In this document: piece after piece, positions 1 through 64,000 of the stretch | Layout of the letters: each line of letters begins with the position of its first letter | How positions within the stretch are numbered: the first letter of the stretch is position 1 | Origin: Pseudomonadota bacterium | GTDB taxonomy: Bacteria > Pseudomonadota > Gammaproteobacteria > Burkholderiales > Burkholderiaceae_C | Direction of reading: 5' to 3' | Length of the DNA stretch: 64,000 bases | Assembly (NCBI GenBank): GCA_052034395.1 | Contig: JBPOIP010000030.1 | Span: 25,753-89,752, forward strand | Made by a program: the position numbers and the translations under genes | The notes under the pieces: model-generated | What the model saw: the letters and a program-made list of their open reading frames with translations, nothing else | Told to the model about the DNA's origin: nothing | Database searches by the model: none

Positions 1-2094
1 CGCAAGCCCCATCGACTGCGTCGTTGCCTCGCTGGCTTGATCCAGCAACTGCCGTTCGGAGCCATCTGGCCCGCCCTGCCCTTGCAACGCCTCATGAAAC
101 CGCCTCAGAACCTCGTGCAGCCATAGGCCAAAGTCCCTCTTGTCCACCACGGTGTCGAGTTCATCCACACTTTGCAAACCCAGCTGGCGCATGGCAAAGA
201 ACCGAAAAGGACAGGAACGCAGGTCTTCGTACGCGCTGGCAGACAGGGTCGTCACCGGCAACAATTCTCCGGTCGGACGTGGCAATGAGACCGGCGCCGC
301 CACAACCGTACGGCTCCGGCGCGGATCTGCGGCCAATGCTTGCGCACAACATGCAATTTGAGCGCTTTGGACCAAAGCACTGGGCGGAAGTGCCTCTCCA
401 GAATCGTCACTGCAGCGCCAAAGCACGTCGCAATATGGCGTACGCAACGCCTGAAACCAGGCTGTACCAAGCGCGTCCCTCAGGTCTTCGCGGGCGGGCA
501 GACCCAGCGCCGTACGCTGCGCTGTTGTCCAGCCTCCCGGAGGTTCGGGAGCGGGATCCAGTCTGACTTCATCGCACCCGGCCATGACAGCAGCTGCGAA
601 CGGACGCGCCAGCATCTGGCTCAATGGCAAGATGACAACCTGCTCATGGGTTGGGTAGACTGGAGAAAAGCTCGCACCCTCCAGAACCTGATTGACCCAA
701 TGGGTGAACTCCGCAAGGTCCATTCGCCTCTGCGACCACAGAGCAACCCCGCACAGGTTCTCCCATTCAGGCGTGGCGGGCTGTGCCAGATGCAAAGCGG
801 CCAACACCTCGGCCCCTGGTCCATCCGTCTCCAACCTGTTCCACAGGCCAATGGATTGCAGGGCATGGCGCAGTGCAGACAACCAGGCAGGTAGCGTACG
901 ACTCTGTTGCAAACTGTCCCTGAGCCCTTCGACGATGCCATGCATCGCCATTGCCTTGGATGAAGCCTGCAGTGCCTGTCCCTTTCCAGCCGCACTCCAC
1001 AGCGCCGATCGGTCGCGGCGCAGTGCGGCCTCAAGGTCGGAAACACCGTCCTCCAGGTCCGGAACCAATTTGAGCCAGCACAGGACCGCATCGCTGGTCG
1101 CACTCCATACTGCGGCCCTCAAAGTGGCCATGACCTGAGCGGCCGCATGGCTGGTGGACAGTTTCCAACCGGTTTCATCGCGCATTTGCACCCCCAAGCT
1201 CTCCAGCATGGAACGAATGCGACGGGTCAGCGCGCGGTCGGAAGACACCATGGCCACAGGAATGCGGTCTGCCGAAATATGTGCAATCGCACAGGACGCT
1301 GCACGTTGTGCCTCATCTTCAGCATCCTGGCACGCATGCCATGACAACCTGCTGTCAATTTGTTTGGGCAGTGGCTGCACATCCGCAAGAAGGGGCATAT
1401 GCACCAGCCGATCCGCCCACACCGTCTTGAGCGCGGCAACCATGGGGACGGACGACAACCCGCTTACGACGACCAGGCAATCCAGCACATCAACCGTTTC
1501 CGGGCTGAAGACCATGTCACTGGCATAGGCAGACTGTGCCGCCCACTCGACTGCAATACGCGCCAGGCTTGCTTCAATCGCCAGTGCCGGGCTTTCCATG
1601 CCGATCACGGCCGACCTTCGTGCCTGCTGTGCCCAATCCTTGCGTGCGTCGGGAAGGCAGGCCGCAGCCATGGGGGCCAACTGGTGCGCCGCCTGAACCA
1701 GCAACGCAGCCAGTTTGTCCCGTTGCGACCCGAGGCCTGCTGCGCGCAGCAACGCGCCTGCTGTGAGCGTGTCCTGCGCGACATCAAACGCAATGTCCGT
1801 TGGTCCAGGAACGAAGTTGCCCAGCGCGGTGGTCCAATTGAGGGTTGTTTCAAACCGGGGGGAAAAACCGTCAGAAAAACATCGTGTCCACAAACGAGCT
1901 GCCAGAGGTAGCAATTGCGCGTACGGCAAAAGAATCAGCGTGCGGGCAGGATGCGCATTTCGCGCGCACATTGCCTCCCGAATCCGCGCAAACAACCCAT
2001 TTGACGGATTGACCCACAGTTCGACGGAAGGATGACCATCACCAAAGTTCGCCCCCCATCCGGCCGGAGAATCAATTTTTGCTATGCCGGTCAT
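1..2094 (-). CDS. PD-(D/E)XK nuclease family protein (AddB/RecB-like), 3' end runs off the window
   Basis: Not in the ORF track because it is open at the left edge. Manual translation of both ends: ATG at 2094 gives [13 protein letters not shown]...[18 protein letters not shown]...PRFETTLNW; near the edge the minus strand reads [24 protein letters not shown]...[13 protein letters not shown], typical of AddB-like proteins. The middle was not translated in full. Confidence 0.82.
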
Positions 2095-2178
2095 AGTGTT
2101 GACGCGTCGGAAAAGGTCTTGGTTTCTGTCACAATGGCCGCCACTTTAGCTGTATCGCAAACTCCAAAAGGAAACACC

Positions 2179-2511
2179 ATGGCCAGCGCCTTGATCAAAC
2201 ACGTAACCGATGCCACTTTTGAAGCGGATGTGCTGAAATCTGCACAGCCAATTTTGGTGGATTACTGGGCCGAATGGTGCGGTCCCTGCAAAATGATTGC
2301 ACCCATTTTGGACGAAGTCTCCGCTGCCTACGAAGGCAAACTCAGCATTGCAAAGATGAACGTGGATGAGAACCGCGAAATTCCTGCCAAGTTTGGTATT
2401 CGGGGCATACCGACGTTGATGCTGTTCAAGGACGGCCAGCTTGCAGCCACCAAGGTGGGTGCGCTTAGCAAGGCACAGTTGATCGCATTCATTGACCAAC
2501 AGTTGGCCTGA
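2179..2511 (+). CDS. trxA: Thioredoxin
   Basis: WAEWCGPC active site; 110 aa from ATG 2179; directly upstream of rho. Confidence 0.97.
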
Positions 2512-2520
2512 TTTCACTTC

Positions 2521-2553
2521 AGCGACCGCGCCGCCGCTGCGTGGTCGCTTTTT
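2521..2553 (+). terminator. Intrinsic terminator after trxA
   Basis: AGCGACC...GGTCGCT stem followed by TTTT. Confidence 0.7.
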
Positions 2554-2555
2554 CC

Positions 2556-2564
2556 TGTCATAAT
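2556..2564 (+). promoter_or_regulatory. Extended -10 promoter candidate for rho
   Basis: TGT-CATAAT about 140 nt upstream of the rho start. Confidence 0.45.
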
Positions 2565-2705
2565 TCACCCGTTTACCAGCGACCCACAAGGCCTGGTCCC
2601 GCTTTACGGGCTAAGAACACAGAGGCCAGACGACAGGATCCTGCCTCGCTCCCTCTCCCCTGATTTTCTTCATTATCCGGTCAACCCCCATACGGGACCC
2701 CATCC

Positions 2706-3968
2706 ATGCATTTAAACGAACTCAAGGCACTGCACGTGTCCGAAGTCCTCAAGCAGGCTGAAGAGCTTGAGATTGAAAACACTGGCCGCATGCGCAAGCA
2801 GGAGTTGATGTTTGCCATCATCAAGAAGCGCGCTCGCACCGGTGAGCAGATCATTGCCGATGGTGTGCTGGAAATCTTGCCCGATGGTTTCGGGTTCTTG
2901 CGCAGCCCGGATACCAGCTACACAGCCAGCACGGACGACATTTACATCAGTCCCAGCCAGGTACGCCGCTTCAATCTGCATACCGGTGACATGATCGAAG
3001 GCGAAGTCCGCACACCCAAGGATGGTGAGCGCTACTTCGCACTGAACAAGCTCGACAAGGTCAACGGCGGCGGACCGGAAGAAAACAAACACAAGGTGAT
3101 GTTTGAAAATCTGACCCCCCTGTTTCCCAAGGAACAGATGAAGCTTGAGCGCGACATCAAGAGCGACGAGAACATCACGGGTCGCATCATCGACATCATT
3201 GCGCCCATCGGAAAAGGACAGCGTGCACTGCTGGTTGCTCCGCCCAAGAGCGGCAAGACGGTGATGATGCAGCACATCGCCCATGCCATTTCCGCCAATT
3301 ACCCCAATAGCCACATGATGGTATTGCTGGTGGATGAGCGTCCTGAGGAAGTGACAGAAATGCAGCGGACCGTCAAAGGTGAGGTGATTGCATCCACGTT
3401 TGATGAACCTGCCGCACGCCATGTGCATGTAGCCGAAATGGTGATCGAGCGCGCCAAGCGTCTGGTCGAACTGAAGAAGGATGTGGTCATTTTGCTGGAC
3501 TCCATCACGCGGCTGGCGCGGGCCTACAACAATGTGGTTCCATCCTCGGGCAAGGTGCTGACCGGCGGTGTGGATTCGAATGCGCTGCAACGCCCCAAGC
3601 GGTTTCTGGGCGCAGCGCGGAATGTGGAAGAAGGTGGCTCACTGACCATCATCGCCACAGCACTGGTTGATACCGGAAGTCGCATGGATGAGGTGATCTT
3701 TGAAGAGTTCAAGGGAACCGGAAACTCCGAAATACACCTGGACCGCCGCCTGTACGAAAAGCGTGTATTTCCCTCCATTCAACTCAATCGCAGCGGTACC
3801 CGGCGCGAAGAGTTGCTGCTGCAACCTGAAATTCTTCAAAAAACCAGAATATTGCGCCAGTTCCTGTACAACATGGACGAAATCGAATCCATGGACATGG
3901 TGCTCAAGCAGATGAAAGCCACGAAGACCAACAGCGAATTTTTCGACATGATGCGCAGGGGTGGATAG
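2706..3968 (+). CDS. rho: Transcription termination factor Rho
   Basis: 420 aa; DGFGFLR RNA-binding motif, APPKSGKT Walker [14 protein letters not shown]. Confidence 0.98.
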
Positions 3969-3970
3969 GC

Positions 3971-3976
3971 TATAAT
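3971..3976 (+). promoter_or_regulatory. -10 element for rpmE2
   Basis: Perfect TATAAT 65 nt upstream of the L31 start. Confidence 0.5.
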
Positions 3977-4040
3977 GTCGGGTTTACGCGAAAAGTACGC
4001 TAGATAGGCTGGCGCGGCTATTGCGATTGATGGAGATAGT

Positions 4041-4298
4041 ATGAAAGAAGGCATTCACCCCAATTACCGTGAAGTGTGCTTTATGGACATGTCAAACAAC
4101 TTCAAGTTTGTGACGCGTTCTTGTGCCAGCACCAAGGAAATGATTGACATGGAAGACGGTCGCAAGCTGCCTCTGTACAAGCTGGACACCACCAGCGAAT
4201 CGCATCCCTTCTACACCGGTACCCAAAAATCCGTGGACAACATGGGTGGTCGGGTGGAGCGTTTCCGCAACCGCTTTGGCAAAACTACCGCAAAATAA
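4041..4298 (+). CDS. rpmE2: 50S ribosomal protein L31 type B (no Zn ribbon)
   Basis: MKEGIHPNY...SHPFYTG; 85 aa; lacks CxxC pairs. Confidence 0.95.
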
Positions 4299-4330
4299 TC
4301 CGCATCAGGTTTTTGACCTGAGCCCTTACC

Positions 4331-4363
4331 AAAAAGCAGCCCGGGGTTCCGTGCTGCTTTTTT
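4331..4363 (+). terminator. Bidirectional-type intrinsic terminator
   Basis: AAAAAGCAGC-loop-GCTGCTTTTTT. Confidence 0.8.
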
Positions 4364-4379
4364 CATTGGATCGTACGCC

Positions 4380-6083
4380 TTGAACATCCCGACCCCAGCC
4401 ATCGTCACCCAGGCAGGTGCCCGTCGTTTGCCGCGCTGGGCTTTGCTGTTGCTGTGCTGCGCCTACATCTTGACGGGGTTTATTGGCAGGGAAGCTTGGA
4501 AGAGCGACGACATGGCGGCGCTGGGCTACATGACAGAACTGGTGCAGGGCAGCTCAAATTGGCTTGCGCCAACCCTTATGGGTGCAGCCACGGACAACCC
4601 CGCCGTGCTGCCCTACTGGATGGGTGCCTGGGCCATGCAGATCGCTCCCGAATGGGTTTCACCTGATTTCAGCGTGCGCATTCCCTTTGGAGTATTGCTC
4701 GGGCTTGCCATGGTTGCGACCTGGTATGGAACCTACTTCCTCGCGCGCGATCCACTGGCCCAACCGGTCGCATTTGCCTTTGGCGGCGAAGCACTGCCCG
4801 CTGACTATGCCCGGGCCATGGCGGATGGTGGGCTCCTGGCATTCATTGCCTGCCTGGGCCTGGCACGGTTATCGCATGAGACAACACCCGCCCTTTCGCA
4901 ACTCGGATTCTCCGCCCTTGTCTTTTACGCCATGGGCGCACTGCCGTATCGGAGAAATGGCGCAATCGTAGCGATCGTCGCCGGACTTTTGGGCTTGACC
5001 CTGTCAGGCGCACCCGCGATGGCGTTGGTGCTGGGCCTTGGCAGTGCAGCGCTACACTATTTCGATCGATCCAGCGACAGCACGCAAGGACAGAATCCAC
5101 AACAAATTGGAACTCAGAGCGCGCTGATTGTCCTAGCGACCCTGCTGGCAATAGCGGTTGGTATTTCGCTGGATTTGGTACGCTGGAAAATCCAGCTACC
5201 CCGTGCAGTATGGGCCGACTGGAGTGGGCATATCCAGCTCATGATCTGGTTTACCTGGCCTGCCTGGCCGTTGGCCCTGTGGACACTATGGCGTTGGCGC
5301 CATCAACTGTTCATCAGAAAATTCAGGCGCCACATTGCGTTGCCCGCTTGGTTTGTTTCGGTCTGCATCGTTGCAACATTGACAACCGGATCACCGGATC
5401 GCAGCTTGCTTCTGGCGCTTCCAGCCATGTCCACACTGGCGGCTTTTGCACTTCCGACCCTGCAGCGCCAGGTTGGCGCACTGATTGATTGGTTCACACT
5501 GCTGTTTTTTTCCGGCTGTGCATTTGTCATTTGGGTCGTGTGGGTCGCCATGCAGACGGGCGTTCCAGCTCAGCCGGCTGCAAACGTGAGCCGGCTTGCG
5601 CCTGGATTTTCGCCAAGTTTTTCGTTTATTGCTTTCGGCGCTGCATGCGTGGCCACGTTTGCCTGGGCTTGGCTGGTCAAATGGCGCGTGGGGCGGCATA
5701 GAGCAGCAATCTGGAAGAGTCTGGTATTGCCTGCGGGCGGCGCAACCCTAAGCTGGTTGCTTCTAATGACCCTGTGGATGCCTTTGCTGAACTACGCGCA
5801 AAGTTACACAGCACTGGTTCAGCGCACGGTGCAGCATATGGAGGTAACGGGGTGCGTCGAAACATTGGGACTGGGACAAGGACAAATCGCAGCTTTCCAG
5901 TTCTATGGAAAGCTCCAGCTCAAAACCATGCAAGCCCAACCGCAGTGCCCGTGGCTGCTGGTTGAACCCCTGTCAGACCTGTCGGCGCCTGCCGGTCTGG
6001 ACACTGCCGCGTGGTCACTGGAAACACTCATTGAACACCCGGCGAATGCAGGCGAATCTGTTCTGCTTTTCCGGCGAAACTGA
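4380..6083 (+). CDS. ArnT/PMT-like (GT-C fold) polytopic inner-membrane protein
   Basis: 567 aa, TTG start, many hydrophobic segments; N-terminal REAWKSDD resembles the acidic loop of ArnT-like enzymes. Confidence 0.6.
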   Translation: MNIPTPAIVTQAGARRLPRWALLLLCCAYILTGFIGREAWKSDDMAALGYMTELVQGSSNWLAPTLMGAATDNPAVLPYWMGAWAMQIAPEWVSPDFSVRIPFGVLLGLAMVATWYGTYFLARDPLAQPVAFAFGGEALPADYARAMADGGLLAFIACLGLARLSHETTPALSQLGFSALVFYAMGALPYRRNGAIVAIVAGLLGLTLSGAPAMALVLGLGSAALHYFDRSSDSTQGQNPQQIGTQSALIVLATLLAIAVGISLDLVRWKIQLPRAVWADWSGHIQLMIWFTWPAWPLALWTLWRWRHQLFIRKFRRHIALPAWFVSVCIVATLTTGSPDRSLLLALPAMSTLAAFALPTLQRQVGALIDWFTLLFFSGCAFVIWVVWVAMQTGVPAQPAANVSRLAPGFSPSFSFIAFGAACVATFAWAWLVKWRVGRHRAAIWKSLVLPAGGATLSWLLLMTLWMPLLNYAQSYTALVQRTVQHMEVTGCVETLGLGQGQIAAFQFYGKLQLKTMQAQPQCPWLLVEPLSDLSAPAGLDTAAWSLETLIEHPANAGESVLLFRRN

Positions 6084-6092
6084 GTCACCCCG

Positions 6093-7436
6093 CTACGACA
6101 TTGTCGGTGTACCCAGTGTCTTCCTGACCCTATGCACGGGAAAGCCAACAGAAAATGTCGACCCCTGCCCAGGTGTACTTTCAATCGTCAACTCAGCCCC
6201 ATGGCGTTGTGCGACATGCTTGACAATGGCGAGACCCAAGCCCGTCCCGCCGGTGTCACGGGACCGACTACGATCGACCCGGTAAAAGCGCTCCGTCAAT
6301 CGCGGAATATGCTCCTGCGCAATTCCTGGTCCCTGATCCCGTACCTGAAACAGTGCATTGCCATCGGGCAACAACCTGAAACTCACCTCGATTCGCCCTC
6401 CACTCGGCGTGTACCGAATCGCGTTACTGATCAGATTCGAAATTGCGCTATGCAGTTCCACCGAAGAACCCGCAATTTCGTAGCCGTTTTCGCGATTGAA
6501 CGCCAGTTCATGCGGCTGAACAGACAATATCCGTGAAAGGTCCAGTGCGTCCTGTTCACACTGCCGCATCAGTAGATCCACCGAAACCCAGTCATGTACC
6601 GAAGGCAATGGACTGCCCTCCAGACGAGAAAGCGTCAACAAATCACTGACCAGCGTTTGCATGCGCTGGGCCTGCTGTGACATCAAACCCAGATAACGCT
6701 GACGCTCCTTTTCATCCAGTGACAGCGTCTGCAAAGTCTCAACAAAGCCCGCCAGAACGGTCAAAGGCGTGCGTATTTCATGCGACACGTTGGCAACGAA
6801 ATCCCTGCGCATGGCTTCGGCCTGTTCCACAGCCGTGATATCACGCGACAGCAAAAGGACACGCCCTTCGCCGTAGGGATGGAGATGCACTGACAGCTTC
6901 ACCGGCTTGAATGCATTGCTTGAGCGACCTGGCATCGTGATGTCGCTGTGGAAATTGCGCGCAGACAGATAAGCCGAAAAACCCGGGTCGCGCACCAGAT
7001 TGCCAATGTGCTGCAACATGTCTCGCCGCGCATCAAATCCGAAATGCTCAGCCGCAGTCTGGTTGAACCATTCAATGCGTGTATCGGAGTCCAGCAGCAC
7101 CACCCCATTGGGCGAAGCCTGCAGCGCTGCCAGAAAGTCTTCCAGACGGCTATCGCTTTCCTTGGCCAGGCGACTGCCAGCACGCAAAATGCGTCGCACA
7201 CGATCGTGTGCCTCACCCCAGAGTCCACTTCCGAGATTCAGTTCATTGGACGCACCGTCACGCAACCATCGCAGCAAGCGCAATCCACGCACGGAGTCCA
7301 TCACAAACCAAAGAAAACTCCCAGCCATCGCCAACGATAGCGCGGTGACCCATTGGTGCCCATCCAAGGCCAACACCCACCCCAAACCTGCGCCAAAGGC
7401 CTGACACAAAACCAGGGTGATAAACCGCCAAAACAT
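6093..7436 (-). CDS. phoR: Phosphate regulon sensor histidine kinase PhoR
   Basis: FVANVSHEIRTPLT H-box, NLISNAIRY, GTGLGLAIVKH, PAS region; downstream of phoB. Confidence 0.96.
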   Translation of the reverse strand: MFWRFITLVLCQAFGAGLGWVLALDGHQWVTALSLAMAGSFLWFVMDSVRGLRLLRWLRDGASNELNLGSGLWGEAHDRVRRILRAGSRLAKESDSRLEDFLAALQASPNGVVLLDSDTRIEWFNQTAAEHFGFDARRDMLQHIGNLVRDPGFSAYLSARNFHSDITMPGRSSNAFKPVKLSVHLHPYGEGRVLLLSRDITAVEQAEAMRRDFVANVSHEIRTPLTVLAGFVETLQTLSLDEKERQRYLGLMSQQAQRMQTLVSDLLTLSRLEGSPLPSVHDWVSVDLLMRQCEQDALDLSRILSVQPHELAFNRENGYEIAGSSVELHSAISNLISNAIRYTPSGGRIEVSFRLLPDGNALFQVRDQGPGIAQEHIPRLTERFYRVDRSRSRDTGGTGLGLAIVKHVAQRHGAELTIESTPGQGSTFSVGFPVHRVRKTLGTPTMS

Positions 7437-7454
7437 CAGATCGGCCCGCAGCAG

Positions 7455-8183
7455 CTACAGGCTCGCTTTTTCTGTTGAACTTGAAACAACCGAAGCAGGT
7501 GTGGCAGTCAGGCGATAGCCCGCGCCCCGCACGGTCTCCACCATGGCACCTGCCTGCGCAAGGGATTCGCGAAGCCGCTTGACGTGGACATCCACCGTAC
7601 GCTCTTCAATGTACACATGGTCACCCCACACGTTGTCCAGCAACTGCGCACGGCTGTGAACCCGCTCCCGATGTCCCATGAAGTAGTGCAGCAGCTTGAA
7701 CTCGGTTGGACCGAGTTTCAACGGCTGATTCTCAAATGAAACCCGGTGGGTCGCGGGATCCAGCACCAAACCACCCATGGTCATTACTTCACCTGCCTGC
7801 TCCGGTGTGCGCCGACGCAGCACAGCCCGTATGCGCGCCAGCAATTCCTTGGTCGAAAAAGGCTTGGCGATGTAGTCGTCTGCACCGGCATCCAGACCGG
7901 CAACGCGGTCTGCTTCGTCACCGCGGGCCGTCAACATGATCAACGGTACCGACTGTGTTTTGGGATCCGCGCGCCAGCGCTTGGCCAGCGTCAACCCACT
8001 CTCGCCGGGCAGCATCCAGTCCAGAAGGATCAAGTCCGGCAAACCTGCATCCAGATCACGCTGGGCCGTCACGCTGTCCATGGCCCAAATTGGCCGGAAA
8101 CCGTTATGTCGCAGGTTGACCGCGATAAGTTCCGCAATGGCAGCTTCATCTTCCACCACCAGAACAGACGGCATATTTCTCAT
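7455..8183 (-). CDS. phoB: Phosphate regulon response regulator PhoB
   Basis: Receiver domain (LLDWMLPG) plus OmpR-type wHTH (RTVDVHVKRLR); ATGA overlap with the phoU stop. Confidence 0.96.
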   Translation of the reverse strand: MRNMPSVLVVEDEAAIAELIAVNLRHNGFRPIWAMDSVTAQRDLDAGLPDLILLDWMLPGESGLTLAKRWRADPKTQSVPLIMLTARGDEADRVAGLDAGADDYIAKPFSTKELLARIRAVLRRRTPEQAGEVMTMGGLVLDPATHRVSFENQPLKLGPTEFKLLHYFMGHRERVHSRAQLLDNVWGDHVYIEERTVDVHVKRLRESLAQAGAMVETVRGAGYRLTATPASVVSSSTEKASL

Positions 8184-8881
8184 TTGATGACCAACTCGAT
8201 GTTTTCCATGGATGTGTGACGCACATCCTCACCTTTGACCACATAAATGATGAACTCGGCAATATTCTTGGAATGGTCACCAATCCGCTCAATCGCTTTG
8301 GCCAGAAACAACAGATCCAGACTGGGCGAAATCATGCGGGGATCCTCCATCATGTAGGTGATCAGTTTGCGCACAAAGCCGTCAAACTCCACATCGATCA
8401 AGTCGTCCTCTTTCAAGATGGAAACTGCTGCAGAAACATCCAGTCTCGCAAACGCATCCAGCGCCTTTCTGAGCAGTCCGGAGGCCAGATCGGCGGCAAC
8501 GCGCAGTTCCAGTGAAGGAAGCGACCGCGGGGATCCACTTTGTATGATGGAGCGAACCATACGGGCAATCTTTTCCGCCTCATCGCCCACTCGCTCGAGA
8601 TTCGCTGTCGTCTTGGAGATTGCAATCAAGAGGCGAAGGTCTCGCGCAGTCGGTTGGCGTCGTGCAATGATGGATGACAGTTCGCGATCAATTTCGACCT
8701 CCATCGCATTCACGCGTGCTTCATTCGCCGTCACCTCGTCAGAGACTTCAACGCTGAACTGTGACAACGCAAAAATGGCCCGGCGAATCTGTGACTCGAC
8801 CAAACCACCGAGCTCCATGACCTGTGAGGAGACCGAAGTCAGTTCACTGTCGAATTGTGTTGATAGGTGTTTATCAGGCAT
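8180..8881 (-). CDS. phoU: Phosphate signalling protein PhoU
   Basis: RRQPTARDLR, LERVGDEA, IERIGDHSKNIAE. Confidence 0.96.
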   Translation of the reverse strand: MPDKHLSTQFDSELTSVSSQVMELGGLVESQIRRAIFALSQFSVEVSDEVTANEARVNAMEVEIDRELSSIIARRQPTARDLRLLIAISKTTANLERVGDEAEKIARMVRSIIQSGSPRSLPSLELRVAADLASGLLRKALDAFARLDVSAAVSILKEDDLIDVEFDGFVRKLITYMMEDPRMISPSLDLLFLAKAIERIGDHSKNIAEFIIYVVKGEDVRHTSMENIELVIK

Positions 8882-8943
8882 GGGGGTCTCTCAATCTGTC
8901 TGCCGCAAAGCCCATTGCTCAGCATGCAGTGTGTAACACAACA

Positions 8944-9723
8944 TCATCCAAATCTTCCGGTAATGTAGTCTTCGGTTTCCTTGCGGTTGGGCTTGAAGAA
9001 CATTTGCTCCGTAGCGCCAAACTCCACCAGATCACCCAGATACATGTACGCCGTGTAATCGCTGCAACGTGCTGCCTGCTGCATGTTGTGCGTGACAATA
9101 ACCACGGTGTAATCGCTCTTGAGCTCCACGATCAACTCCTCGACCTTGGCGGTGGATATGGGGTCAAGCGCTGAACAGGGTTCATCGAGCAACAATACTT
9201 CGGGCTTGATCGCGATACCGCGCGCAATGCAAAGGCGTTGCTGCTGTCCACCCGACAGGCTCGAACCGCTCTGGTGCAATTTATCCTTTACCTCAGTCCA
9301 CAACGCAGACTTGCGCAGTGCCCACTCCACACGCTCTTCCATATCGGTGGCGCTAAGCGACTCAAACAATTTCACACCAAACGCGATGTTGTCAAAAATG
9401 GACATCGGAAACGGCGTGGGCTTCTGAAAAACCATGCCAACCTTGGCGCGCAACAGTGCGACATCTTCCTTGCTCTTCAGCAAGTTCTCACCGTCGAGCA
9501 TGATCTCGCCCTCCGCCCGCTGTTCCGGGTACAGCTCAAACATGCGGTTGAAAACGCGCAACAGCGTCGACTTGCCACAACCGGATGGACCGATGAAGGC
9601 CGTCACCTTGTTCTCGGGAATCTGCAGGTTGATGCTTTTGAGCGCGTGGAACTTGCCGTAGTAAAAATTCAGGTCCTTGACCGAAATCTTTGTCTTTTCG
9701 GTTGCCATAGTGGTGTTCAGCAT
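8944..9723 (-). CDS. pstB: Phosphate ABC transporter ATPase PstB
   Basis: [39 protein letters not shown]. Confidence 0.97.
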
Positions 9724-9756
9724 GGAGTTTTTCAGGTTGTTAGCTGCGAAGAAGAA

Positions 9757-10620
9757 TCAGATCCTGGAGCGGGTCAGTACCCGGGCAAGAATGTTCAGAC
9801 CCAAAACCGCTGCGGTGATGATAAAAACGCCAGCCCACGCCAGCTTTTGCCAGTTCTCATAGGGACTCATGGCAAACTTGAAAATGGTCACTGGCAGGCT
9901 TGCCATCGGCTCACTGAGACTGCTGGTCCAGAACTGGTTGCTCAATGCCGTGAATAGCAAAGGCGCCGTCTCACCGGCAATACGCGCTACCGCCAGGAGG
10001 ACACCCGTGATCACGCCGGCTCGCGCCGCCTTGAGCGTGATGCTCAAAATGACCTTCCACTTGGGCGCACCCAACGCATAAGCTGCTTCGCGCAAACCGG
10101 GTGGAACCAGCTGAAGCATGTTCTCTGTGGTGCGGATAACCACCGGAATCACCAGCAGTGATAAAGCCAGGATCCCCGCATAGCCCGAAAAGGACTTGAA
10201 TCGGGACACCACAACGGCATACACAAATAGTCCGATCACAATGGATGGCGCAGACAGCAAAATATCATTCACAAAACGCGTCAAAGACGCCAGCCAACCC
10301 TTGGTATTGAACTCTGCCAGATAGATCCCCGCCATCACCCCGATGGGCGTGCCCAACCCGGTTGCCAGAACCACCATCAACAATGAACCGAAGATGGCGT
10401 TTGCCAATCCGCCCTCATCATTGGGAGGAGGCGTCATTTGCGTGAAGGTGGCGACCGACAATCCACCAATACCCAACAGCAATGTTTCCCACAAAATCCA
10501 GAACAACCAGAAGAGCCCGAAGGACATAGCCGCCAACGCCAAGGTCGTAGCCACGTTGTTCACAACTTTGCGGCGCGCAAATTTGGCTGCGCGTGACTGT
10601 TTTTCTGCGAGCGTGCTCAT
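9757..10620 (-). CDS. pstA: Phosphate ABC transporter permease PstA
   Basis: [13 protein letters not shown] motif, [11 protein letters not shown]. Confidence 0.95.
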
Positions 10621-11648
10621 GTTTTTGTACCTTCGCCTTTGCGCAGCTGGGACAGCAATAACTTGGACAGCGAGAGGATCACAAATGTAATAAAGAACAG
10701 CACCAATCCAAGGTACATCAACGATGCCTGGTGCAAGCCCTCACCCGCTTCGGCGAACTCATTGGCCAGCGCCGAGGTAATGCTGTTTGCCGCCTGAAAC
10801 AAGCTGAGCGAGTCCAACTGGTTGAAGTTTCCGATAACAAAAGTCACCGCCATGGTCTCGCCAATGGCACGGCCCAGGCCCAGCATGATTCCGCCAATGA
10901 CTCCCGCTTTTGTGTAGGGCAGGACAACCTTGGTGACAACCTCCCACGTCGTCGCGCCCAGCCCATAGGCGGACTCTTTCAGCAACGGAGGCGTGACTTC
11001 AAACACATCGCGCATCACTGCTGCGATAAATGGGATGATCATGATGGCCAGAATCACCCCGGCCGACAGGATACCGATACCAACCGGCGGTCCGGACACG
11101 AAAGCGCCAAGGTATGGAACCCCGGCAAATGCGGCCTGGAGTGGCTGTTGCACATACGTTGCCAGCACAGGCCCGAACACCAGCAAACCCCACATGCCAT
11201 ACACAATGGACGGCACGGCCGCCAGCAACTCGATAGCGGTACCCAATGGCCGCTTGAGCCACGCTGGCGACAACTCGGTCAAAAACAACGCAATACCAAA
11301 GCTCACGGGAACGGCGATCAACAAAGCGATGAAAGACGTTGCCAGCGTTCCATAAATCATCACCAGACCGCCAAATTCCTCCTTGACCGGATCCCATGTC
11401 GTGTTGGTCAAGAAACCAAGCCCGTACTTTTCAATGGCGGGCCATGCACTGATGGTCAGTGAAACCAGAATGGCAACCAGCATTCCCAAAGTTATGAGCG
11501 CAGCACCCTGGGCCATCCAGCCAAAGATACGGTCGGCCATGGGGCCGGAACGGGCCCTTTTGATAGGTGGAGGGTGGATCATTGCGCGAACTGACGGTGT
11601 TGCAGATTGGTGGGACGAAAAGTCGCCACTGGCCAGTGTAGATGACAT
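10617..11648 (-). CDS. pstC: Phosphate ABC transporter permease PstC
   Basis: [31 protein letters not shown]. Confidence 0.95.
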
Positions 11649-11689
11649 ATTCAGCTTTCGGTATCAACCCGAATGGCTTTTACCGCGCC

Positions 11690-12733
11690 TTACTTGAAGG
11701 CTATGGGCTTGCCAGAACCGTCCTTGATCTCGCCCCAGGCCTTTTCGATGGCGGCGATCACGGGCTTTGGCATGGGCACATAGTCCAGGTCTGCAGCGGT
11801 CTTTTCGCCGTTGGCATATGCCCAGCTAAAGAACTTCAACACTTCGGTCGCATTGGCAGGCTTGTCCTGCTTCGTATGCATCAACACAAAGGTGGCTCCA
11901 GAAATTGGCCAGGCGTCCTTGCCGGGCTGGTTTGTCAGAATCTGATAAAAAGACTTGGCCCAATCCGCACCAGCGGCCGCGGCTTTGAACGAGTCATCTT
12001 CCGGCTTGACGAAATTGCCGGCAGAGTTCTGCACGGTGGCATAGGTCATTTTGTTTTGCTTGACATAGGAATACTCTACGTATCCCATGGAATTTGGCAG
12101 GCGACCCACAAACGCTGCAACGCCCTCATTGCCTTTGCCACCAGCACCAACCGGCCAGTTGACGGCAGTACCCTCGCCTACCTTGGACTTCCACTCCGGG
12201 CTAATCTTGCTCAGGTAGTTGGTAAAGATAAAGGTCGTACCGGAACCATCAGCGCGGCGAACCTGCGCAATGGCGGCGTCTGGCAAAGCCAAAGTCGGGT
12301 TCAGGGCCTTCAGGGCCGGGTCATTCCAGCGCGAAATCTTGCCCAAGTAGATGTCAGCCAAAAGGGTGCCTGTCAACTTCAGTTGTCCAGGCTCAATACC
12401 CTTGACATTGATCACCGGAACAACGCCACCCATCACCGTTGGAAACTGCATTTGCCCTTTGGTCTTCAGCACTTCATCTGTTTGCGGCATGTCCGAAGCG
12501 CCAAAGTCCACTGTATTGGAGTCGATCTGCTTGATACCGCCACCTGAGCCGATGGACTGGTAATTGACCTTGACCTTGGTCGCCTTGTTGTAATCAGCTG
12601 CCCATTTGGAATAGATCGGCGCCGGGAAAGTCGCACCGGCACCGGTGATTTCCTGGGCGCCAGCGGCACCCGCAAAACCCAATGTTGATACGACCGCCAG
12701 GGACAGGAGTGGGAGTTTGAAAGTGATTCGCAT
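11690..12733 (-). CDS. pstS: Phosphate-binding protein PstS
   Basis: Signal peptide, GAGATFPAP, YQSIGSGGG, RADGSGTT. Confidence 0.97.
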   Translation of the reverse strand: MRITFKLPLLSLAVVSTLGFAGAAGAQEITGAGATFPAPIYSKWAADYNKATKVKVNYQSIGSGGGIKQIDSNTVDFGASDMPQTDEVLKTKGQMQFPTVMGGVVPVINVKGIEPGQLKLTGTLLADIYLGKISRWNDPALKALNPTLALPDAAIAQVRRADGSGTTFIFTNYLSKISPEWKSKVGEGTAVNWPVGAGGKGNEGVAAFVGRLPNSMGYVEYSYVKQNKMTYATVQNSAGNFVKPEDDSFKAAAAGADWAKSFYQILTNQPGKDAWPISGATFVLMHTKQDKPANATEVLKFFSWAYANGEKTAADLDYVPMPKPVIAAIEKAWGEIKDGSGKPIAFK

Positions 12734-12786
12734 GGATAACCTTTAGTTCGGTTGATTGAGGAATGAAAGGACTTTAAGAAAGTAAT

Positions 12787-12804
12787 GTGACAGCTATGTG
12801 ACAA
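12787..12804 (-). promoter_or_regulatory. Pho box of the pstS promoter
   Basis: Minus strand TTGTCAC-ATAG-CTGTCAC, then 10 nt, then TAAAGT (12771-12776). Confidence 0.85.
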
Positions 12805-12887
12805 ACCCATACAAATTGAGATACCCCTCGAAATGCAGCAAGGCATCAGTTCACCAGGCAACTGTGTTCAATTGACCCTTCATGGAA

Positions 12888-12905
12888 CTGTCACACGCCT
12901 GTCAC
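12888..12905 (+). promoter_or_regulatory. Pho box upstream of the fasciclin gene
   Basis: CTGTCAC-ACGC-CTGTCAC, then 10 nt, then TACGCT (12916-12921). Confidence 0.8.
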
Positions 12906-12954
12906 AAGAGGCTCTTACGCTTTGATGCTTTCAACCCCAACGATGGAACGCACC

Positions 12955-13455
12955 ATGTCACTGTTCAATGTTTCTACACCTTCCCGCCGTGCCGCTCTGG
13001 TCGCAGGTCTTGTCCTTTCATTGGCCGGCTGCGCAACGCCTTCCGGCCCGGTCAGCCTGGCAGACACCATCGCCGCCAACCCGTCCCTCAGCACCCTGAA
13101 CGAATTGGTTATCAAAGCCGGGCTCACCGACACACTGAAGACCGGTGGCCCGTTCACCGTGTTTGCACCTACCAACGACGCCTTCAAGGCCGTACCCGCT
13201 GCCGCCATGGCTGACCTGGCACAGCATCCCGACAAGCTCAAAGCGGTGCTGACCTACCACGTCATTCCCGGAAAGACCATGGCAGCCGACGTCAAGAACA
13301 GCAACGTCAAGACGGTCAATGGCGCCAATCTGGCTTTGGCGAAGGCAGGTGATTTTGTAACGGTCGAAAGCGGTGCGGTCGTGGCTTCCAACCTGGTCGC
13401 AACAAACGGCGTCATCCACACGGTGGACACGGTGCTGATGCCTCCCAAGAAGTAA
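12955..13455 (+). CDS. Fasciclin (FAS1) domain lipoprotein
   Basis: Lipobox LAGC; GPFTVFAPTNDAF and ATNGVIHTVDTVL FAS1 motifs. Confidence 0.9.
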   Translation: MSLFNVSTPSRRAALVAGLVLSLAGCATPSGPVSLADTIAANPSLSTLNELVIKAGLTDTLKTGGPFTVFAPTNDAFKAVPAAAMADLAQHPDKLKAVLTYHVIPGKTMAADVKNSNVKTVNGANLALAKAGDFVTVESGAVVASNLVATNGVIHTVDTVLMPPKK

Positions 13456-13467
13456 GACATCCAATGC

Positions 13468-13498
13468 ATTCCTTACCCCCTTTGCGGGGGCAAGGAAT
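13468..13498. terminator. Hairpin after the fasciclin gene
   Basis: ATTCCTT-A-CCCCC...GGGGG-C-AAGGAAT; no clear U tract. Confidence 0.45.
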
Positions 13499-13549
13499 CA
13501 TGCTTCATAACGAAAAGCTCCACCATCCCTTTCTGACATTACATACATA

Positions 13550-13566
13550 GCTATGTTTTTCATAGC
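13550..13566. repeat. GCTAT-N7-ATAGC intergenic palindrome, copy 1
   Basis: GCTAT GTTTTTC ATAGC. Confidence 0.6.
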
Positions 13567-13617
13567 ACTACCCAGATTTTGCATCCAAAGTATCGCCAAA
13601 ACCCAGCGCCAGCGCCC

Positions 13618-14763
13618 ATGACCCACCCACACCATCCCAACCGGCGGCAGTCGCTGCATGCTTTGCTCGGGCTCGGCGTGGCAGTTGCCACGCCCGGGTG
13701 GGCACAGTCGCCCAGGGCTTCTGCAAGCGCCCGGACTTTGACCGTGGCACAAGTGGTGGACATGTCAACAGCCCAGGTTGATGTTTCCAAGGACTTTGTG
13801 GTTGGATCGCGCACAGCCTGGCAAGAGATCAACGCAAAAGGTGGCGTTCAGGGATCACCTGTGAAACACCTTGTGATCGAAGTGGATGGCAGTGTGGCGG
13901 GTTTGCGCGTGGCACTGGAGAGCTTGAAGTCCGAGCCGCACGTTGTTGCGGTGTTTGGCACCGCTGGCGATCGAACTGCAACCCAGTTCGCGACCGCCCT
14001 GCGCCGTGAATTGCCGGACATGCCCCATGTTGCACCATGGCTGCATAACGTCGACGCCATTACATCAACGAACACTTTTCCGATTTTCGCGTCCCGACAG
14101 GAACAGATCGCGCACGCGATCAAGTCACTGTCGGTCATGGGGATTACGCAGGTAGGTACCGTATACGGATCTGCCGCAGAGTTTGCCGTCTACCGGCGAG
14201 ACCTGGAACAGATTGCGCGATCCTTGAAACTTGCTGTCACACCGTACTACACCGAAGGGGATTTGCGGGACCTCGCACAAACCCTCACGCCAGAGAGCCC
14301 CAGGGTGCTCCTGTTTGTGGGTGGCACACCCGAACTGGTTCGCTTTGCGCAGGGCGTGGAAAAGCAGGCCGCCCAGCGCTACCTGATTGCCATGTCCGAC
14401 GTCAACCTGCAAAGCATTCAGCAGCTGGGCGCTTCCCGGTTTACCCCGATGATTGCAACCCAGGTCGTGCCCATGGTCAATTCCAGCCTGCCACTCGTCA
14501 AGGGGTACCGCGTCGCGCTCGGACGGCTGTTTGACGAGCCCCCAACCCCCTTGAGCCTGGCAGGCTACGTGTCCGCACGCTACACCTTTGAAGTCATGCA
14601 GGGCATTGACGGCCCGGTGACGCGTCAGACTGCTTTGCAAGCCTTTGGCCGACGCAGCACGATAGACCTTGGCGGCTTTCGCATTGCTCCGGACGCCAGG
14701 TACCAGGGAACAGCCTTCGTAACCCAAAGCATGGTGGCGGCCGATGGCCGTCTGGTCGGTTGA
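13618..14763 (+). CDS. Orphan periplasmic binding protein (type 1, Leu/Ile/Val-binding-like), probable Tat substrate
   Basis: NRRQSLHALLGLG twin-arginine signal; AWQEINAKGGVQG motif typical of PBP1 proteins. Confidence 0.75.
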   Translation: MTHPHHPNRRQSLHALLGLGVAVATPGWAQSPRASASARTLTVAQVVDMSTAQVDVSKDFVVGSRTAWQEINAKGGVQGSPVKHLVIEVDGSVAGLRVALESLKSEPHVVAVFGTAGDRTATQFATALRRELPDMPHVAPWLHNVDAITSTNTFPIFASRQEQIAHAIKSLSVMGITQVGTVYGSAAEFAVYRRDLEQIARSLKLAVTPYYTEGDLRDLAQTLTPESPRVLLFVGGTPELVRFAQGVEKQAAQRYLIAMSDVNLQSIQQLGASRFTPMIATQVVPMVNSSLPLVKGYRVALGRLFDEPPTPLSLAGYVSARYTFEVMQGIDGPVTRQTALQAFGRRSTIDLGGFRIAPDARYQGTAFVTQSMVAADGRLVG

Positions 14764-14846
14764 CCCAGCAGCAACTGACCAAGCGAAGGGCAAGCAGCCG
14801 GTGCTATGCTCTGGCGCTACCTCCATCTTCCAAAAATAAAGAAACA

Positions 14847-16355
14847 ATGCCAATGGGAACTCGCCTGGCCGCTGTCGATTTGGGCTCGAACAGCTTTCGT
14901 CTGGAAATTGGGCGCATTGAGCACGGCGCCTTTCAACGCACGGAATACCTGAAAGAAACCGTCCGCCAGGGCGGGGGCCTGGACGAAAACCGCAATCTGA
15001 CGCCCGCCGCCATGCAAAACGGCTGGGACTGCCTGGCCCGGTTCGGCGAGCGCCTGGCCGGGTTTCAGCCTGGCGAAGTGCGGGCAGTGGCGACTCAAAC
15101 ACTGCGTGAAGCACGCAACCGCGATGCTTTCTTGCTGCGGGCAAACACCATTCTGGGCTTCCCTATCAACGTCATTTCGGGTCGTGAGGAAGCACGGCTG
15201 ATTTACCAGGGTGTGGCGCAGATGCTGCCGCAGTCCGACGAACGCCGGGTTGTCATTGACATTGGCGGGCGGTCAACCGAACTGATTCTGGGAAAGGGAT
15301 CAACGCCCCTGGTCATGGAATCGTACCGGGTGGGCAGCATTGCATGGTCAAACCGCTACTTCCCCGATGGTCAATTCACCAAAAAATCTTTCGCCATTGC
15401 GGAAATTGCCGCGAAGGCCGTTCTGGACGAAGCACTGGACGCTTACCATCCAAGCCTCTGGGATACAGCATACGGCTCTGCCGGAACGGTCAGTGCCGTT
15501 GCAGACGTGCTTGTTGCGAGTGGATGGCCAGCCGGGTCCGTGACGCAGGATGGTCTGGATTGGCTGATGGACAAGCTGATCGCAGCGCAAAGCACCGATC
15601 GGCTGCGACTGGCCGGCATGCGCGAAGACCGCAAGGCCATCATTGGCGGCGGCGTGAGTATCGTGCGGGCACTATTCAGCCTGTTAGGCATCAAAACCTT
15701 GCATCAGGCAGCCGGCGGCTTGCGCCACGGCCTGATCTGCGATTTGCTGGGTGCGTCCAGTCAGGATGACGATTTGCGCGCCCTGACCGTTCAGCGGCTG
15801 GCCAGCAAGTTTGGCGCCGATGCGACCCATGGCGAGCGCGTTGGCAAAGTCGCCGCCCAGTTGTTTGGGCAACTGGTGGCCTCACCCAACAAGTTGGCAC
15901 CTACGCAAGCCAGCCGACTCTTGCAGAAGCTGCAATGGGCCGCGCAACTGCACGAGATCGGCAGCCACATTTCACACAGCGACTACCACAAGCACGGCGC
16001 CTACATTCTCGACAACGCAGATGCCATGGGGTTTTCACTCTCGGAAATGCATCGCCTGAGCGTTCTGGTATTAGGGCACCGCGGCAAGCTGCGCAAGATC
16101 GAAGCGGAACTGGAAGAGCCCGACCTGGCAGCACAGCTTGTAGCGCTGCGCCTGGCAGTCATTCTGAGTCATGCCCGGCGCGACCCGGACCTGAATGGGC
16201 TGACCCTCACGCACACCGATGCGCAAGGGCGCAATATGCAATTGCGATGCCGTGCCGGATGGGCGGAAGCTTTTCCGCAATCAGCCTACCTGTTGCGTGA
16301 AGAAGCGCAGGCCTGGCAGAAAACTGCCTGGTCACTCGAAGTAACAGGTTGTTAA
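14847..16355 (+). CDS. ppx: Exopolyphosphatase (Ppx/GppA family)
   Basis: AAVDLGSNSFRL, ISGREEARL, DIGGRSTE, AAQLHEIG HD-like region. Confidence 0.93.
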   Translation: MPMGTRLAAVDLGSNSFRLEIGRIEHGAFQRTEYLKETVRQGGGLDENRNLTPAAMQNGWDCLARFGERLAGFQPGEVRAVATQTLREARNRDAFLLRANTILGFPINVISGREEARLIYQGVAQMLPQSDERRVVIDIGGRSTELILGKGSTPLVMESYRVGSIAWSNRYFPDGQFTKKSFAIAEIAAKAVLDEALDAYHPSLWDTAYGSAGTVSAVADVLVASGWPAGSVTQDGLDWLMDKLIAAQSTDRLRLAGMREDRKAIIGGGVSIVRALFSLLGIKTLHQAAGGLRHGLICDLLGASSQDDDLRALTVQRLASKFGADATHGERVGKVAAQLFGQLVASPNKLAPTQASRLLQKLQWAAQLHEIGSHISHSDYHKHGAYILDNADAMGFSLSEMHRLSVLVLGHRGKLRKIEAELEEPDLAAQLVALRLAVILSHARRDPDLNGLTLTHTDAQGRNMQLRCRAGWAEAFPQSAYLLREEAQAWQKTAWSLEVTGC

Positions 16356-16421
16356 GGCGGCAAAAACCGTTATCCGGGCCGCACTGGCTCAATATAGAGT
16401 CCCGCACGAGATGGCGAAAAT

Positions 16422-16438
16422 GCTATTGGTTTTATAGC
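16422..16438. repeat. GCTAT-N7-ATAGC intergenic palindrome, copy 2
   Basis: GCTAT TGGTTTT ATAGC followed by GCCC...GGGC. Confidence 0.6.
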
Positions 16439-16736
16439 TAACTATGCCCATTCCATAAGGGCTATTGCCTACTTTATGCGTGAACTTTAGTCGATCGGGC
16501 TCTCCATACTCGGCAACATGCCACCCCGCAACACGACGACGCGATGGCACACGCAGCATCAACCGAAAACTGGCCCGCCCGCAAACGCTTTGGCGCATCA
16601 GGAAAACGCAGGCACAGAAAGTCGACGACCTCGCCATCGCGATTTTTGGGCACTTCACCCAGGAACGCTATTTTGGAAGGCGCTGTGGCATTGCGCCGCA
16701 TAGATGAACTGGCCAATGATTCGAATGGCCCGATAC

Positions 16737-16774
16737 GGCAGTTCGGGGAAAGTAATAAAACAACCCGAACTGCC
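16737..16774. terminator. Hairpin between converging ppx and corA-like gene
   Basis: GGCAGTTCGGG...CCCGAACTGCC 11-bp stem with AT-rich loop. Confidence 0.6.
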
Positions 16775-16781
16775 TTTCCAG

Positions 16782-18086
16782 TCACCGCGTGGCACGGGGC
16801 CGCGACTGCCGTGTCTCAAAATGCTTAAGCGCGAAATAAGTCAGAGCACCCACCAACACCGCGCCCAGCAAAAAGCTTCCAAAAGCCAGGGGCCACGGAA
16901 CGCCCTGGGTCATCATTGAAAACTCTGACATACCTCCCACCCCGGCCAAAATGTTGATGGGCATGAACACCACACCAAACACGGTCAGCTGGTTGACCCG
17001 CTTGTTCTGGTTGATGTTGATAAAGCCAATTGTTGCGTCCATCAGAAAATTGATCTTGTCGAACAGAAACGACGTGTGACTGTTCAAGGATTCAATGTTC
17101 TGCAAGATCTGCCGGGCATCGTCAATCTGGCCAGGCGACAATATCTTGCAGCGAATCAAGAAAAGGATGGCGCGTTGCGTGTCCAGAATATTGCTCCGGA
17201 TGCGGCCATTCAAATCCTCTTCCTCGGCAATGTCACCCAGTATGGCGGCCGCCTCCCGGTCGCTGATGGCTTCACTCAAGACCTGACGCCCCACCTTGCC
17301 CAGTGTGGTGTAGATGTCCTCCAGTGAATCGGCCGAGTACTCAACATCGGCGCCGTATAGATCCATCAGCAAGTCGTTGCAATCCGACGCGTAGCCTGGT
17401 TGTGTGGCGGCTCGTCGGCGCTGCAACCGGAACACCGGCAGGTCTTCGTTGCGAAGGGAGAACAATATGCCGGCATGGACGATGAAGACCACCGGCACGC
17501 TGCGCGAATTGCCCTCGCGGTCAAGCAGGAAGTTGGAGTGCAGATAGACATCACCGTTGGCTTCCACGTGGAACCGTGTGCTGACTTCCAGATCGGTGAT
17601 TTCGCCGGGATCGGGCAGTGCCAGACCAAAATGGGCACCTACAAAGCTGCGCTCGGCTCTGGTTGCGTTGATGAGATCGATCCAGACCGGTCGAATACCC
17701 TCGAGATCTTTGCGGCTGTCGATGGCAACCTGTTGCAGCCGGCCGTCCCGCACTTCAAAAGCACTGATCTGTGTCGCATCAAATGCCGGCTCACGGTTAC
17801 CAACCAGCCGCTCCCGGCACGCGTCAGACACCTCCCACAGGATTTCGTTCTGACGACCTTCAGGCACCTGCTGCCAGAACAGGGCGGCGTCCGGGTGCGG
17901 CAATGCCTCCAGAATGGCACCGATTTCTTCGGATGGTGTTTGGGCGATGAAGTTCTGCAACTCGGCTGAGTGCTGTTTTTGCACCAGCGTTTCAATCATC
18001 TCGTGGCGCGGCATGGTTTGCCCGTGGATCATCCCCTCCACGCGCCGCTGCTTTCGCAGCATCTCCGAGACTTTTTCCATCGACAT
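16782..18086 (-). CDS. corA: CorA-family Mg2+/Co2+ transporter with an MgtE_N-like N-terminal extension
   Basis: WIDLINAT, LEVSTRF, FLFDKINFLMDATIGFININQN, two C-terminal TM helices with GGMSEF; N-terminal EIGAILEALP...EILWEVSD; GGAG RBS before ATG 18086. Confidence 0.85.
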   Translation of the reverse strand: MSMEKVSEMLRKQRRVEGMIHGQTMPRHEMIETLVQKQHSAELQNFIAQTPSEEIGAILEALPHPDAALFWQQVPEGRQNEILWEVSDACRERLVGNREPAFDATQISAFEVRDGRLQQVAIDSRKDLEGIRPVWIDLINATRAERSFVGAHFGLALPDPGEITDLEVSTRFHVEANGDVYLHSNFLLDREGNSRSVPVVFIVHAGILFSLRNEDLPVFRLQRRRAATQPGYASDCNDLLMDLYGADVEYSADSLEDIYTTLGKVGRQVLSEAISDREAAAILGDIAEEEDLNGRIRSNILDTQRAILFLIRCKILSPGQIDDARQILQNIESLNSHTSFLFDKINFLMDATIGFININQNKRVNQLTVFGVVFMPINILAGVGGMSEFSMMTQGVPWPLAFGSFLLGAVLVGALTYFALKHFETRQSRPRATR

Positions 18087-18237
18087 CCTGATTGCTCCGC
18101 TGGTTGCTTGTTGTCCATTGCATGAATAGACCAAGGAAAGGTGCCTACTGCCTGATTACATGCAATTGCAACGCAATGTCACATATTTGAAACCAGGCCC
18201 AAACACAATCGATACATTCCACTGTAGAAGCTTGTTC

Positions 18238-18498
18238 ATGTACAAAACCGACACCTCAGAAATTTCAGGTACTGGCTTGCGCTACGTATCAAAACAAGGC
18301 GGATCACCATTTCAGGGCGCGGGGAGCACAGGCGAAACAATCAGCTGCATCAAGTGCGGCAAACATCGGCTGAGAACGCGCGGATCCGTCAAACGCTACC
18401 TGAATTCGTTGCTGTTCTTCTGTTTTGACTGCAAACCAGAAAAGCCTGCCGTCATTCAGAAGATCCGTCCATCGGATCCTTCAACGATTTCCGTTTAG
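18238..18498 (+). CDS. Small hypothetical protein with C4 Zn-finger-like motif
   Basis: 86 aa; SCIKCGKHR...FFCFDCK; GLRY..K.GGSPF N-terminal block. Confidence 0.65.
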   Translation: MYKTDTSEISGTGLRYVSKQGGSPFQGAGSTGETISCIKCGKHRLRTRGSVKRYLNSLLFFCFDCKPEKPAVIQKIRPSDPSTISV

Positions 18499-20410
18499 CC
18501 GGTTCTTTTCCGCTCCAGGACTGCAACGCCCGAAGCAGTGAGCGCTTTTTCACCTGATGGCGACCCATGCGCCGCAAGATATCGTCCAGGGTACGGATCG
18601 CATCGGTTATGTACGGCCCTTTGTTCAGCATCACGCACTCGGCCCGAACACCCAGACCCGCATCCGATATCTCAGCCCGCGACGGCACGCCAGTCTTGGC
18701 CAGCGTCTCCAGAACCTGGGTCGCCCAGATCACAGGCATGTGGGCCGCTTCAGCGCACCAGAGTATCTCTTCCTGCACTTCGGCCAGACGCTCATAGCCA
18801 CATTCCACAGCAAGGTCGCCCCGGGCGATCATCACACCCGCACAGCCGCCTGACATGGCCGCCAGCATGAGTTCAGGCAGATTCTCGAAACCCCGGATCG
18901 TTTCAATCTTCAGGACAATTCCAATGTCATTGCGCCCCAAGCGCGCCAGGTGTTCACGCAACTGGTACACATCATCCGCGCGCTGCACAAAGGAAAGCCC
19001 CACCATGTCCGCCTCCTTCACAACGGCTTCAAGGTCCTGCAGGTCTTTCTCGGTCAATGCAGGCAAGTCCAGTTCGCTGTCGGGGAAATTGATGCCTTTG
19101 TCTCCGGTCAGCTTTTCACCCCCTTCGCGCGCCTGCGTAATCTCGACTTCCAACCCGTCCTGCGCAACCTTGCGGATGACACCACCAATCTTGCCGTCGT
19201 CAAACCACATGCGCTCACCAACACAGACCTGATCAATGACTTGTGGCAACGTGCAGGCAATATGCGCCATCTCCCTGCTTACGCTGCCGGAAACCCCGTC
19301 AACCGCAGCAGCATTTCCAAGACCACCGCGGGTCACCCGGATGTGATCGCCCAGATGGAGATGAAGCGATCCGGGCAAGCTTTCGATTTGCCCTGGCAAA
19401 GTCACGCGCCACTTTTTCCCTTCGTGCCCGTGAATGGTCAATTGTGTTTCGGGCGTGAGATAGGCCGTCTGCACGCTCTCGGCAACCGCACTGGTTTCAT
19501 CACGCTGAACCACCAGCAAATGCCGCTTGGCGCCTCGGGCGTCCAGAAAGTCAATTTGCGTTCCCGCCTCAAGGCGTGCCAGCCATTTGCTTTCGACGCC
19601 AATACATCCGTCCACGTTTGGCATGCGCGCCACTGCTGGATCTGAGACCATTCCCAACCGGTAGGGCTTGTAAGGACGGCCAAACTCGTCTTTCTGGGGA
19701 CGCATGCGCAGCACGGCCGGCTTTGGCGTCACGTCCCCGGTTCTGATTTTTGGCCCTCCCAAGTCCATGAGAATGCGCACCTTGCGTTGCACCGACTTGG
19801 CGGCACGGCGCACATTCTGTGCAATGGCCGTCCAGGCTTGGGCATCATCGTGCGCGCAGTTGATACGTGCAATGTCCATTCCCGCCTCAACCAACTCCCG
19901 GGCGACGTGGTAGTCCGTGGCGGCGTTGGAAGGCATTGTGACCATGATGCGCACCGACCGCCCAGAGGGGCTGCTTCCCAGCAAATCGACGCTGTGATCC
20001 TGAAGCAAGCGCCGGCTGCTGACGCTTCCCGCCGGTTCCTCTGCGGACTTGTCCAGCCAATCCTGGCCCGTGAGGCAATGCAGTATTCCCAGAACTTTGT
20101 CCAGATTGGCCAACACATGGGACTCAGAACGTCCCAGTGATGAGAGTCCCAACCAGGCCAGTTGTTCCTGCAATGGCCTGAGGTCATGCACACGCAGCGC
20201 CAGGTAATGGATGAGGTTTCGCGCACTCACCTGATACTTTTGGGACACGCGCGAAAGTGCGGTATGCATCTGCCCTTCACGTGCGTGCATCGACTGTCGC
20301 AACAGCTGAAGCTCTTCAATGAGCGAAAGACAGACCTTCTCGCGCGAGACGGTCGCCGATGGCTTGCTTGAAACGGTGCGTTTGGGCTGACGTGGTTTGC
20401 TGTTGATCAT
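18452..20410 (-). CDS. pyk: Atypical long pyruvate kinase-family protein
   Basis: RIMVTMP, ARINCAH, GPKIRTG, KGINFP, KIET, VMIARGDLAVE, ATQVLE, RAEISDA. Confidence 0.85.
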   Translation of the reverse strand: MINSKPRQPKRTVSSKPSATVSREKVCLSLIEELQLLRQSMHAREGQMHTALSRVSQKYQVSARNLIHYLALRVHDLRPLQEQLAWLGLSSLGRSESHVLANLDKVLGILHCLTGQDWLDKSAEEPAGSVSSRRLLQDHSVDLLGSSPSGRSVRIMVTMPSNAATDYHVARELVEAGMDIARINCAHDDAQAWTAIAQNVRRAAKSVQRKVRILMDLGGPKIRTGDVTPKPAVLRMRPQKDEFGRPYKPYRLGMVSDPAVARMPNVDGCIGVESKWLARLEAGTQIDFLDARGAKRHLLVVQRDETSAVAESVQTAYLTPETQLTIHGHEGKKWRVTLPGQIESLPGSLHLHLGDHIRVTRGGLGNAAAVDGVSGSVSREMAHIACTLPQVIDQVCVGERMWFDDGKIGGVIRKVAQDGLEVEITQAREGGEKLTGDKGINFPDSELDLPALTEKDLQDLEAVVKEADMVGLSFVQRADDVYQLREHLARLGRNDIGIVLKIETIRGFENLPELMLAAMSGGCAGVMIARGDLAVECGYERLAEVQEEILWCAEAAHMPVIWATQVLETLAKTGVPSRAEISDAGLGVRAECVMLNKGPYITDAIRTLDDILRRMGRHQVKKRSLLRALQSWSGKEPAKRKSLKDPMDGSSE

Positions 20411-20541
20411 CGTGCGATGATGGCACACGCATGCTGCAAATTTGTGACAAAGCGGTCGAGCAGTTCACCGCAGCAACCACGATTTGCTGTCAGATACAAA
20501 CCAGTTGGACGTTCAGGCCGCCCGGACAGAATTTTCCGGTT

Positions 20542-20757
20542 TCACGCCGGATGGTTGGTCAGGGCCTTCCAGCGATGATTGAACGATCGGCCAATTTCAC
20601 CGTGTCGGTGCACCGACCCACAACTGGTGGACCGGGAAACTTTCTCCGAGTAGGACTCAATTTCCGCCTGCAATTGCAGGACATGGGGATGATTCGCACC
20701 GAGCGCCACACCCAGTTTGTGGTGGAGCCGCTTTAAATTGCCAAGATGCTTCAGCAT
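20542..20757 (-). CDS. Small hypothetical protein, 71 aa
   Basis: GAGG RBS before ATG; MLKHLGNLKRLHHKLGVALGANHPHVLQLQAEIE reads as an amphipathic helical hairpin. Confidence 0.55.
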   Translation of the reverse strand: MLKHLGNLKRLHHKLGVALGANHPHVLQLQAEIESYSEKVSRSTSCGSVHRHGEIGRSFNHRWKALTNHPA

Positions 20758-20923
20758 ATATACCTCTGTGCACGTCAATCGCACCTGCGTGCAATCGATT
20801 GAACTGAAATCTGAGTGACCAGCCGTAGCATATACGGGTTTACCCTTAATCCTCACTTCCAATGAAAGATTTCAGTCGGCCACGCACTGTCGAAGACAGG
20901 ATGGCTCATTTAGACACTGTTTT

Positions 20924-20952
20924 GTGACAGATCGATGAAAAATTCGTGACCT
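20924..20952 (-). promoter_or_regulatory. Triple Pho-box-like repeat
   Basis: Minus strand AGGTCAC-GAAT-TTTTCAT-CGAT-CTGTCAC with 11-bp period; weak -10. Confidence 0.45.
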
Positions 20953-21098
20953 GCGAGACGGGCCACTCGATGACAACGGGCATTTCCGGGCAAATCTCCG
21001 CGAAGCATGCACAACCAGGGAGAGAGCGAGTCACAAAAAATTGCTTCAAAGGTCAATTGAATATAAACTGTATATACCGTTTATTTTCAAGGTCCTAT

Positions 21099-21551
21099 AT
21101 GACAACCGAAGCTTCCAAACCCGTCAAACCGTTGACAACCCCAGCAAAAACTGCACCCGAAGCGGCTGTCAAACCAGCAGCCAAGTCCGTAAAGGTCGTG
21201 GCATCCAAAGTGGCATCCAAGATGGCAAAAACCCCCACCACCAAGCCCAAAGCCGTGCCTGCACCCAAAGTAACGACCAAATCGGCAAGCGCACCACAAG
21301 CCGCCAAAGACGCCAAAGTCAAGAAGCCCAAAATGGTTCGCGACAGCTTTACGTTCCCGAAAGACGAGTATGCAGTGCTGGACTTGCTGAAGCTGCGCGC
21401 GGCCAAGCTGGGCAGTCCGGTGAAAAAAACCGAGTTGCTGCGCGCCGGTGTAAAGGCCATTGCGGCTATGGCAGACGATGCATTCCTGCTCTCACTGCGC
21501 GCTGTGCCCAGCCTCAAGACAGGCCGCCCTGCCAAAAGCAAGTCGGCGTAA
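21099..21551 (+). CDS. Lys/Ala/Pro-rich histone-H1-like tail plus VRDSF-type (RHH-like) C-terminal domain
   Basis: 18 Lys in the first 78 aa; C-terminal KMVRDSFTFPKDEY...KKTELLRAGV...KTGRP. Confidence 0.8.
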   Translation: MTTEASKPVKPLTTPAKTAPEAAVKPAAKSVKVVASKVASKMAKTPTTKPKAVPAPKVTTKSASAPQAAKDAKVKKPKMVRDSFTFPKDEYAVLDLLKLRAAKLGSPVKKTELLRAGVKAIAAMADDAFLLSLRAVPSLKTGRPAKSKSA

Positions 21552-21558
21552 GGCACAC

Positions 21559-22020
21559 TTACATCAAGTCAGGCGTCTGGACCGTCACCACCACGGTTTG
21601 CCCGGTGGCGTCGCGCTCACGGTAGCGCAGCCACCATACTGCCCCTTTCTTGACAGCGCATTCCGATGCGCTCAAACCCAACAAGCTTGAAACAGTCTGT
21701 CCCAGCGTGGGTTGATGGCCCACGACCAGCACACAGCCTTTGGCGTGTGGCCATTGGACCAACTCCAGCAACTGGTCTGCGGCCCCCATTGGGGCAATCA
21801 CCGGGTTCAATTTGAACTTTCGCCCCAAAGCCAGCGCCGTCTGCTCCGCACGGCGTGCGGGGCTCACCCATATGCGTGTGCTGTCTGGCAACTGGCGGTC
21901 CAGCCAGGCCGCCATGCGAGTGGCCTGCTTTTCGCCACGCGGGGTCAGCGCCCGGAGCATGTCGTCACTGTCGGCTGTGCCTTCCACGGCCTCTGCGTGC
22001 CGCCACAAAATCAGGTCCAT
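21559..22020 (-). CDS. sixA: Phosphohistidine phosphatase SixA
   Basis: LILWRHAEA, SPARRAEQT, LVVGHQPTL. Confidence 0.92.
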   Translation of the reverse strand: MDLILWRHAEAVEGTADSDDMLRALTPRGEKQATRMAAWLDRQLPDSTRIWVSPARRAEQTALALGRKFKLNPVIAPMGAADQLLELVQWPHAKGCVLVVGHQPTLGQTVSSLLGLSASECAVKKGAVWWLRYRERDATGQTVVVTVQTPDLM

Positions 22021-22034
22021 CGTTCGCTCTCCGT

Positions 22035-24128
22035 TCAGGCCTTCTCAACGTCTGCGTAACGCGCCATCAGTGCAACCTGGGCACCATGCAATGGGGTCTT
22101 TCCATCTCCCTGGAAGCGCCGGTATTTGCCGTCTGCACCCAGATCCCATGCGTCAACGCCATCGTGCAGGTAGGCCACCAGACACTCGTCAACCAGTCGC
22201 TGGCGTTGGACCGGGTCGGTCACGGGCCACGCCAGTTCCACGCGACGCACCATGTTGCGGTTCATCCAGTCGGCACTGGAGAGGTAAAGGTCTTCGTTAT
22301 CGCCTTCACGGAAATAGAAAACCCGCGAGTGCTCCAGAAACCGGCCAATCACCGAACGCACCCGAATGTTGTCAGTGTGCCCTGGCACCTGTGCGGGCAG
22401 CATGCAGGCGCCGCGCACAATCAGGTCGATCCGCACACCCTGGCGACCAGCCCGCATCAAACTGTGAATCAGCGCTTCGTCGGTCAGCGAGTTCATTTTG
22501 GCAACGATACGGGTAGCTTTGCCCCGGCTTGCTGCAGCGCCCAGTGCATCAATCCTTGCAATCATGTTGCGGTGCAGGTTGAAGGGTGCAAACCACAACT
22601 TGCGCAACCGCGGCAAACGACTTTGGCTTGCCAGATGCACAAACACATGCTCCATATCGGTTGTGAGCGCCGTGTCAGCTGTGATATGGCTTACATCGGT
22701 GTAAAGGCGTGCCGTGCGCGGGTTGTAATTGCCCGTCGACAGATGACCATAGCGTTTGAGGTTCTTGCCCTCGCGCCGCGTGATCAGCATCATCTTGGCG
22801 TGGGTTTTGAGGCCCACCACGCCATACAGCACCTGCGCTCCAATGGATTCGAGCATTTCGGCCCAGTTGATATTGGCTTCTTCGTCAAAGCGGGCCTTTA
22901 GCTCCACCACCACGGTAACTTCTTTGCCCAGACGCACGGCTTCGCGCAGCAGATCCATCAATTCGGAGTCGGGGCCAGTGCGGTAAATGGTTTGCTTGAT
23001 GGCCAATACATTCGGATCATTCACCGCTTCACGCAAAAGCCCCAGCACCCCATCAAAGCTCTCAAAGGGCTGGTGAATCAGAATGTCGCCCTGCTTCAAT
23101 TGCTCAAAAATGCTTTGTCCATTTGCCATTTGAGCAGGGTAGGACGCACGGTACGGTGTAAAACACAGGTCCGGGCGGTCAACCAGGTCAATAAGCTGGG
23201 TCAATCGCACCAGGTTCACCGGACCTGCCACGCGGTACAGGGCTTTGGCAGGCAAATCAAACTGTTTGAGCAAGAAATCAGACAGGTACTCGGAACAACC
23301 CGCCGACACCTCCAAGCGGACCGCCTGCCCGTAATGGCGGTGAACCAGCCCCTGACGCAGGGCCATGCGCAGGTTTTTGACATCGTCTTCGTCCACGGCC
23401 AGATCAGAATGCCGCGTCACACGGAACTGCGAGAACTGCCCCACCGAGCGCCCCGCAAACAGCTCAGCCAGGTGCGCGCGGATGATGCTCGACAGTGACA
23501 CGAACAGCAGGCGGTCACCCGAAACCTTGGCAGGCATGCGGATCAGGCGCGGCAGCACGCGCGGCACCTTGACGATGGCAATTTCATTCTCGCGACCAAA
23601 CGCATCCCGCCCGCCCAGACGCACGATAAAGTTCAGCGACTTGTTGGCGACTTGCGGAAACGGGTGGGATGGGTCCAGACCCACCGGAATCAGCAACGGG
23701 CGTACTTCCCGCTCGAAATACTGCTTGACCCAGTGGCGTTGCGCCGCATTGCGTTCGCCGTGGGAAATGATCTTGATGCCAAGTTTCTCAAACGCCGGCA
23801 TCAGTTTCTCGTTGTAAAGCGTGTATTGCCGCTCAACGATAGCGTGCACCGTTGCCGACAATCGCTCGAACGAGCCTACCGAAAACAGGCCCTTTCGTTC
23901 TTTGGCCTGATTGGCGGTCAGGTGCGGCTCGGCACGCACTTCAAAAAACTCGTCAAGATTGGATGAAACGATGCACAGATAGCGCAAACGCTCCAGCAGC
24001 GGAACATCATCGCGAACAGCCCAGTCCAGCACACGCTCATTGAAGGCAAGAATGCTGTGGTCGCGGTCCAGCAGATCGGGCGCCTCCAGGGGAGCCTGCA
24101 ATTTGGGGTTGCGAAGAAATGACAACAT
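22035..24128 (-). CDS. ppk1: Polyphosphate kinase 1
   Basis: SSNLDEFFEVR, SHPFPQV, IKQTIYRT, ELKARFDEEANI, KTHAK, GRFLEHSR, SSADWMNRN. Confidence 0.97.
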   Translation of the reverse strand: MLSFLRNPKLQAPLEAPDLLDRDHSILAFNERVLDWAVRDDVPLLERLRYLCIVSSNLDEFFEVRAEPHLTANQAKERKGLFSVGSFERLSATVHAIVERQYTLYNEKLMPAFEKLGIKIISHGERNAAQRHWVKQYFEREVRPLLIPVGLDPSHPFPQVANKSLNFIVRLGGRDAFGRENEIAIVKVPRVLPRLIRMPAKVSGDRLLFVSLSSIIRAHLAELFAGRSVGQFSQFRVTRHSDLAVDEDDVKNLRMALRQGLVHRHYGQAVRLEVSAGCSEYLSDFLLKQFDLPAKALYRVAGPVNLVRLTQLIDLVDRPDLCFTPYRASYPAQMANGQSIFEQLKQGDILIHQPFESFDGVLGLLREAVNDPNVLAIKQTIYRTGPDSELMDLLREAVRLGKEVTVVVELKARFDEEANINWAEMLESIGAQVLYGVVGLKTHAKMMLITRREGKNLKRYGHLSTGNYNPRTARLYTDVSHITADTALTTDMEHVFVHLASQSRLPRLRKLWFAPFNLHRNMIARIDALGAAASRGKATRIVAKMNSLTDEALIHSLMRAGRQGVRIDLIVRGACMLPAQVPGHTDNIRVRSVIGRFLEHSRVFYFREGDNEDLYLSSADWMNRNMVRRVELAWPVTDPVQRQRLVDECLVAYLHDGVDAWDLGADGKYRRFQGDGKTPLHGAQVALMARYADVEKA

Positions 24129-24166
24129 ATGCACGCCTTGACTATGACACAGGAGTGAAGAATTGT

Positions 24167-25249
24167 TTACGAAATTGATGACAGTGGTGTGACGTTTCCA
24201 TGAAGCAAGGGGCGCACATCCAGCAAGTTGCCCTTGCGCGCAGGAACCAGCTGATTTAGAAACAGTTGGGCGGCGGGACCCCAACCGAACGCCAACGCGC
24301 GCTCGCGGGCCAGGTGGCGTGGCACCGCAAGCGCCCCATACCAGGCGCGGGCCAGATCATCGTCCAGCACACCACCGGCTGGTGGTGACCCTACTACTTC
24401 CAGTGGTCCATCCACCGGGTAGGCCGCCACCGGTGTGCCGGTGGCCATTGCTTCTAGCATCACCAGACCAAAGGTTTCCGAGCGACTGGGCATGACAAAT
24501 ACATCAGCGGATGCATACACCTGGGCCAACACATCCCGCGGAAGTACGCCAAGCCAGTGCGCCTTGGGAAACCGCTGGCGCAATCCTTCCTCCAGAGGCC
24601 CGACACCACAAACAATTTTGGTCCCTGGGATGTCGAGCGTCAGAAAAGCCTCAATGTTCTTCTCGTAGGAAACGCGACCGACAAAGAGGGATATGGGACG
24701 GGCCAGCTGTCCCAGCGGTGCATAGGGCTGGGGTACCTCGCAATACGTGAACAGTTGCATGTCGACGCCATGCGTCCAGTTGCGCAGGTTGGGAAATCCT
24801 TTGGCCTGCAATATCTTCAGTACGTTGTGCGTAGGCACCAAGACGCCCGAGGAGTGCTTGTGAAAGTGCCGGAACAGCGCGTAGCCCATCCACAATGGAA
24901 CTTTCAACGCAGCTTTCAGTATTTCGGGAAACCGCGTGTGGTACGCCGTGGTGAACGCCAGAGCGCGCTTTATGCAATAGGCGCGTGCGGCCCAGCCCAG
25001 CGGACCTTCGGTGGCCAGATGAATGGCATCCGGCGCAATGGCATCGAGCCGGCGTGCCAGAGTCTTCGCAGGACGCACTGCAAGATCAATTCCGGCATAG
25101 CCCGGGCAAGGCCGGGTATCAAAAAATCCAGGATGTATGACTTCGACCTGGTGCCCCAGGGCTTGCATCTCGCGCACCAGCTCCACCAGGGTCGTGACAA
25201 CGCCATTGACCTGTGGCTGCCATGCATCGGTCACCAGGACCAGCTTCAT
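24167..25249 (-). CDS. GT4 glycosyltransferase, Agt-like (predicted glyco/glucuronosyl-DAG synthase)
   Basis: VTDAWQPQVNGVVTTL, IHLATEGPLG, FVGRVSYEKNIEAFL, SRSETFGLVMLEAMATG; 4-nt overlap with the plcP-like gene. Confidence 0.85.
   Translation of the reverse strand: MKLVLVTDAWQPQVNGVVTTLVELVREMQALGHQVEVIHPGFFDTRPCPGYAGIDLAVRPAKTLARRLDAIAPDAIHLATEGPLGWAARAYCIKRALAFTTAYHTRFPEILKAALKVPLWMGYALFRHFHKHSSGVLVPTHNVLKILQAKGFPNLRNWTHGVDMQLFTYCEVPQPYAPLGQLARPISLFVGRVSYEKNIEAFLTLDIPGTKIVCGVGPLEEGLRQRFPKAHWLGVLPRDVLAQVYASADVFVMPSRSETFGLVMLEAMATGTPVAAYPVDGPLEVVGSPPAGGVLDDDLARAWYGALAVPRHLARERALAFGWGPAAQLFLNQLVPARKGNLLDVRPLLHGNVTPLSSIS
24178..24195 (-). promoter_or_regulatory. Pho box upstream of ppk1, inside the 3' end of the glycosyltransferase gene
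   Basis: Minus strand ACGTCAC-ACCA-CTGTCAT, then 10 nt, then AACAAT. Confidence 0.6.
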
Positions 25250-26127
25250 GCCAGTGCCGCTTGAGGAGTCGGCACGGGTATCACGGCGGCCTCTGCATCG
25301 TTCCAGTAAACCAGTTCCAGCCGCCCATCGTGGTGCTCAACCAGTGCGCTGCGGCTTTCCACCCAGTCGCCATCATTGCAGTACAGGGTGCCGTGAATGT
25401 CACGCATCTCTGCGCGGTGGATATGCCCGCACACCACACCATCGTGTCCATGGGCACGCGCAGCTTGCGCCACCGCCACCTCGAAGTCGGTCACGTAATT
25501 GAGCGCTGATTTGACTTTTTGCTTCAGGTAAGCCGACAGCGACCAGTAGGGCAGCCCCATGCGCGCCCTGAGCGTATTGAGGTAACGATTGAGCTTGAGC
25601 GTGAATTCATACAGGTTGTCGCCCAAGAAGGCCAGCCACTTGGCGCATTGAATGACACCATCGAAATAGTCGCCATGCGTGACCCACAGGCGTCGCCCGT
25701 CGGCTGTGGTGTGCACGGCATCGTCACGAACCTCAATGCCGCCGAACTCATGACCCAAAAAGCCCCGGGCAAACTCGTCATGGTTGCCAGGAATGAACAC
25801 CACTTTGCAGCCTTTACGCGCGCGGCGCAGCAGTTTTTGGACCACATCGTTATGCGACTGGGGCCAGTACCAGCGCCGGCGCAACTGCCAGCCGTCCACA
25901 ATGTCGCCCACGAGGTAGAGGTGATCGCTGGAGTGAACCTTGAGAAAATCCAGCAATGCATTGGCCTGACAGCCCGCCGTGCCCAGATGAATGTCCGAAA
26001 TGAAAATGGCCCGGTAGCGCCTCGCACGCTGATCGTCATCTTCATCATGGGAGTCAACGCTGTTTGGCTGGGGCACACCCAGCATGCCTTGCATCAGGGG
26101 CGAGAAGGCATCAGGCCCGGCACGCAT
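25246..26127 (-). CDS. Metallophosphoesterase, PlcP/LpxH2-like (predicted phospholipase C)
   Basis: FISDIHLG, LVGDIVDGW, PGNHD, THGD, CGHIH, NDGDWVES; ATG overlaps the upstream TGA. Confidence 0.85.
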   Translation of the reverse strand: MRAGPDAFSPLMQGMLGVPQPNSVDSHDEDDDQRARRYRAIFISDIHLGTAGCQANALLDFLKVHSSDHLYLVGDIVDGWQLRRRWYWPQSHNDVVQKLLRRARKGCKVVFIPGNHDEFARGFLGHEFGGIEVRDDAVHTTADGRRLWVTHGDYFDGVIQCAKWLAFLGDNLYEFTLKLNRYLNTLRARMGLPYWSLSAYLKQKVKSALNYVTDFEVAVAQAARAHGHDGVVCGHIHRAEMRDIHGTLYCNDGDWVESRSALVEHHDGRLELVYWNDAEAAVIPVPTPQAALA

Positions 26128-26972
26128 CAGGCGCCCAGAAAGTGTTTGCGATAACGTGATGGCAAATCGGCAATGCGCATCATCATCGGAAGGTCCGCCG
26201 AGTTGAAGTCGGGGTCCCACGCCGGCGGGCCAAGAACCTTGGCGCCCAGGCGCAAATAGCCCTTTATCAGTGCGGGCGGCTCCACCTCCAGCGAAGCATC
26301 CAGCCGTTCAACCGGCAGGGGCAGGCGGGGGCGAACATGGTATTCAATCGGTGCCAGATGGGTGGCCTGAACCTGGCGCCAGATGCTGGCCGCCATGTCG
26401 CCACTGGCAACACCGTTGTGCAACATGGGTATGCTGGCGCACCCAATCATCGTGTCGAGCTGGTTGCGCACCATGAATGCGCCCAATGCACCCCACAACG
26501 CCATGATCACTCCGCCATGGCGGTGGTCCTTGTGCACGCAGCTGCGCCCCAGTTCCACCATGCGGTCCCGCAGGCTGCGCAGCCGGGTCAGGTCAAACTC
26601 CGTGTCGCTGTAGGTGCTGCCCACGCGCTGTGCCTGCACCGGTGTGAGCACGCGGTAGGTTCCGATAACCTGCTCGCTTGCCGCATCAATCACCAGCAGA
26701 TGTTCGCAGAAGTTGTCAAAGAGGTCGATGTCGTGCCCCGGAATGGGCGTGTTCAGCCGCGCGCCCATTTCGCCAGCGAACACATCGTGGCGCAGCCGCT
26801 GAGCGGCGCGTACTTCATCCTGGTGCCTGGCCCAGGTCACCCGAATCGCGGCGCGCTCCTGTGCGGCAGTGTGTGCGCCAGCGGCTTGTGCGGTGCAAAG
26901 GGCATCGGCCGTGCCAAAAGTCTGCGTTGTTTGCAGGGAAGATGCGCTTCCCGATGCGGTGGAACCCGTCAT
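26127..26972 (-). CDS. GNAT-fold N-acyltransferase, OlsB-like (ornithine lipid synthesis)
   Basis: AQRLRHDVFAGEMGA, DIDLFDNFCEHLLV, VIGTYRVL, VELGRSCVH, PALIKGYLRLGAKV, DPDFNSAD. Confidence 0.8.
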   Translation of the reverse strand: MTGSTASGSASSLQTTQTFGTADALCTAQAAGAHTAAQERAAIRVTWARHQDEVRAAQRLRHDVFAGEMGARLNTPIPGHDIDLFDNFCEHLLVIDAASEQVIGTYRVLTPVQAQRVGSTYSDTEFDLTRLRSLRDRMVELGRSCVHKDHRHGGVIMALWGALGAFMVRNQLDTMIGCASIPMLHNGVASGDMAASIWRQVQATHLAPIEYHVRPRLPLPVERLDASLEVEPPALIKGYLRLGAKVLGPPAWDPDFNSADLPMMMRIADLPSRYRKHFLGA

Positions 26973-26974
26973 GC

Positions 26975-27205
26975 TCAACCTCCGTGTTGCACAGTGAGGC
27001 TCAAATCGCCACCACCCTGATGGAGCGCATCAAGCCAGGGTCGCGTGCCTGCCCGAAACCGCAGGCCTCCAGGTCTATTGGCCAGTGCACGCGCCGTGCA
27101 TCGCAAAATGCGCAGGCACTGGTGTTCCAGATCGTGGGTAAATCGCTGGTGCGTAGCCGCATGGGCCTGACCGGACTGTTTTGGGTGGTGCAATTGCGCT
27201 TCCAT
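26975..27205 (-). CDS. Putative 76-aa His-rich small protein, first ORF of the olsB-like operon
   Basis: GGAG RBS before ATG; stop 2 nt before the olsB-like start; no recognisable domain. Confidence 0.35.
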   Translation of the reverse strand: MEAQLHHPKQSGQAHAATHQRFTHDLEHQCLRILRCTARALANRPGGLRFRAGTRPWLDALHQGGGDLSLTVQHGG

Positions 27206-27252
27206 CTTTTTTCTCCGTCGTGCGTGTTATGGCGCAATTCTGGGAGGCCAAG

Positions 27253-27292
27253 ATGACGCCTGCACGTCAGTTCGATGGCAGTTTCATGACAG
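27253..27292 (-). promoter_or_regulatory. Quadruple Pho box upstream of the lipid-remodelling/ppk1 operon
   Basis: Minus strand CTGTCAT-GAAA-CTGCCAT-CGAA-CTGACGT-GCAG-GCGTCAT, then 10 nt, then CAGAAT. Confidence 0.75.
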
Positions 27293-27343
27293 GCACTTTC
27301 ACCAGAAAACCAGACTAGACTGCCCGACTTAACTTGAAATGAC

Positions 27344-27357
27344 TAGGGTTAACCCTA
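27344..27357. promoter_or_regulatory. Perfect 14-bp palindrome, candidate TF site
   Basis: TAGGGTTAACCCTA, 37 nt upstream of the ORF at 27395. Confidence 0.45.
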
Positions 27358-27394
27358 ATATGTTCCAATCAAGCATGTTCAATAAGGAGCCACC

Positions 27395-27670
27395 ATGCAA
27401 ACTGTATTGACACCTGTCACACGGATACCCACTTCAGGGCGCTCCGCATTCACTGCCGGTCCTGCGATCAATGTGTCCAAACACGTAGACGAGGCAGCAC
27501 GCCTGACCATGGATATTCTGGGGCTGCCGTTTGACGTCGCCCGCGCCCAATATGCCCGGGCAGTGCAGGTCGGGCTGATCCAGCGATCCATGCTGGCATC
27601 GCGTGACTTTTCGCGCACGGTTGGCGCACTGGAACAAATCACGCTGGGACCTTGGGCGCGCCACGTCTAG
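27395..27670 (+). CDS. Hypothetical protein, 91 aa
   Basis: Strong AAGGAG RBS; ordered-looking C-terminal half (ARAQYARAVQVGLIQRSML). Confidence 0.65.
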   Translation: MQTVLTPVTRIPTSGRSAFTAGPAINVSKHVDEAARLTMDILGLPFDVARAQYARAVQVGLIQRSMLASRDFSRTVGALEQITLGPWARHV

Positions 27671-27774
27671 TGCACGCCTGCCCAATGTCGGCAGCAAGCG
27701 GTTGCCATGGAAGGCTTACCCTGGAACATTTGCAACAAAATTGGCAATTAGCCCACGTAGAATATAAGTTGTTA

Positions 27775-27791
27775 GCTATTATTTTTATAGC
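27775..27791. repeat. GCTAT-N7-ATAGC intergenic palindrome, copy 3
   Basis: GCTAT TATTTTT ATAGC. Confidence 0.6.
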
Positions 27792-27815
27792 ATCTTCTAG
27801 TGGGAAAATGTACGC

Positions 27816-29327
27816 ATGGCCAGCGAAAAGATAACTGCGGTTCCCTTTGAGGAAATTGAACTCAAGCTTTGCCTCCCCTGTGCAGACCCTTCCATTCTGG
27901 AACCACTGCTGGTGGGGCTGCCCCTGCTAGCGCACTGCAAGGCCAGACGCGAACACCTGCACAACATCTATTTCGACACCCCGGACGATCTGCTGAACCG
28001 CCAGCGCACTGCCTTGCGCCTTCGCCGAATAGGCAGTGCGAAACAGCCGGTGTGGTTGCAAACGCTGAAGATGGGCGGCAACGGAGACTCGGCGCTGAGC
28101 CAGCGTGGCGAATGGGAGACACGGGTTTCCAAAGCCACACTGGAGTTTGGCATGCTGGAGGCGACCCCTTGGGCCCAAATGGATCCCGACGGCAGCCTGA
28201 TGCGCGCTCTGACGCCGCGATTTACCACTGACTTCACCCGAACCCTCTGGACCATTCGCAACCGCGATGACGCAAGCGTGGTTGAAATCGCCCTCGATCG
28301 GGGACACATTGATGTAAACGGCCAGAACACGCCGATTTGTGAGCTGGAGCTTGAACTCAAGGCGGGCGAGCCATCCGCCCTGTTTGCCATAGCTCGCCAG
28401 ATCGCCAGCGTGCTTGCCGTCATGCCACTGGCTGCCAGCAAGGCACAGCGCGGTTTTGCATTGGCAAACCACACGCTGGATCAACCGACACGTGCCAGGC
28501 CACCCGATCTGTCAACGGAGATGTCGCAATCCGAGGCGGCTCGTTGCGTGCTGCGTGACGTGCTGCACCATTTCAGCGCCAACCTCCACACTCTGCTCAC
28601 GTCAGACGACCCGGAGGTGGTGCACCAGACCCGTATTGCATGGCGACGCATGAAAGCGGCGCTCAGTGTTTTCAGGAAAACTCCGCTGGTTCAGGATGCA
28701 CCGACCTGGCACGCGTTGAAGCCTTTGCTGGATGGACTGGGGCGCTTGCGCGATCTGGAAGTTGCCAGCCTGCAAACCTTGCCCATGCTCGCCAATGCGT
28801 ATGTTGGCGCAAGTTCCAAACGAAAACAGCATTGGCATGCGCTGCAGGTCACGTTGGCACAGGCTGCAGCCAACCAACTCCAATGGGTGCGCGGTGCACT
28901 CCACAGCCCGGGCGCTGGAGGCACATTGCTGGCACTGACCGAATGGCTGGAAACCAAGCCTGCAGGTGCGCAATCAGGCGGCACGAAACGCAAGAATAAG
29001 GCCGCGTTGAGGCCGTGGGTGCGTCAGCGCATGGAGCGCCTGCGCGACCAAATCAAGCGCACACTGAAAAAAACGCCCAACGCCGCCAACCTGCATCGTG
29101 CCCGTCTATTGGCCAAACGGCTGCGCTACAGCGTTGAAGCATTTCGATCGGTACTGCCCAAACGGCGTGCACAACGGTGGCACCGACAGGCAAACCACCT
29201 GCAAAGCACCATCGGATCCGAGCGCGACCTGCAACAGGCGCTCGCCATTGCCAGGCAGCTCAAGGCACATTCTTCCGTGCTGAAATTCCTGAATGTGGTG
29301 TCGCTCGGGCGGCACCACGCGCGTTGA
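27816..29327 (+). CDS. CYTH + CHAD domain protein (triphosphate tunnel metalloenzyme with polyP-binding domain)
   Basis: EIELKL ExExK motif, YFDTP, ALRLRR, ICELELELK; CHAD motifs VHQTRIAWRR, LGRLRDLEV, LHRARLLAKRLRY. Confidence 0.9.
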   Translation: MASEKITAVPFEEIELKLCLPCADPSILEPLLVGLPLLAHCKARREHLHNIYFDTPDDLLNRQRTALRLRRIGSAKQPVWLQTLKMGGNGDSALSQRGEWETRVSKATLEFGMLEATPWAQMDPDGSLMRALTPRFTTDFTRTLWTIRNRDDASVVEIALDRGHIDVNGQNTPICELELELKAGEPSALFAIARQIASVLAVMPLAASKAQRGFALANHTLDQPTRARPPDLSTEMSQSEAARCVLRDVLHHFSANLHTLLTSDDPEVVHQTRIAWRRMKAALSVFRKTPLVQDAPTWHALKPLLDGLGRLRDLEVASLQTLPMLANAYVGASSKRKQHWHALQVTLAQAAANQLQWVRGALHSPGAGGTLLALTEWLETKPAGAQSGGTKRKNKAALRPWVRQRMERLRDQIKRTLKKTPNAANLHRARLLAKRLRYSVEAFRSVLPKRRAQRWHRQANHLQSTIGSERDLQQALAIARQLKAHSSVLKFLNVVSLGRHHAR

Positions 29328-29333
29328 ACAGCC

Positions 29334-29444
29334 TCACCCGCGCAATCGCCAGGCCTGATAGCGGGAGCGCTGCAGCGCAAACAGTTCCACCAGTCCCCGG
29401 GCGACGCTGCCGAGCAAGGCAAGATGCCGCACCGTCTTATTCAC
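29334..29444 (-). CDS. Putative 36-aa small protein
   Basis: GTG start with GGAG RBS, overlapping the stop of the upstream sORF; MNKTVRHLALLGSVARGLVELFALQRSRYQAWRLRG. Confidence 0.45.
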   Translation of the reverse strand: MNKTVRHLALLGSVARGLVELFALQRSRYQAWRLRG

Positions 29445-29568
29445 CGGGGTACTCCACGACTGGCTGCGGCAATCGGACGGATCGCCCGGACGACAATCCC
29501 AGGGTAACCCAACCGTCATCAAACAGGGCGTCGAGCTTTTTCTGCAATCCAAACAGCTTCCACAGCAT
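29437..29568 (-). CDS. Putative 43-aa small protein (not in the ORF track)
   Basis: GGGAG RBS plus ATG; MLWKLFGLQKKLDALFDDGWVTLGLSSGRSVRLPQPVVEYPGE. Confidence 0.45.
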   Translation of the reverse strand: MLWKLFGLQKKLDALFDDGWVTLGLSSGRSVRLPQPVVEYPGE

Positions 29569-29602
29569 GGCGCACTCCCAATTTCATGGTTAATGAATTG
29601 GT

Positions 29603-29636
29603 AATCTAGCTGTCAACTGTGACAGTTTTGAGTCAA
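29603..29636 (-). promoter_or_regulatory. Pho-type promoter candidate for the two sORFs
   Basis: Minus strand TTGACTC-AAAA-CTGTCAC, then 10 nt, then TAGATT; contains the palindrome CTGTCA-ACTG-TGACAG (29610-29625). Confidence 0.5.
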
Positions 29637-29746
29637 TCGCACATACCCTGCCACAGGGGTATGGCATGACGAAATGTTTGGCGTTGAAAGCTATGCTTGG
29701 GCAATAGCGCAAAAGAATCTTTTCGAGCAACCATGACCATGCCTTC

Positions 29747-30757
29747 ATGAACCATCTACCCGAGCTCGAAGCGCTTGAGCGCATCATTGACCTCGGCGGG
29801 ACGCAACTGGACGTGAATGTTGTGGACCGCGTGACACCGCACACAGGCGCCGATTTACCGCTGTATGCCATCCGCATGGGCAACCCAACGCCTGACGTTC
29901 CGGCCATCGGTTACTTTGGTGGTGTGCACGGACTCGAGCGCATTGGGGCCGAGGTGGTGATTGCCTTTTTGCACAGCCTGGTGATGCGACTGCAGTGGGA
30001 TACCACGCTGCACCAGCAACTTCAATCCGTGCGACTGATCTTCATGCCCATTGTCAATCCAGGGGGCATGCTGATGGGCACGCGCGCAAATCCGCACGGC
30101 GTCGACCTCATGCGCAACGCGCCAGTCGATGCGGTCGACACGGTTCCATTTCTGGTTGGTGGCCAGCGCATCAGTTCCGGCCTGCCCTGGTACCGCGGTA
30201 AACCGGACGCACCCATGGAGGCTGAGAACCAGGCACTATGCGACTTGGTCAACGCCGAATTGTTGAGCCGCAAGTTCAGCATGGCACTGGATTGTCACTC
30301 TGGCTTTGGCACACGTGACCGCATCTGGTTTCCGTACGCACACACCCGCAAGCCCATCGCCCATCTGGCTGAGATGCAGGCCTTGCGTGACGTGTTTTTG
30401 CAGACCTACAGCCACCACGCTTACGTGTTTGAACCGCAAAGCCTGCAATATCTGGCCCATGGTGATGTCTGGGACCACCTGTATCTGCAGGCAAGCAGTG
30501 ATGCGAATCGCGTGTTTTTACCACTGACGCTCGAAATGGGGTCCTGGCTATGGATCAAGAAAAATCCGCGCCAGATGTTTTCCCTGAAAGGCATATTCAA
30601 CCCGCTGATTGAGCACCGTCAGCACCGGGTATTGCGTCGCCACTTGTCGCTTCTGGACTTCCTGGCGCGCGCCGCCTGCAGCCAGGAGCGCTGGACGCCA
30701 ACCGCAAGCACCCGGGCAAAACTGCATACCGAGGCGCTGAATAATTGGTACGCATAG
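29747..30757 (+). CDS. M14-family zinc carboxypeptidase-like protein
   Basis: GGVHGLE (HxxE), RANPHGVDLMRN, LDCHSG, TLEMG. Confidence 0.8.
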   Translation: MNHLPELEALERIIDLGGTQLDVNVVDRVTPHTGADLPLYAIRMGNPTPDVPAIGYFGGVHGLERIGAEVVIAFLHSLVMRLQWDTTLHQQLQSVRLIFMPIVNPGGMLMGTRANPHGVDLMRNAPVDAVDTVPFLVGGQRISSGLPWYRGKPDAPMEAENQALCDLVNAELLSRKFSMALDCHSGFGTRDRIWFPYAHTRKPIAHLAEMQALRDVFLQTYSHHAYVFEPQSLQYLAHGDVWDHLYLQASSDANRVFLPLTLEMGSWLWIKKNPRQMFSLKGIFNPLIEHRQHRVLRRHLSLLDFLARAACSQERWTPTASTRAKLHTEALNNWYA

Positions 30758-30759
30758 CC

Positions 30760-31539
30760 ATGGCAATGTGGATTTTCTTGAGAGGATTGAGTCGTGAAGC
30801 GTCACATTGGGGAGGATTCGCAGTCGAATTTGAACGCGCCATCCCGCAGGCACAGGTTGCGGCCCTGGATTTGCCTGGCAACGGCGCCCTGAGGCACATT
30901 GCCAGTCCGCTGTCCATTGCACAGTTGGTCATTCATTGCCGCGAAGAACTTCAACGCAGAGGAATACCGCCGCCCTACCATGTGCTTGCCGTGTCCATGG
31001 GCGCCATGGTCGCTGCACAATGGGCTTGTGATGCGCCGGCCGAGATCGCCGCTGCCGTGATGATCAACACGAGCTTTAAGCCCTTTAGCCCATTTCATGC
31101 CCGCCTGCGACCGGAAAACTATGGCCGCTTGCTGCGCATGATGCTGCCGGGTACCTCGGCACAGACGCTGGAAACCACGGTACTGGAACTCACCAGCAAC
31201 GCCCCCAAATGCCATAAAAACGTGCTCCCGCAATGGGTTGGCATACGGCAATCGAACCCAGTGACTCTCTCCAATACCCTGCGTCAACTTGTGGCAGCAG
31301 CGCGCTATCGTGCACCTGCCCGTCGACCCGAAAGTCCGGTTTTACTATTGGGAAGCAGCCGCGACAAACTGGTCAATGTCCAGTGCATGCACGACATCGC
31401 ACGGCACTGGAATTGCGCTCTGGCCCTGCATCCGCAAGCAGGCCATGATCTGCCGCTCGATGACCCGCAATGGGTCATTCAGAAGGTTTACGAATGGCTG
31501 ACAGAAAACGTTGCCTTCAGTCCAGCCACTTTTGCATGA
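30760..31539 (+). CDS. Alpha/beta-fold hydrolase
   Basis: LDLPGNG, AVSMGAM nucleophile elbow, RDKLV, AGHDLPLDDP; starts 2 nt after the M14 stop. Confidence 0.85.
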   Translation: MAMWIFLRGLSREASHWGGFAVEFERAIPQAQVAALDLPGNGALRHIASPLSIAQLVIHCREELQRRGIPPPYHVLAVSMGAMVAAQWACDAPAEIAAAVMINTSFKPFSPFHARLRPENYGRLLRMMLPGTSAQTLETTVLELTSNAPKCHKNVLPQWVGIRQSNPVTLSNTLRQLVAAARYRAPARRPESPVLLLGSSRDKLVNVQCMHDIARHWNCALALHPQAGHDLPLDDPQWVIQKVYEWLTENVAFSPATFA

Positions 31540-31999
31540 ACTGCGCCTGCCCCATGGCCGGGTCAAGTTCATAGTTGGCGAAACCCAGGCGCCGGTAGAG
31601 TCGTTGCGCAGCTGCATTGCCTTGCAAAACCTCCAGCGTCAGCTTGCATGCACTACGCTCACGCGCCATCTCCTGCACGAGCAACAGCATTTTTTCTGCG
31701 ACACCTTGCCCACGATACCCGGGCAACACTGCAACATCGTGCACATTGACCAATGGGCGGCAGGCAAAGGTCGAAAAGCCTTCGATGCAGTTCACCAAAC
31801 CCACCGGCATATCGGCATCAAAAGCCAGCACGCTATAGGCTTGCGGCCGGGCCGCGAGTGCGGCCACCAGGTGACTCCTGGAAAACTCGCTCAAGGGGTG
31901 ACCGCCGCCCATGGGATCACGCGCATAGGCATCCAGTACCGCGACAAGCGCTGCAGCGTGTGCCGGGTTGGAATAGTCGGCGCGACAGATGTACACCAT
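31517..31999 (-). CDS. GNAT family N-acetyltransferase
   Basis: NVHDVAVLPGYRGQGVA acetyl-CoA motif, LEVLQGN..AQRLYRRLGF. Confidence 0.88.
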   Translation of the reverse strand: MVYICRADYSNPAHAAALVAVLDAYARDPMGGGHPLSEFSRSHLVAALAARPQAYSVLAFDADMPVGLVNCIEGFSTFACRPLVNVHDVAVLPGYRGQGVAEKMLLLVQEMARERSACKLTLEVLQGNAAAQRLYRRLGFANYELDPAMGQAQFMQKWLD

Positions 32000-32050
32000 A
32001 AATACTGCGTGGTTATTGCCGCATGGAAGCTGGGGTGACCAACTGCCGCC

Positions 32051-33382
32051 TCAGGTCACCAGCGTATCTGCGATGCGCTGTGCACAGCCCTTGGCCTGCA
32101 CCAGCTCCCGTGCCTCTACCATGACGCGCACAAGGGGTTCTGTGCCACTCGCACGGATCAGAACACGCCCTGTGTCACCCAATTCCGCTTCCACGGCACG
32201 GGTTTCCTGTTCAAGACGCACATTGCTCTTCCAGTCCTGACCCGGCTTGAGTCGCACATTGATCAATACCTGTGGAAAAAGCGTCACCGATTCCAAAAGC
32301 TGCGCCAGCGACTTCCCGCTGCGCTGCACGGCCTGGAGAACTTGCAGAGAAGAAATCAGCCCATCGCCGGTGGTGTGCTTGTCCAGAACCAGCAAATGCC
32401 CGGAACCTTCACCACCCAAGAGCCAGTTGTGCTTTTCCAGCTCTTCAAGCACATAGCGATCACCCACCTTGGCACGCACAAACTGAACGCCACGCGCTTT
32501 CAATGCAACTTCGACCGCCATATTGGTCATCAGGGTACCGACTACACCAGCAAGGGGTTCGTTGCGCAGCAAGCGCTCGTCCGCCATGAGGTAGAGTAAC
32601 TCATCGCCGTTGTACAGCCGTCCACCGGCATCCACCACCTGAAGCCGATCGGCGTCACCATCCAAAGCCACCCCAAAGTCAGCACGGTGCGCTTTGACGG
32701 CATCGACCAACGCTTGAGGATGGGTCGCGCCTACATTCTGATTGATATTGAGTCCATCGGGCGAACAGCCAATGGCAACGACTTCCGCCCCCAACTCGTG
32801 AAATACCATGGGCGCAATGTTGTACGCAGCACCATGTGCCGCATCCACGACAATGCGCATCCCTTTGAGCGTCAGATCGTGCGCAAAAGTGCTCTTGCAA
32901 AACTCGATATAGCGTCCTGCCGCGTCGTCCAGTCGACGGGTTTTGCCCAATGAAGCTGAATCTGCCCAGAGCGGCGGCTCTTCCAGAGCAGCTTCCACAG
33001 ACCGCTCCCACTCGTCGGATAGTTTGGTGCCCTGAGCACTGAAAAACTTGATTCCGTTGTCACCAAACGGATTGTGGCTCGCGCTGATCACGACACCCAA
33101 CGAAGCACGCTGTGCCCGCGTCAAATAGGCAACGCCCGGCGTTGGCAAGGGTCCGAGCAGCACCACATCCACGCCTGCAGAATTGAAGCCGCTCTCCAGT
33201 GCGCTTTCCAGCATGTAGCCCGAAATCCGTGTGTCCTTGCCAATCAGTACGACGGGTCTGGATTCCGACTGCTTGAGAACCCGTCCCACCGCGTGGGCAA
33301 GGCGCATCACAAAATCGGGGGTGATGGGGGCCTGGCCGACCGTGCCGCGGATACCGTCAGTGCCGAAATATTTTCTGGTCAT
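32051..33382 (-). CDS. glmM: Phosphoglucosamine mutase
   Basis: [37 protein letters not shown]. Confidence 0.97.
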
Positions 33383-34260
33383 GTTTTTCCTTCCTCCTGT
33401 TGCATGGCAGCAAGCACGCGAAGTGCTTGCACTGTTTCTTTTACATCATGGACACGCACCACGTGCGCTCCGTTTTGAACCGCGAGTACTGCCGCAGTCA
33501 CGCTGGGCGCCAGCCGGCCCTGATTGTCAAGCGTGGCAACGTTCGACAAATTGCGTTCCGTCACGGCCGCAAGTGACGATTTCCGGGACCACCCGGCGAC
33601 GACACCATATCCTAGCGCCACAAGTTCCGGTTGGTGTGCCAGCAACGCAAAGTTTTGCCTGACCGTCTTCCCAAAGCCTATGCCAGGATCGAGGCAAATG
33701 CGCGCCTTATCCATACCCAGCTCCTGCAAATTGGACGCCGTCTGCTTCAAAAATGAGAGCACTTGATCGATAACGTCACCCTCCATGGGGGCCAGTTGCA
33801 TGCTCCCTGGATCGCGATGCATATGCATCAGGCATAGGCCGCAGTTGGCGTGGCGCATCACCACATCGCGCGCTGTTAAATCAGGTGATTCGGAACTCCA
33901 TCGCAAAGCCCAAACGTCATTGACGATGTCTGCGCCCAGGTCCAGTACCGCTTGCATCACTTGGGGCTTGTACGTATCAACCGAGACCGGAACTCCCAGC
34001 GTGACAGCGAACCGCACAACGGGCAGGATCCGTTCAAGTTCCTGATCAACCGGTAAGGGCCTTGCGCCAGGTCGGGTCGACTCACCACCAATATCCAGAA
34101 TATCCGCGCCATCCTTGAGCAGTCGCTCGCAATGCGCCAAAGCCGCATCCCGGCTTAGATGGAAACCCCCATCGGAAAATGAGTCCGGGGTGACGTTGAC
34201 GATGCCCATCACCCGGGGCTGCCTCAGGTCGATAGAAAAACGGGCCGTTTGCCAATGCAT
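33379..34260 (-). CDS. folP: Dihydropteroate synthase
   Basis: [44 protein letters not shown]. Confidence 0.97.
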
Positions 34261-34285
34261 GAGTTCTCCAATGCGCATGTGCCAT

Positions 34286-34310
34286 AAGAAACGGGGCACA
34301 AGGCCCCGTA
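34286..34310 (-). terminator. Intrinsic terminator after ftsH
   Basis: Minus strand ACGGGGC-loop-GCCCCGT-TTCTT. Confidence 0.7.
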
Positions 34311-34327
34311 AGTCATGTGTGACTCAA

Positions 34328-36244
34328 TCAGGCAACCGTGGGTGCCGCATCGGCAGCAACAGCCGGAGAACCACCGCTGCCACCGCCACCGGAACTCGGC
34401 GAGCGCGGAGTCCAGTCTTTGGGTGGACGGGGCTCCTTGCCGCCCATAATGTCATCAAGCTGATCGCTGTCAATGGTTTCCCACTCCATCAGCGCTTTCG
34501 CCATGCTGTGCATCTTGTCCTTGTTGTCCTCAATGAGCTTGCGCGCCAGCGCATACTGCTGGTCGATAATCCTGCGGACCTCAGAGTCCACTTTCTGCAT
34601 GGTGGACTCGCTCATGTTCGTAGTCTTGGTCACCGAACGCCCCAGGAACACCTCACCCTCATTTTCGGCATACACCATGGGGCCAAGCGCATCGGTCATT
34701 CCATAACGGGTGACCATGTCACGCGCAATGTGTGTCGCACGTTCGAAATCGTTGCTGGCACCGGTGGTCATCTGGTTCATGAACACTTCTTCGGCAATAC
34801 GACCTCCAAACAGCATGCTGATCTGGTTGAGCATGTATTCGCTGTCATAACTGTACCGATCTTGCGCGGGCAGGCTCATAGTGACGCCCAGCGCGCGGCC
34901 GCGGGGAATGATGGTGACTTTGTGAACCGGATCGCACTTGGGCAGCATCTTGCCAATCAACGCGTGACCGGACTCGTGGTAGGCCGTATTGCGACGCTCC
35001 TCCTCGGGCATGACCATGCTCTTGCGCTCGGGGCCCATCAGAATCTTGTCTTTGGCTTTCTCGAAGTCCTGCATTTCCACTACACGTGCATTACGACGCG
35101 CAGCCATCAATGCAGCCTCGTTGCACAGGTTGGCCAGATCTGCGCCCGACATGCCAGGTGTACCGCGGGCGATCACGGAGGGACTGACGTCTTGGCCCAA
35201 GGGAACCTTGCGCATGTGCACGTTCAGAATCTGCTCACGGCCCCGGATATCCGGCAGCGTCACATACACCTGGCGGTCGAAGCGACCGGGGCGCAACAAG
35301 GCGGCATCCAGAATGTCAGGGCGGTTGGTGGCGGCCACCACAATCACGCCGACATTGGTCTCAAATCCGTCCATCTCGACCAACATCTGGTTGAGCGTCT
35401 GTTCACGCTCATCATTGCCACCACCTAGTCCGGCACCGCGCTGGCGACCTACCGCGTCAATTTCATCGATGAAGATGATGCAAGGCGCATTCTTTTTGGC
35501 ATTGTCAAACATGTCGCGCACACGGGATGCGCCGACGCCAACAAACATTTCCACGAAATCAGAACCCGAGATGCTGAAGAATGGCACCTTGGCCTCACCA
35601 GCAATGGACTTGGCCAACAAGGTCTTTCCGGTTCCGGGCGGACCTACCAGCAGCAAGCCACGCGGAATACGGCCGCCGAGCTTCTGGAATTTGCTGGGAT
35701 CCTTGAGAAAGTCCACGACTTCCTTGACCTCTTCCTTGGCTTCATCACACCCCGCAACGTCGGCAAAAGTAACCGTATTGGTGTTTTCGTCAAGCAGACG
35801 TGCCTTGCTCTTTCCAAAGCTGAATGCACCACCCTTGCCTCCGCCCTGCATCTGGCGCATGAAATAAATCCAGACCCCGACCAGCAAGAGCATGGGGCCC
35901 CAACTGACCAGCAAAGTCATCAGCAAAGAGCCTTCCTCACGGGGTTTGACGTCAAACTTGACACCGTTGCTGATCAAATCCCCGACGAGACCACGGTCCA
36001 GGTAAGTGGCAGTTGTGCGGATCCTCCTGTCATCGGTCGTGATCGCCAGAATTTCGGTTCCACCCTGCCCCTCCTGGATGACGGCGCTCTTGATGTGCTT
36101 ATTGCGCACCTCTTCGAGAAAGTCGGAGTAACCCAACATGCTCGCGCCAGCCGTGCCCCGCGTATCAAATTGCTTGAACACGGTAAATAGCACCAAGCCA
36201 ATCACCAACCAAACTGCAACTTTCGAAAACCACTGATTATTCAA
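34328..36244 (-). CDS. ftsH: ATP-dependent zinc metalloprotease FtsH
   Basis: [28 protein letters not shown]; TTG start after GGAG. Confidence 0.98.
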
Positions 36245-36411
36245 GCGACGCTCCAATAGGGCACAAGTAGAGACACCATGCGTATCTAGGCCTCATTTTA
36301 GGCGTTTCAAGCTGGGCGGCGTGGTATTTTCCGGTTTTCTGCCACATATACCGCAAGGTTATGTCGCGGCAATGAACCCAGCGGCAATTACATCCACCAG
36401 CAGCCGGCAAA

Positions 36412-37065
36412 CTACTTCAAGCCCATGCCCACCAAAAATGTCTCCGAAGATCTATCACGCGAGGCCTTTGGCTTGAAAGGCTTCACGACCTGAAATGCAT
36501 TCTTGAAGTGCTGCACAACATCGGCGTAGCTGGAGCCATGAAATACCTTGGCCACCAGAACACCCTGACGTTTCATGTGATTTTGCGAAAACTCAACGGC
36601 CAGTTCCACGAGATGCTCGATACGCGCCGCATCAGCAGACGCTATGCCAGATAGATTGGGCGCCATATCGGACACAACGATGTCAGCTTGACGTCCGTCA
36701 AGTGCCAGCTCGAGTTGCGCCAGTACAGCGGCCTCCCGGAAATCGCCCTGAATAAACCGCACGCCTTCAATCGGTTCCATGGGCAACAAATCCAGACCGA
36801 TGATTGTCCCATTCAAGTCACCCACTGCAGCACCTGTTGGTGACAGGCGTCGGCGTACATACTGACTCCATGCACCGGGTGCACAGCCAAGGTCAACAAC
36901 AAGATTACCAGGCTTCACCAAGCCCAATGTTTCATCGATTTCCTTGAGTTTGTAGGCTGCGCGGGCCCGATAGCCCTCCCGATTCGCCAGTTTGACATAG
37001 GGATCATTGATGTGATCGTGCAACCAGGCCTTGTTGACTTTCTTGCTGCTCGTTTTGGTTTTCAT
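36412..37065 (-). CDS. rlmE: 23S rRNA methyltransferase RlmE (FtsJ)
   Basis: [37 protein letters not shown]. Confidence 0.96.
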
Positions 37066-37083
37066 TGGGGGGATAATAGCTGC

Positions 37084-37560
37084 ATGCCCCAAATTCAACT
37101 CACGCCCGCCCAACGCAAGGAACACCGCGCGGAGGCCCACCACCTGGATCCTGTTGTCATGGTCGGGAGCGATGGCCTGACCGACAACGTAAAAAAGGAA
37201 GTCGACTCAGCCCTGAACGCCCACGGTCTGATCAAAGTGCGCATCTTTTCGGATGACCGCGCGTCCCGCGAAGCCATGTTTCAGTTACTGGCAGACGAAC
37301 TGAGCGCAGCTCCGATCCAGCATATCGGAAAGTTACTTGTACTCTGGCGCCCCCGGGTAGACAAGGAGAAGGTCGTCGATGAAGACCGCATGTCTGGTCC
37401 GCGCGATGTCAAGGTGCTGAAATACAGCAAACGTGCTGGCCAGCGGCCGGAGGTCAAGACTTTGAGGGTCCTGGGGAACCAGCGACTTACTGCCGGTGGC
37501 AATGTCAAACGCGCCAAGCCCAAGCCAAAAGTAAGCCTGAAAAAACGCAGCCAAAGCTGA
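37084..37560 (+). CDS. yhbY: YhbY/CRM RNA-binding protein with basic C-terminal tail
   Basis: [30 protein letters not shown]. Confidence 0.9.
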
Positions 37561-37615
37561 CGCCGTCGGCGTGAAGTGGACAGCGCGTATGGCAGCGCCT
37601 GTATCCAGCAGTCGA

Positions 37616-38056
37616 TTAGGCTGTCCGTTCGATTCTGCGTTCACCCGTCAGTTTGGCGAGAACCACAGCGGCACAGATCCATTGCAAGAAGTACATGGCA
37701 CTGCCGACCCGGTGCCACAGCGCCAGATTGTCACGGGCGACAATGCGCGGCGACACCGCAAACTCAACCAGCAAGGCGAACAACACGCCAGCCACTGTAA
37801 AAAGTGTAGCAATCGGCGCAATATCGACAAGGGTCGAAGCCGAATTCGACCGAAACAAGATCAGCAGCAACATACCGCACGCAGCGGAAATAGCGGTTTG
37901 AACTGAAAACAGTTTGGCTGCCATCGACCCGGCCAGGGCGGGACTGGGCAAATGCATGAAGAGCATCGGAACCACAAAAAAACCCAACGTGGTCAAACTG
38001 CCCCACCAGACAGCACCAACCCATACAGGCAGAACGCGCGTCATTGCTAGCGACAT
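37616..38056 (-). CDS. DUF4149-like membrane protein
   Basis: FVVPMLF..LP..A.AG.MAAKLF; four TM segments; W...H near the C-terminus. Confidence 0.7.
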   Translation of the reverse strand: MSLAMTRVLPVWVGAVWWGSLTTLGFFVVPMLFMHLPSPALAGSMAAKLFSVQTAISAACGMLLLILFRSNSASTLVDIAPIATLFTVAGVLFALLVEFAVSPRIVARDNLALWHRVGSAMYFLQWICAAVVLAKLTGERRIERTA

Positions 38057-38532
38057 CAGATGTAATGAACGGCAACGACTTCGTAAGACTTGATACCCCC
38101 TGGGGCCTGCACCTCGGCGGTGTCGCCTTCCTCCTTGCCAATCAGCGCGCGCGCGATGGGCGAACTGATGTTGATGCGACCAAATTTCAGGTCGGCCTCA
38201 TCCTCACCCACGATTTGGTACTTGACTCGCTCACCCGTCTCCTCTTCTTCGAGTTCAACCGTCGAACCAAACACCACCCTGCCACCGGCGTTCAATTCGG
38301 AAGGATCAATGATTTGAGCGGCGGACAATTTGCCTTCCACTTCCTGAATCCGTCCTTCAATAAAGCCCTGGCGATCTTTGGCAGACTCGTATTCCGCGTT
38401 CTCGCTCAAATCTCCCTGCGCACGCGCCTCGGAGATTGCGGCAATGACCGACGGGCGTTCCACAGTCTTGAGTTTGTGCAATTCGGCTTTGAGAATCTCA
38501 GCGCCGCGCTTGGTGATTGGAATGGTTGCCAT
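38056..38532 (-). CDS. greA: Transcription elongation factor GreA
   Basis: GDLSENAEY, SPIARALIGK; 158 aa. Confidence 0.97.
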   Translation of the reverse strand: MATIPITKRGAEILKAELHKLKTVERPSVIAAISEARAQGDLSENAEYESAKDRQGFIEGRIQEVEGKLSAAQIIDPSELNAGGRVVFGSTVELEEEETGERVKYQIVGEDEADLKFGRINISSPIARALIGKEEGDTAEVQAPGGIKSYEVVAVHYI

Positions 38533-38587
38533 ATGGATACAGTTGAAACAGTAGGAATGATGAGTGACTTTGTCGGAAACCAGCCCT

Positions 38588-38631
38588 GAAAATAACAAGG
38601 ACAGCGCCGCGTCTGCACGCCGCACTGTCCT
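38588..38631 (-). terminator. Terminator/attenuator in the greA leader
   Basis: AGGACAG...CTGTCCT stem followed by TGTTATTTT; extended -10 TGG-CATAAT at 38648-38656. Confidence 0.65.
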
Positions 38632-38673
38632 ATAACCTCAGCGCCGGATTATGCCAACAGTTGGTGACCTGGC

Positions 38674-41600
38674 CTATGCCTGCAATTGCGCATGCATTTC
38701 CTGAACGGATATCACATCCAGTTTGTCCAGGTACTTCATGCCCTCAACGGCCGCCTCAGCACCGGCAATGGTCGTGTAGGTCGTGATACGGGCCAGCAGC
38801 GCAGACGTGCGAATCTGACGCGAATCGGCAATGGCATTGCGCCGCTCTTCCACGGTGTTGATCACCATGGCTAGGGGTTCATTCTTGATCATGTCCACAA
38901 TGTGGGGGCGGCCTTCGGTCACTTTGTTGACCACGGAACAGGCCACGCCTGCGGCGTTGATGCTGGCAGCCGTGCCCTTGGTAGCCACCAGCGAAAAGCC
39001 CATGTCGGCCAGCTTGCGCGCCACCTCCACGACGCGGGGTTTGTCGCTTTGCTTGACCGAGATAAAGGCCTTGCCGGCGCGCGGCAGCTTGGCACCGGCG
39101 CCTAGCTGCGACTTGACAAAAGCTTCACCAAATGTTTTACCCACGCCCATGACCTCTCCGGTGGACTTCATCTCAGGGCCAAGAATGGTGTCCACGCCCG
39201 GGAACTTGACGAAGGGGAACACGGCCTCCTTGACACTGTAATACGGGGGCGTTACCTCTTTCCTGACACCCTGCGAAGCCAATGACTGGCCGACCATGCA
39301 GCGCGCGGCCACCTTGGCGAGCTGAATGCCGGTGGCCTTGGACACGAATGGCACGGTGCGCGATGCGCGTGGATTCACTTCCAGAACGAAGATCACATCC
39401 CGGCCATCACTGTTCTGGATCGCGAATTGAACGTTCATCAGCCCAACCACGTTCAATGCGGCGGCCATGGCTGCGGTCTGGCGCTTGATCTCGGTGACCG
39501 TGGCCTCGCGCAGGCTGTAGGGTGGCAGGGAACAGGCGGAGTCACCGCTGTGCACACCGGCCTGCTCGATATGTTCCATCACGCCACCGATAAAGGTCAC
39601 GCCAGTGGCATCACGGATGCAGTCCACATCGCACTCAATGGCATCGTTCAGGAAGCGGTCCAGCAGCACCGGGGAATCGTTGCTGACCTTGACGGCCTCA
39701 CGCATGTAGCGCTCCAGGTCGCGTTGTTCATGCACGATTTCCATGGCGCGGCCGCCCAGCACGTAGCTGGGACGCACCACCAGCGGGTAGCCCAGTGCAG
39801 CGGCCTTCTCCAGCGCTTCGGACTCGGTACGGGCCGTAGCATTGGGTGGCTGGCGCAACCCCAACTCGTGCAGCAGCTTCTGGAAACGCTCACGGTCTTC
39901 GGCCGCATCGATCATGTCGGGAGACGTACCGATGATGGGCACGCCATTGGCTTCCAAGTCCAGCGCCAGCTTCAAGGGCGTCTGGCCACCGTATTGCACG
40001 ATGACGCCAACCGGCTTTTCCTTGTCCACGATTTCCAGCACGTCTTCGAGCGTCAGTGGCTCGAAGTACAGGCGGTCGGAGGTGTCGTAGTCGGTGGACA
40101 CGGTTTCGGGATTGCAGTTGACCATGATGGTCTCGTACCCGTCTTCACGCATGGCCAGCGCGGCGTGCACGCAGCAGTAGTCGAATTCGATACCCTGCCC
40201 GATACGGTTCGGGCCACCACCCAGCACCATGATCTTCTTGTTGGTCGTGGGTGCAGCTTCGCACTCTGCGCCCTCGGACTCGTAGGTCGAGTACATGTAA
40301 GCGGTGTTGGTGCCAAATTCAGCCGCGCAGGTGTCCACACGCTTGTAGACCGGGCGCACACCCAAGGCGCGGCGCTTCTCGCGAATGGCCTTGTCGGTGG
40401 TCTTGAACTGGCGCGCCAGACGGCGGTCCGAGAAACCCTTTTGCTTCAGGCTGCGCAGCGTGGCCGCGTCGATTTTGTCAAAGGCCGTGCCGCTGGCAGG
40501 TTGTGGCAGGCGCTCAATCTCCAGCTCGATCTTGACGATCTGCTCAATCTGCACCAGAAACCAACGATCAATCTTGGTCAGCGCGAACACCTCATCCACG
40601 CTCATGCCCTGGGCGAAGGCATCACCCACGTACCAGATCCTCTCGGGGCCGGGCTCACCCAGTTCCTTTTCCAACACTTCGCGGTCTTGCGTCTTTTCAT
40701 TCAAACCGTCCACCCCTACTTCCAGGCCACGCAGGGCTTTCTGGAAGGATTCCTGGAAGGTGCGACCCATCGCCATGACCTCACCCACGGACTTCATCTG
40801 CGTGGTCAGGCGGCTGTCGGCAGCGGGGAATTTCTCGAACGCGAAACGCGGGATCTTGGTGACCACGTAGTCGATGCTGGGCTCGAACGATGCGGGCGTG
40901 GCGCCGCCGGTGATGTCGTTGCGCAGTTCATCCAGCGTAAAGCCCACGGCCAGTTTGGCAGCGATCTTGGCAATCGGGAAACCGGTGGCCTTGGATGCCA
41001 GCGCAGAGGAACGGCTGACGCGCGGATTCATCTCGATAACGATCATGCGGCCATCCACCGGGTTGATGGAGAACTGCACGTTCGATCCGCCGGTGTCCAC
41101 GCCAATTTCGCGCAATACCGCCAAGGACGCATTGCGCAGGATCTGGTATTCCTTGTCGGTCAGCGTCTGCGCTGGGGCCACGGTGATGGAGTCACCAGTG
41201 TGCACGCCCATGGGATCCAGATTTTCAATGGAGCAGACGATGATGCAGTTGTCCGCCTTGTCCCGCACGACTTCCATCTCGTACTCTTTCCAGCCCAACA
41301 ATGACTCTTCAATCAGCAACTCATTGGTCGGAGAGGCTTCCAGGCCGCGTTTGCAAATGACTTCAAACTCTTCGGGGTTGTAGGCAATACCGCCACCGGT
41401 TCCACCCAATGTGAAGCTGGGGCGAATAACGGTGGGAAACCCCACACTTTTTTGGACTTCCCATGCCTCGGCCATGCTGTGGGCGATGCCAGAGCGCGCT
41501 GAGCCCAGCCCGATTTTGGTCATGGCATCCTTGAATTTCAGGCGGTCTTCTGCCTTGTCGATGGCCTCCGGTGTGGCGCCAATCAGTTCTACCGGTTTCC

Positions 41601-41949
41601 CGGTAGCTGCACCCGTGTACTTGGCGAGAACGCCGTTGTGCCACAGGTCCAGTGCACAGTTCAGCGCAGTCTGGCCACCCATGGTGGGCAAAATCGCATC
41701 CGGACGCTCTTTGGCAATGATCTTCTCGACCGTTTGCCAGGTGATGGGTTCGATATACGTGACGTCGGCCGTGGCCGGATCGGTCATGATGGTCGCGGGG
41801 TTGCTATTGATCAAAATGACCTTGTAGCCCTCTTCACGCAGTGCCTTGCAAGCTTGCACGCCGGAGTAGTCGAACTCGCAGGCCTGGCCAATGATGATGG
41901 GGCCAGCGCCAATGATGAGGATGCTTTGGATATCGGTACGTTTTGGCAT
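38674..41949 (-). CDS. carB: Carbamoyl-phosphate synthase large subunit
   Basis: [17 protein letters not shown], two ATP-grasp domains, C-terminal MGS domain. Confidence 0.98.
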
Positions 41950-42020
41950 GTTGGAACTCGAAGCTTTGGGGCTATTTACTTTTTCTTCAATGAATTCAGG
42001 ATGACTTGATTCAGAGGCGC

Positions 42021-42680
42021 CTAGTTCAGGCTCGCGGTGGCCAGTTTGGCACCAAACCAGACAAACAATCCGCCCACCCCTCCAGACAGACTGCTGGTCA
42101 GACGCTTGCGCTGGGCAAAGCCATGCGCGAGCCGTGCACCCGCAAATATCAGACCGAACAAATACAGCGCGCTGAACAACATCAGGATGGAGCTTAGGAT
42201 GAGGAACGGAATGGCGGGCATGTCATAGCTGGGGTCGATGAACTGCACAAAGAACGACAGCAAGAACAAAATCGCCTTGGGGTTGAGCAAGCTGATAACC
42301 AGTGCCCGCTTGAAGGGATGAGCCAAATGCGCGGGCGTTTCTGGAGCGGTCTTTGACTGCGGTACTTCACGACTGCGCCATTTCTGGATCGCACCCCATA
42401 ACAGATTGAATCCGACCCAAGTCAGGTAGGCAGCCCCTGCGTACTTCACCACCATGAACAGCGCGGGGTAAGTTCGCAACAGACTGGCTGCGCCCAGAGC
42501 GGTCAGGGTCAGCAGCAGGGTGTCGCCGACAAACACGCCACAGGCGCCTTGGATGCCCGCCTTGACACCACGGGACGTCGCCACCGTCAGCACGAACACC
42601 GAGTTGGGGCCGGGCAACAAGATGATGCCAAACGCGCCAACCACATAGGTCCAGATATCGGTGACACCGTAAAAACTCAT
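42021..42680 (-). CDS. leuE: LysE/RhtB-family exporter (LeuE-like)
   Basis: [27 protein letters not shown]. Confidence 0.85.
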
Positions 42681-43855
42681 GCGCGCTGACCCTTGGTGTT
42701 TTCCATGGAGCCGATGAAACGATCGAACAGGTAGCCGATGTCATGCGGTCCCGGCGACGCTTCCGGGTGGCCCTGGAAACAAAACGCAGGCTTGTCCGTG
42801 CGCTCCAGTCCCTGCAGCGTGTTGTCGAACAGGCTGACGTGGGTTGCGCGCAGATTGGCGGGCAACGTACGCTCATCTACCGCAAAACCATGGTTCTGGC
42901 TGGTGATGGACACACGACCACTGTCAAGGTCTTTTACCGGATGATTGGCACCATGGTGACCAAACTTCATTTTGAAAGTCTTGGCCCCGCTTGCCAGCGC
43001 CATGATCTGGTGCCCCAGACAGATGCCGAAGGTTGGAATACCCGTTTCAATCAATTCCCGGGCGGCCGCAATAGCGTAGTCGCAAGGCTGCGGATCACCC
43101 GGGCCATTGCTCAGAAAGATGCCGTCCGGCTGGTATTTCAGCGCTTCCGCAGCCGGTGTTTGTGCAGGTACCACCGTAACTTTGCAGCCACGCTGGGCCA
43201 ACATGCGCAAAATATTTTTCTTGACGCCAAAGTCATAGGCAACGACGTGAAATCGCGGTGCCAATTGTTGGCCATAGCCTGTTCCCAAAGCCCACTCTGC
43301 CTCAGTCCACTGAGTGGTCTGCCCGGCTGAGACCACTTTGGCCAAATCTGAACCGGACATGGAAGGGGCGGCCTTGGCAGCAGCGATAGCCTTTTCCACC
43401 GCCGCAGGCGTCACAGCCTCGCCTGGCGCCAACGCCAATATGCAGCCATTCTGCGCGCCTTGGGTGCGCAACTGACGCGTCAACTGGCGTGTATCCACGT
43501 TGGCAATGGCTACGGTCCCGGCATGAACCAAATACGCACTCAGGGTGGCGGTGCTGCGAAAGTTGGAGGCTATCAAGGGCAGATCACGGATGATCAGACC
43601 TGCTGCATGAACCTTGTCGGATTCGACATCTTCCTGGTTGGTGCCATAGCTGCCAACATGGGGATAGGTGAGAGTGACGATCTGTTGGCAATAACTCGGA
43701 TCCGTCAGGATCTCCTGGTAGCCGGACATGGACGTGTTGAACACGACCTCGCCGACGGTGGAGCCGCTAGCTCCAATGGAATTGCCAATGTAGACCGTGC
43801 CGTCTGCGAGCGCCAAAATGGCGGGGGGGGTGGTTCCCTTGAGAGACAAAAGCAC
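42677..43855 (-). CDS. carA: Carbamoyl-phosphate synthase small subunit
   Basis: [34 protein letters not shown]; GTG start after GGAG. Confidence 0.97.
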
Positions 43856-43978
43856 TGGGTTCTCCGACTGTGTTACGGGTACGCCCAAGCGTGCTCAAGA
43901 ACGATTCTTGGCGGCTGTTGTTGGTTGGGAAAGGTGCTTGAAATGCGCTTGGGACGGCTGTTTTCTGGAAAGCCTCCC

Positions 43979-43984
43979 ATTATA
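43979..43984 (-). promoter_or_regulatory. -10 element of carA
   Basis: TATAAT about 125 nt upstream of the start. Confidence 0.5.
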
Positions 43985-44025
43985 GCGGCTGGTGGCGCTG
44001 CGCCGGACCGTTCGGATGCTTTTCC

Positions 44026-44796
44026 CTATCTGGCAACCAGACTACTGGCATGCAGGCAGATAGCAGCCGCTGCAGCCACATTGAGCGACTCCTCACCGCC
44101 AGGCTGCCCAATGCGGGCATAAACCTTTGCTTGAGCCATCAAGCTGGGGCTCACACCCTGCCCTTCATGGCCAAATGCCCAGACGCAGGGTTGCGGCAAA
44201 CGCAGGTCCTGGATCAGTTCTCCATGGTGTGAGCTGGTTACGACCACAGGCACCTGCAGTGCCTGCAATTCCTCTGGCTCAACGCCTTCGAGCAGGTGCA
44301 GTCCGAAATGAGCCCCCATGCCAGCGCGCAACACCTTGGGGGACCACAGGGCGGCGGTACCCTTGATCGCTACCACCTGCCGAAAACCGAATGCCCCGGC
44401 GCTGCGCAAGATGGAGCCCACATTGCCGGCGTCCTGCACACGGTCCAGAATGACAGTGGCGACTCCGGTTTGCAGCGCAGCGTCTGCCGGCAAGTCCAGC
44501 ACAAAACCCACTCCTGCAGGCGACTCCAGGCCACTCAGTTCAGCAAAAAGCCTCGCAGGAATCACTACACTTTTGATAGCTGCTTGCGCATATTCCACGG
44601 GGGCTAGCGGCCAATATTCTTCAGTAAATACGGCGACAGCAGGCCGTTTGCCTCGCTGCAGCGCGGCGCTGCACAGGTGGTCGCCCTCTATCCAGAATCG
44701 CCCGGCTTTGCGGTAGGCGGTATTGTCCTGGGCAATCCGGCGCAACTCCTTTAGCAAGGGGTTTTCGCGCGACGTGATGGTGACTGTTTCGGTCAC
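44026..44796 (-). CDS. TrmH/SpoU family RNA methyltransferase
   Basis: [37 protein letters not shown]. Confidence 0.92.
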
Positions 44797-45410
44797 GCCA
44801 GCACCTTGGCCACCGGGCTGAAGGATTTGCGGTGCTGCGGGCAAGCGCCATGGGCCTGCAGTGCCTGCAGGTGCTCGGCAGTGCCATAGCCCTTATGACC
44901 AGCAAATCCGTACTGCGGATACTGCAGATCCAGTTCGGCACACCAATGGTCACGGGTGACCTTGGCCAAAATGGAGGCAGCAGAAATGGCCGCAATTTTG
45001 CTGTCGCCCTTGACGACGGCCTCGGCTCGCACACTTAAGGTCGGAAGCCGGTTGCCGTCCACCAGCACCAAGGCCGGCTTGAGTCGCAGGCCCTCAACCG
45101 CACGGCGCATCGCCAGCATAGTGGCTTGCAGGATGTTGAGCATATCGATTTCATCGACACTGGCTTGGGCAACGGAGCAGCACAGAGCTCTCGCCCGAAT
45201 TTCATCAAATAACTGCTCCCGCCGTCGTGCCGTCAGCACTTTGGAGTCGGCGAGGCCCAGGATTGGGTTGCGGTCATCCAGAATCACTGCGGCCGCAACC
45301 ACAGGCCCAGCCAACGGACCGCGCCCGGCTTCGTCCACACCAGCAACCAGGCCAGGCGTATCCCAAGAAAGTGCTACCTGTTCAGCGCGCAAGAACTTGT
45401 TCGATTGCAT
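44793..45410 (-). CDS. rnhB: Ribonuclease HII
   Basis: [34 protein letters not shown]. Confidence 0.97.
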
Positions 45411-46569
45411 GGGTTGCCAATGCCGTGGTGTCGCGCCGAAGACTTTTGTGCAGAGTCATGAACTGGCTTTGCAATGTCGCAATTTTTTCCGGCCGAAGGT
45501 CCATGTCCGAAAACCACTGCAAGACCGCCTGCGCCATTGCCTTCGGGGTTGCGCGATCCTGCAACAGTTCAGGAACGACAAACGCACGGCACAAAATATT
45601 GGGTAAACCCACCCAAGGCTGCAATTGCCTGCGGCGCATGATTTGCCAGGACAGCCACCCCATTCGGTAGGCGATCACCATTGGGCGCTTGTACAAGGCG
45701 GCTTCAAGCGTTGCCGTACCACTTGCAATCAGAGTGACGTCGCACGCCGCCAGAACGGTATGTGACTGGCCAACGACGATTTGAACGTACTCCCGCATGC
45801 CTGCCTGCGCCGCGGCGCTCTCAATGGCTGCACGCAATGCCGGCACGGCGGGTAAAACCAGTTTCACGTCAGGCATTGCCTGACGTATGCGCTTTGCGGT
45901 CTGGAAAAAAGAAACTGCAAGATGCTTGATCTCCGATGCCCGACTGCCGGGCAAGAGCGCAAGGACCCGGTCTTGTGGTTGCAAGCCAAGTACTGCGCGG
46001 GCAGCATCCCTGTCGGGTTCGAGCGGGATTAGGTTGGCCAGCGGGTGACCAACGTAGGTGGCGCTGATTCCGTGCGCAGCAAGCAGTTCCGGCTCAAATG
46101 GAAAGATGCACAGAACATGGTCCGCACTTGCCCGAATTTTCTCCACACGATTGGCTCTCCAGGCCCAAATGGAAGGACATACGAAATGAATGGTCCGGAT
46201 GCCCTGCGCGCGAAGACTGCACTCCAGGTCCAGGTTAAAGTCTGGCGCATCCACTCCAATGAACACATCGGGACGCTGTTCGAGCAATCGCGCCCTTAAC
46301 TGCCTCCGGATACCCACTATTTCACGGTATCGGCTGAGCACATCCCAACCATATCCATGGACGGCAAGTTTTTCGCAAGGCCACCAGGCAGAAAACCCAC
46401 GCTGCGCCATTTGCGGGCCACCAATGCCAGCCGAAACAAGATGCGGCCAACGCAAGCCAATGCCTTGGAGCACCAAACCCGCCAACAAATCCCCTGAAGT
46501 TTCACCAGCGACCATGGCAACAAACGGTTGATCATGGCCATTCGCGCCTTTGGATACCGCCATTGACAT
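45382..46569 (-). CDS. lpxB: Lipid-A-disaccharide synthase
   Basis: [36 protein letters not shown]. Confidence 0.96.
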
Positions 46570-46577
46570 GCCAGTCT

Positions 46578-47372
46578 TCAGCGCACAATACCGCGCTGGG
46601 AAGACGTCTTGTTCAGAAACGCCATCATCATTGCAACGTCTGGCGAAGCCTGCGGGTGTTCTACTTCCAACTGGGCAATGCGGACCTTGGCTTGCTCCAG
46701 CGTGAGATCATCTCTGTAAAGTGCCTTGTGGATAGCCTTGACTCCGCCAATGCGCTCAGGTGTCCAGCCTCTGCGACGCAGACCCTCAAAGTTCATGGAA
46801 CGAGCCACCGCCGGTTGCCCCTGACACATGACAAACGGCGGCAAATCGGCGAACAACAAGGAGCACATCGCGGTCATGCTGTGTGCGCCCAGTCGCACAA
46901 ACTGGTGAACCACTGTAAACCCGCCCAGAATTACCCAGTCGTCAACCTGAACGTGCCCTGCCAATTGCGAATTGTTGGCAAAAATCGTATGGTTCCCCAC
47001 GCTGCAGTCGTGCGCCAAGTGCACATAGGCCATCAGCCAGTTGTCGTTACCGACGCGGGTTACACCGGCATCACCTGGCGAACCAATATTCAAGGTACAA
47101 AACTCTCGTATCGTGTTGCGGTCACCGATATGCAATTCACAAGGCTCGCCAGCATATTTCTTGTCCTGCGGGATAGCACCCAACGAGTTGAACTGAAAAA
47201 TGCGGTTATCTTGTCCAATCGTAGTCCGGCCTTCAATTACACAGTGCGGACCGACCGTTGTACCCGACGCGATGCGCACGTGTGGCCCAATGACGGTATA
47301 CGGACCTACTGATACGGAATCGTCCAGTTCAGCCGCCGGATCGACGATGGCGCTTGGATGAATATGGGTCAC
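46578..47372 (-). CDS. lpxA: UDP-GlcNAc acyltransferase
   Basis: Hexapeptide repeats, PQDKKY, HLAHDC. Confidence 0.97.
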
Positions 47373-47390
47373 TGCATACCGCCTTACTGT

Positions 47391-47831
47391 TCAGGCAATC
47401 GTGCGCATGGTACACATCAACTCGGCTTCGCAAACCACGTTGCCCTGAACACGGGTAACTCCCTTGAATTTGAAGATACCTGATTTGAGGCGCAATAGCT
47501 CGACATCCATGATCAATTGATCGCCTGGTTCGACTGGGCGCTTAAAGCGCGCTCCATCGATCCCCGCAAAGTAATACACCGTTTTGTCATCCGGGGTAAC
47601 ACCGATGGTGTCAAAAGCCAGCAAGGCTGCTGCCTGTGCCATGGCCTCCAGCATCAAAACACCAGGCATGACAGGACGGTGTGGAAAATGTCCATTGAAA
47701 AATGGTTCATTGATCGTCACGTTCTTCAAAGCCTGGATGCGCTGACCTTTCTCGCAAGACAAAACACGGTCTACCAGGAGAAAAGGATATCGGTGAGGCA
47801 GTTGCCGCAGTATTTCGTGAATATCCATCAT
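47391..47831 (-). CDS. fabZ: 3-hydroxyacyl-ACP dehydratase
   Basis: [22 protein letters not shown]. Confidence 0.97.
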
Positions 47832-48802
47832 TTTTTTGCCTCTTTTTCCAATGTCTTTATGCGGTCACGCAAACTGTGCAGTTGCCTTAGGGAAGCGGCG
47901 TTTCGCTCCCAAGCAGCGTTTTCGTCAATCGGGAATATGCCAGTGTAATGTCCGGGCTTGGCAATGGATTTGCTGACCAGTGTTCCGGCCGAAATATTCA
48001 CGTTTGGGCCAAGCGTTAAATGCCCCAGAATGACTGCGCCGCCCCCAACTGTGCAATTCGCACCGATGGTCGTACTGCCCGCGATACCGGCACAACCAGC
48101 CATGGCAGTGTTGCGACCGACGCGCACATTGTGTCCAATCTGTATCAGGTTATCTAACTTGACCCCATCTTCAATGACTGTGTCCTGCATCGCACCACGG
48201 TCGATGCAGGTATTGGCGCCGATTTCGACATCATTGCCAATTTGCACTGCACCCAACTGCTCAATCTTTTCCCAGCTCTCCCCGTTGGGTGCAAAACCAA
48301 AACCATCAGCACCGATCACTACGCCGGAATGGACAATGCAGCGCTCACCAACCGTGCAATTCTCACCAATGGTTACCCGTGACTTCAGCACCGAAGCCGC
48401 ACCGATACGTGCGCCCCTTTCGACCACACAAAGTGGGCCAATGGTTGCCGTCGGATGTACCACGGCTTTCGCGTCCACTACAGCACTTGCATGGATGCCA
48501 CTAGAACTGTTCGAGTCAAGCCCTCGCTTCCACAATTGGGTCAAGCGGGCAAAATACAAATACGGCTGATCGGTCACGATGCACGACCCTCGCGCAACCG
48601 CGACATCCTTCATGTCAGGAGAAACGATGACACATGCAGCCTGCGAGGCTGCCAACTGCTTCTGGTATCTGGGATTGCTCAAAAAGCTCATATGGCATGG
48701 TGTCGCAAGCTCCAGCGGAGCCAACCCGGTTACAAAAATAGACGGGTCACCATGCAATTTGCCCCCTAATGAGGCGACCACCGACGCCAGGTCAAGCCTC
48801 AT
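47828..48802 (-). CDS. lpxD: UDP-3-O-acyl-glucosamine N-acyltransferase
   Basis: [29 protein letters not shown]. Confidence 0.96.
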
Positions 48803-48826
48803 GATCCCAACCCTCGCATGCAAAGA

Positions 48827-49336
48827 TTACTTTGACACTGCGTTGAGAATCTTCAAGACCTTGTCTGTGATGTCATGCTTGCTATTGACATACACCACCT
48901 CTTGCACCACGACGTCGTACTTTTCGGAGTCAGCAACCTGCCTGACCGCCTTGGTCGCCCGATCCAGGACCTGCTGCAACTCTTCATTGCGACGACCATT
49001 CAGATCTTCCTGAAACTCCCGCTGGCGCCGCTGAAGGTCGCGGGCCATCTCGGCCCCTTCCTTTTGTCGCGCACTACGCTGGGTTTCGCTCAGCGTCGGA
49101 GCGTCTCTATCAAAACGCTCGCCAAATGACTTCAGTGAGGCCTGCAAATCGGTAAGCTCTTTTTGACGTTTGGAGAACTCTTGCTCGAGTTTGATCTGTG
49201 CCGTTTTGGCAGGCGATGACTCTGTGGTGATACGTTGCGTGTTGACGTATCCAACTTTGAAATCCTGGGCCAATGCGCCAAAGGCACATCCAGCCATGGT
49301 GAGAGATAACAGCCAGCGAAATTTTGAGGTTTTCAT
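48827..49336 (-). CDS. skp: Periplasmic chaperone Skp/OmpH
   Basis: Signal peptide, KVGYVN, coiled coil, DITDKVLK. Confidence 0.92.
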   Translation of the reverse strand: MKTSKFRWLLSLTMAGCAFGALAQDFKVGYVNTQRITTESSPAKTAQIKLEQEFSKRQKELTDLQASLKSFGERFDRDAPTLSETQRSARQKEGAEMARDLQRRQREFQEDLNGRRNEELQQVLDRATKAVRQVADSEKYDVVVQEVVYVNSKHDITDKVLKILNAVSK

Positions 49337-51633
49337 TAAAAAGAGCTTCCAATCTGGAATTGCATGGACTGGATTCTATCGCTATCAAACTTCTTGATCG
49401 GCTTCGCAAAAGCAAGCCGCAAGGGGCCAACTGGCGATATCCAACTTATACCCACACCGTAAGAGCTTCGCATATCCGACAACTGCACCGCTTCATCCGG
49501 TCCGTAGATGCCACCAGCGTCCATGAACGTATAGACTCGTAAAGTACGATCCTTCCCTCCACCAGGCAACGGTGACAGAAGCTCCGCATTAAAGTTGATC
49601 TTCTTTGTTCCGCCTGTCGACGTCAGACCCAGGGCGCGCTGTGTGCCCGTTGTCAAACTTCCCTGCTCGAAACCCCGAACCGATCCCAATCCACCCGAGT
49701 AGAAATTCTTGAAAATGGGATAGGGTTTGTCATCGGTACCAGAGCCAACTGACAACTCAGCATTCAATGCAGCGGTGATCTTGTTGTTTACTGGAATGTA
49801 TTGTTGATAAGAAGCCGTCCCTCGGGCGTACTTCAAATCACCAGCGACACTCCACTCCGCTGACGCCCGAATCACCTTGCCGATTGTCGGAACCAACGCA
49901 CTGTCACGCGTATCGCGTCCCCAGCCCACGGTCAATGGCACAGCGTTGCTGGTAAACCCAAACCGGTTTGCAAAATCTTGGTAAACAACCGGTAACAAAT
50001 TACCAGGAACGACCGTCGTTTGATCAACACCCAGACCAAAATACACCGTGTCATACTCAGTGAAAGGTACGCCAAAACGCATACTGCCACCCGTTGTCTC
50101 TATGGCATAGCTATTGATGTCCACATAGGGCTTGGAATTTCTCTGATAAACGTCAATCGTTCGGGAAATACCATCTTCAGTAAAGTACGGATTGGTTGTG
50201 TTGAATACCAATGTGCGGTTCTGTTTGCTCGTATTGAGTTCAATTCCCAACGAGTTGCCAGAACCAAACGCGTTGTCCTGTTTGAAGCCAAAAGAAAATC
50301 CAAAACCATCTGCACTCGAAATTCCCGCCCCCAGGCTGATACTGCCCGTGGGTTTCTCTGCCACGGTAACGGTCAGGTCCACTTGATCCATTGAACCCGG
50401 AACCTCCGACGTATCCATGGTTACTTCCTTGAAATAACCGAGCCTATCGACACGATTACGCGACTGCCGAATTTTTTCGCCGTCGTACCAAGACGCCTCA
50501 AACTGACGGAACTCTCTGCGAATCACTTCGTCCCGGGTTCGATCGTTGCCAGCAACATTGATACGACGCACATAAACACGTCGAGACGGATCGGCCTGGA
50601 GGGTGACCTCTACGCGATTGGTCGCACGGTCGATGGTTGTTCGCGGCTCAACCCGAGAGAATGCGTAACCGAAATTTCCAAAATAGTCTGTAAACGCTTT
50701 GGTTGTAAGCGCTATCTGGTCCGCGTTATAGGGCTTGCCAACCTGAATCGCAACCAACGAACGAAATTCATCGTCCTTGCCCAAGAAATTTCCAACTAGG
50801 TTGACTTTGGAAACCACGAACTGATCGCCTTCAGACACATTGATCGTGATGCCAATATCCTGCTTGTTGGGAGATATGGCAACCTGAGTCGATTCCACCT
50901 TGAATTCGAGATACCCGCGGGCCAGATAATAGGATCGCAGTGCCTCAAGATCCGAATTGAGCTTGGTCCGCGCATAGCGGTCTGACTTGGTGTACCAACT
51001 GAGCCATCCCCCGGTGTCCAGATCAAACTGTGATCGCAGGGTTGAATCAGAAAAGACCTTATTACCAACAATTTGAATATCGTTGATCTTTGCCGGCTCT
51101 CCCTCAACGACTGAGAAACTGAGGTTGACGCGGTTGCGGTCGACGGGAGTTATCGTCGTCACAACCTCCGATGCATACATGCTCCGGTTTATGTATTGAC
51201 GCTTCAACTCCTGCTCAGCCCGATCAACCTGAGCCTTGTCAAAAGGTCGTCCATCAGCCAAGCCGATCTGCATGAGCGCCTTTTTCAGTACATCCTTGTC
51301 GAATTCCTTGGCACCAACAAAGTCAACTTCAGCGATGGTTGGACGCTCCTCCACAATTACAACCAATACGTCCGCACTCACATCAATCCGCACGTCCTTG
51401 AACAGGCCAAGACCAAACAGCGCCTTGATCGATGCAGCGGCTTTCTCATCACTGTACGTGTCACCAACACGCACAGGCAGTGATGCAAAGATTGTTCCAG
51501 CCTCGGCTCTTTGCAGGCCTTCAACTCGAATGTCCTTGACCGTAAATGGCTCAACCGCCATTGCCCCCTGAAATAGCAAAAGCGATGCGGCCGCGATGGA
51601 AGCACTGCGCAGAAAATTACGATTGAATTGCAT
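49336..51633 (-). CDS. bamA: Outer membrane protein assembly factor BamA
   Basis: POTRA repeats, SVRGFEQG, C-terminal QFQIGSSF. Confidence 0.96.
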   Translation of the reverse strand: MQFNRNFLRSASIAAASLLLFQGAMAVEPFTVKDIRVEGLQRAEAGTIFASLPVRVGDTYSDEKAAASIKALFGLGLFKDVRIDVSADVLVVIVEERPTIAEVDFVGAKEFDKDVLKKALMQIGLADGRPFDKAQVDRAEQELKRQYINRSMYASEVVTTITPVDRNRVNLSFSVVEGEPAKINDIQIVGNKVFSDSTLRSQFDLDTGGWLSWYTKSDRYARTKLNSDLEALRSYYLARGYLEFKVESTQVAISPNKQDIGITINVSEGDQFVVSKVNLVGNFLGKDDEFRSLVAIQVGKPYNADQIALTTKAFTDYFGNFGYAFSRVEPRTTIDRATNRVEVTLQADPSRRVYVRRINVAGNDRTRDEVIRREFRQFEASWYDGEKIRQSRNRVDRLGYFKEVTMDTSEVPGSMDQVDLTVTVAEKPTGSISLGAGISSADGFGFSFGFKQDNAFGSGNSLGIELNTSKQNRTLVFNTTNPYFTEDGISRTIDVYQRNSKPYVDINSYAIETTGGSMRFGVPFTEYDTVYFGLGVDQTTVVPGNLLPVVYQDFANRFGFTSNAVPLTVGWGRDTRDSALVPTIGKVIRASAEWSVAGDLKYARGTASYQQYIPVNNKITAALNAELSVGSGTDDKPYPIFKNFYSGGLGSVRGFEQGSLTTGTQRALGLTSTGGTKKINFNAELLSPLPGGGKDRTLRVYTFMDAGGIYGPDEAVQLSDMRSSYGVGISWISPVGPLRLAFAKPIKKFDSDRIQSMQFQIGSSF

Positions 51634-51681
51634 TTTTATCAATTAAAGTAGTCGGGCTATCTGGCAGCCGGCCAAAAACAG

Positions 51682-53043
51682 TCACAGCAGTAAACGCGTT
51701 ACGTCATTGACCAGCGCAATAGACATCAGCAGCAGTAAAGTAGCAAAACCGAGTTTTTGCGTACGCTCTATCCACCTCTGCGCAACCGGTTTTCCGGATA
51801 ACGCCTCCCAAAGATAATACATCAGGTGCCCACCATCCAACATTGGCACAGGTAGCAAATTAAGTACTGCCAAACTCACACTCATGAGTGCCAGGAAAAG
51901 CACGAACTGCGTTGGTCCAACGGAAGCAGATTTTCCTGCGTACTCTGCGATTGTGAGTGGACCACTAACGCTCTTGATCGATGCGGTGCCAGATACAACC
52001 TGTCCTATTGCGCGTATCGTCAGTGAAGTTATTTCCCAGGTTTGGCGAAATGCCGCGACAAACCCATCAAGCCAATCATATTGAACCCTCGAGACTGCGG
52101 GTTGAGAACCAATGAAGGCGCCGACGCGCCCAATCGTGTTACCGCCCTCTTGGACCAACTGTGGGAAAACAGAGATCTGCAATTCTTCATTGTTGCGAAT
52201 CACCGACCACATTTGCTGCTTTGTGACACCTTGGCGACCAGCCAAACGGATCATTCCACGCAATTGCGCAGCATCAACAATGTCTGTTTGGTCTACCCGA
52301 GTCACAACATCACCGGGCAAAAGTCCCGCTTTTTCTGCGGCACCGTTTGGTGTCAAAGCTCCCACTTGCGCCTTGGAGAAAGGACCAACCACTCCTATTT
52401 TCTGAAGCAGTTGATCTTGTCCTGGTTGTCCATCGACGTCTGCGAGCACCAGCAATGCGGTGCGCGTCCTAGTTGCGCCAGCGACATTGAACTCAACTTG
52501 CACATTGCGCCGATTCATTGCGGCTTGCACCAGCAGCAACCTCAAAGAATCAAAAGAGACCACGGGCTCCTGTCTGTCGTCCTCAAAACCCGCTTGCACT
52601 ATCTGCTCGCCGCCGGCAAAGCCAGATTTCGCCATCACCGAATCGACAGGAGGTTTGGCGAGGATTGCAACGGGTTGTTCAATACCCGTCCAGTTCACAA
52701 CACAATACAACACAAAGGCCAACAACAAGTTGGCAATCGGTCCTGCCGCAACAATGGCTGTTTTCTTTCTCAAAGGCTGATTGTTGAATGCGGCTTTGCT
52801 GTCTATGGGGTCGGACGACACATTTGTTTCGTCCAGCATCTGAACGTACCCGCCCAACGGTACCAGACACAAGGCATATTCGGTCCCCGAGTTTGAGGAC
52901 GTCCAACCTGCGAGCCGAGGGCCGAAACCCACTGAAAACCGCAACACTTTGACACCAGACATGCGCGCAATGACAAAATGTCCAGCCTCGTGCACCACAA
53001 TCAGTACGGCAAGGGCAACAATGAACGCTCCCAATGTCAACAT
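51682..53043 (-). CDS. rseP: RIP metalloprotease RseP
   Basis: HEAGH, PLGGYV, AAGPIAN, PDZ domains, NLLPVPMLDGGH. Confidence 0.96.
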   Translation of the reverse strand: MLTLGAFIVALAVLIVVHEAGHFVIARMSGVKVLRFSVGFGPRLAGWTSSNSGTEYALCLVPLGGYVQMLDETNVSSDPIDSKAAFNNQPLRKKTAIVAAGPIANLLLAFVLYCVVNWTGIEQPVAILAKPPVDSVMAKSGFAGGEQIVQAGFEDDRQEPVVSFDSLRLLLVQAAMNRRNVQVEFNVAGATRTRTALLVLADVDGQPGQDQLLQKIGVVGPFSKAQVGALTPNGAAEKAGLLPGDVVTRVDQTDIVDAAQLRGMIRLAGRQGVTKQQMWSVIRNNEELQISVFPQLVQEGGNTIGRVGAFIGSQPAVSRVQYDWLDGFVAAFRQTWEITSLTIRAIGQVVSGTASIKSVSGPLTIAEYAGKSASVGPTQFVLFLALMSVSLAVLNLLPVPMLDGGHLMYYLWEALSGKPVAQRWIERTQKLGFATLLLLMSIALVNDVTRLLL

Positions 53044-53061
53044 GGTCACGTGTCTCCGCGC

Positions 53062-54261
53062 TTACCCACGCAAGCGTGATACCTTTTCATTCGCTTCCTG
53101 CCGCGCCCGATTGTCAAGTTCAAGCAGATCCCCGAGTGAGCCAGGCAACTGGGGCTGAACAGAATTCAAGGTGTCAATGTTGACCTGATAAATCTGGTCA
53201 TATCTGATACGTCGATCAAGAAAAGCCGCAACAGCCACCTCATTTGCTGCGTTCAAAATCGCGGTAGTTCCTTTCGGTCCAGCCAGAGCATCCCAAGCCA
53301 AACCGATTCCAGGAAAGCGTTCCTTGTGTGCAACTGTATCAATAGCCTCAAAGCTCAGTGCCGACAGAGTCGCGAATTCCAACGCAGAGGCCCCTGAAGT
53401 AACTCTTTTCGGCCACGCCAGTCCGTAAGCAATAGGCGCGCGCATGTCCGGCGTACCCATTTGTGCAATTACCGAATGGTCCACATACTGCACCATGGAG
53501 TGAATCACGCTCTGGGGATGGATAACGACCTGAATTTGGGAGGATTCAACACCGAACAGGAACTTGGCTTCGATAACCTCAAGTGCCTTATTCATCATGG
53601 TGGCTGAATCCACAGATATTTTGCGCCCCATGACCCAATTGGGGTGGGCACAGGCCTCTTCGGGTGTTACGTGGCGGAGAGTAGACGGATCCCGACTCCT
53701 AAAAGGGCCACCCGATGCAGTCAAAATGATTTTATCAATGCTTGAAGCCCAATCCCTGGGGTTGGCGGGCAAAGACTGAAATACGGCGGAATGTTCACTA
53801 TCAATTGGTAGCAGCGTTGCGCCACCATTGGCGACAGTATCCATAAACAGTTGACCACCAACTACCAGTGCCTCCTTATTCGCCAGAAGCAATCGCTTGC
53901 CCGATTTTGCAGCAGACAGACAAGGTGCCAAACCAGCGGCACCAACGATGGCAGCCATCACGATGTCGACGGTTTCGTGTGAGGCAACCATTTCAAGGGA
54001 ACCGTTACCCCACAAGACCTGCGTCGATAGACCTTCTGCCAAGCAGGATTGCAAGAGAGCCCTGCCATGAACCTCACTCGCCATAACGGCATACTTCGGC
54101 TGGTAGCGTGCACACTGCTTCAACATCGTGTCAACACTGGTGGATGCGGTCAGGGCAAAAACCTCAAATTCATCTCGATTCCGATCAATTACATCAAGGG
54201 TATTGACACCAATTGATCCCGTCGAACCCAACACCACAACCTGCGACTTTTTCATATTCAC
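53062..54261 (-). CDS. dxr: 1-deoxy-D-xylulose 5-phosphate reductoisomerase
   Basis: LGSTGSIG, LANKE, PIDSEH, HPNWVMGRKISVDSATMMNK. Confidence 0.97.
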   Translation of the reverse strand: MNMKKSQVVVLGSTGSIGVNTLDVIDRNRDEFEVFALTASTSVDTMLKQCARYQPKYAVMASEVHGRALLQSCLAEGLSTQVLWGNGSLEMVASHETVDIVMAAIVGAAGLAPCLSAAKSGKRLLLANKEALVVGGQLFMDTVANGGATLLPIDSEHSAVFQSLPANPRDWASSIDKIILTASGGPFRSRDPSTLRHVTPEEACAHPNWVMGRKISVDSATMMNKALEVIEAKFLFGVESSQIQVVIHPQSVIHSMVQYVDHSVIAQMGTPDMRAPIAYGLAWPKRVTSGASALEFATLSALSFEAIDTVAHKERFPGIGLAWDALAGPKGTTAILNAANEVAVAAFLDRRIRYDQIYQVNIDTLNSVQPQLPGSLGDLLELDNRARQEANEKVSRLRG

Positions 54262-55103
54262 ACCATGGCCAAAAATAGCGCAAGTGGCAGGACCGGCAAC
54301 AATGCATCCAATCGATCCAGAACACCACCATGACCTGGCAACAAGCCGCTGCTGTCCTTGACACCTGCGCTTCGCTTGAACAGCGACTCGACCAAATCTC
54401 CGACGATACTCATCATCGCCAAAAACAAAACCGAAAGCACCATGAAAGCGATATGCACATCGGCCGTGCGTGTGTAAATACTGGGCGATGCAGTACTACC
54501 AGCAGAGTCCATTGCACGCCAACAGAAGCCACAGGCGGCAACGCCGATGAACCCACCAATAGCTCCCTCCCAAGTCTTTCCGGGACTGATCGTCGGTGCC
54601 AGTTTGCGCGAAAAAATGCGTCCGCCTAGAGCCCTACCAGCGAAATAGGCAAAAATGTCAGCCACCCACACCAGAACCAATATCGAAAACAAGAAATTGA
54701 TGCCAACAGTGCGCGCCTTTGAGACGGCGAGCCAAGCCAGCCAAAGTGCCCCAACACCCCCCATTAATCTCAATGCCCTGGGGATGCGCGTCCAGGCTAC
54801 AACGCCGCCGTTGAGCAACCATGCGCCCATAATTACCCAAACTCCGCCGCCAATCAGCCAAACCGACTGCAATTGAAGTTTCAATACACCCGCATACCAT
54901 GACAGGACACATACCGTCGCACAAATCAACCCGGTTGCCACGGAACCAATTGGGCCGCATTGATTCAGCTTACCCCACTCCCATGCACCCGCTGCAACCA
55001 GAACCACTGAAATCGCAAGGAACGCGCGAGCATCCTGATAAAAAACAGCCGGAACCAAAATGAACAGCAACACCAACGCTGTCATAACTCGCTGTTTCAG
55101 CAT
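54258..55103 (-). CDS. cdsA: Phosphatidate cytidylyltransferase
   Basis: SPGKTWEG, GDLVESLFKR, KDSSGLLPGHGGVLDRLD. Confidence 0.96.
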   Translation of the reverse strand: MLKQRVMTALVLLFILVPAVFYQDARAFLAISVVLVAAGAWEWGKLNQCGPIGSVATGLICATVCVLSWYAGVLKLQLQSVWLIGGGVWVIMGAWLLNGGVVAWTRIPRALRLMGGVGALWLAWLAVSKARTVGINFLFSILVLVWVADIFAYFAGRALGGRIFSRKLAPTISPGKTWEGAIGGFIGVAACGFCWRAMDSAGSTASPSIYTRTADVHIAFMVLSVLFLAMMSIVGDLVESLFKRSAGVKDSSGLLPGHGGVLDRLDALLPVLPLALFLAMV

Positions 55104-55840
55104 CAAATTTCCTTGCCAGAAACTATGGAAGTAGTGTCTGACACTTGATCCGACGTCTTGCCGAATCGTCGCTCTCGCAAGCGGTACTCCGCCAAGGCTG
55201 CATCGAGAGCAGCCTCGTCAAAGTCTGGCCACAATAATGGACAGAAATAGAGTTCTGCATAGGCTGCCTGCCACAGCAAAAAATTGCTGAGTCGAGTCTC
55301 ATTGCCGGTGCGTATGATTAAATCCGGATCTCCACAGTGAGCCAAAGACAACCCAGCAGAAAGACTTTGTTCGGAAATGGGAATGCCATCAGCGGCCAGT
55401 CTTGCGGCCGCGGTAGCTATCTCCCATCGCCCACCGTAGTTAAAACACACATTGAGCGTCAATGCAGTGTTGAGCTCCGTGGCCGCCTCAGCCTCTTCCA
55501 AGCCTCGCTTAACCCTCGAAGACAAATTGTCACGCGCTCCGATGAAACGAATCCGAACACCATCACGCTGCAGCTTCGGAACTTCGCGAGAAAGTGCCAA
55601 GGCCAAAATATCCATTAAACCCGACACTTCTTCGGCCGGGCGGTTCCAATTCTCCGAAGAAAATGCAAATACGGTTAGAGCGGATATGCCTCTACTCGGG
55701 CAAAGACTAACGATGCGTTTGAGCGCATCCACACCCTGCTTGTGGCCTGCAATACGAGGCAGGAAGCGCTTGGATGCCCACCGTCCGTTGCCATCCATGA
55801 CAATGGCAACATGGAGTGGTGCAGAAACTTTTTCACTCAT
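55103..55840 (-). CDS. uppS: Undecaprenyl diphosphate synthase
   Basis: HVAIVMDGNGRWA, FSSENWNRP, NYGGR, RLSNFLLWQ. Confidence 0.97.
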   Translation of the reverse strand: MSEKVSAPLHVAIVMDGNGRWASKRFLPRIAGHKQGVDALKRIVSLCPSRGISALTVFAFSSENWNRPAEEVSGLMDILALALSREVPKLQRDGVRIRFIGARDNLSSRVKRGLEEAEAATELNTALTLNVCFNYGGRWEIATAAARLAADGIPISEQSLSAGLSLAHCGDPDLIIRTGNETRLSNFLLWQAAYAELYFCPLLWPDFDEAALDAALAEYRLRERRFGKTSDQVSDTTSIVSGKEI

Positions 55841-55870
55841 CAATGACCACTCGTGAGATTGCGTTTGAAT

Positions 55871-56431
55871 TCAAACCGCCATGATGTCGTGTTCTTTTGC
55901 AGCGACCAAACGATCAACCTCCGTAATGTGTCGATCTGTCATTTTTTGAATTTCGGCCTCTGAACGTTTTTGATCATCTTCTGACGCCAATTTGTCTTTA
56001 ACCAATTTTTTGACGGCCTCGTTCGCATCGCGACGCAAGTTGCGCACAGCAATCTTTGCACTCTCTCCTTCCGTGCGTACAACCTTGCTCAATTCACGCC
56101 GCCGCTCTTCAGTCATCAAAGGCATCGGAACACGTATTAGGTCCCCCATACTGGAAGGATTCAATCCCAAATCACTATCGCGAATCGCCTTTTCGATCTT
56201 TGCACCCATGCCTTTTTCCCAAGGCTGCACACTGATCGTTCGGGCGTCCAACAAAGAAAGATTGGCAACCTGACTGAGCGGAAGCATCGCGCCGTAGTAA
56301 TCTACATGAACCGTATCCAGCAATGCTGGGTTGGCACGACCAGTTCGAATTTTTGTCAGATTGTGCTTAAACGCTGAAATAGAAAGGTCCATTTTGCCGT
56401 CCAGCGTCTTTTTGATTTCATCAATTGCCAT
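55871..56431 (-). CDS. frr: Ribosome recycling factor
   Basis: [25 protein letters not shown]. Confidence 0.97.
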
Positions 56432-56472
56432 AAATCACCCCCGCTCATCCGTTCCAAATTTAGGTTACCCGT

Positions 56473-57195
56473 TTACACGTACACCAACGTTCCCTCGTCG
56501 TCACCCATCACTACACGCTTCAGTGCACCGTGTTTGAAAATTGAAAAGACCTTGATCGGAAGCTTTTGATCGCGACACAAGGCAAAAGCCGCCGCGTCCA
56601 TAATTCCCAGGTTTTGAGACATCGCATCATTGAATGTGATTTTTGAATAGCGTGTTGCCTGAGCGTCCTTTTTGGGGTCAGCCGTATATACCCCATCAAC
56701 TTTCGTAGCCTTCAACACAATCTCTGCACCAATTTCGGCACCTCTCAAAGCTGCCGCTGTATCCGTTGTGAAGAATGGGTTACCGGTACCCGCAGCAAAT
56801 ATCACGACCTTACCTTCTTCCAGATACTGAAGCGCCTTTGGCCTGACATAGGGTTCTACCACTTGCTCGATTCCAATTGCCGACATGACCCTGGCAACCA
56901 AACCCGCCTTGTTCATGGTATCCCCCAAAGCCAACGCATTCATTACCGTTGCAAGCATTCCCATGTAATCAGCCGTGGCCCGGTCCATGCCTACAGACCC
57001 CCCGGCGACACCGCGAAAAATATTTCCTCCACCAATCACCACAGCCACCTCAACACCCAATCGTGTTACTTCAGCAATTTCATCGACCATCCGAACGATA
57101 GTGGCCCGATTGATACCGAACTGGTCGTCACCCATCAAAGCCTCGCCTGACAACTTCAACAGAATTCGCTTGTAGGCAGGCTTTTCATGGCTCAT
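56473..57195 (-). CDS. pyrH: UMP kinase
   Basis: [26 protein letters not shown]. Confidence 0.97.
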
Positions 57196-57242
57196 GGTTA
57201 ACTCCGGTTAGGCGAATAGGGGCAGCTGACAGTGAATTTCAA

Positions 57243-58166
57243 TTATGACAATTGCTGGGCCGCAGCAACTTGTGCGGCGACTTCAGCCGCAAAGTCATCA
57301 ACCTTCTTTTCAATACCTTCACCAACCACATACAAAGTAAACGCCTTCACTGCCGTATTGGCAGCCTTCAACATCTGCTCCACGGTTTGTTTGTCATTCT
57401 TTACGAATGTCTGATTGAAGAGCGAAACTTCCTTGAGGTATTTTTGAACCCCACCGTCAATTCGTTTGGCGACAATTTCTGCAGACTGCACGGGCTTACC
57501 CGCTGCAGTTGCAACGGCAGCATCTTCCGCCGCCTTGGCCGCAGCAACCGAACGCTCGCGCTCAACCAACTCAGCTGGCACATCATCGCTGGTCAATGCC
57601 ACAGGTTTCATTGCGGCTACGTGCATGGCAACGTCCTTGGCTGCTACTGCATCACCTTCAAACTCTACAACCACACCGATTCGGGTGCCATGGAGATAGG
57701 AAGCAAGTTGTGAGCCGCTGGAAAAGCGTTTGAACCGCCGAAAGGTCATATTTTCGCCAATCTTTCCAATCAACCCCTTGCGCACATCCTCCAACGTAGG
57801 ACCAAAACCGTCCTGCTCGTACGGCAAAGCACTCAATGCGGCAACATCGGCGGGATTGTGCTTGACAACCAACAAGGCGGCCGCGTTGGCCAGGCCAAGA
57901 AAGCTATCGTTCTTGGTTACAAAATCGGTCTCGCAGTTGACTTCCATCAAAGAGCCAATTGCACCGTCCATGCTGCAGACAACAACACCTTCAGCCGTTA
58001 TGCGCGCCGCAGCCTTGCCTGCCTTGCTTCCCAATTTCACACGCAACAGTTCTTCGGCTTTTGTCATGTCGCCATCGGCTTCAGTCAATGCCCTCTTGCA
58101 CTCCATCATGGGAGCGTCAGTCTTTCCACGCAGTTCAGCAACCATGCTTGCGGTAATTGCAGCCAT
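57243..58166 (-). CDS. tsf: Elongation factor Ts
   Basis: [25 protein letters not shown]. Confidence 0.97.
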
Positions 58167-58205
58167 TTTGTTTCTCCGTAATCAGTTCAATAGTTTAATG
58201 AGGCT

Positions 58206-58230
58206 AAAAAAAAGGGGCCACGAAGCCCCA
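58206..58230 (-). terminator. Intrinsic terminator between rpsB and tsf
   Basis: Minus strand GGGGC-TTCGTG-GCCCC-TTTTTTTT. Confidence 0.75.
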
Positions 58231-58249
58231 AGGTTCGGGCGAAAAAACC

Positions 58250-59002
58250 TCACGCAGAAGCTTCACTCACCTCAACGAATTCATCTTCACTCTCTGCAGC
58301 GACCGCCTTGACGACATCATCCATCGCATTGGCACGCCCTTCCAAAATTGCATCTGCAATACCACGTGCATACAGCGTCACAGCCTTGGACGAGTCGTCA
58401 TTTCCCGGAATGACGTAGTCAATTCCTTCAGGAGAGTGGTTCGAATCAACGACTCCGATCAACGGGATACCCAATTTACGGGCTTCCGCAATTGCAATTT
58501 TGTGGTACCCCACATCGATGACGAAAATGGCATCCGGCAAGGTCGCCATGTCCTGAATTCCGCCAATGTCCTTTTCCAGTTTTTGCAACTCACGAGCAAA
58601 CATCAACTGCTCTTTCTTGCTCATGCTATCCAGTCCGGCTTCCTGTTGCGCCTTCATTTCCTTCAAGCGCTTGATAGACGTCTTGACTGTCTTGAAGTTG
58701 GTCAACATGCCACCCAGCCAGCGCTGATCCACAAATGGGACGCCCGCACGTTGCGCTTCTGCGGCGACTGTTTCACGCGCCTGACGCTTGGTACCAACCA
58801 TCAAAATGGTTCCGCGCTTGGCGGACAACTGACGCACAAACTTCGCTGCCTCCTGAAACATCGGGAGGGATTTTTCCAAATTGATGATGTGGATTTTGTT
58901 GCGGTGACCAAAAATAAACGGAGCCATTTTCGGATTCCAGAAACGGGTTTGATGCCCAAAATGGACACCCGCCTCAAGCATTTCACGCATTGTTACTGCC
59001 AT
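58250..59002 (-). CDS. rpsB: 30S ribosomal protein S2
   Basis: [26 protein letters not shown]. Confidence 0.98.
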
Positions 59003-59026
59003 AATTTCTCCAAAAGGTTATGTCTA

Positions 59027-59148
59027 AAATTTGCTCACTAATCGGTTGCTCACTTCATCATGAACAATCAACACCTTGACCGAGCAAATTTGCGATTGGT
59101 TTGCCAGTGGTAGTTTCCTCTCACCAGCAAAGCCAATCAAGTATAACA
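59027..59148 (-). promoter_or_regulatory. rpsB extended -10 promoter and two-hairpin leader
   Basis: TGT-TATACT at about 59140-59148; stems GATTGG/CCAATC (59094-59138) and AAATTTGCTC/GAGCAAATTT (59027-59091). Confidence 0.6.
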
Positions 59149-59224
59149 TGCCCCATCGGATCACTGGAAGTGCGAGTGGTTTGCATGGTCGACATCGGTC
59201 CGTCGCGCACGTTAAGGACACACA

Positions 59225-60112
59225 ATGAAGGTCAGATTCTGGGGGGTGCGGGGGTCAATTGCGTCGCCTGGCCCGCAAACGGTCCGCTATGGTGGAAACA
59301 CCACATGCATTGAAGTTCGCACAGACAGCAATGAACTCATCATTCTGGATGCAGGCACAGGCATATTCCCACTATCGCAGACTTTGCTCTCCGAATTGCC
59401 GATTACGGCAAATGTCCTCATTACCCATTCGCATTGGGATCATATTCAAGGGCTGCCTTTTTTCGTGCCCAACTTTATTCCAGGCAACACATTACGGCTA
59501 CACGGCTGCTTCGATCCGGTTTCTGGAAAAGGCGTAGAACAAGTCATGTCAGTCCAATTGCAATATAGCTATTTTCCCGTCCGCGAGGCGGAAATGAAGG
59601 CGCGCATTGAGTACGAGACACTTGTGCCTGGTGAAACCATTCAAATTGGATCTGCCTTTGTAACTCCCTGCATGCTCAACCACCCCGTAATCAATTTTGG
59701 CTATCGCATTGAGTGCAATGGCAAGTCCGTGTTCTTCACTGGTGATCATGAGCAGCCATTCAACATCTACGAGGCCGGCGACGAAAAGCACGAGGAATAT
59801 CAATTATTTGTGGATGAAAAAATTGCCGCCATACACGAAGCCATGCGTGGCGTGGACGTTCTCATTTCTGATTGCTCGTATACGGACGCAGAATATCCGT
59901 CCAAGCGCGGATGGGGACACGGAACATTTGGTTCCGCCATAGCTTGCGCAAAAGAAGTTGGGGCTAAAGTCCTCTATTGCACGCACCACGAACCAAACCG
60001 AAGCGATGATGCATTGGAGATTGCGTTTGCCAAAGCGCTAGCCGATAACAGACCGTGGTCTGATGAAATCGATATTCGTCTCGCACGAGAAGGAGAAATC
60101 TACGACTTCTGA
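59225..60112 (+). CDS. MBL-fold metallo-hydrolase (RNase Z/phosphodiesterase-like)
   Basis: FWGVRGSIASPG, YGGNTTC, DAGTG, THSHWDHIQG, TGDHE, WGHG, HHEP. Confidence 0.88.
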   Translation: MKVRFWGVRGSIASPGPQTVRYGGNTTCIEVRTDSNELIILDAGTGIFPLSQTLLSELPITANVLITHSHWDHIQGLPFFVPNFIPGNTLRLHGCFDPVSGKGVEQVMSVQLQYSYFPVREAEMKARIEYETLVPGETIQIGSAFVTPCMLNHPVINFGYRIECNGKSVFFTGDHEQPFNIYEAGDEKHEEYQLFVDEKIAAIHEAMRGVDVLISDCSYTDAEYPSKRGWGHGTFGSAIACAKEVGAKVLYCTHHEPNRSDDALEIAFAKALADNRPWSDEIDIRLAREGEIYDF

Positions 60113-61553
60113 ACGCATCATTGATCCAAATGTCTACACGACAGTGGTCGAGCGCGACCTCTTTTCAGTCGAATCCACGCGTGAACTGGAGGCGTGGGCT
60201 AACAGCACACTACCCACACACACTCTGATGAGGCGAGCCGGGCTTGCCGTCGCCCGCCTCGCTCTGGCATTGGCGCCGCACGCCCGTTTATTCTGGATTG
60301 CATGCGGACCAGGAAACAATGGTGGCGATGGTTATGAAGCGGCTATGCATCTCAAACTTTGGGGAAAGTCCCCGATTGTCACCATCTGCCACTCTACAGA
60401 CGATCAACCAGCTGACGCAAGAGAGAGCTTCCATAGAGCGGTTCAAGCAGGTGTGACGCTGGCTCGACAAATACCAACTGAGTACGACTTCTGCATTGAC
60501 GCCTTATTTGGAATTGGCACTTTACGCGCGCTTGGTGAGACATATACGGGGTGGATTCATCAAATGAATTCCAGGGTTGCACCTGTTTTGTCCGTCGACG
60601 TGCCATCCGGTCTGAATGCGCAAACCGGAGCCGCGCAACAGCCGTGCGTTCACGCAAACACCACGATCAGTTTCCTCACACTGAAACCTGGGCTATTTAC
60701 CGGGGACGGCCGAGAAGCATGTGGAGATATCTGGTTTGACGACTTGGGCATGCTCCCACCAACAGGGTGTGTCGCAAAGCTTAGTGCTTACCCCGCATTT
60801 GCTGCTCGAGCCCACAACACCAACAAAGGCAGTTTTGGCGATGTGGGAGTGATCGGTGGTGCGTCAGGCATGTCAGGTGCCGCCATTCTGGCCGCCCGAG
60901 CATCCCTGCATGGTGGCGCGGGTCGTGTCTATTTGGCTTTGCTGGATAGGTCCACGACGGGAATTGACACTATCGAACCCGCGTTGATGTTTCGCAAATG
61001 GGCTGAACTGGCTCTTGAGTCCATGACCATAGTGGCAGGATGCGGCGGAGGTCCGGAAATTGCCGAATTGTTGCCAGCCATTCTTGAACGATCAGAACGT
61101 CTGGTGCTCGACGCGGATGCACTCAATGCTGTCGCTCGCGACACCTCTTTACAGGGACAACTATCCGCCAGAGATCCACAGACCACGGTACTTACACCGC
61201 ATCCTCTGGAGGCTGCGCGCTTGATGGGCTCTAGTTGCACCGACGTCCAGTTAAATCGCCTCGCTGCAGCCCGGGTATTGGCAAACCGCTACCAAAGCAT
61301 TGTGGTCTTAAAGGGATCTGGTACGGTGATTGCCGCGCCTGGGGTACTACCGCAGATCAACCCAACCGGCAATGCACGACTGGCCACAGCAGGAACCGGA
61401 GACACCTTGGCTGGATTGATTGGCTCCCGTATTGCTGCAGGCAGAAACCTCTTTCAATGCACGTGCGAGTCTGTTTTTAGACATGGGCTGGCAGCCGACC
61501 GTTGGCCTAACGCATTCGCGATGACTGCCAGTGACCTTATAGGTCAAATTTGA
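60063..61553 (+). CDS. nnr: Bifunctional NAD(P)HX epimerase/dehydratase; start codon uncertain
   Basis: GPGNNGGDG, DALFGIG, VDVPSG, KGSFG, DADALN, TPHPLEAARL, ATAGTGD. Confidence 0.92.
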   Translation: MKSIFVSHEKEKSTTSERIIDPNVYTTVVERDLFSVESTRELEAWANSTLPTHTLMRRAGLAVARLALALAPHARLFWIACGPGNNGGDGYEAAMHLKLWGKSPIVTICHSTDDQPADARESFHRAVQAGVTLARQIPTEYDFCIDALFGIGTLRALGETYTGWIHQMNSRVAPVLSVDVPSGLNAQTGAAQQPCVHANTTISFLTLKPGLFTGDGREACGDIWFDDLGMLPPTGCVAKLSAYPAFAARAHNTNKGSFGDVGVIGGASGMSGAAILAARASLHGGAGRVYLALLDRSTTGIDTIEPALMFRKWAELALESMTIVAGCGGGPEIAELLPAILERSERLVLDADALNAVARDTSLQGQLSARDPQTTVLTPHPLEAARLMGSSCTDVQLNRLAAARVLANRYQSIVVLKGSGTVIAAPGVLPQINPTGNARLATAGTGDTLAGLIGSRIAAGRNLFQCTCESVFRHGLAADRWPNAFAMTASDLIGQI

Positions 61554-61603
61554 CGCCACACTTAGGCAGAAATAGCCGGAAAAACTATTTGCTACGAATT
61601 GAC

Positions 61604-63868
61604 TTACCGGCGTTTCTTTTGCGACTTGTTTTGAGGTGCTCCACTCCTATCCTTAACTTTGGTATTGCGGGCAGAATCTTTCGGCGTACGCTTACGCGTT
61701 GCGGGCACGAATGACACTGTTCGTGCGGCAGGTTGCAATTCAAAGCGATCTCCCGGGCTGACACGTGATCTCGTGTCGCGGCCAGTGCCCTTGTCCATCA
61801 TCGTGCGTGAGCCGATATCGGCATCATCGTGAACGAGACGAAAGTCGATTTTGCGACCATCCAGATCGACGCGACTTACTTGAACCCGAACTCGGGTACC
61901 GATAGCGTATCGGATCCCAGTTCGTTCGCCACGTAGCTCCTGCCGTGCCTCATCAAATCGAAAGTATTCACCACCAAGTTCAGTGATGTGAACCAATCCT
62001 TCAACATACATGGCATCCAGGGTAACAAACATGCCAAAACTGGTTGCTGCGGTAACAACTCCGCCGTACTCCTCCCCCAAATGTTCCTTCATGTATTTGC
62101 ACTTCAACCAGGCCTCAACGTCACGACTCGCTTCGTCTGCGCGGCGTTCATTGGCACTGCAATGCAGCCCGGCAGCCTGCCATGCCGCAGCCTCTGCTGT
62201 CACCTTCTTGGGCGCCTGTTTGGTCTGATCAGATCGGGCGGCAACGCCCTTCTCCAATCGACGCGCCAGCTTGGCGTGGGCCTCCCCGGGGGTAGGCAAT
62301 GTTGGCAACTGATACCGTGCTTTTGCAAGAATCGCCTTGATGACACGATGTACCAGCAAATCCGGGTACCGGCGAATAGGACTGGTGAAATGGGTATACG
62401 CGCCAAAAGCAAGCCCAAAATGCCCACTATTGGTCGGCGTGTAAATTGCCTGCTGCATCGATCGCAACAACATGGAATGGATCTGTTGCGCGTCAGGCCT
62501 GTTCTTCGTTGCCTCTGCAATGGCCTGGAACTCACCAGGCGCAGGATCGTCACTAATGGACAATCCAACACCGGCTGCTTTCAGGTAGTTTTGCAGAATC
62601 TCCTTCTTTTCGGGGGTTGGACCTTCGTGAACTCGAAAAAGGCCTGGATGCTTGCTTTGAGAAATAAACTCTGCGCTACAAACGTTGGCCGCTAGCATGG
62701 CCTCCTCAATCACTCGATGCGCCACATTACGTGTGCGTGGAACAATCTTTTCTATACGCCCATTCTCATCACAAACTATCTGTGTCTCGGTCGTATCAAA
62801 ATCAACGGCCCCTCGCTTATGACGCAAATTTACCAATGACTGATACACGCCATGCAGGTTGAGCAGATCGCTCACGCGCTGTTTGCGCTTGATCGCCTCC
62901 GGACCTCGGGTGTTGCCCAAGATTGCGGCGACCTCGGTGTAAGTGAAACGCGCATGACTCCACATGACGGCCGGATAGAACTGATAGGCCTCGATATCGC
63001 CGTCACCAGTCACATGCATGTCACACACCATGCAAAGCCGTTCGACTTCGGGATTGAGAGAACACAACCCGTTTGAGAGTTTTTCCGGCAACATCGGGAT
63101 TACACGTCTTGGAAAATACACGCTAGTTGCACGGTCGTATGCATCAACGTCGATCGCCGACCCAGTTTCGACATAGTGACTGACATCGGCGATAGCGACC
63201 AGAAGTCGCCAACCCTTGACCACAGATTTGCCTCGCCCCTTTGATATCGGCTCGCAATACACAGCGTCATCAAAATCGCGCGCATCCTCACCATCAATGG
63301 TTACGAAAGGCACGTCCGTCAAGTCGATCCTGTTTGAAAAATCCTGGGGCCGAACCTTATCCGGAAGCGCTCTAGCAAGAGCAATACAAGCCTGGGAAAA
63401 CTCATGTGGCACACTGTACTTGCGCACGGCAATTTCAATCTCCATGCCCGGGTCATCCACATCACCCAGCACCTCCTTGATGCGCCCAACAGGTTGCCCA
63501 AATAATGCGGGAGGCTCTACGAGTTCAACAACCACGACCTGCCCAACTTTGGCAACACTTGTCGCGCCCTTGGGAATCAGAACATCCTGCCCATAGCGCT
63601 TATCTTCCGGTGCCACCAGCCAAACTCCACTTTCCTGCAGCAACCTGCCAATAATCGGTTGAATCGACCGCTCCAGAATCTCCACTACACGCCCCTCTGG
63701 TCGCCCCTTCCGATCACTTCGGACAATTCGCACCTTCACACGGTCTTTGTGAAGTACCGCACGCATTTCATTCGGGGGCAAATAGATGTCAGATCCCCCG
63801 TCGTCACGGGATACGAAACCATGCCCATCACGATGCCCCTGAACCCAGCCTTCGATTTCGTCCAACAT
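61604..63868 (-). CDS. rnr: Ribonuclease R
   Basis: GHRDGHGF CSD, TIDGEDARDFDDA, SVYFP, HFTSPIRRYPDL, S1 domain, basic tail. Confidence 0.97.
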   Translation of the reverse strand: MLDEIEGWVQGHRDGHGFVSRDDGGSDIYLPPNEMRAVLHKDRVKVRIVRSDRKGRPEGRVVEILERSIQPIIGRLLQESGVWLVAPEDKRYGQDVLIPKGATSVAKVGQVVVVELVEPPALFGQPVGRIKEVLGDVDDPGMEIEIAVRKYSVPHEFSQACIALARALPDKVRPQDFSNRIDLTDVPFVTIDGEDARDFDDAVYCEPISKGRGKSVVKGWRLLVAIADVSHYVETGSAIDVDAYDRATSVYFPRRVIPMLPEKLSNGLCSLNPEVERLCMVCDMHVTGDGDIEAYQFYPAVMWSHARFTYTEVAAILGNTRGPEAIKRKQRVSDLLNLHGVYQSLVNLRHKRGAVDFDTTETQIVCDENGRIEKIVPRTRNVAHRVIEEAMLAANVCSAEFISQSKHPGLFRVHEGPTPEKKEILQNYLKAAGVGLSISDDPAPGEFQAIAEATKNRPDAQQIHSMLLRSMQQAIYTPTNSGHFGLAFGAYTHFTSPIRRYPDLLVHRVIKAILAKARYQLPTLPTPGEAHAKLARRLEKGVAARSDQTKQAPKKVTAEAAAWQAAGLHCSANERRADEASRDVEAWLKCKYMKEHLGEEYGGVVTAATSFGMFVTLDAMYVEGLVHITELGGEYFRFDEARQELRGERTGIRYAIGTRVRVQVSRVDLDGRKIDFRLVHDDADIGSRTMMDKGTGRDTRSRVSPGDRFELQPAARTVSFVPATRKRTPKDSARNTKVKDRSGAPQNKSQKKRR

Positions 63869-63891
63869 GCTGCTGTTTTGGCTAATATTTT

Positions 63892-63900
63892 TGATACAAT
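63892..63900 (+). promoter_or_regulatory. Extended -10 for tRNA-Leu
   Basis: TGA-TACAAT 17 nt upstream of the tRNA 5' end. Confidence 0.5.
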
Positions 63901-63917
63901 ACTCTCTTTCCTGAAAT

Positions 63918-64000
<83 letters not shown>

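Follow-up and report, generated by a model that had tools for sequence, protein, structure and literature searches.

The question raised by this locus is whether a 23-kb stretch of a Comamonadaceae genome, in which genes for phosphate uptake, polyphosphate (polyP) metabolism and lipid remodelling lie together, encodes one machine or several units that answer to the same regulator. An earlier note on the window (the whole 64,000-nucleotide stretch of DNA that was analysed) had claimed the co-location of pst, pho, ppx, ppk1, sixA, CYTH-CHAD and plcP/agt/olsB-like genes, and every one of them was found with Pfam and NCBIfam. PhoR, PhoB, PhoU, PstS, Ppk1 and SixA exceed their NCBIfam equivalog cut-offs, and the further genes encode PstCAB, Ppx/GppA, CYTH-CHAD, an agt-like GT4, a plcP-like metallophosphoesterase, an OlsB-like acyltransferase, a fasciclin, a long pyruvate kinase and an MgtE_N-CorA protein. 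We consider it likely that the bacterium has its main Pho-regulon locus here, and that the locus is composed of co-regulated but separate PhoB-driven units and is not one polyP-granule machine.

What the proposed units have in common is the layout of their promoters. In the E. coli Pho model, phosphorylated PhoB occupies 11-bp direct repeats, each YTGTCAY followed by 4 nt, which take the place of the -35 element. At least seven candidate promoters of the PhoB type could be shown within the 23 kb; six of the boxes had been reported before and were located where the earlier note had placed them, while the seventh, directly before the kinase gene, was absent from it. The geometry is the same at 7/7 promoters and corresponds to that of E. 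coli-type Pho promoters, in which 7+4-nt direct repeats of CTGTCAY precede the -10 element by 10 nt: a -10-like hexamer follows the box after exactly 10 nt, as the earlier note had claimed for five of the original six; one of the six hexamers (CTAAAT, before a 71-aa ORF) is poor.

The genes pstS (11690-12733), pstC (10617-11648), pstA (9757-10620), pstB (8944-9723), phoU (8180-8881), phoB (7455-8183) and phoR (6093-7436), with pstC, pstA and pstB assigned by Pfam, occupy 6093..12733 of the minus strand. The intergenic gaps from pstS to phoR are at most 62 nt, neither phoU nor phoB is preceded by a Pho box in the PWM scan, and the seven genes probably form a single operon. Its predicted promoter (12771..12804, minus strand) consists of a perfect, 14/14 Pho box (12787-12804; TTGTCACATAG CTGTCAC), 10 nt and TAAAGT, and both box and -10 are kept in 12 relatives. 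As in E. coli-type Pho regulons, the best box lies at pstS and the regulators are encoded beside pst, but here the regulators are apparently co-transcribed with pstSCAB-phoU and a single 23-kb locus contains most of the predicted regulon.

The gene divergent from pstS encodes a FAS1 lipoprotein with a single domain and the lipobox LAGC (12943..13455, plus strand; PF02469, 121.7 bits). Its promoter (12888..12921, plus strand) carries a perfectly matching Pho box (12888-12905; CTGTCACACGC CTGTCAC) followed by 10 nt and TACGCT. The footprint is conserved within the genus, the box is retained in 8/9 related loci, and it scores at least 12 in 20/29 genera, most of which have the -10 cTAnGCT; the divergent arrangement itself was found in 29/29 genera examined. 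In Chloroflexota, FAS1-PstS fusions are encoded upstream of pstCAB, and about 85 of the 120 best clusters contain both domains. Because of the strict divergent pairing and the fusions in another phylum, we infer a joint role: the fasciclin most probably functions outside the cytoplasm, in partnership with PstS. Its PDB relatives, at 1e-18 to 1e-23, include Fdp, CupS and MPT70. With bacterial FAS1 proteins (MPT70/MPB70, Fdp of Rhodobacter, CupS, Nex18) it shares a single exported FAS1 domain, whereas the present orthogroup is distinguished by being a lipoprotein strictly paired with pstS, by its own Pho box, and by the fusion of FAS1 to PstS in Chloroflexota. The literature searched yielded no link between FAS1 and phosphate.

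Lipid-remodelling genes make up a minus-strand operon (24167..27205) that begins with a 76-aa ORF (26975-27205) and continues with olsB-like (26127-26972), plcP-like (25246-26127) and agt-like GT4 (24167-25249) genes, the last three assigned by Pfam and NCBIfam and joined by start-on-stop overlaps (TGATG, ATGA). The stop codon of the 76-aa ORF lies 2 nt ahead of the olsB ATG (TGAGCATG). The candidate promoter (27237..27292, minus strand) contains four 11-bp repeats (27253-27292), 10 nt and CAGAAT; repeats, -10 and Shine-Dalgarno sequence are kept in G021 and G024. On the same strand follow ppk1 (22035-24128; TIGR03705, 864 bits) and, after it, sixA (21559-22020; TIGR00249, 75.3 bits, cut-off 74.5), a pair kept in all relatives examined. 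The putative ppk1 promoter (24162..24195, minus strand; box 24178-24195, ACGTCACACCA CTGTCAT, 10 nt, AACAAT) lies within the 3' end of agt, and its box and -10 are kept in G021, G024, G001, G004 and G010. The 76-aa family comprises at least 149 clusters, and its gene heads the same six-gene olsB-plcP-agt-ppk1-sixA array in 2/2 distant MAGs examined. In the PlcP-Agt operons of SAR11, Sinorhizobium and Pseudomonas, a metallophosphoesterase gene is likewise followed by a GT4 gene behind a Pho box (PMC4796936, PMC13691135), and the Burkholderia version is plcP-agt-dagK. The operon described here differs in that the conserved 76-aa protein and the OlsB-like N-acyltransferase come first, dagK is missing, and the array continues directly into ppk1-sixA with a second, internal predicted Pho promoter for ppk1.

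At the far end of the locus a 43-aa ORF (29437-29568) overlaps a 36-aa ORF (29334-29444), both on the minus strand. The former has a conserved N-terminus (MLWKLxGLQxxLDxLF) and 35 short representative relatives; the latter, with a hydrophobic helix and the tail LQRSRYQAWRLRG, is kept downstream of it in 7 genomes. The predicted promoter of the pair (29603..29636, minus strand; box 29619-29636, TTGACTCAAAA CTGTCAC, 10 nt, TAGATT) has counterparts in three other genomes, with the same box and spacing 68-69 nt before the start codon, and a weaker one in a fourth; G021, G024 and G019 likewise have it. The small ORFs of the locus behave as real coding genes, to judge from open frames and dN/dS values near 0.2, which are well supported for the 76-aa ORF only (about 0.2, 38 pairs) and come from 2 usable pairs for the 71-aa ORF (0.21) and 3 for the 43-aa ORF (0.18).

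The order pstSCAB-phoUBR / fasciclin-(PBP)-ppx / H1-like / sixA-ppk1-agt-plcP-olsB is a core kept in many Comamonadaceae genera and in 9/9 related named loci. The host itself is close to Rhodoferax, Curvibacter and Ramlibacter. The region flanked by ppx and the H1-like gene is a variable slot: here it holds CorA, kinase and 71-aa genes, and in relatives it is occupied by a Pho-boxed EAL-CBS-GGDEF gene that has no orthologue in the present genome (G000). Synteny across Comamonadaceae, which the earlier note had proposed as a check, links the core to pst/ppk family-wide but not the CorA/kinase/71-aa block, which is lineage-specific cargo. The long pyruvate kinase (18452..20410, minus strand) is of the PRK14725 type (NF011314, 775 bits, cut-off 642), with an N-terminal extension, an enlarged B region and GPKIRTG and, by PDB alignment to PKM, without the C-terminal allosteric domain; it was found in only 6/151 family genomes. 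Its candidate promoter (20417..20450, minus strand; box 20433-20450) reads TTGTCACAAAT TTGCAGC, 10 nt, CATCAT, 6 nt, ATG, a leaderless layout that departs from E. coli-type Pho promoters and is repeated before 8/8 homologues examined and in G017. The 71-aa ORF (20542..20757, minus strand), without a Pfam match, is open and conserved in 4/61 genus genomes. Three 11-bp repeats (AGGTCAC.. TTTTCAT.. CTGTCAC), 10 nt and CTAAAT constitute its predicted promoter (20908..20952, minus strand; box 20924-20941), and in the homologues of G013 and G212 the box is followed by CATACT. The earlier note had called this site weak, which is true of the -10 but not of the box, which ranks second genome-wide. The divergent CorA-family channel (16782..18086, minus strand; PF01544, 109.7 bits; TIGR00383, 112 bits, under the 200.75 cut-off) has an MgtE_N-like N-terminus and a GGMSEF loop instead of GMN. 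It adjoins the kinase in G000, G013 and G115, has no Pho box of its own, and may be co-transcribed with the kinase. RapA of Pseudomonas fluorescens is a Pho-regulated c-di-GMP phosphodiesterase. The Pho-boxed EAL-CBS-GGDEF gene found in relatives at this slot resembles it; that gene is absent here, and only the slot and the position of the Pho promoter are common.

The seven candidate sites are unequal in score. A PWM made from the pstS boxes of 11 relatives only, with the own genome excluded, was run over 9.09 million genome positions, a scan that the earlier note had proposed. The pstS, 71-aa-ORF and fasciclin sites took ranks 1, 2 and 3; the other four are undistinguished by score (ppk1 104, kinase 378, olsB operon 383, 43-aa ORF 695), and about 3.6 hits as weak as these are expected by chance in the region. 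Mismatch scans with YTGTCAY-N4-YTGTCAY were set against 100 shuffles. With at most one mismatch the window contains 4 sites against 0.26 expected, a number reached in 0/100 shuffles, and both perfect sites and 4/19 one-mismatch sites of the genome fall within the cluster, which is 0.5% of the genome (binomial P = 2.6e-6). With at most two mismatches the excess is marginal (12 against 5.2 expected; 3/100 shuffles), and therefore the weak sites depend on conservation and not on score. It is conceivable, if unlikely, that PhoB acts only at the three strong sites and that the other four are chance half-sites or targets of another regulator: their ranks, the near-random two-mismatch count and the poor first repeat of the 43-aa site (TTGACTC) all agree with this. 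Against it, box, 10-nt spacer and -10 are kept at all four weak sites in several genera while the flanks diverge, as is also the case at the pstS, fasciclin and 71-aa-ORF sites, and relatives have stronger versions at the same positions (13-14/14 in G021, G024, G017 and G127), although this conservation is partly non-independent because the sites of one family share ancestry. Moreover, other bacteria are known to have plcP/agt and ppk1 under PhoB control (PMC13700237, PMC4796936, PMC13691135). That another member of the OmpR/PhoB family binds the repeats, with the cluster answering a non-phosphate signal, is very improbable. The genome does encode numerous regulators of the OmpR family that are 34-42% identical to PhoB, but the best sites precede pstS, the canonical PhoB target, and adjoin phoB, the motif is the E. 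coli Pho box, and the regulator scores above the PhoB equivalog cut-off.

The earlier reading went further and made the interspersed genes parts of one integrated starvation/polyP-granule system, with the fasciclin, microproteins, H1-like protein, kinase and CorA as physical accessories of the granule or its metabolism. Its promoter part stands: the fasciclin gene, the 71-aa, 76-aa and 43/36-aa ORFs and the kinase lie behind their own Pho-type promoters with box, -10 and spacing conserved in relatives. For the single granule system speak the co-location of ppk1, ppx, CYTH-CHAD (27816-29327, plus strand; Pfam) and the H1-like gene, and the CorA-like channel adjoining the kinase, Mg2+ being the counter-ion of polyP. 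The K/A/P-rich H1-like protein (21099..21551, plus strand, recognised from sequence, with a palindrome AACTGTATATACCGTT upstream at 21066-21081) has a conserved C-terminal domain, ribbon-helix-helix-like in appearance, that occurs in 81/150 genera. Its gene adjoins sixA in 25/30 genera's loci, mostly with ppk1 beyond and ppx on the opposite side. PolyP is a known ligand of CHAD domains (PMC6537752), and in P. aeruginosa the H1-like protein AlgP is located on polyP granules (PMC9239181); in the present locus, genes for such proteins lie near ppk1 and ppx. The present H1-like protein has no detectable homology to AlgP, from which the conserved C-terminal domain also sets it apart, and its tie to ppx and sixA-ppk1 is one of synteny and not of promoter. 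Unlike the other units, CYTH-CHAD, the H1-like gene, PBP-ppx and a 91-aa ORF (27395-27670, plus strand; retained in G021 at 54% identity) have no Pho box detectable by the PWM scan of the locus, which speaks against a single granule system, as does the sporadic CorA/kinase/71-aa cargo. The fasciclin is an exported lipoprotein whose fusion partner is PstS and therefore points to uptake, not granules; the lipid genes are a separate, already known response, and the units lie on both strands and are predicted to be separately transcribed. We thus regard the integrated system as improbable. Inheritance, and not functional integration, could be an alternative cause of the clustering.

Under the preferred reading of separate PhoB-driven units, low phosphate would lead PhoR to phosphorylate PhoB, as in the E. 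coli model, and phosphorylated PhoB would bind the repeats in place of -35, exactly 10 nt before the -10 hexamers. The predicted promoters would then drive pstSCAB-phoUBR, including autoregulation of the system; the FAS1 lipoprotein; the 71-aa protein; the leaderless kinase, perhaps with read-through into CorA; ppk1-sixA; the 76-aa protein with the olsB-, plcP- and agt-like genes for phospholipid replacement; and the 43-aa/36-aa pair. The ppx, H1-like and CYTH-CHAD genes would be polyP-related neighbours, and the variable slot in the family-wide core would be open to differing Pho-boxed cargo. Since pst, ppk1 and plcP/agt are already known PhoB targets, most modules are not new; the comparison with relatives adds likely phosphate-starvation genes, foremost the fasciclin lipoprotein paired with PstS.

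Between fasciclin and ppx lies an orphan periplasmic binding protein gene (PBP; 13618..14763, plus strand; Pfam Peripla_BP_6) with a Tat-like RRQSL signal, whose position is kept in many relatives and whose weak PDB relatives are among Leu/Ile/Val-binding proteins. The Ppx/GppA-family exopolyphosphatase gene (14847..16355, plus strand; Pfam) scores slightly under the NCBIfam equivalog cut-offs, and, to judge from the sequence, translation probably starts at the ATG at 14847.

Our best reading of the 23-kb locus (6093-29636) is a Pho-regulon supercluster, in which separate units predicted to be activated by PhoB lie beside polyphosphate (polyP) genes that themselves lack a Pho box. Searches of Pfam and NCBIfam recovered every gene named in the earlier note, which had also guessed the family, Comamonadaceae, correctly; the nearest named relatives are metagenome-assembled genomes (MAGs) of Rhodoferax, Curvibacter and Ramlibacter. 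On the minus strand, pstS-pstC-pstA-pstB-phoU-phoB-phoR occupy 6093-12733, and PstS, PhoU, PhoB and PhoR exceed their respective NCBIfam equivalog cut-offs. Divergent from pstS is the gene for a single-domain fasciclin lipoprotein (12943-13455); the periplasmic binding protein encoded next (13618-14763) is an orphan, and ppx follows at 14847-16355. The minus strand then carries genes for a divergent CorA (16782-18086) and for a long pyruvate kinase (18452-20410; NF011314), and a 71-aa ORF (20542-20757); the H1-like protein (21099-21551) is encoded on the plus strand. The minus-strand run at 21559-27205 comprises six genes, namely a 76-aa ORF (26975-27205) and those for OlsB-like, PlcP-like and Agt-like GT4 proteins, ppk1 and sixA; stop-on-start overlaps join the olsB-like, plcP-like and agt-like genes, and the olsB ATG lies 2 nt past the stop codon of the 76-aa ORF. 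Beyond this run are a 91-aa ORF and then the CYTH-CHAD gene, both on the plus strand, and an overlapping pair of 43-aa and 36-aa ORFs on the minus strand (29334-29568).

The extents of the operons (kinase into CorA, fasciclin into the binding protein gene and ppx, agt into ppk1) are predicted from gene spacing only; a generic scan for sigma-70 promoters and terminators gave no enrichment and did not resolve the operon ends. An overlap of the binding protein gene with ppx, suggested by the ORF list, is not real, since ppx probably starts at 14847, 84 nt past the stop codon of its neighbor. A 112-aa ORF at 18160-18498, overlapping the 3' end of the kinase gene, and an antisense 71-aa ORF at 13254-13469 were judged spurious, and an Rfam search of 4000-32000 returned nothing credible.

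Seven predicted promoters of the Pho type can be read in the locus. The six repeats noticed earlier are located where they had been placed, each with a -10-like hexamer exactly 10 nt past the second 7-mer, and a seventh, at 20433-20450, can be added, where TTGTCACAAATTTGCAGC is followed by 10 nt, CATCAT, 6 nt and the ATG of the kinase. The seven sites, which precede pstS, the fasciclin gene, the 71-aa ORF, the kinase gene, ppk1, the 76-aa-ORF/olsB operon and the 43-aa/36-aa ORF pair, contain two to four 11-bp direct repeats of the 7-mer CTGTCAY apiece and match 11 to 14 of the 14 consensus positions; the box takes the place of a -35 element, the spacer to the -10 is exactly 10 nt in 7/7, and every site faces a downstream start codon. 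The -10 element of the 71-aa-ORF promoter, at 20908, is poor. Perfect matches to YTGTCAY-N4-YTGTCAY occur only twice on both strands of the 4.55-Mb genome, both of them in the pstS/fasciclin intergenic region, and 4 of the 19 one-mismatch sites genome-wide fall in the cluster (binomial P = 2.6e-6). Within the window, four sites with at most one mismatch were observed versus 0.26 in dinucleotide shuffles; when two mismatches are allowed, the excess is marginal (12 versus 5.2).

A genome scan with a weight matrix, as the earlier note had proposed, was carried out over 9.09 million positions using the pstS boxes of 11 relatives, with the source genome excluded from the matrix. The pstS, 71-aa-ORF and fasciclin sites rank first, second and third genome-wide. 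The remaining sites of the proposed set are present and weaker, with ppk1 at rank 104, the olsB operon at 383 and the 43-aa ORF at 695, and the added kinase site is at rank 378. About 3.6 chance matches of the quality of the 43-aa-ORF site are expected in the region, and given such ranks the matrix score alone cannot validate these four sites, which therefore need other support. The matrix finds no Pho box before phoU, phoB, the binding protein gene and ppx, CorA, CYTH-CHAD, the 91-aa ORF or the gene of 567 aa that adjoins phoR. Other high-scoring sites of the genome are mostly within genes or precede unrelated ones. The fourth-best site (TTGGCACATAGTTGCCACCAAA, at position 22944 of another contig, G000:C29) lies outside the window, 58 nt before a 454-aa gene whose predicted product looks like a metallo-beta-lactamase-fold/beta-CASP hydrolase and which is a possible member of the Pho regulon outside the cluster.

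Comparison with relatives adds support for the sites. When the pstS/fasciclin intergenic regions of nine genus members are aligned, two conserved islands, each a box with its -10, flank a diverged center. The ppk1 box sits within the end of agt and is preserved, together with an AAYAAT -10, in five relatives. Two relatives (G021 and G024) preserve the four-repeat array of the olsB operon along with CAGAAT, the Shine-Dalgarno sequence and the beginning of the 76-aa ORF. Three other genomes have the 43-aa-ORF promoter, TTGACnCnAAACnGTCAC-N10-TAGnnT, at 68-69 nt before the start codon, and a fourth has a weaker form of it. The kinase box, its 10-nt spacer and the -10 recur in 8/8 long-kinase homologues examined, from six genera, and in the relative G017; in several homologues the ATG stands 5-8 nt past the -10, a leaderless layout. 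The flanks of the conserved promoters have diverged freely. Since the compared relatives share ancestry, this conservation is to be read as a footprint and not as independent replication.

The order of the locus was examined in relatives as well: phoRBU-pstBACS, fasciclin, the binding protein gene (in some loci) and ppx, and further on sixA-ppk1-agt-plcP-olsB keep this order in 9/9 orthologous named loci. The conserved order begins with the 567-aa gene, ahead of phoRBU-pstBACS. This gene (4380-6083) encodes a predicted membrane protein with 44-72% identity across relatives and no Pfam or NCBIfam family, and it is kept beside phoR in 8/9 orthologous Comamonadaceae loci. The binding protein is of the Leu/Ile/Val type with a Tat-like signal; its gene has no ABC transporter genes adjacent to it and is kept between the Pho-boxed fasciclin gene and ppx in many genera. 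The variable part is the slot from ppx to the H1-like gene, which holds the 71-aa ORF, kinase and CorA in the source genome. In G001, G010, G021, L032 and L033 (relatives' genomes and loci) the slot carries a gene for a protein of roughly 590-630 aa with EAL, CBS and degenerate GGDEF domains, preceded by a strong Pho box in all of these except L033; the source genome has no orthologue, its best match being 33% identical. The long kinase occurs in only 6/151 family genomes and the 71-aa ORF in 4/61 genus genomes. One relative from another genus, G115, has at L229:3376-5228 a box (CTGTCACCGAACCGTCAT), an 88-aa ORF, a CorA homologue, a second box and the kinase, with the 43-aa ORF and an M14 peptidase gene directly past the kinase; this arrangement marks the CorA-kinase pair as a mobile, Pho-boxed module.

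The earlier note had taken the interspersed genes to be accessory parts of a single phosphate-starvation and polyP-granule system. Some members of the locus do point toward polyP. The CYTH-CHAD protein contains both domains (PF05235, 120 bits; PF01928, 77.6 bits), and CHAD domains bind polyP (PMC6537752). An H1-like protein is found on polyP granules in P. aeruginosa (PMC9239181); the likeness of ours to the AlgP type consists only of its K/A/P-rich composition and its ppx/ppk1 synteny, and it matches no Pfam family. Its C-terminal domain is found in 81/150 genera, and in 25/30 loci sixA lies beside the gene, mostly with ppk1 beyond sixA and ppx on the other side, so that by synteny the H1-like gene counts among the conserved members of the polyP locus. 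SixA passes TIGR00249 marginally (75.3 bits versus a cut-off of 74.5). The cluster as a unit is nonetheless not supported as one granule system, because the fasciclin protein suggests uptake, the lipid genes belong to a response of their own, the block of kinase, CorA and 71-aa ORF is cargo that occurs sporadically, and the CYTH-CHAD and H1-like genes lack boxes.

The lipid genes themselves are named with caution. The OlsB-like protein passes PF13444 (117.6 bits) and falls short of the OlsB equivalog (NF052554, 154 bits versus 350), hence the suffix. The plcP-like and agt-like genes (PF00149, then PF13439/PF00534) have overlapping stop and start codons and form a pair downstream of the four-repeat box of their operon; in NCBIfam their products have only weak LpxH-like (47 bits) and generic GT4 matches. 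The CorA-like protein is a fold-level match to Pfam CorA only, as it scores 112 bits versus the 200.75-bit cut-off of the TIGR00383 equivalog, and its loop reads GGMSEF instead of the GMN signature. The kinase is a predicted PRK14725-type pyruvate kinase: residues 24-640 are covered by NF011314 at 775.2 bits versus a cut-off of 642, and the barrel matches PKM in two alignment pieces.

The fasciclin domain scores well above the gathering cut-off of its family (PF02469, 121.7 bits versus 22). An orthologue is present in 42/150 genera of the family-wide sample and is divergent from pstS in all 29 loci examined, most of which have GTCAY repeats with a cTAnGCT -10 after them; among 21 proteobacterial fasciclin paralogues that are more distant, none is preceded by a Pho-type box. 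In four Chloroflexota loci (L039:9920-11308, L045:1999-3372, L053:9923-11275 and L092:9998-11356) a signal peptide, FAS1 and PstS (PBP_like_2) are joined in one protein of 450-462 aa, encoded directly upstream of pstC-pstA-pstB, and about 85 of the best 120 database clusters contain the FAS1 and PstS Pfam domains together. Both findings suggest that the FAS1 protein works with PstS outside the cytoplasm, perhaps by tethering, capture or hand-off. FAS1 would be co-induced with PstS in Comamonadaceae, where their Pho promoters stand back to back, and covalently fused to it in Chloroflexota; if this prediction is correct, the long-enigmatic bacterial FAS1 proteins gain a part in capturing phosphate or in tethering PstS. 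The literature searched gave no link of a bacterial fasciclin to the Pho regulon or PstS, the papers retrieved being on plants or otherwise unrelated. In a cyanobacterium, a Desmonostoc MAG (L066:10001-13000), genes whose products are 48% and 33% identical to PhoB and PhoR come after a fasciclin gene, perhaps a third lineage in which FAS1 is connected with phosphate sensing.

Judging from their sequences, the small ORFs are real genes, and none of the 76-, 71-, 43- and 36-aa ORFs has a Pfam family. The 76-aa ORF has 18 invariant columns among 44 sequences of 42-83% identity, is open in 11 genus genomes with a dN/dS of 0.24 (38 pairs) and belongs to a family of at least 149 clusters of unnamed proteins. 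In each of the two distant MAGs examined, it heads the olsB-plcP-agt-ppk1-sixA array. AlphaFold2 with the 44 sequences gave a long helix, a conserved loop and a short helix at a mean pLDDT of 60, too poor for a fold search. The dN/dS values of the 71-aa ORF (0.21) and the 43-aa ORF (0.18) come from only two and three usable pairs, respectively; the 43-aa family has 35 short representatives. In seven genomes the 43-aa ORF is followed by the conserved 36-aa ORF, whose product would be a hydrophobic helix ending in a basic tail.

The Pho regulon belongs to the textbooks, and most of the modules in the cluster are expected. Fresh water and wastewater, settings where phosphorus cycling matters, are rich in Comamonadaceae. 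Known PhoB targets elsewhere include pst, ppk1 and plcP/agt (PMC13700237, PMC4796936, PMC13691135), and the literature searched gave nothing relevant on a pyruvate kinase with a Pho box. What is new is a compact locus, conserved family-wide and with directly readable promoters, that nominates new candidate members: the FAS1 lipoprotein, for which the strictly divergent gene pairing and the fusion seen in another phylum are independent genomic signals of a link to PstS; a specialised pyruvate kinase behind a predicted leaderless Pho promoter; three conserved microprotein families; and the H1-like protein locked between ppx and ppk1. Taken jointly, the proposal that a dedicated extracytoplasmic PstS partner (FAS1), a leaderless K+-independent-type pyruvate kinase and three microprotein families are unrecognised phosphate-starvation effectors is a tentative one, to which we give somewhat less than an even chance.

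Several palindromes were also seen. About 20 nt before the start of the H1-like gene, which has no Pho box, stands a near-palindrome, AACTGTATATACCGTT (21066-21081), conserved in G013, G017 and G212; it could be an operator, perhaps for the ribbon-helix-helix-like C-terminal domain of the H1-like protein, which may bind AACnGTATATACnGTT. At 29610-29625 an imperfect palindrome, CTGTCAACTGTGACAG, overlaps the microprotein Pho box, which is a poor one when read on the plus strand, and faces a divergent M14 carboxypeptidase gene. A perfect palindrome, TAGGGTTAACCCTA (27344-27357), lies between the Pho promoter of the 76-aa ORF and the 91-aa ORF and shares sequence with a sigma-70-like promoter (TTGAAA-16-TAATAT); G021 retains the core of the palindrome, GGGTTAACCC.

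Follow-up and report, generated by a model that had tools for sequence, protein, structure and literature searches.

The pyruvate kinase (PK) family NF011314 (PRK14725) is large and spans several phyla. To our knowledge, it has been the subject of one biochemical study and of no solved structure, and databases label its members plainly "pyruvate kinase"; a literature search for "PRK14725" found no paper. The characterized member is Corynebacterium glutamicum Pyk2 (NCgl2809; Chai et al. 2016), which we equate with the family through a genome match and the published description: the NF011314 model matches the C. glutamicum genome above its cut-off, and Pyk2 is given as the only long PK of that organism (PMC5112673). 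Pyk2 (67.6 kDa) has an N-terminal extension of 120 amino acids and lacks a C domain. As a PK it is genuine but slow (kcat 5.6/s; S0.5 for PEP 4.6 mM), and it is hexameric, activated by FBP and inhibited by ATP despite the missing C domain (PMC5112673). It complements a pyk1 deletion and allows a pyk1 pyk2 double mutant to grow again, and its overexpression gives a cellular PK activity equal to that of Pyk1; pyk2 shares a transcript with ldhA, and oxygen deprivation induces it (PMC5112673). Pyk2 is also reported to require a monovalent cation. The second point of comparison is provided by the canonical PKs (PykA/PykF type, TIGR01064; e.g., PDB 4yng and 5ws9), which have a C-terminal allosteric domain.

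A long (Pyk2-type) PK gene lies at 18452..20410 on the minus strand of the window, by which we mean the whole 64-kb stretch of DNA analyzed. It encodes 652 amino acids from the ATG at 20410. The open reading frame extends to 20428 (18452..20428, minus strand), where an alternative GTG start would give 658 amino acids (P0001); because a 95%-identical relative (P0002) has 652 amino acids, the ATG at 20410 (M7) is the likelier start. The product scores 775.2 bits against NF011314 (cut-off 642), its residues 24-640 aligning to positions 6-612 of the 614-position profile, and 226.5 bits against the canonical PK model TIGR01064, which is under the cut-off of 306.4. The phylogeny called for in a preliminary description of this DNA places the NF011314 family in a single clade, split from the canonical PKs at 100% support. 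By profile and tree, then, the window protein is a member of an already annotated family and not a new kind of enzyme.

The domain order is an N-terminal helical domain of approximately 130 amino acids, then the PK barrel with an enlarged lid, and no C domain. Pfam matches the PK barrel alone, in two separate stretches, and PK_C (PF02887) has no match in the protein. In the AF2 model (pLDDT 88.5), residues 29-150 are helical, a strand-rich segment separates the barrel halves, and the chain stops about 30 residues past the final barrel helix; the best Foldseek matches in the PDB are PKs (E ~1E-28). The equivalents of R119 and D177, which flank the lid region, are 179 residues apart as against 52 in canonical PKs (n = 15), and the tail beyond the ML..G motif has 42 residues as against 162 in the same set. 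The N-terminal helical extension, the enlarged lid and the absence of the C domain, all seen in the preliminary description, are thus borne out by Pfam, the AF2 model and 15 canonical PKs. Compared with the canonical enzymes, the window protein shares the TIM-barrel fold and every ligand residue for PEP, Mg2+ and nucleotide, but it lacks their allosteric domain and carries about 130 extra N-terminal and about 125 extra lid residues. The resemblance to Pyk2 is closer: both lack the C domain, and in both an N-terminal extension (approximately 120 amino acids) precedes a barrel that a long insert interrupts. Pfam and NCBIfam searches detect no similarity to PPK1, PPK2 or PPX, and only PK-family models match above threshold. 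Below threshold there are weak matches to two TIM-barrel aldolase families, HpcH_HpaI and GarL.

The N-terminal helical domain (residues 29-150; 19979..20344, minus strand; delimited by the AF2 model and the family alignment) is specific to the NF011314 family. Among 90 members, N71, R79, Q87, L90 and E102 are invariant, while Y75 is found in 88 and R84 in 84. A VIA-align comparison with 48,161 chains returned generic helical bundles only (Z ≤ 6.8), which gives no evidence of a new fold, and a look-alike search of the ESM Atlas returned nothing (best score 0.79). The enlarged lid, or B-domain region (residues 233-455; 19064..19732, minus strand; AF2 model and alignment), contains a weak repeat between residues 257-296 and 362-411 (hhalign probability 64-66%), which is no more than suggestive of an origin by internal duplication.

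Both parts of the barrel, defined by Pfam and alignment, lie on the minus strand: part one at 19733..19960 (residues 157-232) and part two at 18551..19063 (residues 456-626). Numbered by their rabbit PK equivalents, R188 corresponds to R72, N190 to N74, H193 to H77, D222 to D112, K227 to residue 117 and R229 to R119, and K444 of the lid corresponds to K206; in part two, K507, E509, R536, D538 and T570 are conserved. The window protein thereby retains the equivalents of R72, N74, D112, R119, K206, K269, E271, D295 and T327. Across 90 family members the equivalents of R72, N74, H77, D112, R119, D177, K269, E271, A292-D295 and T327 are invariant, and K206 is present in 89. What sets the family apart is a pair of signatures, NCAHDD (S76A) and MLNKG (S361N, Lys603, GETA deleted), found in 89-90 of the 90 members and in the window protein. 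The preliminary description quoted five motifs, all of which are present: ARNLIHYLALR (69-79), DLRPLQEQL (82-90), LGLSSLGRSE (93-102), GPKIRTG (225-231) and VMLNKG (599-604). It read the last as a replacement of VMLSGE. The motif is there, but the change is not a plain substitution: aligned as MLN----KG, it combines S361N with a four-residue deletion (GETA), so that Glu363 is lost and N602-K603, both family-invariant, stand where the canonical S361-GETA loop would be.

The same description took GPK as a distinguishing mark and its Lys, at position 117, as a sign of K+-independence. The first claim does not hold, as GPKIR is also found in both canonical PKs of the same genome and in 15 of 15 canonical PKs from carrier genomes; Leu113, too, is shared with the canonical PKs of the genome. 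The second is uncertain here. The signature of the K+-independent cluster is Lys117, Leu113, Gln114 and (L,I,V)120 (PMC8835810, PMC4284704), and Thr at position 120 is typical of K+-dependent PKs. The window protein agrees with this cluster at K227 (117) and L223 (113) but differs at G224 (114) and T230 (120), and the family as a whole has K117, L113 and T120, with A, G or P instead of Q at 114. Given Gly at position 114, Thr120 and the reported cation requirement of Pyk2, K+-independence of the window protein should not be assumed. Nor does the absence of the C domain make the enzyme "non-allosteric", as had been proposed, since Pyk2 responds to FBP and ATP without it. Motifs alone are a poor guide to K+-independence or to missing allostery.

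Is this the main glycolytic enzyme of its genome? A search for a second canonical pyk, suggested in the preliminary description, found two in the genome, and PK_C is found only in those two. The window gene is therefore a third, accessory PK paralog, an extra PK alongside a canonical one, as is C. glutamicum pyk2. A canonical PK also co-occurs in all 33 other carrier genomes checked (29/29 and 4/4). Among the carriers are the cultured species Pseudomonas aestiva, Azomonas macrocytogenes, Ectothiorhodospira haloalkaliphila and Methylomonas rosea. The distribution is patchy, with NF011314 carriers making up 29 of 400, 11 of 251 and 8 of 151 genomes (4-7%) in three sampled groups, the last being Mycobacteriales. 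The earlier view that this is not the main glycolytic PK agrees with all three observations.

Four tandem, Pho-box-like arrays (7-4-7-4-7) occur in the 64 kb, where 0.4 would be expected. One of them, at 20913..20941 (minus strand), lies in the sense orientation approximately 500 nucleotides upstream of the PK gene. It is followed by TAAATG at the distance that separates the box of pstS from its -10 hexamer, and no terminator-like site was found between the array and the PK gene. A weak proximal Pho-box-like site, TTGTCACAAATTTGCAGC (20433..20450, minus strand; five mismatches), ends 22 nucleotides before the ATG at 20410, and the nearest relative (L005) has its box at an identical spacing. 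An open reading frame of 71 codons between the distal array and the gene (20542-20757, minus strand) is probably no gene, as it has no homolog in any locus. A search of 18000-21200 against Rfam gave no match and hence no known leader RNA.

The association with Pho boxes extends to the family. In an evenly drawn sample, allowing at most two mismatches, a sense Pho box is found just upstream of 10 of 30 family genes versus 6 of 336 control genes (Fisher's test, p-value 1.7E-8, which is optimistic because genomes that are related do not count as independent observations). Of the 15 boxed loci, 11 have their first in-frame ATG 14-39 nucleotides past the box, and in six of those 11 an in-frame stop places the box outside the open reading frame. 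One locus (L095) has a perfect box, then corA, then the PK gene. From these sites we infer that the window gene is probably under PhoB control. Our literature search found no paper that connects a PK with the Pho regulon or with CHAD/polyphosphate (polyP) granules, and the Accumulibacter papers name the canonical pyk only.

The genes around the PK gene differ from those around C. glutamicum pyk2: ldhA and oxygen deprivation are the context there, whereas pst, ppx, ppk1, CHAD and lipid-remodeling genes with Pho-box-like sites are the context here. Downstream, across a 318-nucleotide gap in which we found no terminator-like site, is a CorA-like channel gene (16782..18134, minus strand), a recurrent neighbor that is near the PK gene in seven loci of the family. 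Beyond it lies ppx, encoding exopolyphosphatase (14760..16355, plus strand; Pfam). On the other side are sixA-like and ppk1 genes (21559..24284, minus strand; Pfam, NCBIfam) with a Pho-box-like site at 24178-24195, followed by glycosyltransferase (GT4), metallophosphoesterase and GNAT (Acetyltransf_5) genes (24167..27292, minus strand; Pfam), which look like a lipid-remodeling set and have a tandem Pho box at 27264-27292. A CYTH-CHAD protein gene follows at 27816..29327 (plus strand).

The neighborhoods of homologs, which the preliminary description had proposed to inspect, link the PK gene to ppk, ppx and CHAD genes, so the suggested tie to polyP reaches beyond the window. CHAD is the top family among the two neighbors on either side (5 of 111 proteins). 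With the polyP proteins of the window as queries, tblastn placed CHAD near the PK gene in only 2 of 80 loci, an undercount since the CHAD domain is divergent, which iterated HMMs corrected. In two sets of loci, polyP genes lie within 8 kb of the PK gene in 6 of 29 and 11 of 80, and directly adjacent to it in four of those six and seven of those 11, among them loci of Gemmatimonadota, Myxococcota, Acidobacteriota and Mycolicibacterium; CHAD, PPK1, PPX or PPK2 is near the PK gene in several phyla. Close relatives show three differing arrangements, with phosphate genes beside the PK gene in each. A phosphate-related signal of any sort is present in 16 of 29 and 26 of 80 loci, and about half of the sampled loci have none. 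A universal partner gene is ruled out: among the 134 immediate neighbors in the 80 loci we counted 155 Pfam families, and no family more than three times. Two of the three outcomes named beforehand as speaking against a polyP-linked enzyme are thus not what we found, since the gene is not the sole pyk and its homologs are linked to ppk, ppx and CHAD genes.

We consider it probable that the window gene encodes an accessory third PK of the Pyk2 type that is induced by PhoB, is kept beside polyP genes, and most likely still catalyzes PEP + ADP → pyruvate + ATP. Under phosphate stress PhoB appears to switch on the PK gene, here and in many other Proteobacteria, and the gene is retained beside CHAD, ppk1, ppx, ppk2, pst/phoU and phospholipid-replacement genes and the CorA-like channel. 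The enzyme would then sustain PEP-to-pyruvate flux and ATP regeneration during the stress. By removing ADP next to PPK1 it may also pull the reversible PPK1 reaction toward polyP; in PPK assays, PEP and PK are routinely added so that ATP is regenerated and the ADP, which is inhibitory, is removed (10.1101/2023.12.22.573107). Against this reading stand the distance of the strong box, about 500 nucleotides upstream with a non-conserved 71-codon frame in between, and the five mismatches of the proximal site. The diverse immediate neighbors, the loci with no phosphate-related signal and the tie of pyk2 to ldhA and oxygen deprivation instead of phosphate also count against it. We think it unlikely that the long PK goes further and is a dedicated part of the polyP machinery, induced by PhoB, recruited to polyP granules by way of a CHAD partner or its conserved N-terminal domain, and driving PPK1 toward polyP by regenerating ATP from PEP and removing ADP, or else moving phosphate directly between PEP and an acceptor such as polyP. 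It is similarly doubtful that the enzyme is an ordinary spare glycolytic isozyme whose place in a phosphate island is a gene-order accident of one lineage. The lack of a neighbor universal to the family, the half of loci with no phosphate-related signal and the tie of pyk2 to ldhA and oxygen deprivation would fit such an accident, but it would leave aside the enrichment of Pho boxes, the rank of CHAD as the commonest neighbor, the adjacent polyP genes in unrelated phyla, and the phosphate genes in all three arrangements of the close relatives.

The preliminary description raised the possibility of a neofunctionalized phosphotransferase. Such an enzyme would use or make PEP with polyP, PPi, a non-ADP nucleotide or water (the last as a PEP phosphatase that recycles phosphate), with PK activity as a side reaction. 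The family-invariant S76A, S361N and new Lys603 and the loss of Glu363, in a protein whose lid is roughly doubled, are what one might expect of it, as are CHAD and PPK2 genes adjacent in several loci; together with the low kcat and high S0.5 of Pyk2, the active-site changes leave room for another preferred substrate. Yet the PEP, metal and nucleotide ligands, including H77 and R119, are invariant or nearly so, Pyk2 replaces Pyk1 in vivo, and the protein resembles no polyP enzyme family, so we regard a new principal reaction as quite improbable. Most improbable of all is a regulator or scaffold of polyP granules in which catalysis is secondary and the N-terminal domain binds polyP or a CHAD protein. 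A scaffold could accommodate the Asn, Arg, Gln and Glu residues of that domain that vary little or not at all, the adjacent CHAD genes and the hexameric state of Pyk2. The domain has no informative fold match, however, and a catalytic site conserved in full points to selection acting on catalysis.

What is new here is the comparative result, an accessory PK family whose genes repeatedly follow Pho boxes and neighbor CHAD, PPK and PPX genes, a tie of which we saw no description in the literature that we searched. If borne out at the bench, the PhoB-induced accessory PK would be an isozyme specific to phosphate starvation and might regenerate ATP for polyphosphate kinase in vivo. If the enzyme were in fact part of the polyP machinery, central carbon metabolism would be wired directly into phosphate storage. 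A confirmed role would bear on the polyP-accumulating bacteria of wastewater treatment and on how cells short of phosphorylated effectors and adenylates keep lower glycolysis going.

The window gene at 18452-20410 (minus strand) encodes a further member of a known and annotated family of long pyruvate kinases (PKs), one member of which has been characterised. The NCBIfam model NF011314 (PRK14725, "pyruvate kinase", 614 positions) matches the protein end to end with 775 bits against a cut-off of 642, and the canonical model TIGR01064 gives 226 bits, under its cut-off of 306. More than 150 clusters (50% identity) have a full-length match, and there are at least 597 family loci in species-representative genomes of Pseudomonadota, Acidobacteriota, Bacteroidota, Actinomycetota, Planctomycetota, Gemmatimonadota and other groups. 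In a tree of 90 family members and 15 canonical PKs from carrier genomes, the long PKs form a single clade (support 100%) in which phyla are interleaved. A PDB search returned no structure from this family; its matches were canonical PKs, over the barrel part only.

The stop-free reading frame (18452..20428, minus strand) translates to 658 amino acids and contains all the sequence motifs cited in the preliminary description. ATG 20410 is the likely start, because a relative with 95% identity (P0002) is 652 amino acids long. Pfam finds the PK barrel (PF00224) alone, in two stretches, with no match to the C-terminal domain PK_C; the C-terminal tail has 42 residues compared with 162 in canonical PKs. 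The AlphaFold2 prediction, for which 54 diverse homologues were supplied, has high confidence (pLDDT 88.5, pTM 0.86), and Foldseek matches it best to pyruvate kinases in the PDB (E ~1e-28). Residues 29-150 are predicted to be helical, the region between the barrel halves to be rich in strands, and the chain to terminate about 30 residues past the final barrel helix. The N-terminal addition (approximately 130 residues) has N71, R79, Q87, L90 and E102 invariant and Y75 in 88 of 90 members; predicted in isolation (pLDDT 86), it retrieved generic helical bundles and nothing more specific in a fold search. The lid, or B-domain region, is approximately 125 residues longer than in canonical PKs. A weak repeat within it (residues 257-296 versus 362-411, window 19200-19660, minus strand; GTQIDFLDARG versus GERMWFDDGKIGG; hhalign probability 64%) may mean that the enlarged lid originated when part of the B domain was duplicated.

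Among 14 named control genomes, only Corynebacterium glutamicum matches NF011314. Its long PK is Pyk2 (NCgl2809; PMC5112673), which we liken to the window PK through the genome-level model match and the published description. Pyk2 is a 67.6 kDa homohexamer with an N-terminal extension of 120 amino acids and without a C domain; it complements pyk1, requires Mn2+ and a monovalent cation, is activated by FBP and inhibited by ATP, and has a kcat of 5.6/s and an S0.5 for PEP of 4.6 mM (PMC5112673).

We transferred rabbit muscle PK numbering by HMMER alignment to 7r6y and counted residues over the 90 family members. R72, N74, H77, D112, R119, D177, K269, E271, A292-R293-G294-D295 and T327 are invariant, and the K206 equivalent is conserved in 89. 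Family-specific changes in the active site are S76A (89/90) and S361N (90/90); a four-residue deletion takes out Glu363, and a new lysine (Lys603 of the window PK) is present in all 90. The family is known and one of its members has been characterised, so the window PK most probably performs ordinary PK chemistry. Another preferred substrate is possible, given that Pyk2 is slow and that the active-site changes are invariant in the family, but less likely than ordinary PK chemistry.

GPK instead of GPE had been taken as an unusual mark of this protein, a view we abandon because Lys117, together with Leu113, occurs in all family members and equally in all 15 canonical PKs, including both paralogues in the same genome. 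The associated K+-independence is uncertain for the window PK: Lys117 and Leu113 are present, but the published signature also has Q114 and L/I/V120 (PMC8835810), where the window PK has G224 and T230, and Pyk2 required a monovalent cation. The two canonical PKs of this genome (C8:2901-4301 and C33:27513-28922) carry the full K+-independent signature (GPKIR then I or V; Leu113, Gln114), so that the genome holds three Lys117 PKs.

The long PK is an accessory gene and not the main glycolytic enzyme, as had been proposed. Both canonical PKs of the genome have C domains, and a canonical PK is also present in all 29 same-class carrier genomes tested and in four carriers of other groups. Carriers of the long PK are few (29/400 sampled genomes of the class, 11/251 of the family, 8/151 Mycobacteriales), and the one other genome of the genus among the 251 lacks it. 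The gene has probably been transferred between lineages.

The window PK gene sits within a phosphate island. On the minus strand are pstA, pstC and pstS (9757-12733), a CorA-like gene (16782-18134), the PK gene, sixA (21559-22020), ppk1 (22035-24284) and a GT4, metallophosphoesterase and GNAT group (24167-26978); on the plus strand are a fasciclin gene (12922-13455), ppx (14760-16355) and a CYTH-CHAD gene (27816-29327). Between the PK gene and sixA lies a small Lys-rich gene (21097-21551, plus strand), whose product combines a short C-terminal domain with a tail rich in Lys and Ala; its homologues lie beside sixA in L005, the nearest related locus, and near a CHAD gene in L077.

Four tandem arrays of Pho-box repeats in 11-bp phase occur in the window (0.4 expected), upstream of pstS, the fasciclin gene, the GNAT operon and the PK gene. 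The Pho-box-like PK array (20913-20941, in sense to the gene) is followed by TAAATG at a spacing equal to that of the pstS box to its TAAAGT, and no terminator-like site was found between the array and the PK gene or between the PK gene and corA. The array lies approximately 500 nt upstream of the gene. The intervening 71-codon reading frame (20542-20757, minus strand) is not conserved, has no homologue among 110 related loci and is probably not a gene; with the distal box as promoter, a leader of approximately 490 nt would then be left unexplained. A weak proximal site (20433-20450, five mismatches) ends 22 nt before ATG 20410; L005 has a three-mismatch box at the same spacing.

We looked for Pho boxes (sense strand, at most two mismatches, within -400 to +30 of the gene) in 30 loci from even samples of the class and of the family, to control selection bias. 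The pattern is the proteobacterial consensus, so phyla beyond are under-tested. A box precedes 10 of the 30 PK genes versus 6 of 336 other genes of the same loci (Fisher 1.7e-8; P values are optimistic because related genomes are not independent, though effect sizes are still large). The first in-frame ATG falls 14-39 nt past the box in 11 of 15 boxed loci (10 from the even sample and 5 from an 80-locus set), a spacing that may mean that the mRNAs have a very short leader or none; in six of these an in-frame stop places the box outside the reading frame. At seven loci (L094, L097, L099, L106, L115, L118, L005) the distance is just 19-24 nt, so that transcription would start at or beside the start codon and the mRNA is possibly leaderless. 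In L095 (7160-11000) and likewise L096, a perfect or one-mismatch box (perfect in L095, CTGTCACTGAACTGTCAT) is followed on one strand by an 88-codon reading frame of unknown function, a corA-like gene (in L095, 73% identical to that of the window), the long PK and an M14 peptidase. The L095 row looks like a Pho-driven operon uniting three genes that are scattered in the window island.

The proposed tie to polyphosphate (polyP) genes is borne out at loci beyond the window. Among neighbours within two genes of the long PK at 29 independent loci (111 proteins, 93 families), CHAD is the top family (5), followed by GT4 (3), with His_Phos_1 (2), Ppx (1) and PPK1 (1) also present. Iterated HMM searches found CHAD, PPK1, PPX or PPK2 within 8 kb in 6 of 29 evenly sampled loci and 11 of the top 80, directly adjacent in 4 and 7, and any phosphate-related signal in 16/29 and 26/80. 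Adjacent cases include Gemmatimonadota (L015), Myxococcota (L052), Acidobacteriota (L030) and Mycolicibacterium (L051). At about 12 beta- and gammaproteobacterial loci the surroundings of the long PK include GT4, PAP2, metallophosphoesterase and GNAT genes, a set that looks like phosphate-starvation lipid remodelling, and a CorA-like gene is nearby in seven loci. The most compact polyP-type neighbourhood found, in a Burkholderiaceae MAG (L011:5650-12000), has PPK2, CHAD, the long PK and a CorA-like gene in a row. A universal partner gene was rejected, as 134 immediate neighbours at 80 loci gave 155 Pfam families, none more than three times.

What this analysis adds to the database annotation is the regulatory and genomic setting of the long PK. 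Judged from genome sequences, this accessory PK appears to be deployed together with the Pho regulon, and polyP genes accompany it more often than any other kind of gene does. PPK1 is reversible and inhibited by ADP, and PEP and PK are put into PPK assays for that reason (10.1101/2023.12.22.573107). It is tempting to hypothesize that a long PK beside PPK1 would likewise remove ADP and regenerate ATP from PEP. Cells with collapsed pools of sugar phosphates and adenylates may also be well served by an isozyme that has no effector-binding C domain.

Follow-up and report, generated by a model that had tools for sequence, protein, structure and literature searches.

Only a handful of bacterial proteins are validated partners of polyphosphate (polyP) granules, namely AlgP, Hfq and the CHAD phosins (PMC9239181, PMC11894788). 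AlgP (AlgR3) of Pseudomonas aeruginosa combines a structured domain with a long, disordered, polycationic region rich in lysine, alanine and proline, and its KPAA tail is needed for the spacing of polyP granules (PMC9239181, PMC11894788); the initial annotation of the locus described here had cited this precedent, and its account of AlgP agrees with the literature (PMC9239181). Lysine-rich disordered regions of E. coli proteins also bind polyP (PMC12345225), and tails similar to that of AlgP are used by PhaF and PhaM (PMC11894788, PMC3783465). PHB granule preparations from a betaproteobacterium contain abundant K/A-rich proteins, and an Hc2-like protein was found on Herbaspirillum granules (PMC3783465). 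The disordered region of PhaF is reported to bind RNA (PMC12818456). PhaR and PhbF are autoregulated repressors that are titrated by PHB granules (PMC3783465). AlgP has been proposed to bridge DNA and polyP, and PhaF (Pseudomonas) and PhaM (Ralstonia eutropha) tether PHA/PHB granules to the nucleoid and join a specificity module to an H1-like, lysine/alanine-rich, polyanion-binding tail; PhaF is in addition a regulator.

The ribbon-helix-helix (RHH) repressors that regulate themselves through tandem repeats, such as MetJ with its 8-bp metboxes, omega, ParG, Arc/Mnt and CopG, provide the second point of reference. Their operators are built from short repeated palindromic or near-palindromic units about one helical turn apart, and the RHH strand, with alternating polar residues that face the DNA, is followed by a helix, a G-turn and a second helix. 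ParG and omega carry a disordered N-terminal tail. The locus analysed here lies in a stretch of 64,000 nucleotides from a Burkholderiales genome (the window) and encodes a protein, P0001, that is best compared with both groups.

A conserved gene with a polycationic tail

The gene runs from an ATG to a TAA on the forward strand (21099–21551) and encodes 150 amino acids, with a disordered K/A/P/T tail at the N-terminus and a conserved domain of ~60–70 residues at the C-terminus. A ribosome-binding site read from the sequence (AAGG, 21089–21092, forward strand) lies 6 nt 5' of the ATG, an AAGGA-like motif occupies the equivalent position in the upstream alignment of relatives, and M1 is invariant in the full-length family alignment. 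A longer reading frame of 201 amino acids starting at a GTG (20946), which would span the operator and promoter, was rejected because homologues begin at the ATG that follows the ribosome-binding site. Homology searches returned 1,797 sequences at E<=1e-3 and 2,672 clusters at 50% identity, and the gene is single-copy, chromosomal and vertically inherited across the Burkholderiales. The family has no Pfam or NCBIfam model, its members are annotated as 'hypothetical' only, and a literature search found no description of it, including for BpH1/BpH2 and Accumulibacter. Scans of P0001 and 80 relatives against Pfam, NCBIfam and PHROGs gave nothing meaningful, and searching PDB sequences with P0001 alone or with a profile returned noise only; a weak hit on the SAP domain of Ku70 (E=0.97) raised a SAP/HeH reading, which found no other support and was dropped. 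The gene is real, conserved and previously unstudied.

The tail comprises residues 1–78 (21099–21332, forward strand), a boundary drawn from composition, both in P0001 and across the family, and from pLDDT. The initial annotation had described this part as lysine-rich and H1-like, and recounting yields the same 18 lysines and three acidic residues (one D, two E), together with no arginine, 17 A, 11 P, 10 T and a net charge of +15. The KPAAK motif that it mentioned is present, and so is the 12-bp tandem GTGGCATCCAA(A/G) at 21198–21221 (forward strand), which encodes VASK-VASK and is detected by TRF with period 12, 1.9 copies and a 100% match. The composition is beyond chance: the tails of 135 homologues are 84 aa long and carry a net charge of +17 (medians), and their pooled composition is 20.5% K, 25.7% A, 13.7% P and 3.8% D+E. 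Sequence, length and position of the tail vary across the family, its composition is conserved, and in one member (L150) it is C-terminal instead of N-terminal; the domain is always terminal. AlphaFold assigns the tail a pLDDT of 53–58 and no secondary structure.

Being long, disordered, K/A/P-rich and poor in acidic residues, the tail is of the H1-like type known from AlgP and PhaF. The resemblance to H1 is confined to this composition: P0001 has no match to Pfam Linker_histone, the winged helix of the eukaryotic linker histone H1. Regular KPAA-type tandem repeats are absent, with one KPAAK and one duplicated VASK in P0001 and irregular tails in its relatives. The AlgP tail evolves by repeat slippage, and the 12-bp duplication suggests the same for P0001, but the two tails differ in layout, that of AlgP being C-terminal with ~25 perfect KPAA repeats and that of P0001, at 78 aa the shorter of the two, N-terminal and irregular. 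The folded parts differ as well: for AlgP an alpha-helical coiled coil spanning 124 aa is predicted, whereas P0001 has an RHH-like domain of ~60 aa and a KTGRP arm, and no sequence homology was detected between the two proteins.

Tails of the K/A/P type also bind DNA, RNA and PHB-granule preparations, which opens two other readings of P0001. It may be a general H1-like nucleoid-associated protein that regulates itself and has no polyP function, the position of its gene near ppx and ppk1 being a frozen accident; the tail chemistry, which is that of DNA-binding proteins of the H1/AlgP/Hc2 type (PMC9239181), fits this reading, which we consider somewhat unlikely on the whole. Alternatively, P0001 could act through its tail on a different polyanion or granule, as a tether or a regulator: on RNA, as a PhaF-like translation activator, or on PHB, in the manner of PhaM or Hc2. 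The K/A-rich proteins on betaproteobacterial PHB granules (PMC3783465) and the reported RNA binding of PhaF (PMC12818456) are in line with such a role, but neither the ORFs that were read nor the neighbours screened with phosphate and lipid genes as queries included pha genes, the conserved neighbours are polyP genes, and P0001 has no phasin or other granule-binding domain. We regard a function on RNA or PHB as quite improbable. The modules of PhaF and PhaM are a phasin domain or PhaC-binding regions encoded in pha clusters, whereas P0001 has a DNA-binding-type domain and lies in a polyP/phosphate cluster.

A predicted DNA-binding domain and a flexible arm

Invariant columns, AlphaFold and hhalign together delimit a conserved folded domain at residues 79–138 (21333–21512, forward strand). 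It opens with the strand segment MVRDSFTFP (79–87), in which R81, D82, S83, T85 and P87 are invariant, and continues with predicted helices at 88–103, 110–122 and 126–135. The strand-helix-helix pattern of the initial annotation fits the first two helices, and a third helix comes after them. The pLDDT is 84 for the domain alone and ~90 for residues 88–135 in the full-length model; the domain-alone monomer model consists of an extended segment followed by helices 16–31 and 38–50 (model numbering).

That this domain is RHH-like, as had also been suggested, is supported in part: its register, the R-x-S-x-T strand, the helices and hhalign favour the assignment, but Pfam RHH_1 and Foldseek do not. 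Comparison of 139 family sequences with 24 RHH_1 sequences from related genomes by hhalign gave P=0.006 over 38 columns, with a score of 16.6 against 8.8 +/- 1.6 (maximum 13.8) for 39 column-shuffled decoys, and an HH-suite probability of just 6%. In this alignment the strand, helix A, the G-turn (G-x-S/T) and helix B are all in register with RHH_1. A comparison of the family with a hand-entered Mnt sequence gave P=0.028. When 80 members were searched with curated RHH models, RHH_1 was hit once (E=0.16) and VapB once (E=0.029), and scans of 41 genomes with PF01402 (E<=0.001; for the window's genome also E<=0.01) identified other loci and never this gene. Foldseek searches of the PDB and BFVD with the monomer model gave no match at E<0.9 and no significant RHH structure; the second-ranked match, at a non-significant E=2.4, was the VapB RHH antitoxin 3h87_C. 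Taken together, three observations support a predicted RHH fold: the R-x-S-x-T strand is invariant, the model shows a helix-loop-helix, and the profile match, though weak, is not random. In comparison with the RHH repressors, helix A of P0001 is ~3 residues longer and there are an extra third helix and the KTGRP arm; the family also differs in its polycationic tail of 40–200 aa, and no gene for a partner ATPase, a toxin or a co-repressor accompanies that of P0001.

The domain is followed by a flexible arm with the motif K-T-G-R-P (residues 140–144; 21516–21530, forward strand), recognised by its conservation and low pLDDT (~54 in the AlphaFold model). T141, G142, R143 and P144 show no variation and K140 exceeds 90% conservation (61–80 sequences), and the motif is retained in distant families. 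With a G-R-P core and a basic flank in a flexible segment (K-T-G-R-P-A-K), the arm appears only AT-hook-like, its core being T-G-R-P as opposed to the R-G-R-P of a canonical AT-hook.

An octamer array over the gene's own promoter

A putative operator of three octamers with a 9-bp period precedes the gene (21061–21086, no strand assigned) and is defined by family-wide conservation and a position weight matrix (PWM). Its units are ATATAAAC (21061–21068), GTATATAC (21070–21077) and GTTTATTT (21079–21086); the consensus GTATAWAC is a near-palindrome, and the arrays hold 3–4 units. The initial annotation missed this element on the gene's own promoter, as it did the invariant KTGRP motif and the usual placement of the gene between ppx and sixA-ppk1. 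The array is found upstream of the gene at 62 of 80 Comamonadaceae loci, and at ~50 of 60 loci sampled across the order it is the best PWM match within the 16-kb locus. The array has no second occurrence in the window's genome (PWM score 39.3 vs 21.8 for the next match, which lies inside a coding region), where two-unit arrays occur at this promoter and otherwise in one LexA box only, and it is likewise unique in four other Comamonadaceae genomes.

The predicted promoter comprises a -35-like hexamer TTGCTT (21041–21046; family consensus TTGAC) and, after a 17-nt spacing, a -10-like hexamer TAAACT (21064–21069) that lies within the operator at a conserved position, both on the forward strand. 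An alignment of 62 upstream regions shows the TTGAC conserved 17 nt 5' of TAAACT; the -10-like hexamer was not called by a consensus promoter scan, and its assignment rests on the comparison between genomes. Because the array covers the gene's own -10, is unique in the genome and is conserved across the order, it points to P0001 as a putative sequence-specific, self-regulating DNA binder, although the operator might in principle be the target of another factor. The residues that would read the DNA if the fold is RHH (R81, S83 and T85) never vary where the octamer is conserved, and the single paralogue with an altered strand (RGSFA) has no operator. A reading of the palindrome as an RNA hairpin was ruled out, because in the commonest variant, GTATATAC beside TATAAAC, base pairing is lost with no compensating change and because the element contains the predicted -10. 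None of the LexA, Pho-box, Zur, BirA and PsrA-type consensuses fits the octamer.

The same element bears on whether P0001 is a nucleoid protein. In another family, some genomes have long octamer arrays upstream of parA and upstream of an HU gene, which suggests nucleoid-related targets; on the other hand, a non-specific protein has no need of a single high-specificity operator.

With a sequence-specific putative operator and an RHH-like domain, P0001 could also be a dedicated transcription factor for ppk1-sixA, ppx or lipid-remodelling genes, in which the tail merely raises the affinity for DNA. In one family (f29) sixA and the gene are divergent, with the operator in the intergenic region between them, where it could act on both, and Pho-box-like sites lie just upstream of the promoter at 14 of 62 loci, against ~2 expected. 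The window's genome has, however, no second operator, and the regions upstream of ppk1, sixA and ppx contain none; every one of the Pho-like boxes lies on the opposite strand, its probable target being the divergent neighbour; and the large, compositionally conserved tail would be left unexplained. No Pho box was found for the gene itself, the sole Pho-like site in its vicinity (20924–20941) being on the opposite strand ~100 nt upstream of the -35 hexamer. We regard this role as distinctly unlikely.

Centromere-binding proteins of the ParG/omega type and type II antitoxins both belong to the RHH proteins, possess a disordered tail and recognise repeats in the promoters of their own genes. P0001 has the same layout of disordered N-terminal tail, RHH-like domain and upstream tandem repeats, and in four genomes long arrays lie upstream of chromosomal parA. 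Its gene is, however, monocistronic, none of its neighbours in the window or in four relatives read ORF by ORF encodes a ParA-type ATPase or a toxin, and single-copy chromosomal inheritance across the order speaks against such a module. Membership of either class is very improbable.

Genomic context

The neighbours of the gene in the window are sixA, ppk1, a pyruvate-kinase-like gene, corA and a small ORF. On the reverse strand a sixA-type histidine phosphatase gene (21559–22020; TIGR00249, 75.3 bits vs an NCBIfam cut-off of 74.5) is accompanied by ppk1, encoding polyphosphate kinase 1 (22035–24131; four PP_kinase Pfam domains), for which a TTG at 24284 is a possible alternative start. The P0001 gene converges on sixA with the 7-nt gap noted initially, its TAA occupying 21549–21551 and the sixA stop lying at 21559; a scan for intrinsic terminators found none between the two genes. 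The exopolyphosphatase gene ppx lies upstream on the forward strand (14862–16322, approximate limits; tblastn 49% identity over 495 aa). In most relatives ppx is directly upstream of the gene, so that the usual placement is between ppx and sixA-ppk1; in the window corA-like and pyruvate-kinase-like genes are inserted between ppx and the P0001 gene. As orientation is usually convergent, the gene and sixA-ppk1 are not co-transcribed.

Conservation of this neighbourhood was screened at 140 loci (80 from Comamonadaceae and 60 across the order) with phosphate and lipid genes as the only queries. Among the Comamonadaceae loci, 59 of 80 have a convergent sixA-ppk1 pair less than 1 kb from the gene, 40 have ppx adjacent upstream, and 71 have at least one of ppx, sixA and ppk1 at the locus. 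At 30 of the 60 order-wide loci ppk1, ppx or sixA lies within 8 kb, where ~1 would be expected by chance according to our own estimate (three polyP loci x 16 kb in a genome of 2–7 Mb). There are at least six arrangements of the gene with polyP genes, including ppx>gene><sixA<ppk1, <sixA|gene><ppk1, ppx>gene>olsB>plcP and ppk1>sixA>gene>corA, and in many families the other flank varies freely as the polyP neighbours persist. The genomic association with polyP genes that the initial annotation proposed to look for is thus strongly positive in several arrangements. Judged from gene order, the apparent polyP link is more than inherited synteny because it recurs at 71/80 and 30/60 loci in at least six arrangements.

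The reading of P0001 as a general nucleoid protein draws on the rest of the sample. At roughly half of the loci sampled across the order no polyP gene lies within 8 kb (families f6, f25 including Ferribacterium, f36, f57 and f59), and five genomes of the same genus keep ppk1 and lack the gene, which is therefore not required for polyP synthesis. A frozen accident is nevertheless hard to reconcile with a proximity to ppx, sixA and ppk1 that survives at least six rearrangements in many families.

A model for P0001

P0001 is probably a small, dimeric, sequence-specific DNA-binding protein. Our preferred reading, to which we give a probability of roughly 0.45, is that it would be an autoregulated DNA anchor whose polycationic tail binds polyP, an analogue of AlgP, PhaF and PhaM built on a different domain. 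The RHH-like domain would bind the octamers cooperatively, with one dimer per unit as in MetJ and omega, and P0001 would thereby repress its own transcription. The tails would bind a polyanion, for which the placement of the gene suggests polyP; we infer the polyP role from the tail chemistry and the gene neighbourhood. P0001 may then hold polyP granules on the nucleoid or coat them there, as AlgP does for polyP and PhaF and PhaM for PHA/PHB. Compared with AlgP, P0001 has a specific putative operator, and its gene lies between ppx and ppk1.

More speculatively, polyP might sequester P0001 and relieve autorepression, so that the supply of the protein would track the polyP load, as in the case of PhaR and PHB. 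PhaR and PhbF, repressors of their own promoters that are sequestered by a storage polymer, follow the logic proposed here, but they differ in fold and polymer, and for P0001 such sequestration is purely hypothetical. A bolder version would make the family a Burkholderiales-wide organiser of polyP granules: RHH-like dimers on GTATAWAC arrays, at the family's own promoter and, in some lineages, at arrays of 6–11 units next to the origin-proximal parA, would form a centromere-like platform, the tails would nucleate or tether polyP, granules would be positioned and inherited with the chromosome, and polyP would titrate the protein off its operator as a sensing switch. We think it rather improbable that all of this holds.

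Implications

The analysis adds a putative DNA-binding family of more than 2,600 clusters, so far without a model, together with a candidate recognition sequence. A defined putative operator of 26 bp makes DNA binding, autoregulation and a possible titration by polyP testable. What is new is the conserved octamer array on the gene's own promoter, and P0001 is a good candidate for a link between polyP stores and the chromosome. AlgP is known from Pseudomonas; P0001, encoded between the enzymes that degrade (ppx) and make (ppk1) polyP, would be a candidate for such a link in the Burkholderiales, including the phosphorus-cycling bacteria of wastewater and freshwater.

The gene and its product

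The family gene occupies positions 21099-21551 of the window (plus strand) and comprises 150 codons, ATG to TAA. A 201-aa reading frame from a GTG at 20946 is an artefact that runs across the promoter; the homologues all begin at the ATG, which is preceded by an AAGG ribosome-binding site. The factual items of the initial annotation are all correct: residues 1-78 are lysine-rich and acid-poor (18 Lys, no Arg, 3 acidic residues, 17 Ala, 11 Pro and 10 Thr), the 12-bp tandem GTGGCATCCAA(A/G) at 21198-21221 encodes VASK-VASK, and the gene converges on sixA with 7 nt from stop codon to stop codon.

Among the homologues the tail ranges from 10 to 199 residues (median 84) and has no conserved sequence, while its composition is constant (20.5% K, 25.7% A, 13.7% P and 3.8% D+E; median net charge +17). 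In one relative (locus L150, genome G081) the K/A/P tail is C-terminal, about 70 aa past the KTGRP motif, and the N-terminus has just 10 residues, so the tail can sit at either end of the domain. Acidovorax-type members carry an additional, second short basic tail. Because sequence, length and position vary around a constant composition, selection appears to act on the possession of a disordered, polycationic chain joined to the domain. AlphaFold predicts no secondary structure for the tail (pLDDT 53-58).

Conservation is strongest in the C-terminal ~72 residues, with the consensus KKPKLVRDSFTIPKxEYxVLDxLKxRAAKLxxPVKKSELLRAGIKALAAMSDxAFLAALxAVPxIKTGRP and the invariant residues R81, D82, S83, T85, P87, K88, E90, G117 and T141-G-R-P144. 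A query with residues 76-150 matched 1,797 proteins, each annotated 'hypothetical' and none with a Pfam domain, and a family profile run against 1.84 billion cluster representatives gave 2,672 clusters (E<=1e-3). Of the best 150 of these, nearly all have the domain reaching the C-terminus or stopping a few residues short of it. Carriers include Rhodoferax, Polaromonas, Acidovorax, Limnohabitans, Curvibacter, Hylemonella, Ramlibacter, Simplicispira and Rhizobacter, and order-wide the gene is present in 79 of 401 genomes, 54 of 177 genera and about 25 GTDB families, Ferribacterium limneticum being among the carriers. This is a real, conserved protein, built from a disordered polycationic tail and a compact domain, and literature searches found no published description of the family.

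A putative repeat operator in the gene's own promoter

The first clue to an operator came from translations of over-long upstream ORFs, which repeatedly gave the peptide NDINCIY; its source is conserved DNA before the ribosome-binding site. The consensus AAACGATATAAACTGTATATACCGTTTAT, present in 62 of 80 Comamonadaceae loci, consists of three to four near-palindromic octamers (GTATAWAC/GTWTATAC) at 9 bp spacing, and the window holds three units, ATATAAAC (21061-68), GTATATAC (21070-77) and GTTTATTT (21079-86). A -35-like TTGCTT (21041-46; a conserved TTGAC in relatives) stands 17 nt upstream of a -10-like TAAACT (21064-69), and since TAAACT sits inside the array, the repeats overlap both the -10 box and the probable start of transcription.

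Judged by its sequence pattern, this repeat operator over the -10 box is specific to the gene. A position weight matrix derived from relatives scores the window operator at 39.3 versus 21.8 for the next hit in the 4.55-Mb genome, which falls inside a kinase coding region. Two-unit arrays with at most 2 mismatches occur in the window's genome only in this promoter and at one LexA box, and in four further Comamonadaceae genomes every such match is the gene's own promoter. When 60 loci from other families were scanned over 16 kb on both strands, about 50 had their top matrix hit directly upstream of the gene. The octamer operator is absent from the one clear paralogue, a second copy in genome G019 (locus L015, 5260-5721, plus strand), in which the strand reads R-G-S-F-A, KAARP replaces KTGRP, the N-terminus is Arg-rich rather than K/A/P, and the neighbours are histidine kinase and Lon protease genes.

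The palindrome might alternatively be read as an RNA hairpin, which is unlikely because the commonest variant disrupts it without compensation. Most simply, the domain would bind the octamers cooperatively, one dimer per unit, and the bound protein would repress its own promoter, much as MetJ binds tandem 8-bp metboxes and omega and ParG bind their repeats. We assign sequence-specific DNA binding and autorepression a probability of roughly 0.75. ParG and omega also have their layout in common with the family protein (disordered N-tail, an RHH or RHH-like domain, promoter repeats); unlike them, it has no partner ATPase among the neighbours read in the window and four relatives. A type II antitoxin is ruled out because no toxin gene is adjacent in the same five neighbourhoods, the wider screens of 80 Comamonadaceae and 60 order-wide loci having used phosphate and lipid gene queries only.

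The fold of the domain

AlphaFold predicts helices at 88-103, 110-122 and 126-135 (pLDDT about 90) and a flexible KTGRP end. The monomer model runs from an extended segment through a helix and a 6-residue G-turn to a second helix. This is how an RHH monomer should look, given that its strand would pair only in the dimer. The strand segment V-R-D-S-F-T-(I/F/M)-P has invariant R, S and T at alternate positions and hydrophobic residues, F and I/F/M, in between. In the strands of Arc, MetJ and CopG, DNA-facing residues alternate with core-facing ones, a pattern that the family strand resembles. Against a profile of 24 bona fide RHH_1 sequences from related genomes the family aligned across strand, helix A, turn and helix B (P=0.006, score 16.6), while 39 column-shuffled decoys of that alignment scored 8.8 +/- 1.6 (maximum 13.8); an Mnt sequence aligned in the same register (P=0.028).

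The RHH-like C-terminus proposed by the initial annotation thus gains from register, strand alternation and a profile score above decoys, and finds no counterpart in database scans: Pfam, NCBIfam and PHROGs gave no hit, the family gene was never among the hits of genome-wide PF01402 scans, and Foldseek of the domain model against PDB and BFVD returned no significant structure. Its second-ranked PDB match was a VapB RHH antitoxin (E=2.4). In PDB sequence searches, a weak match to the Ku70 SAP domain (E=0.97) is the sole hint of a helix-extended-helix alternative. We regard an RHH fold as likely and call the domain RHH-like, membership in RHH not being demonstrated. On balance, the protein would act as an RHH-like dimer whose KTGRP arm makes an AT-hook-like minor-groove contact in the AT-rich operator.

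Placement among polyphosphate genes

The window is a phosphate/polyP supercluster. It carries, in order, pstS (11702-12733, minus strand), ppx (~14862-16322, plus strand), corA-like and pyruvate-kinase-like genes (16782-20428, minus strand), a small ORF, the family gene, a convergent sixA-type phosphatase gene (21559-22020) that reaches the TIGR00249 cut-off, and ppk1 with all four PP_kinase domains, followed by glycosyltransferase, plcP-like and olsB-like lipid-remodelling genes. The small ORF (20542-20862, minus strand), divergent from the family gene, spans up to 106 aa, has a likely shorter start at MLKHLGNLKR and is 44-63% identical in close relatives. Upstream of it, on its own strand, lies the Pho-box-like site TTTTCATCGATCTGTCAC (20924-20941, minus strand, 3 mismatches). 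Such sites (at most 3 mismatches) stand 30-100 nt upstream of the operator in 14 of 62 related loci versus about 2 expected, always on the opposite strand (for example L023, L026, L067 and L071); they probably drive a divergent Pho-regulated neighbour and could also affect the family gene's promoter.

The genomic association with polyP genes, put forward for checking in the initial annotation, is persistent. At least one of ppx, sixA and ppk1 is present at 71 of 80 named Comamonadaceae loci, with sixA-ppk1 convergent within 1 kb at 59 and ppx directly upstream on the same strand at 40, the usual arrangement being ppx > gene > < sixA < ppk1. Unlike the window's genus with its corA-like and pyruvate-kinase-like insertion, most other Comamonadaceae have ppx directly adjoining the gene, and in Ramlibacter terrae ppx extends straight into its upstream region. 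One MAG (L100) has plcP-like, ppk1, sixA, the gene and a corA-like gene co-directional, with gaps of 91 and 27 nt, and then a convergent ppx; the gene immediately after the family gene there is corA/zntB-like. Order-wide, ppk1, ppx or sixA lies within +/-8 kb at 30 of 60 loci, against about 1 of 60 by our own rough estimate of chance (three polyP loci x 16 kb, 2-7 Mb genome). In family f29 (seven loci: L122, L123, L125, L126 and L156-L158) the gene splits the sixA-ppk1 pair, contiguous elsewhere, standing 189-329 nt from a divergent sixA and 21-94 nt from a convergent ppk1; f10 has ppx upstream and olsB/plcP downstream on the same strand, f18 has ppx 1.5 kb downstream, and f44 has a divergent pstS. 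The upstream flank is free to change, yet the polyP genes are retained, and comparison of these loci therefore argues for more than inherited synteny.

No polyP neighbour lies within +/-8 kb at about half of the distant loci (f6, f25, f36, f57 and f59), five mostly small same-genus genomes (G002, G006, G011, G015 and G020; 2.2-3.1 Mb) keep ppk1 and have no family gene, and in G018 the gene adjoins a glycosyltransferase gene, sixA-ppk1 having moved elsewhere. The usual convergent orientation to sixA-ppk1 excludes co-transcription. No intrinsic terminator is predicted in the 7-nt gap (21552-21558), so the gene and sixA transcripts may overlap as antisense; the gap ranges from 2 to about 250 nt in relatives, and the overlap is therefore not conserved.

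Possible roles of the protein

Lysine-rich tails have precedents at storage granules: the spacing of polyP granules requires the KPAA tail of AlgP, a protein whose puncta depend on polyP kinases (PMC9239181), and similar tails serve PhaF and PhaM at PHA and PHB granules (PMC11894788, PMC3783465). In E. coli, YihI and RNase R bind polyP through lysine-rich disordered regions (PMC12345225). The family protein shares the modular logic of AlgP, PhaF and PhaM with no detectable homology to them, and would in kind be an H1-like-tailed adaptor protein, differing in that its specificity module is a putative DNA-binding domain with a defined operator. By a slight margin we favour polyP as the physiological partner that the tail would bind. 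That the protein connects polyP granules to the nucleoid, the bridging role first envisaged for it, is a tentative suggestion by analogy with AlgP, and it seems unlikely that polyP titrates the protein and lifts autorepression in the manner of PhaR.

In four f10 genomes, in-phase octamer arrays (GTWTAWAC, 9-bp period) occupy the interval between rsmG and parAB, immediately upstream of the chromosomal parA: 8 units in G139 (L192 ~2283-2354), 11 in G252 (L193 ~2330-2428), 6 in G381 (L194 ~1372-1425) and 8 in G178 (L197 ~2341-2412). An HU gene in G139 is likewise preceded by an array, of 3 units (L187 ~2014-2040). Neither the window's genome nor any of 19 others tested contains such long arrays. 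If the family protein binds the f10 arrays, it would assemble on an origin-proximal, centromere-like site in some lineages.

Follow-up and report, generated by a model that had tools for sequence, protein, structure and literature searches.

Among the systems that most closely resemble the locus analysed here, the plcP-agt-dagK operon of Burkholderia cenocepacia (BCAL2364-2366) encodes Pi-limitation-induced PlcP and Agt proteins that make MGDG and GADG, as validated with plcP and agt mutants and by expression of agt in E. coli (PMC13691135). Diacylglycerol is the product of PlcP, and measurements in Burkholderia glumae have shown that Pi depletion induces Agt together with PPK1 (PMC13700237). 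A plcP gene under Pho box control is located directly upstream of a gene for a diacylglycerol-glycosylating GT4 enzyme in Sinorhizobium meliloti, Phaeobacter/SAR11 and Pseudomonas aeruginosa (PA3219-PA3218), and six types of plcP neighbourhood have been described in marine bacteria (PMC4796936, PMC8528852, PMC8231724). In Burkholderia sensu lato, Pho boxes are predicted before olsB, and OlsB function has been validated for B. cenocepacia Bcal1281 (PMC7814305). Finally, in Pho-regulated polyphosphate (polyP) neighbourhoods, a Pho-boxed ppk1 gene is followed by sixA, with ppx, CHAD and pst/pho genes nearby (PMC4415409, PMC12995831).

The locus described here lies in a 64,000-nt stretch of DNA (hereafter, the window) from a freshwater, Rhodoferax-like member of the Comamonadaceae and forms part of a larger phosphate island that includes phoR-phoB-phoU-pstBACS, ppx and CYTH-CHAD genes. 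In agreement with the initial annotation, the host is a betaproteobacterium, and six genes are co-oriented on the minus strand with overlaps or gaps of at most 38 nt (Table 1). The TGA stop of the small gene is separated by two nucleotides (gc) from the ATG of olsB at 26972, and the GGAGG ribosome-binding site of olsB sits within the 3' end of the small gene; the olsB stop and the plcP start at 26127 share the TGATG sequence (1-nt overlap), and the plcP stop and the agt start at 25249 share ATGA (4-nt overlap). The 38-nt gap separates the TAA stop of agt (24169-24167) from the ppk1 ATG (24128), and 14 nt separate the ppk1 stop (22035) from the sixA ATG (22020). Within the cluster, the minus strand has no predicted intrinsic terminator, and neither a terminator nor a stable structure was predicted at the agt-ppk1 junction. 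The olsB, plcP, agt and ppk1 genes are each present in a single copy in the genome. The validated B. cenocepacia genes have single-copy homologues in the Burkholderia cepacia complex, with which PlcP, Agt and OlsB share 51-59% identity.

Table 1. Coordinates of genes and predicted promoter elements of the array (positions in the window)
Feature	Position	Strand	Details
P1 Pho box, four 7-nt repeats, 11-bp phasing	27253..27292	-	CTGTCAT-gaaa-CTGCCAT-cgaa-CTGACGT-gcag-GCGTCAT
P1 -10-like hexamer CAGAAT	27237..27242	-	10 nt past fourth repeat
Small conserved protein gene, 76 aa	26975..27205	-	GGAGA ribosome-binding site; core ...QCLRILRCTAxALAxxPGGLRFxAGTRPWLDAL
OlsB-type N-acyltransferase, 281 aa	26127..26972	-	PF13444 117.6 bits; OlsB models best at 154/146 bits
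PlcP-type metallophosphoesterase, 293 aa	25246..26127	-	Metallophos domain; metal-binding motifs all invariant
Agt-type GT4 glycosyltransferase, 360 aa	24167..25249	-	GT4 domains
P2 Pho box inside 3' end of agt	24178..24206	-	GCTTCAT-ggaa-ACGTCAC-acca-CTGTCAT
P2 -10-like hexamer AACAAT	24162..24167	-	10 nt past last repeat, ~34 nt before ppk1 ATG
ppk1, polyphosphate kinase 1, 697 aa	22035..24128	-	NF003918 1073 bits (cut-off 691)
SixA-type histidine phosphatase, 153 aa	21559..22020	-	TIGR00249 75.3 bits (cut-off 74.5); PF00300

The array shares with the B. cenocepacia operon a betaproteobacterial host and the succession of PlcP and an Agt-type GT4 but differs in that no recognisable dagK was found downstream of agt, in that the small gene and olsB precede plcP, and in that ppk1-sixA follows agt. 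None of the marine plcP neighbourhoods, in the text searched, contains olsB upstream or ppk1-sixA downstream. As in the OlsB/OlsA pathway (PMC7814305), a single-copy olsB homologue is preceded by a Pho box, but here olsB follows the small gene and its translation is apparently coupled to that of plcP; the candidate for OlsA is unlinked and lacks a Pho box. Unlike in the known polyP neighbourhoods, the predicted promoter of ppk1 lies within the end of the coding region of a lipid-remodelling gene, so that both modules run in the same direction as a single unbroken array.

The four-repeat Pho box that the initial annotation placed ahead of the cluster (P1) is indeed present. The bare match is not significant genome-wide, with 2 sites at one or no mismatch in 4.55 Mb against ~1.5 expected by our own estimate. 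However, a four-repeat, 11-bp-phased element was found upstream of olsB in all 36 relatives tested, and in 33 of them no more than 2.5% of shuffles reached its score; A2 and T6 of the -10-like hexamer are kept at the fixed 10-nt spacing in 32 of 33 aligned promoters. Given this conservation, the shuffle test and the exact spacing of the hexamer, the P1 box is, on comparative sequence evidence, real.

The small ORF, likewise, is a real gene judging from its evolution: dN/dS is 0.05-0.11 at dS of 0.9-1.9, and indels preserve the frame. This gene was detected at 9 loci, ahead of olsB every time; the protein family comprises 101 clusters at E<=1e-10, and wherever the gene context was examined, a member leads olsB or plcP. 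The family is unannotated, with no match to Pfam or NCBIfam models, and the predicted structure contains one confident helix (residues 17-43; mean pLDDT 64).

A second Pho box, P2, overlooked in the first reading, is located 50-79 nt ahead of the ppk1 ATG. The two-repeat core of P2 matches at 9-10 of 10 positions in 21 of 24 sequences, including agt-less loci (L020) and a Thiobacillus locus (L102), and P2 is also kept where ppk1 precedes plcP. In the window itself, this core (ACGTCAC...CTGTCAT) is slightly degenerate, at 9 of 10. The -10-like hexamer, at a fixed spacing of 10 nt, retains A2 in 22, A4 in 20 and T6 in 22 of the 24 sequences. The C-terminal tail of Agt is the translated P2 box; conservation of the box where the protein itself is not conserved suggests that selection acts on the DNA. 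The identity of ppk1 is further supported by TIGR03705 (864 bits, cut-off 466) and four PPK1 Pfam domains; the SixA-type protein has the N-terminal RHA catalytic motif, and sixA follows ppk1 in nearly all relatives.

Of 67 informative species loci across Burkholderiales, 36 have plcP and/or olsB no more than 9 kb from ppk1-sixA, in six or more different arrangements; ppk1 is in tandem at 24 of the 67, and the five-gene array was found at 14 named species loci. In some relatives agt is missing or plcP stands by itself, so the modules are separable.

The lipid enzymes had been described in the initial annotation as OlsB-, PlcP- and Agt-like proteins that are easily given generic labels, and the database labels for the cluster genes are indeed generic ('GNAT family N-acyltransferase', 'putative hemolysin'). 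The GT4 domains and the 51-53% identity to B. cepacia-complex Agt homologues support the assignment of the Agt-type partner of plcP. This protein has His104 and GRVSYEKN, in keeping with the conserved His104 and GRVAxEKN motif of the S. meliloti, Phaeobacter/SAR11 and P. aeruginosa enzymes (PMC4796936, PMC8528852, PMC8231724). However, SETFG stands where TDTFG is expected: the catalytic acid is Glu in the Comamonadaceae Agt but Asp in the B. cenocepacia, S. meliloti, Phaeobacter/SAR11 and P. aeruginosa systems. Considering that validated GTcp needs Asp at this position, with more than 90% of activity lost in the D256E mutant (PMC8231724), the activity or sugar donor of this Agt may differ. An LpxH-paralogous function of the phosphoesterase in lipid A synthesis, with the cluster serving envelope or LPS synthesis in place of phospholipid replacement, appears extremely improbable, even though LpxH models are its best curated matches by name and E. 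coli LpxH (5wly) is the nearest solved structure. These matches are weak, at 47 bits (cut-off 134), 43 bits (cut-off 190) and, to 5wly, 22.5 bits, whereas a separate true LpxH (C68) scores 223 bits against the cut-off of 134; moreover, the cluster protein, which is 58-59% identical to homologues in Burkholderia latens and Burkholderia sp. BCC0506, shows both homology and synteny to the validated PlcP-Agt operons, and it lies behind a Pho box. The GNAT protein belongs to PF13444, has OlsB models as its top matches and is the sole OlsB homologue in the genome. It is unlikely to make another aminolipid or N-acyl amino acid, such as a glutamine, lysine or glycine lipid, although its score is well under the curated OlsB cut-off (154 against 350), paralogues with other amino-acid specificities exist, for example GlsB (PMC6298996), and olsA is not adjacent. 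The validated OlsB has a single homologue in the B. cepacia complex, to which the GNAT protein is 54-55% identical and which scores alike on the same models (162/159 bits), so the cut-off is a matter of clade; the GNAT protein also shares 51-61% identity with the only homologues in Burkholderia, Cupriavidus and Chromobacterium, and the Bacteroidetes GlsB model yields only 19.9 bits. In addition, the absence of OlsA from the window, noted in the initial annotation, was borne out, but an OlsA-like acyltransferase gene (131 bits against a curated cut-off of 300) was located elsewhere in the genome, after pyrB/pyrC'-like ORFs (read from translations alone), with no Pho box found at this candidate.

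With respect to transcription, the array probably consists of two tandem co-oriented units driven by PhoB, P1 (small protein-olsB-plcP-agt) and P2 (ppk1-sixA), with PhoB binding and transcript structure predicted from the DNA. The single operon proposed in the initial annotation is too simple a reading, as ppk1-sixA comes with a Pho box and a -10 element of its own, both conserved. Transcription of all six genes as one operon from P1 only, with P2 a non-functional relic or mere modulator, would fit the co-orientation, the tight gaps, the lack of a predicted terminator and the one mismatch in the P2 core; we consider it quite improbable given that P2 and its -10 element persist at fixed spacing in most of the 24 relatives, including agt-less loci and one with ppk1 upstream of plcP. 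The initial annotation further coupled phosphate stripped from the membrane to polyP synthesis. The link to polyP synthesis lies mainly in shared PhoB control of the two units, for which no single transcript is needed; a flow of membrane phosphate into polyP is not shown by the sequence. By general enzymology, the leaving group of PlcP is a phospho-headgroup, not Pi, and the substrate of PPK1 is ATP, which argues against dedicated coupling whereby PlcP-released phosphorus reaches polyP via PPK1, with SixA tuning the phospho-histidine intermediate and the small protein acting as coordinator. The recurrent proximity in many arrangements suggests selection for proximity, and in Cupriavidus/Paraburkholderia the single olsB homologue adjoins a Ppx-like gene (read from the N-terminal translation alone). 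Nevertheless, such coupling is distinctly unlikely: each unit has a separate Pho box, the small protein is partnered with olsB or plcP rather than ppk1, and Burkholderia co-induces Agt and PPK1 though the loci are unlinked (PMC13700237). Furthermore, ppk, ppx, CHAD and SixA genes commonly cluster with pst/pho genes (PMC12995831), so proximity may reflect mere Pho-island organisation.

Under the two-unit model, the four-repeat P1 box, in the -35 position with the -10 element 10 nt later, would drive four genes that appear translationally coupled (2-nt gap, TGATG, ATGA), with the small helical protein as the lead product. To judge from validated homologues in Burkholderia, Pseudomonas, Sinorhizobium and SAR11, OlsB would produce lyso-ornithine lipid, to be completed to ornithine lipid by the unlinked OlsA-like enzyme; PlcP would cut phospholipids to diacylglycerol and phospho-headgroup, and the Agt-type GT4 would glycosylate the diacylglycerol to a phosphorus-free glycolipid. 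P2, embedded in the 3' end of agt, would drive production of PPK1 and the SixA-type phosphohistidine phosphatase, and because no terminator is predicted between the units, P1 transcripts may read through into ppk1-sixA.

The enzymes are all of known kinds, and it is the gene arrangement and the small conserved lead protein that are undescribed; the novelty is modest because earlier publications already place each module under Pho control and show Agt and PPK1 to be induced together in Burkholderia. Given that ppk1-sixA has its own Pho box, the connection to polyP appears to run mainly through shared PhoB control of the two units, and we infer that the link between lipid phosphorus and polyP in this bacterium is one of co-regulation within the Pho regulon rather than dedicated channelling.

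The six co-oriented minus-strand ORFs proposed in the initial annotation are found where it had placed them, and the Pfam and NCBIfam families agree with that assignment (see the table for coordinates and junctions). The long TTG/GTG starts listed for ppk1 (24284) and plcP (26220) were dropped in favor of the ATG codons at 24128 and 26127, respectively, because the alignments of the relatives begin at these residues.

Coordinates of the genes and regulatory elements discussed in the text (window positions unless another contig or locus is named)
Feature	Position	Strand	Junction or context
76-aa small ORF	27205-26975	-	TGA-gc-ATG, 2-nt gap to olsB-like
OlsB-like GNAT	26972-26127	-	TGATG, 1-nt overlap with metallophosphoesterase
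Metallophosphoesterase (plcP-like)	26127-25246	-	ATGA, 4-nt overlap with GT4
GT4 (agt)	25249-24167	-	38-nt gap to ppk1
ppk1	24128-22035	-	14-nt gap to sixA
sixA	22020-21559	-	last gene of the array
P1 Pho box	27292-27253		before the small ORF
P2 Pho box, two-repeat core	24195-24178		within the last GT4 codons
P2 Pho box with upstream repeat	24206-24178		
phoR, phoB, phoU, pstB, pstS	6093-12733	-	phosphate island
Two back-to-back Pho boxes	12776-12905		between pstS and the fasciclin-domain gene
Fasciclin-domain gene (PF02469)	12922-13455	+	
91-aa ORF	27395-27670	+	between P1 and the CYTH-CHAD gene
87-aa ORF (rejected)	27379-27642	-	antisense to the 91-aa ORF
150-aa Lys/Ala-rich protein gene	21099-21551	+	convergent with sixA, 7 nt between stop codons
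OlsA candidate (contig C99)	5663-6397	-	
olsB homolog and putative Ppx-like gene, Cupriavidus necator (L123)	2302-3723		convergent
olsB homolog and putative Ppx-like gene, Paraburkholderia nodosa (L126)	2341-3711		convergent

Judging by its named relatives, the genome belongs to Comamonadaceae, close to Rhodoferax and Candidatus Aalborgicola. The array sits within a phosphate island in which a family search identified phoR, phoB, phoU, pstB and pstS; the pair of ORFs that separates pstB from pstS is, by position, presumably pstA and pstC, and the island also includes a Ppx/GppA-family gene, a CorA-like gene, an atypical pyruvate kinase gene and a divergent CYTH-CHAD gene. The pstS gene carries its own Pho boxes, and the two back-to-back boxes that separate it from the fasciclin-domain gene yield the local PhoB consensus CTGTCAC/T. 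Two small plus-strand ORFs flank the array. The 91-aa ORF has a strong ribosome-binding site (AAGGAG) and is conserved in four relatives of the genus (genomes G013, G021 and G023) with 59-66% identity; no Pfam family matched its product, and the 87-aa ORF on the opposite strand was rejected as an antisense shadow of this conserved ORF. The gene for the 150-aa protein adjoins sixA in many relatives, with 44-85% identity in the C-terminal part of the protein, for which no Pfam match was obtained either.

The four-repeat Pho box reported upstream of the small ORF (CTGTCAT-gaaa-CTGCCAT-cgaa-CTGACGT-gcag-GCGTCAT; hereinafter P1) is indeed present. As a bare pattern match, the Pho box is insignificant genome-wide, with 2 sites detected at no more than one mismatch in 4.55 Mb compared to about 1.5 expected by our own estimate, and we therefore relied on conservation as evidence for P1. 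A strict search for CTGTCAT-N4-CTGTCAT with up to 3 mismatches failed to detect the box in most relatives; scoring by a phased core of four repeats did detect it. In 36 of 36 relatives tested, including members of other families of the order, the top-scoring site 5' of olsB is a four-repeat element with 11-bp phasing, and in 33 of these 36, its score is equalled by at most 2.5% of shuffles. The hexamer cAnAnT follows the fourth repeat after exactly 10 nt, with A2 and T6 kept in 32 of 33 sequences. The conservation of both the element and the -10 hexamer across the relatives argues that P1 is real, and its geometry (7-nt direct repeats in an 11-bp phase at the -35 position, followed by a -10 hexamer) is, as far as can be read from the sequence, that of a classical PhoB-dependent promoter; genes for both PhoB and PhoR are present in the window.

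A second Pho box (P2; ACGTCAC-acca-CTGTCAT, preceded by the repeat GCTTCAT) lies inside the 3' end of the GT4 gene, 50 nt before the ppk1 ATG. In 21 of 24 sequences, the region before ppk1 contains the two-repeat core with a score of 9-10 of 10; among these are loci without GT4 (L020) and a Thiobacillus locus (L102) in which ppk1 precedes plcP. At a constant distance of 10 nt comes a -10-like hexamer, with A2, A4 and T6 kept in 22, 20 and 22 of the 24 sequences, respectively; with these phased repeats and the hexamer, P2 has the predicted geometry of a Pho-box promoter. The tail of the GT4 protein encoded over this site is unconserved, suggesting that selection at P2 acts on the DNA.

The array had been predicted to be a single operon. 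The shared orientation of the genes and the GT4-ppk1 junction, where neither a terminator nor a stable RNA structure is predicted, are in line with this view, but the conserved, predicted internal promoter P2 points to two tandem Pho promoters instead. The best model thus appears to consist of two tandem PhoB-driven units, whereby P1 would drive the small-protein gene together with olsB, plcP and agt, with ppk1 and sixA driven by P2; given that no terminator is predicted between the units, it is plausible that P1 transcripts could read through into ppk1-sixA. The transcriptional coupling of membrane phosphate to polyphosphate synthesis that had been proposed is still something we infer, and we favor reading it as shared PhoB control.

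The plcP product contains a calcineurin-like metallophosphoesterase domain (PF00149/PF12850) with intact metal-binding motifs (DxH, GD, GNHD/E, H and GHxH), and residues D45, H47, D75, N115, H116, H151, H235 and H237 are invariant in 15 sequences. The reading of this protein as LpxH was rejected: it scores 47 and 43 bits with the LpxH models, whose cut-offs are 134 and 190, a separate gene on another contig of the same genome (C68) reaches 223 bits with the LpxH model NF003743, and the nearest solved structure, that of E. coli LpxH, matches at only 22.5 bits. The protein is 58-59% identical to the homologs from Burkholderia latens and Burkholderia sp. BCC0506, in both of which agt comes after plcP, and plcP is single-copy in the genome analyzed here. 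The PlcP orthologs of the B. cepacia complex are more than 84% identical to the validated BCAL2364 of B. cenocepacia, in which mutants, complementation and heterologous expression in E. coli have validated plcP and agt, with MGDG, GADG and KGADG as products (PMC13691135); the validated PlcPs share only 46-47% identity among themselves (PMC8528852). The intact metal motifs, the separate LpxH, and the homology and synteny with agt in Burkholderia support the original assignment of the phosphoesterase to the PlcP type, with a predicted phospholipase C activity.

Likewise, the agt product, a GT4 protein of the GT-B fold (PF13439 and PF00534), is the sole close copy in the genome, is encoded immediately after plcP, with which its gene overlaps, and shows 51-53% identity to the Agt homologs of the B. 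cepacia complex; this homology to validated Agt supports the prediction of an Agt-type enzyme. The motifs GRVAxEKN and FPSxTDTFG and the catalytic His104 have been defined in GTcp, a validated Agt-type reference enzyme (PMC8231724). The UDP-sugar motif is present as GRVSYEKN, and H104 is invariant in the Agt alignment. In contrast, the motif that includes the catalytic Asp256 in GTcp (FPSxTDTFG) is replaced by MPSRSETFG in the window Agt, and all four aligned Comamonadaceae sequences, this one included, have a Glu in this position, within (S/H)ETFG; the sequences from Burkholderia, Cupriavidus, Chromobacterium and Alphaproteobacteria have TDTFG. The D256E substitution in GTcp abolishes more than 90% of the activity (PMC8231724), and the Glu of the Comamonadaceae enzymes may alter their activity or choice of sugar donor. 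A search for dagK 3' of agt in Burkholderia sp. BCC0506 reached a next ORF without a Pfam match.

The GNAT protein (PF13444) has the OlsB models as its best matches, at 154 and 146 bits with cut-offs of 350 and 320. The single B. cepacia-complex homolog of Bcal1281, the OlsB validated in B. cenocepacia (PMC7814305), scores alike (162 and 159 bits), indicating that these cut-offs are clade-specific. The gene has no other homolog in the genome, and each of five named genomes (from Burkholderia, Paraburkholderia, Cupriavidus and Chromobacterium) encodes one homolog with 51-61% identity, supporting the prediction of an OlsB-type N-acyltransferase. A candidate for OlsA, with the OlsA models as best matches (131 and 113 bits; cut-off of 300), is encoded on contig C99, unlinked to the array, and no Pho box was found there; if this is OlsA, the second step of ornithine lipid synthesis would be constitutive. 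This gene is the last one after ORFs whose translations read as pyrB- and pyrC'-like. PPK1 is recognized by NF003918 (1073 bits; cut-off of 691) and TIGR03705 (864 bits; cut-off of 466) along with four Pfam domains. SixA passes TIGR00249 marginally (75.3 bits compared to 74.5), and its N-terminus, MDLILWRHAEA, carries the RHA catalytic motif.

The small ORF is, by its pattern of substitution, a genuine gene. Its frame is open between P1 and olsB in nine loci, with indels that keep the frame, and the 36-codon conserved core (FEQQCLRVLRCTAxALANSPGGLRFxAGTxPWLDAL) shows dN/dS values of 0.05-0.11 at dS of 0.9-1.9 between the window and seven relatives. A profile search retrieved 135 representatives, 101 of these at E<=1e-10 and almost all with a length of 55-130 aa, and no Pfam or NCBIfam model matched the protein. 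Elsewhere too, the small gene comes first and overlaps the next gene, as in the representatives P0043 (followed by olsB, plcP, GT4, ppk1 and sixA), P0082 (olsB, ppk1 and sixA) and P0101 (plcP, with PPK2 nearby). Most relatives lack the small gene, and their Pho box is then located near olsB. The AlphaFold model includes one confident helix (residues 17-43) and little else (mean pLDDT of 64).

Distribution was assessed in 80 named species loci, 67 of which are informative. The full olsB-plcP-agt-ppk1-sixA array was identified in 14 loci, from Ca. Aalborgicola, Acidovorax, Limnohabitans, Curvibacter and other Comamonadaceae/Burkholderiales genomes; ppk1 is found in tandem directly after plcP or agt in 24 loci, with variants that lack agt or olsB, and within 9 kb in another arrangement in 12 further loci (for example, convergent in Undibacterium and upstream in Thiobacillus). 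Thus, linkage is observed in 36 of the 67 informative loci, far above the approximately 0.4% chance that, by our estimate, a single gene would fall within a given 18 kb in a genome of about 4.5 Mb. The other 31 informative loci lack a neighboring ppk1, and among them, plcP-agt occurs alone in Burkholderia sp. BCC0506, Paraburkholderia, Cupriavidus, Chromobacterium and several alphaproteobacterial loci. Five loci (L020, L050, L054, L058 and L059) contain olsB-plcP-ppk1-sixA without agt, and in one (L051), olsB-plcP-sixA was found with no ppk1 detected between. In Cupriavidus necator and Paraburkholderia nodosa, the single olsB homolog convergently adjoins a gene that, from its N-terminal translation, reads as a putative exopolyphosphatase (Ppx); if this reading is correct, olsB is tied to polyphosphate genes outside Comamonadaceae as well.

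The linkage of plcP/olsB with ppk1 may reflect the organization of Pho islands as much as a specific coupling; SixA, CHAD, PPX and Pst are typical neighbors of PPK (PMC12995831), and in Burkholderia glumae, Agt, PPK1 and PPK2 are co-induced upon phosphate depletion from unlinked loci (PMC13700237). We consider it unlikely that the small protein is a dedicated new component of lipid remodeling and that, at the same time, the Comamonadaceae array is a functionally integrated supra-operon, beyond co-regulation. Under such integration, the small protein could act as a helical adaptor, activating OlsB or PlcP or directing them to the membrane, SixA would act on the phospho-histidine of PPK1, and polyphosphate synthesis would be joined to the breakdown of phospholipids and the production of phosphorus-free lipids. 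Two tandem PhoB-driven units under shared control are the reading that we prefer.

Pho control has been published for plcP-agt, olsB and ppk (PMC4796936, PMC8528852, PMC7814305, PMC4415409). Validation exists for PlcP/Agt in Burkholderia, Pseudomonas, Sinorhizobium and SAR11 and for OlsB in Burkholderia, whose gene products are thus familiar, as is the place of ppk in the Pho regulon. Both the enzymes and their regulation through Pho were known before, and no new mechanism is opened. Full-text literature searches turned up neither the fused lipid-ppk1-sixA arrangement nor the small protein. The most original by-products are the family of small proteins, which has no annotation and is tied to olsB/plcP, and the clade of Agt proteins in which Glu stands where GTcp requires Asp, a difference relevant to sugar-donor specificity. 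The present labels are generic (GNAT, 'hemolysin', LpxH-like, GT1/GT4), and the right names would improve annotation. Also new are the recurrence of the plcP/olsB-ppk1-sixA linkage in several arrangements across Burkholderiales and the physical joining of ornithine lipid, glycolipid and polyphosphate modules behind two conserved, predicted PhoB promoters. The carriers are Comamonadaceae that abound in freshwater and wastewater (Rhodoferax, Limnohabitans, Acidovorax and Ca. Aalborgicola), and the array is a compact marker locus for phosphorus stress in metagenomes and metatranscriptomes.
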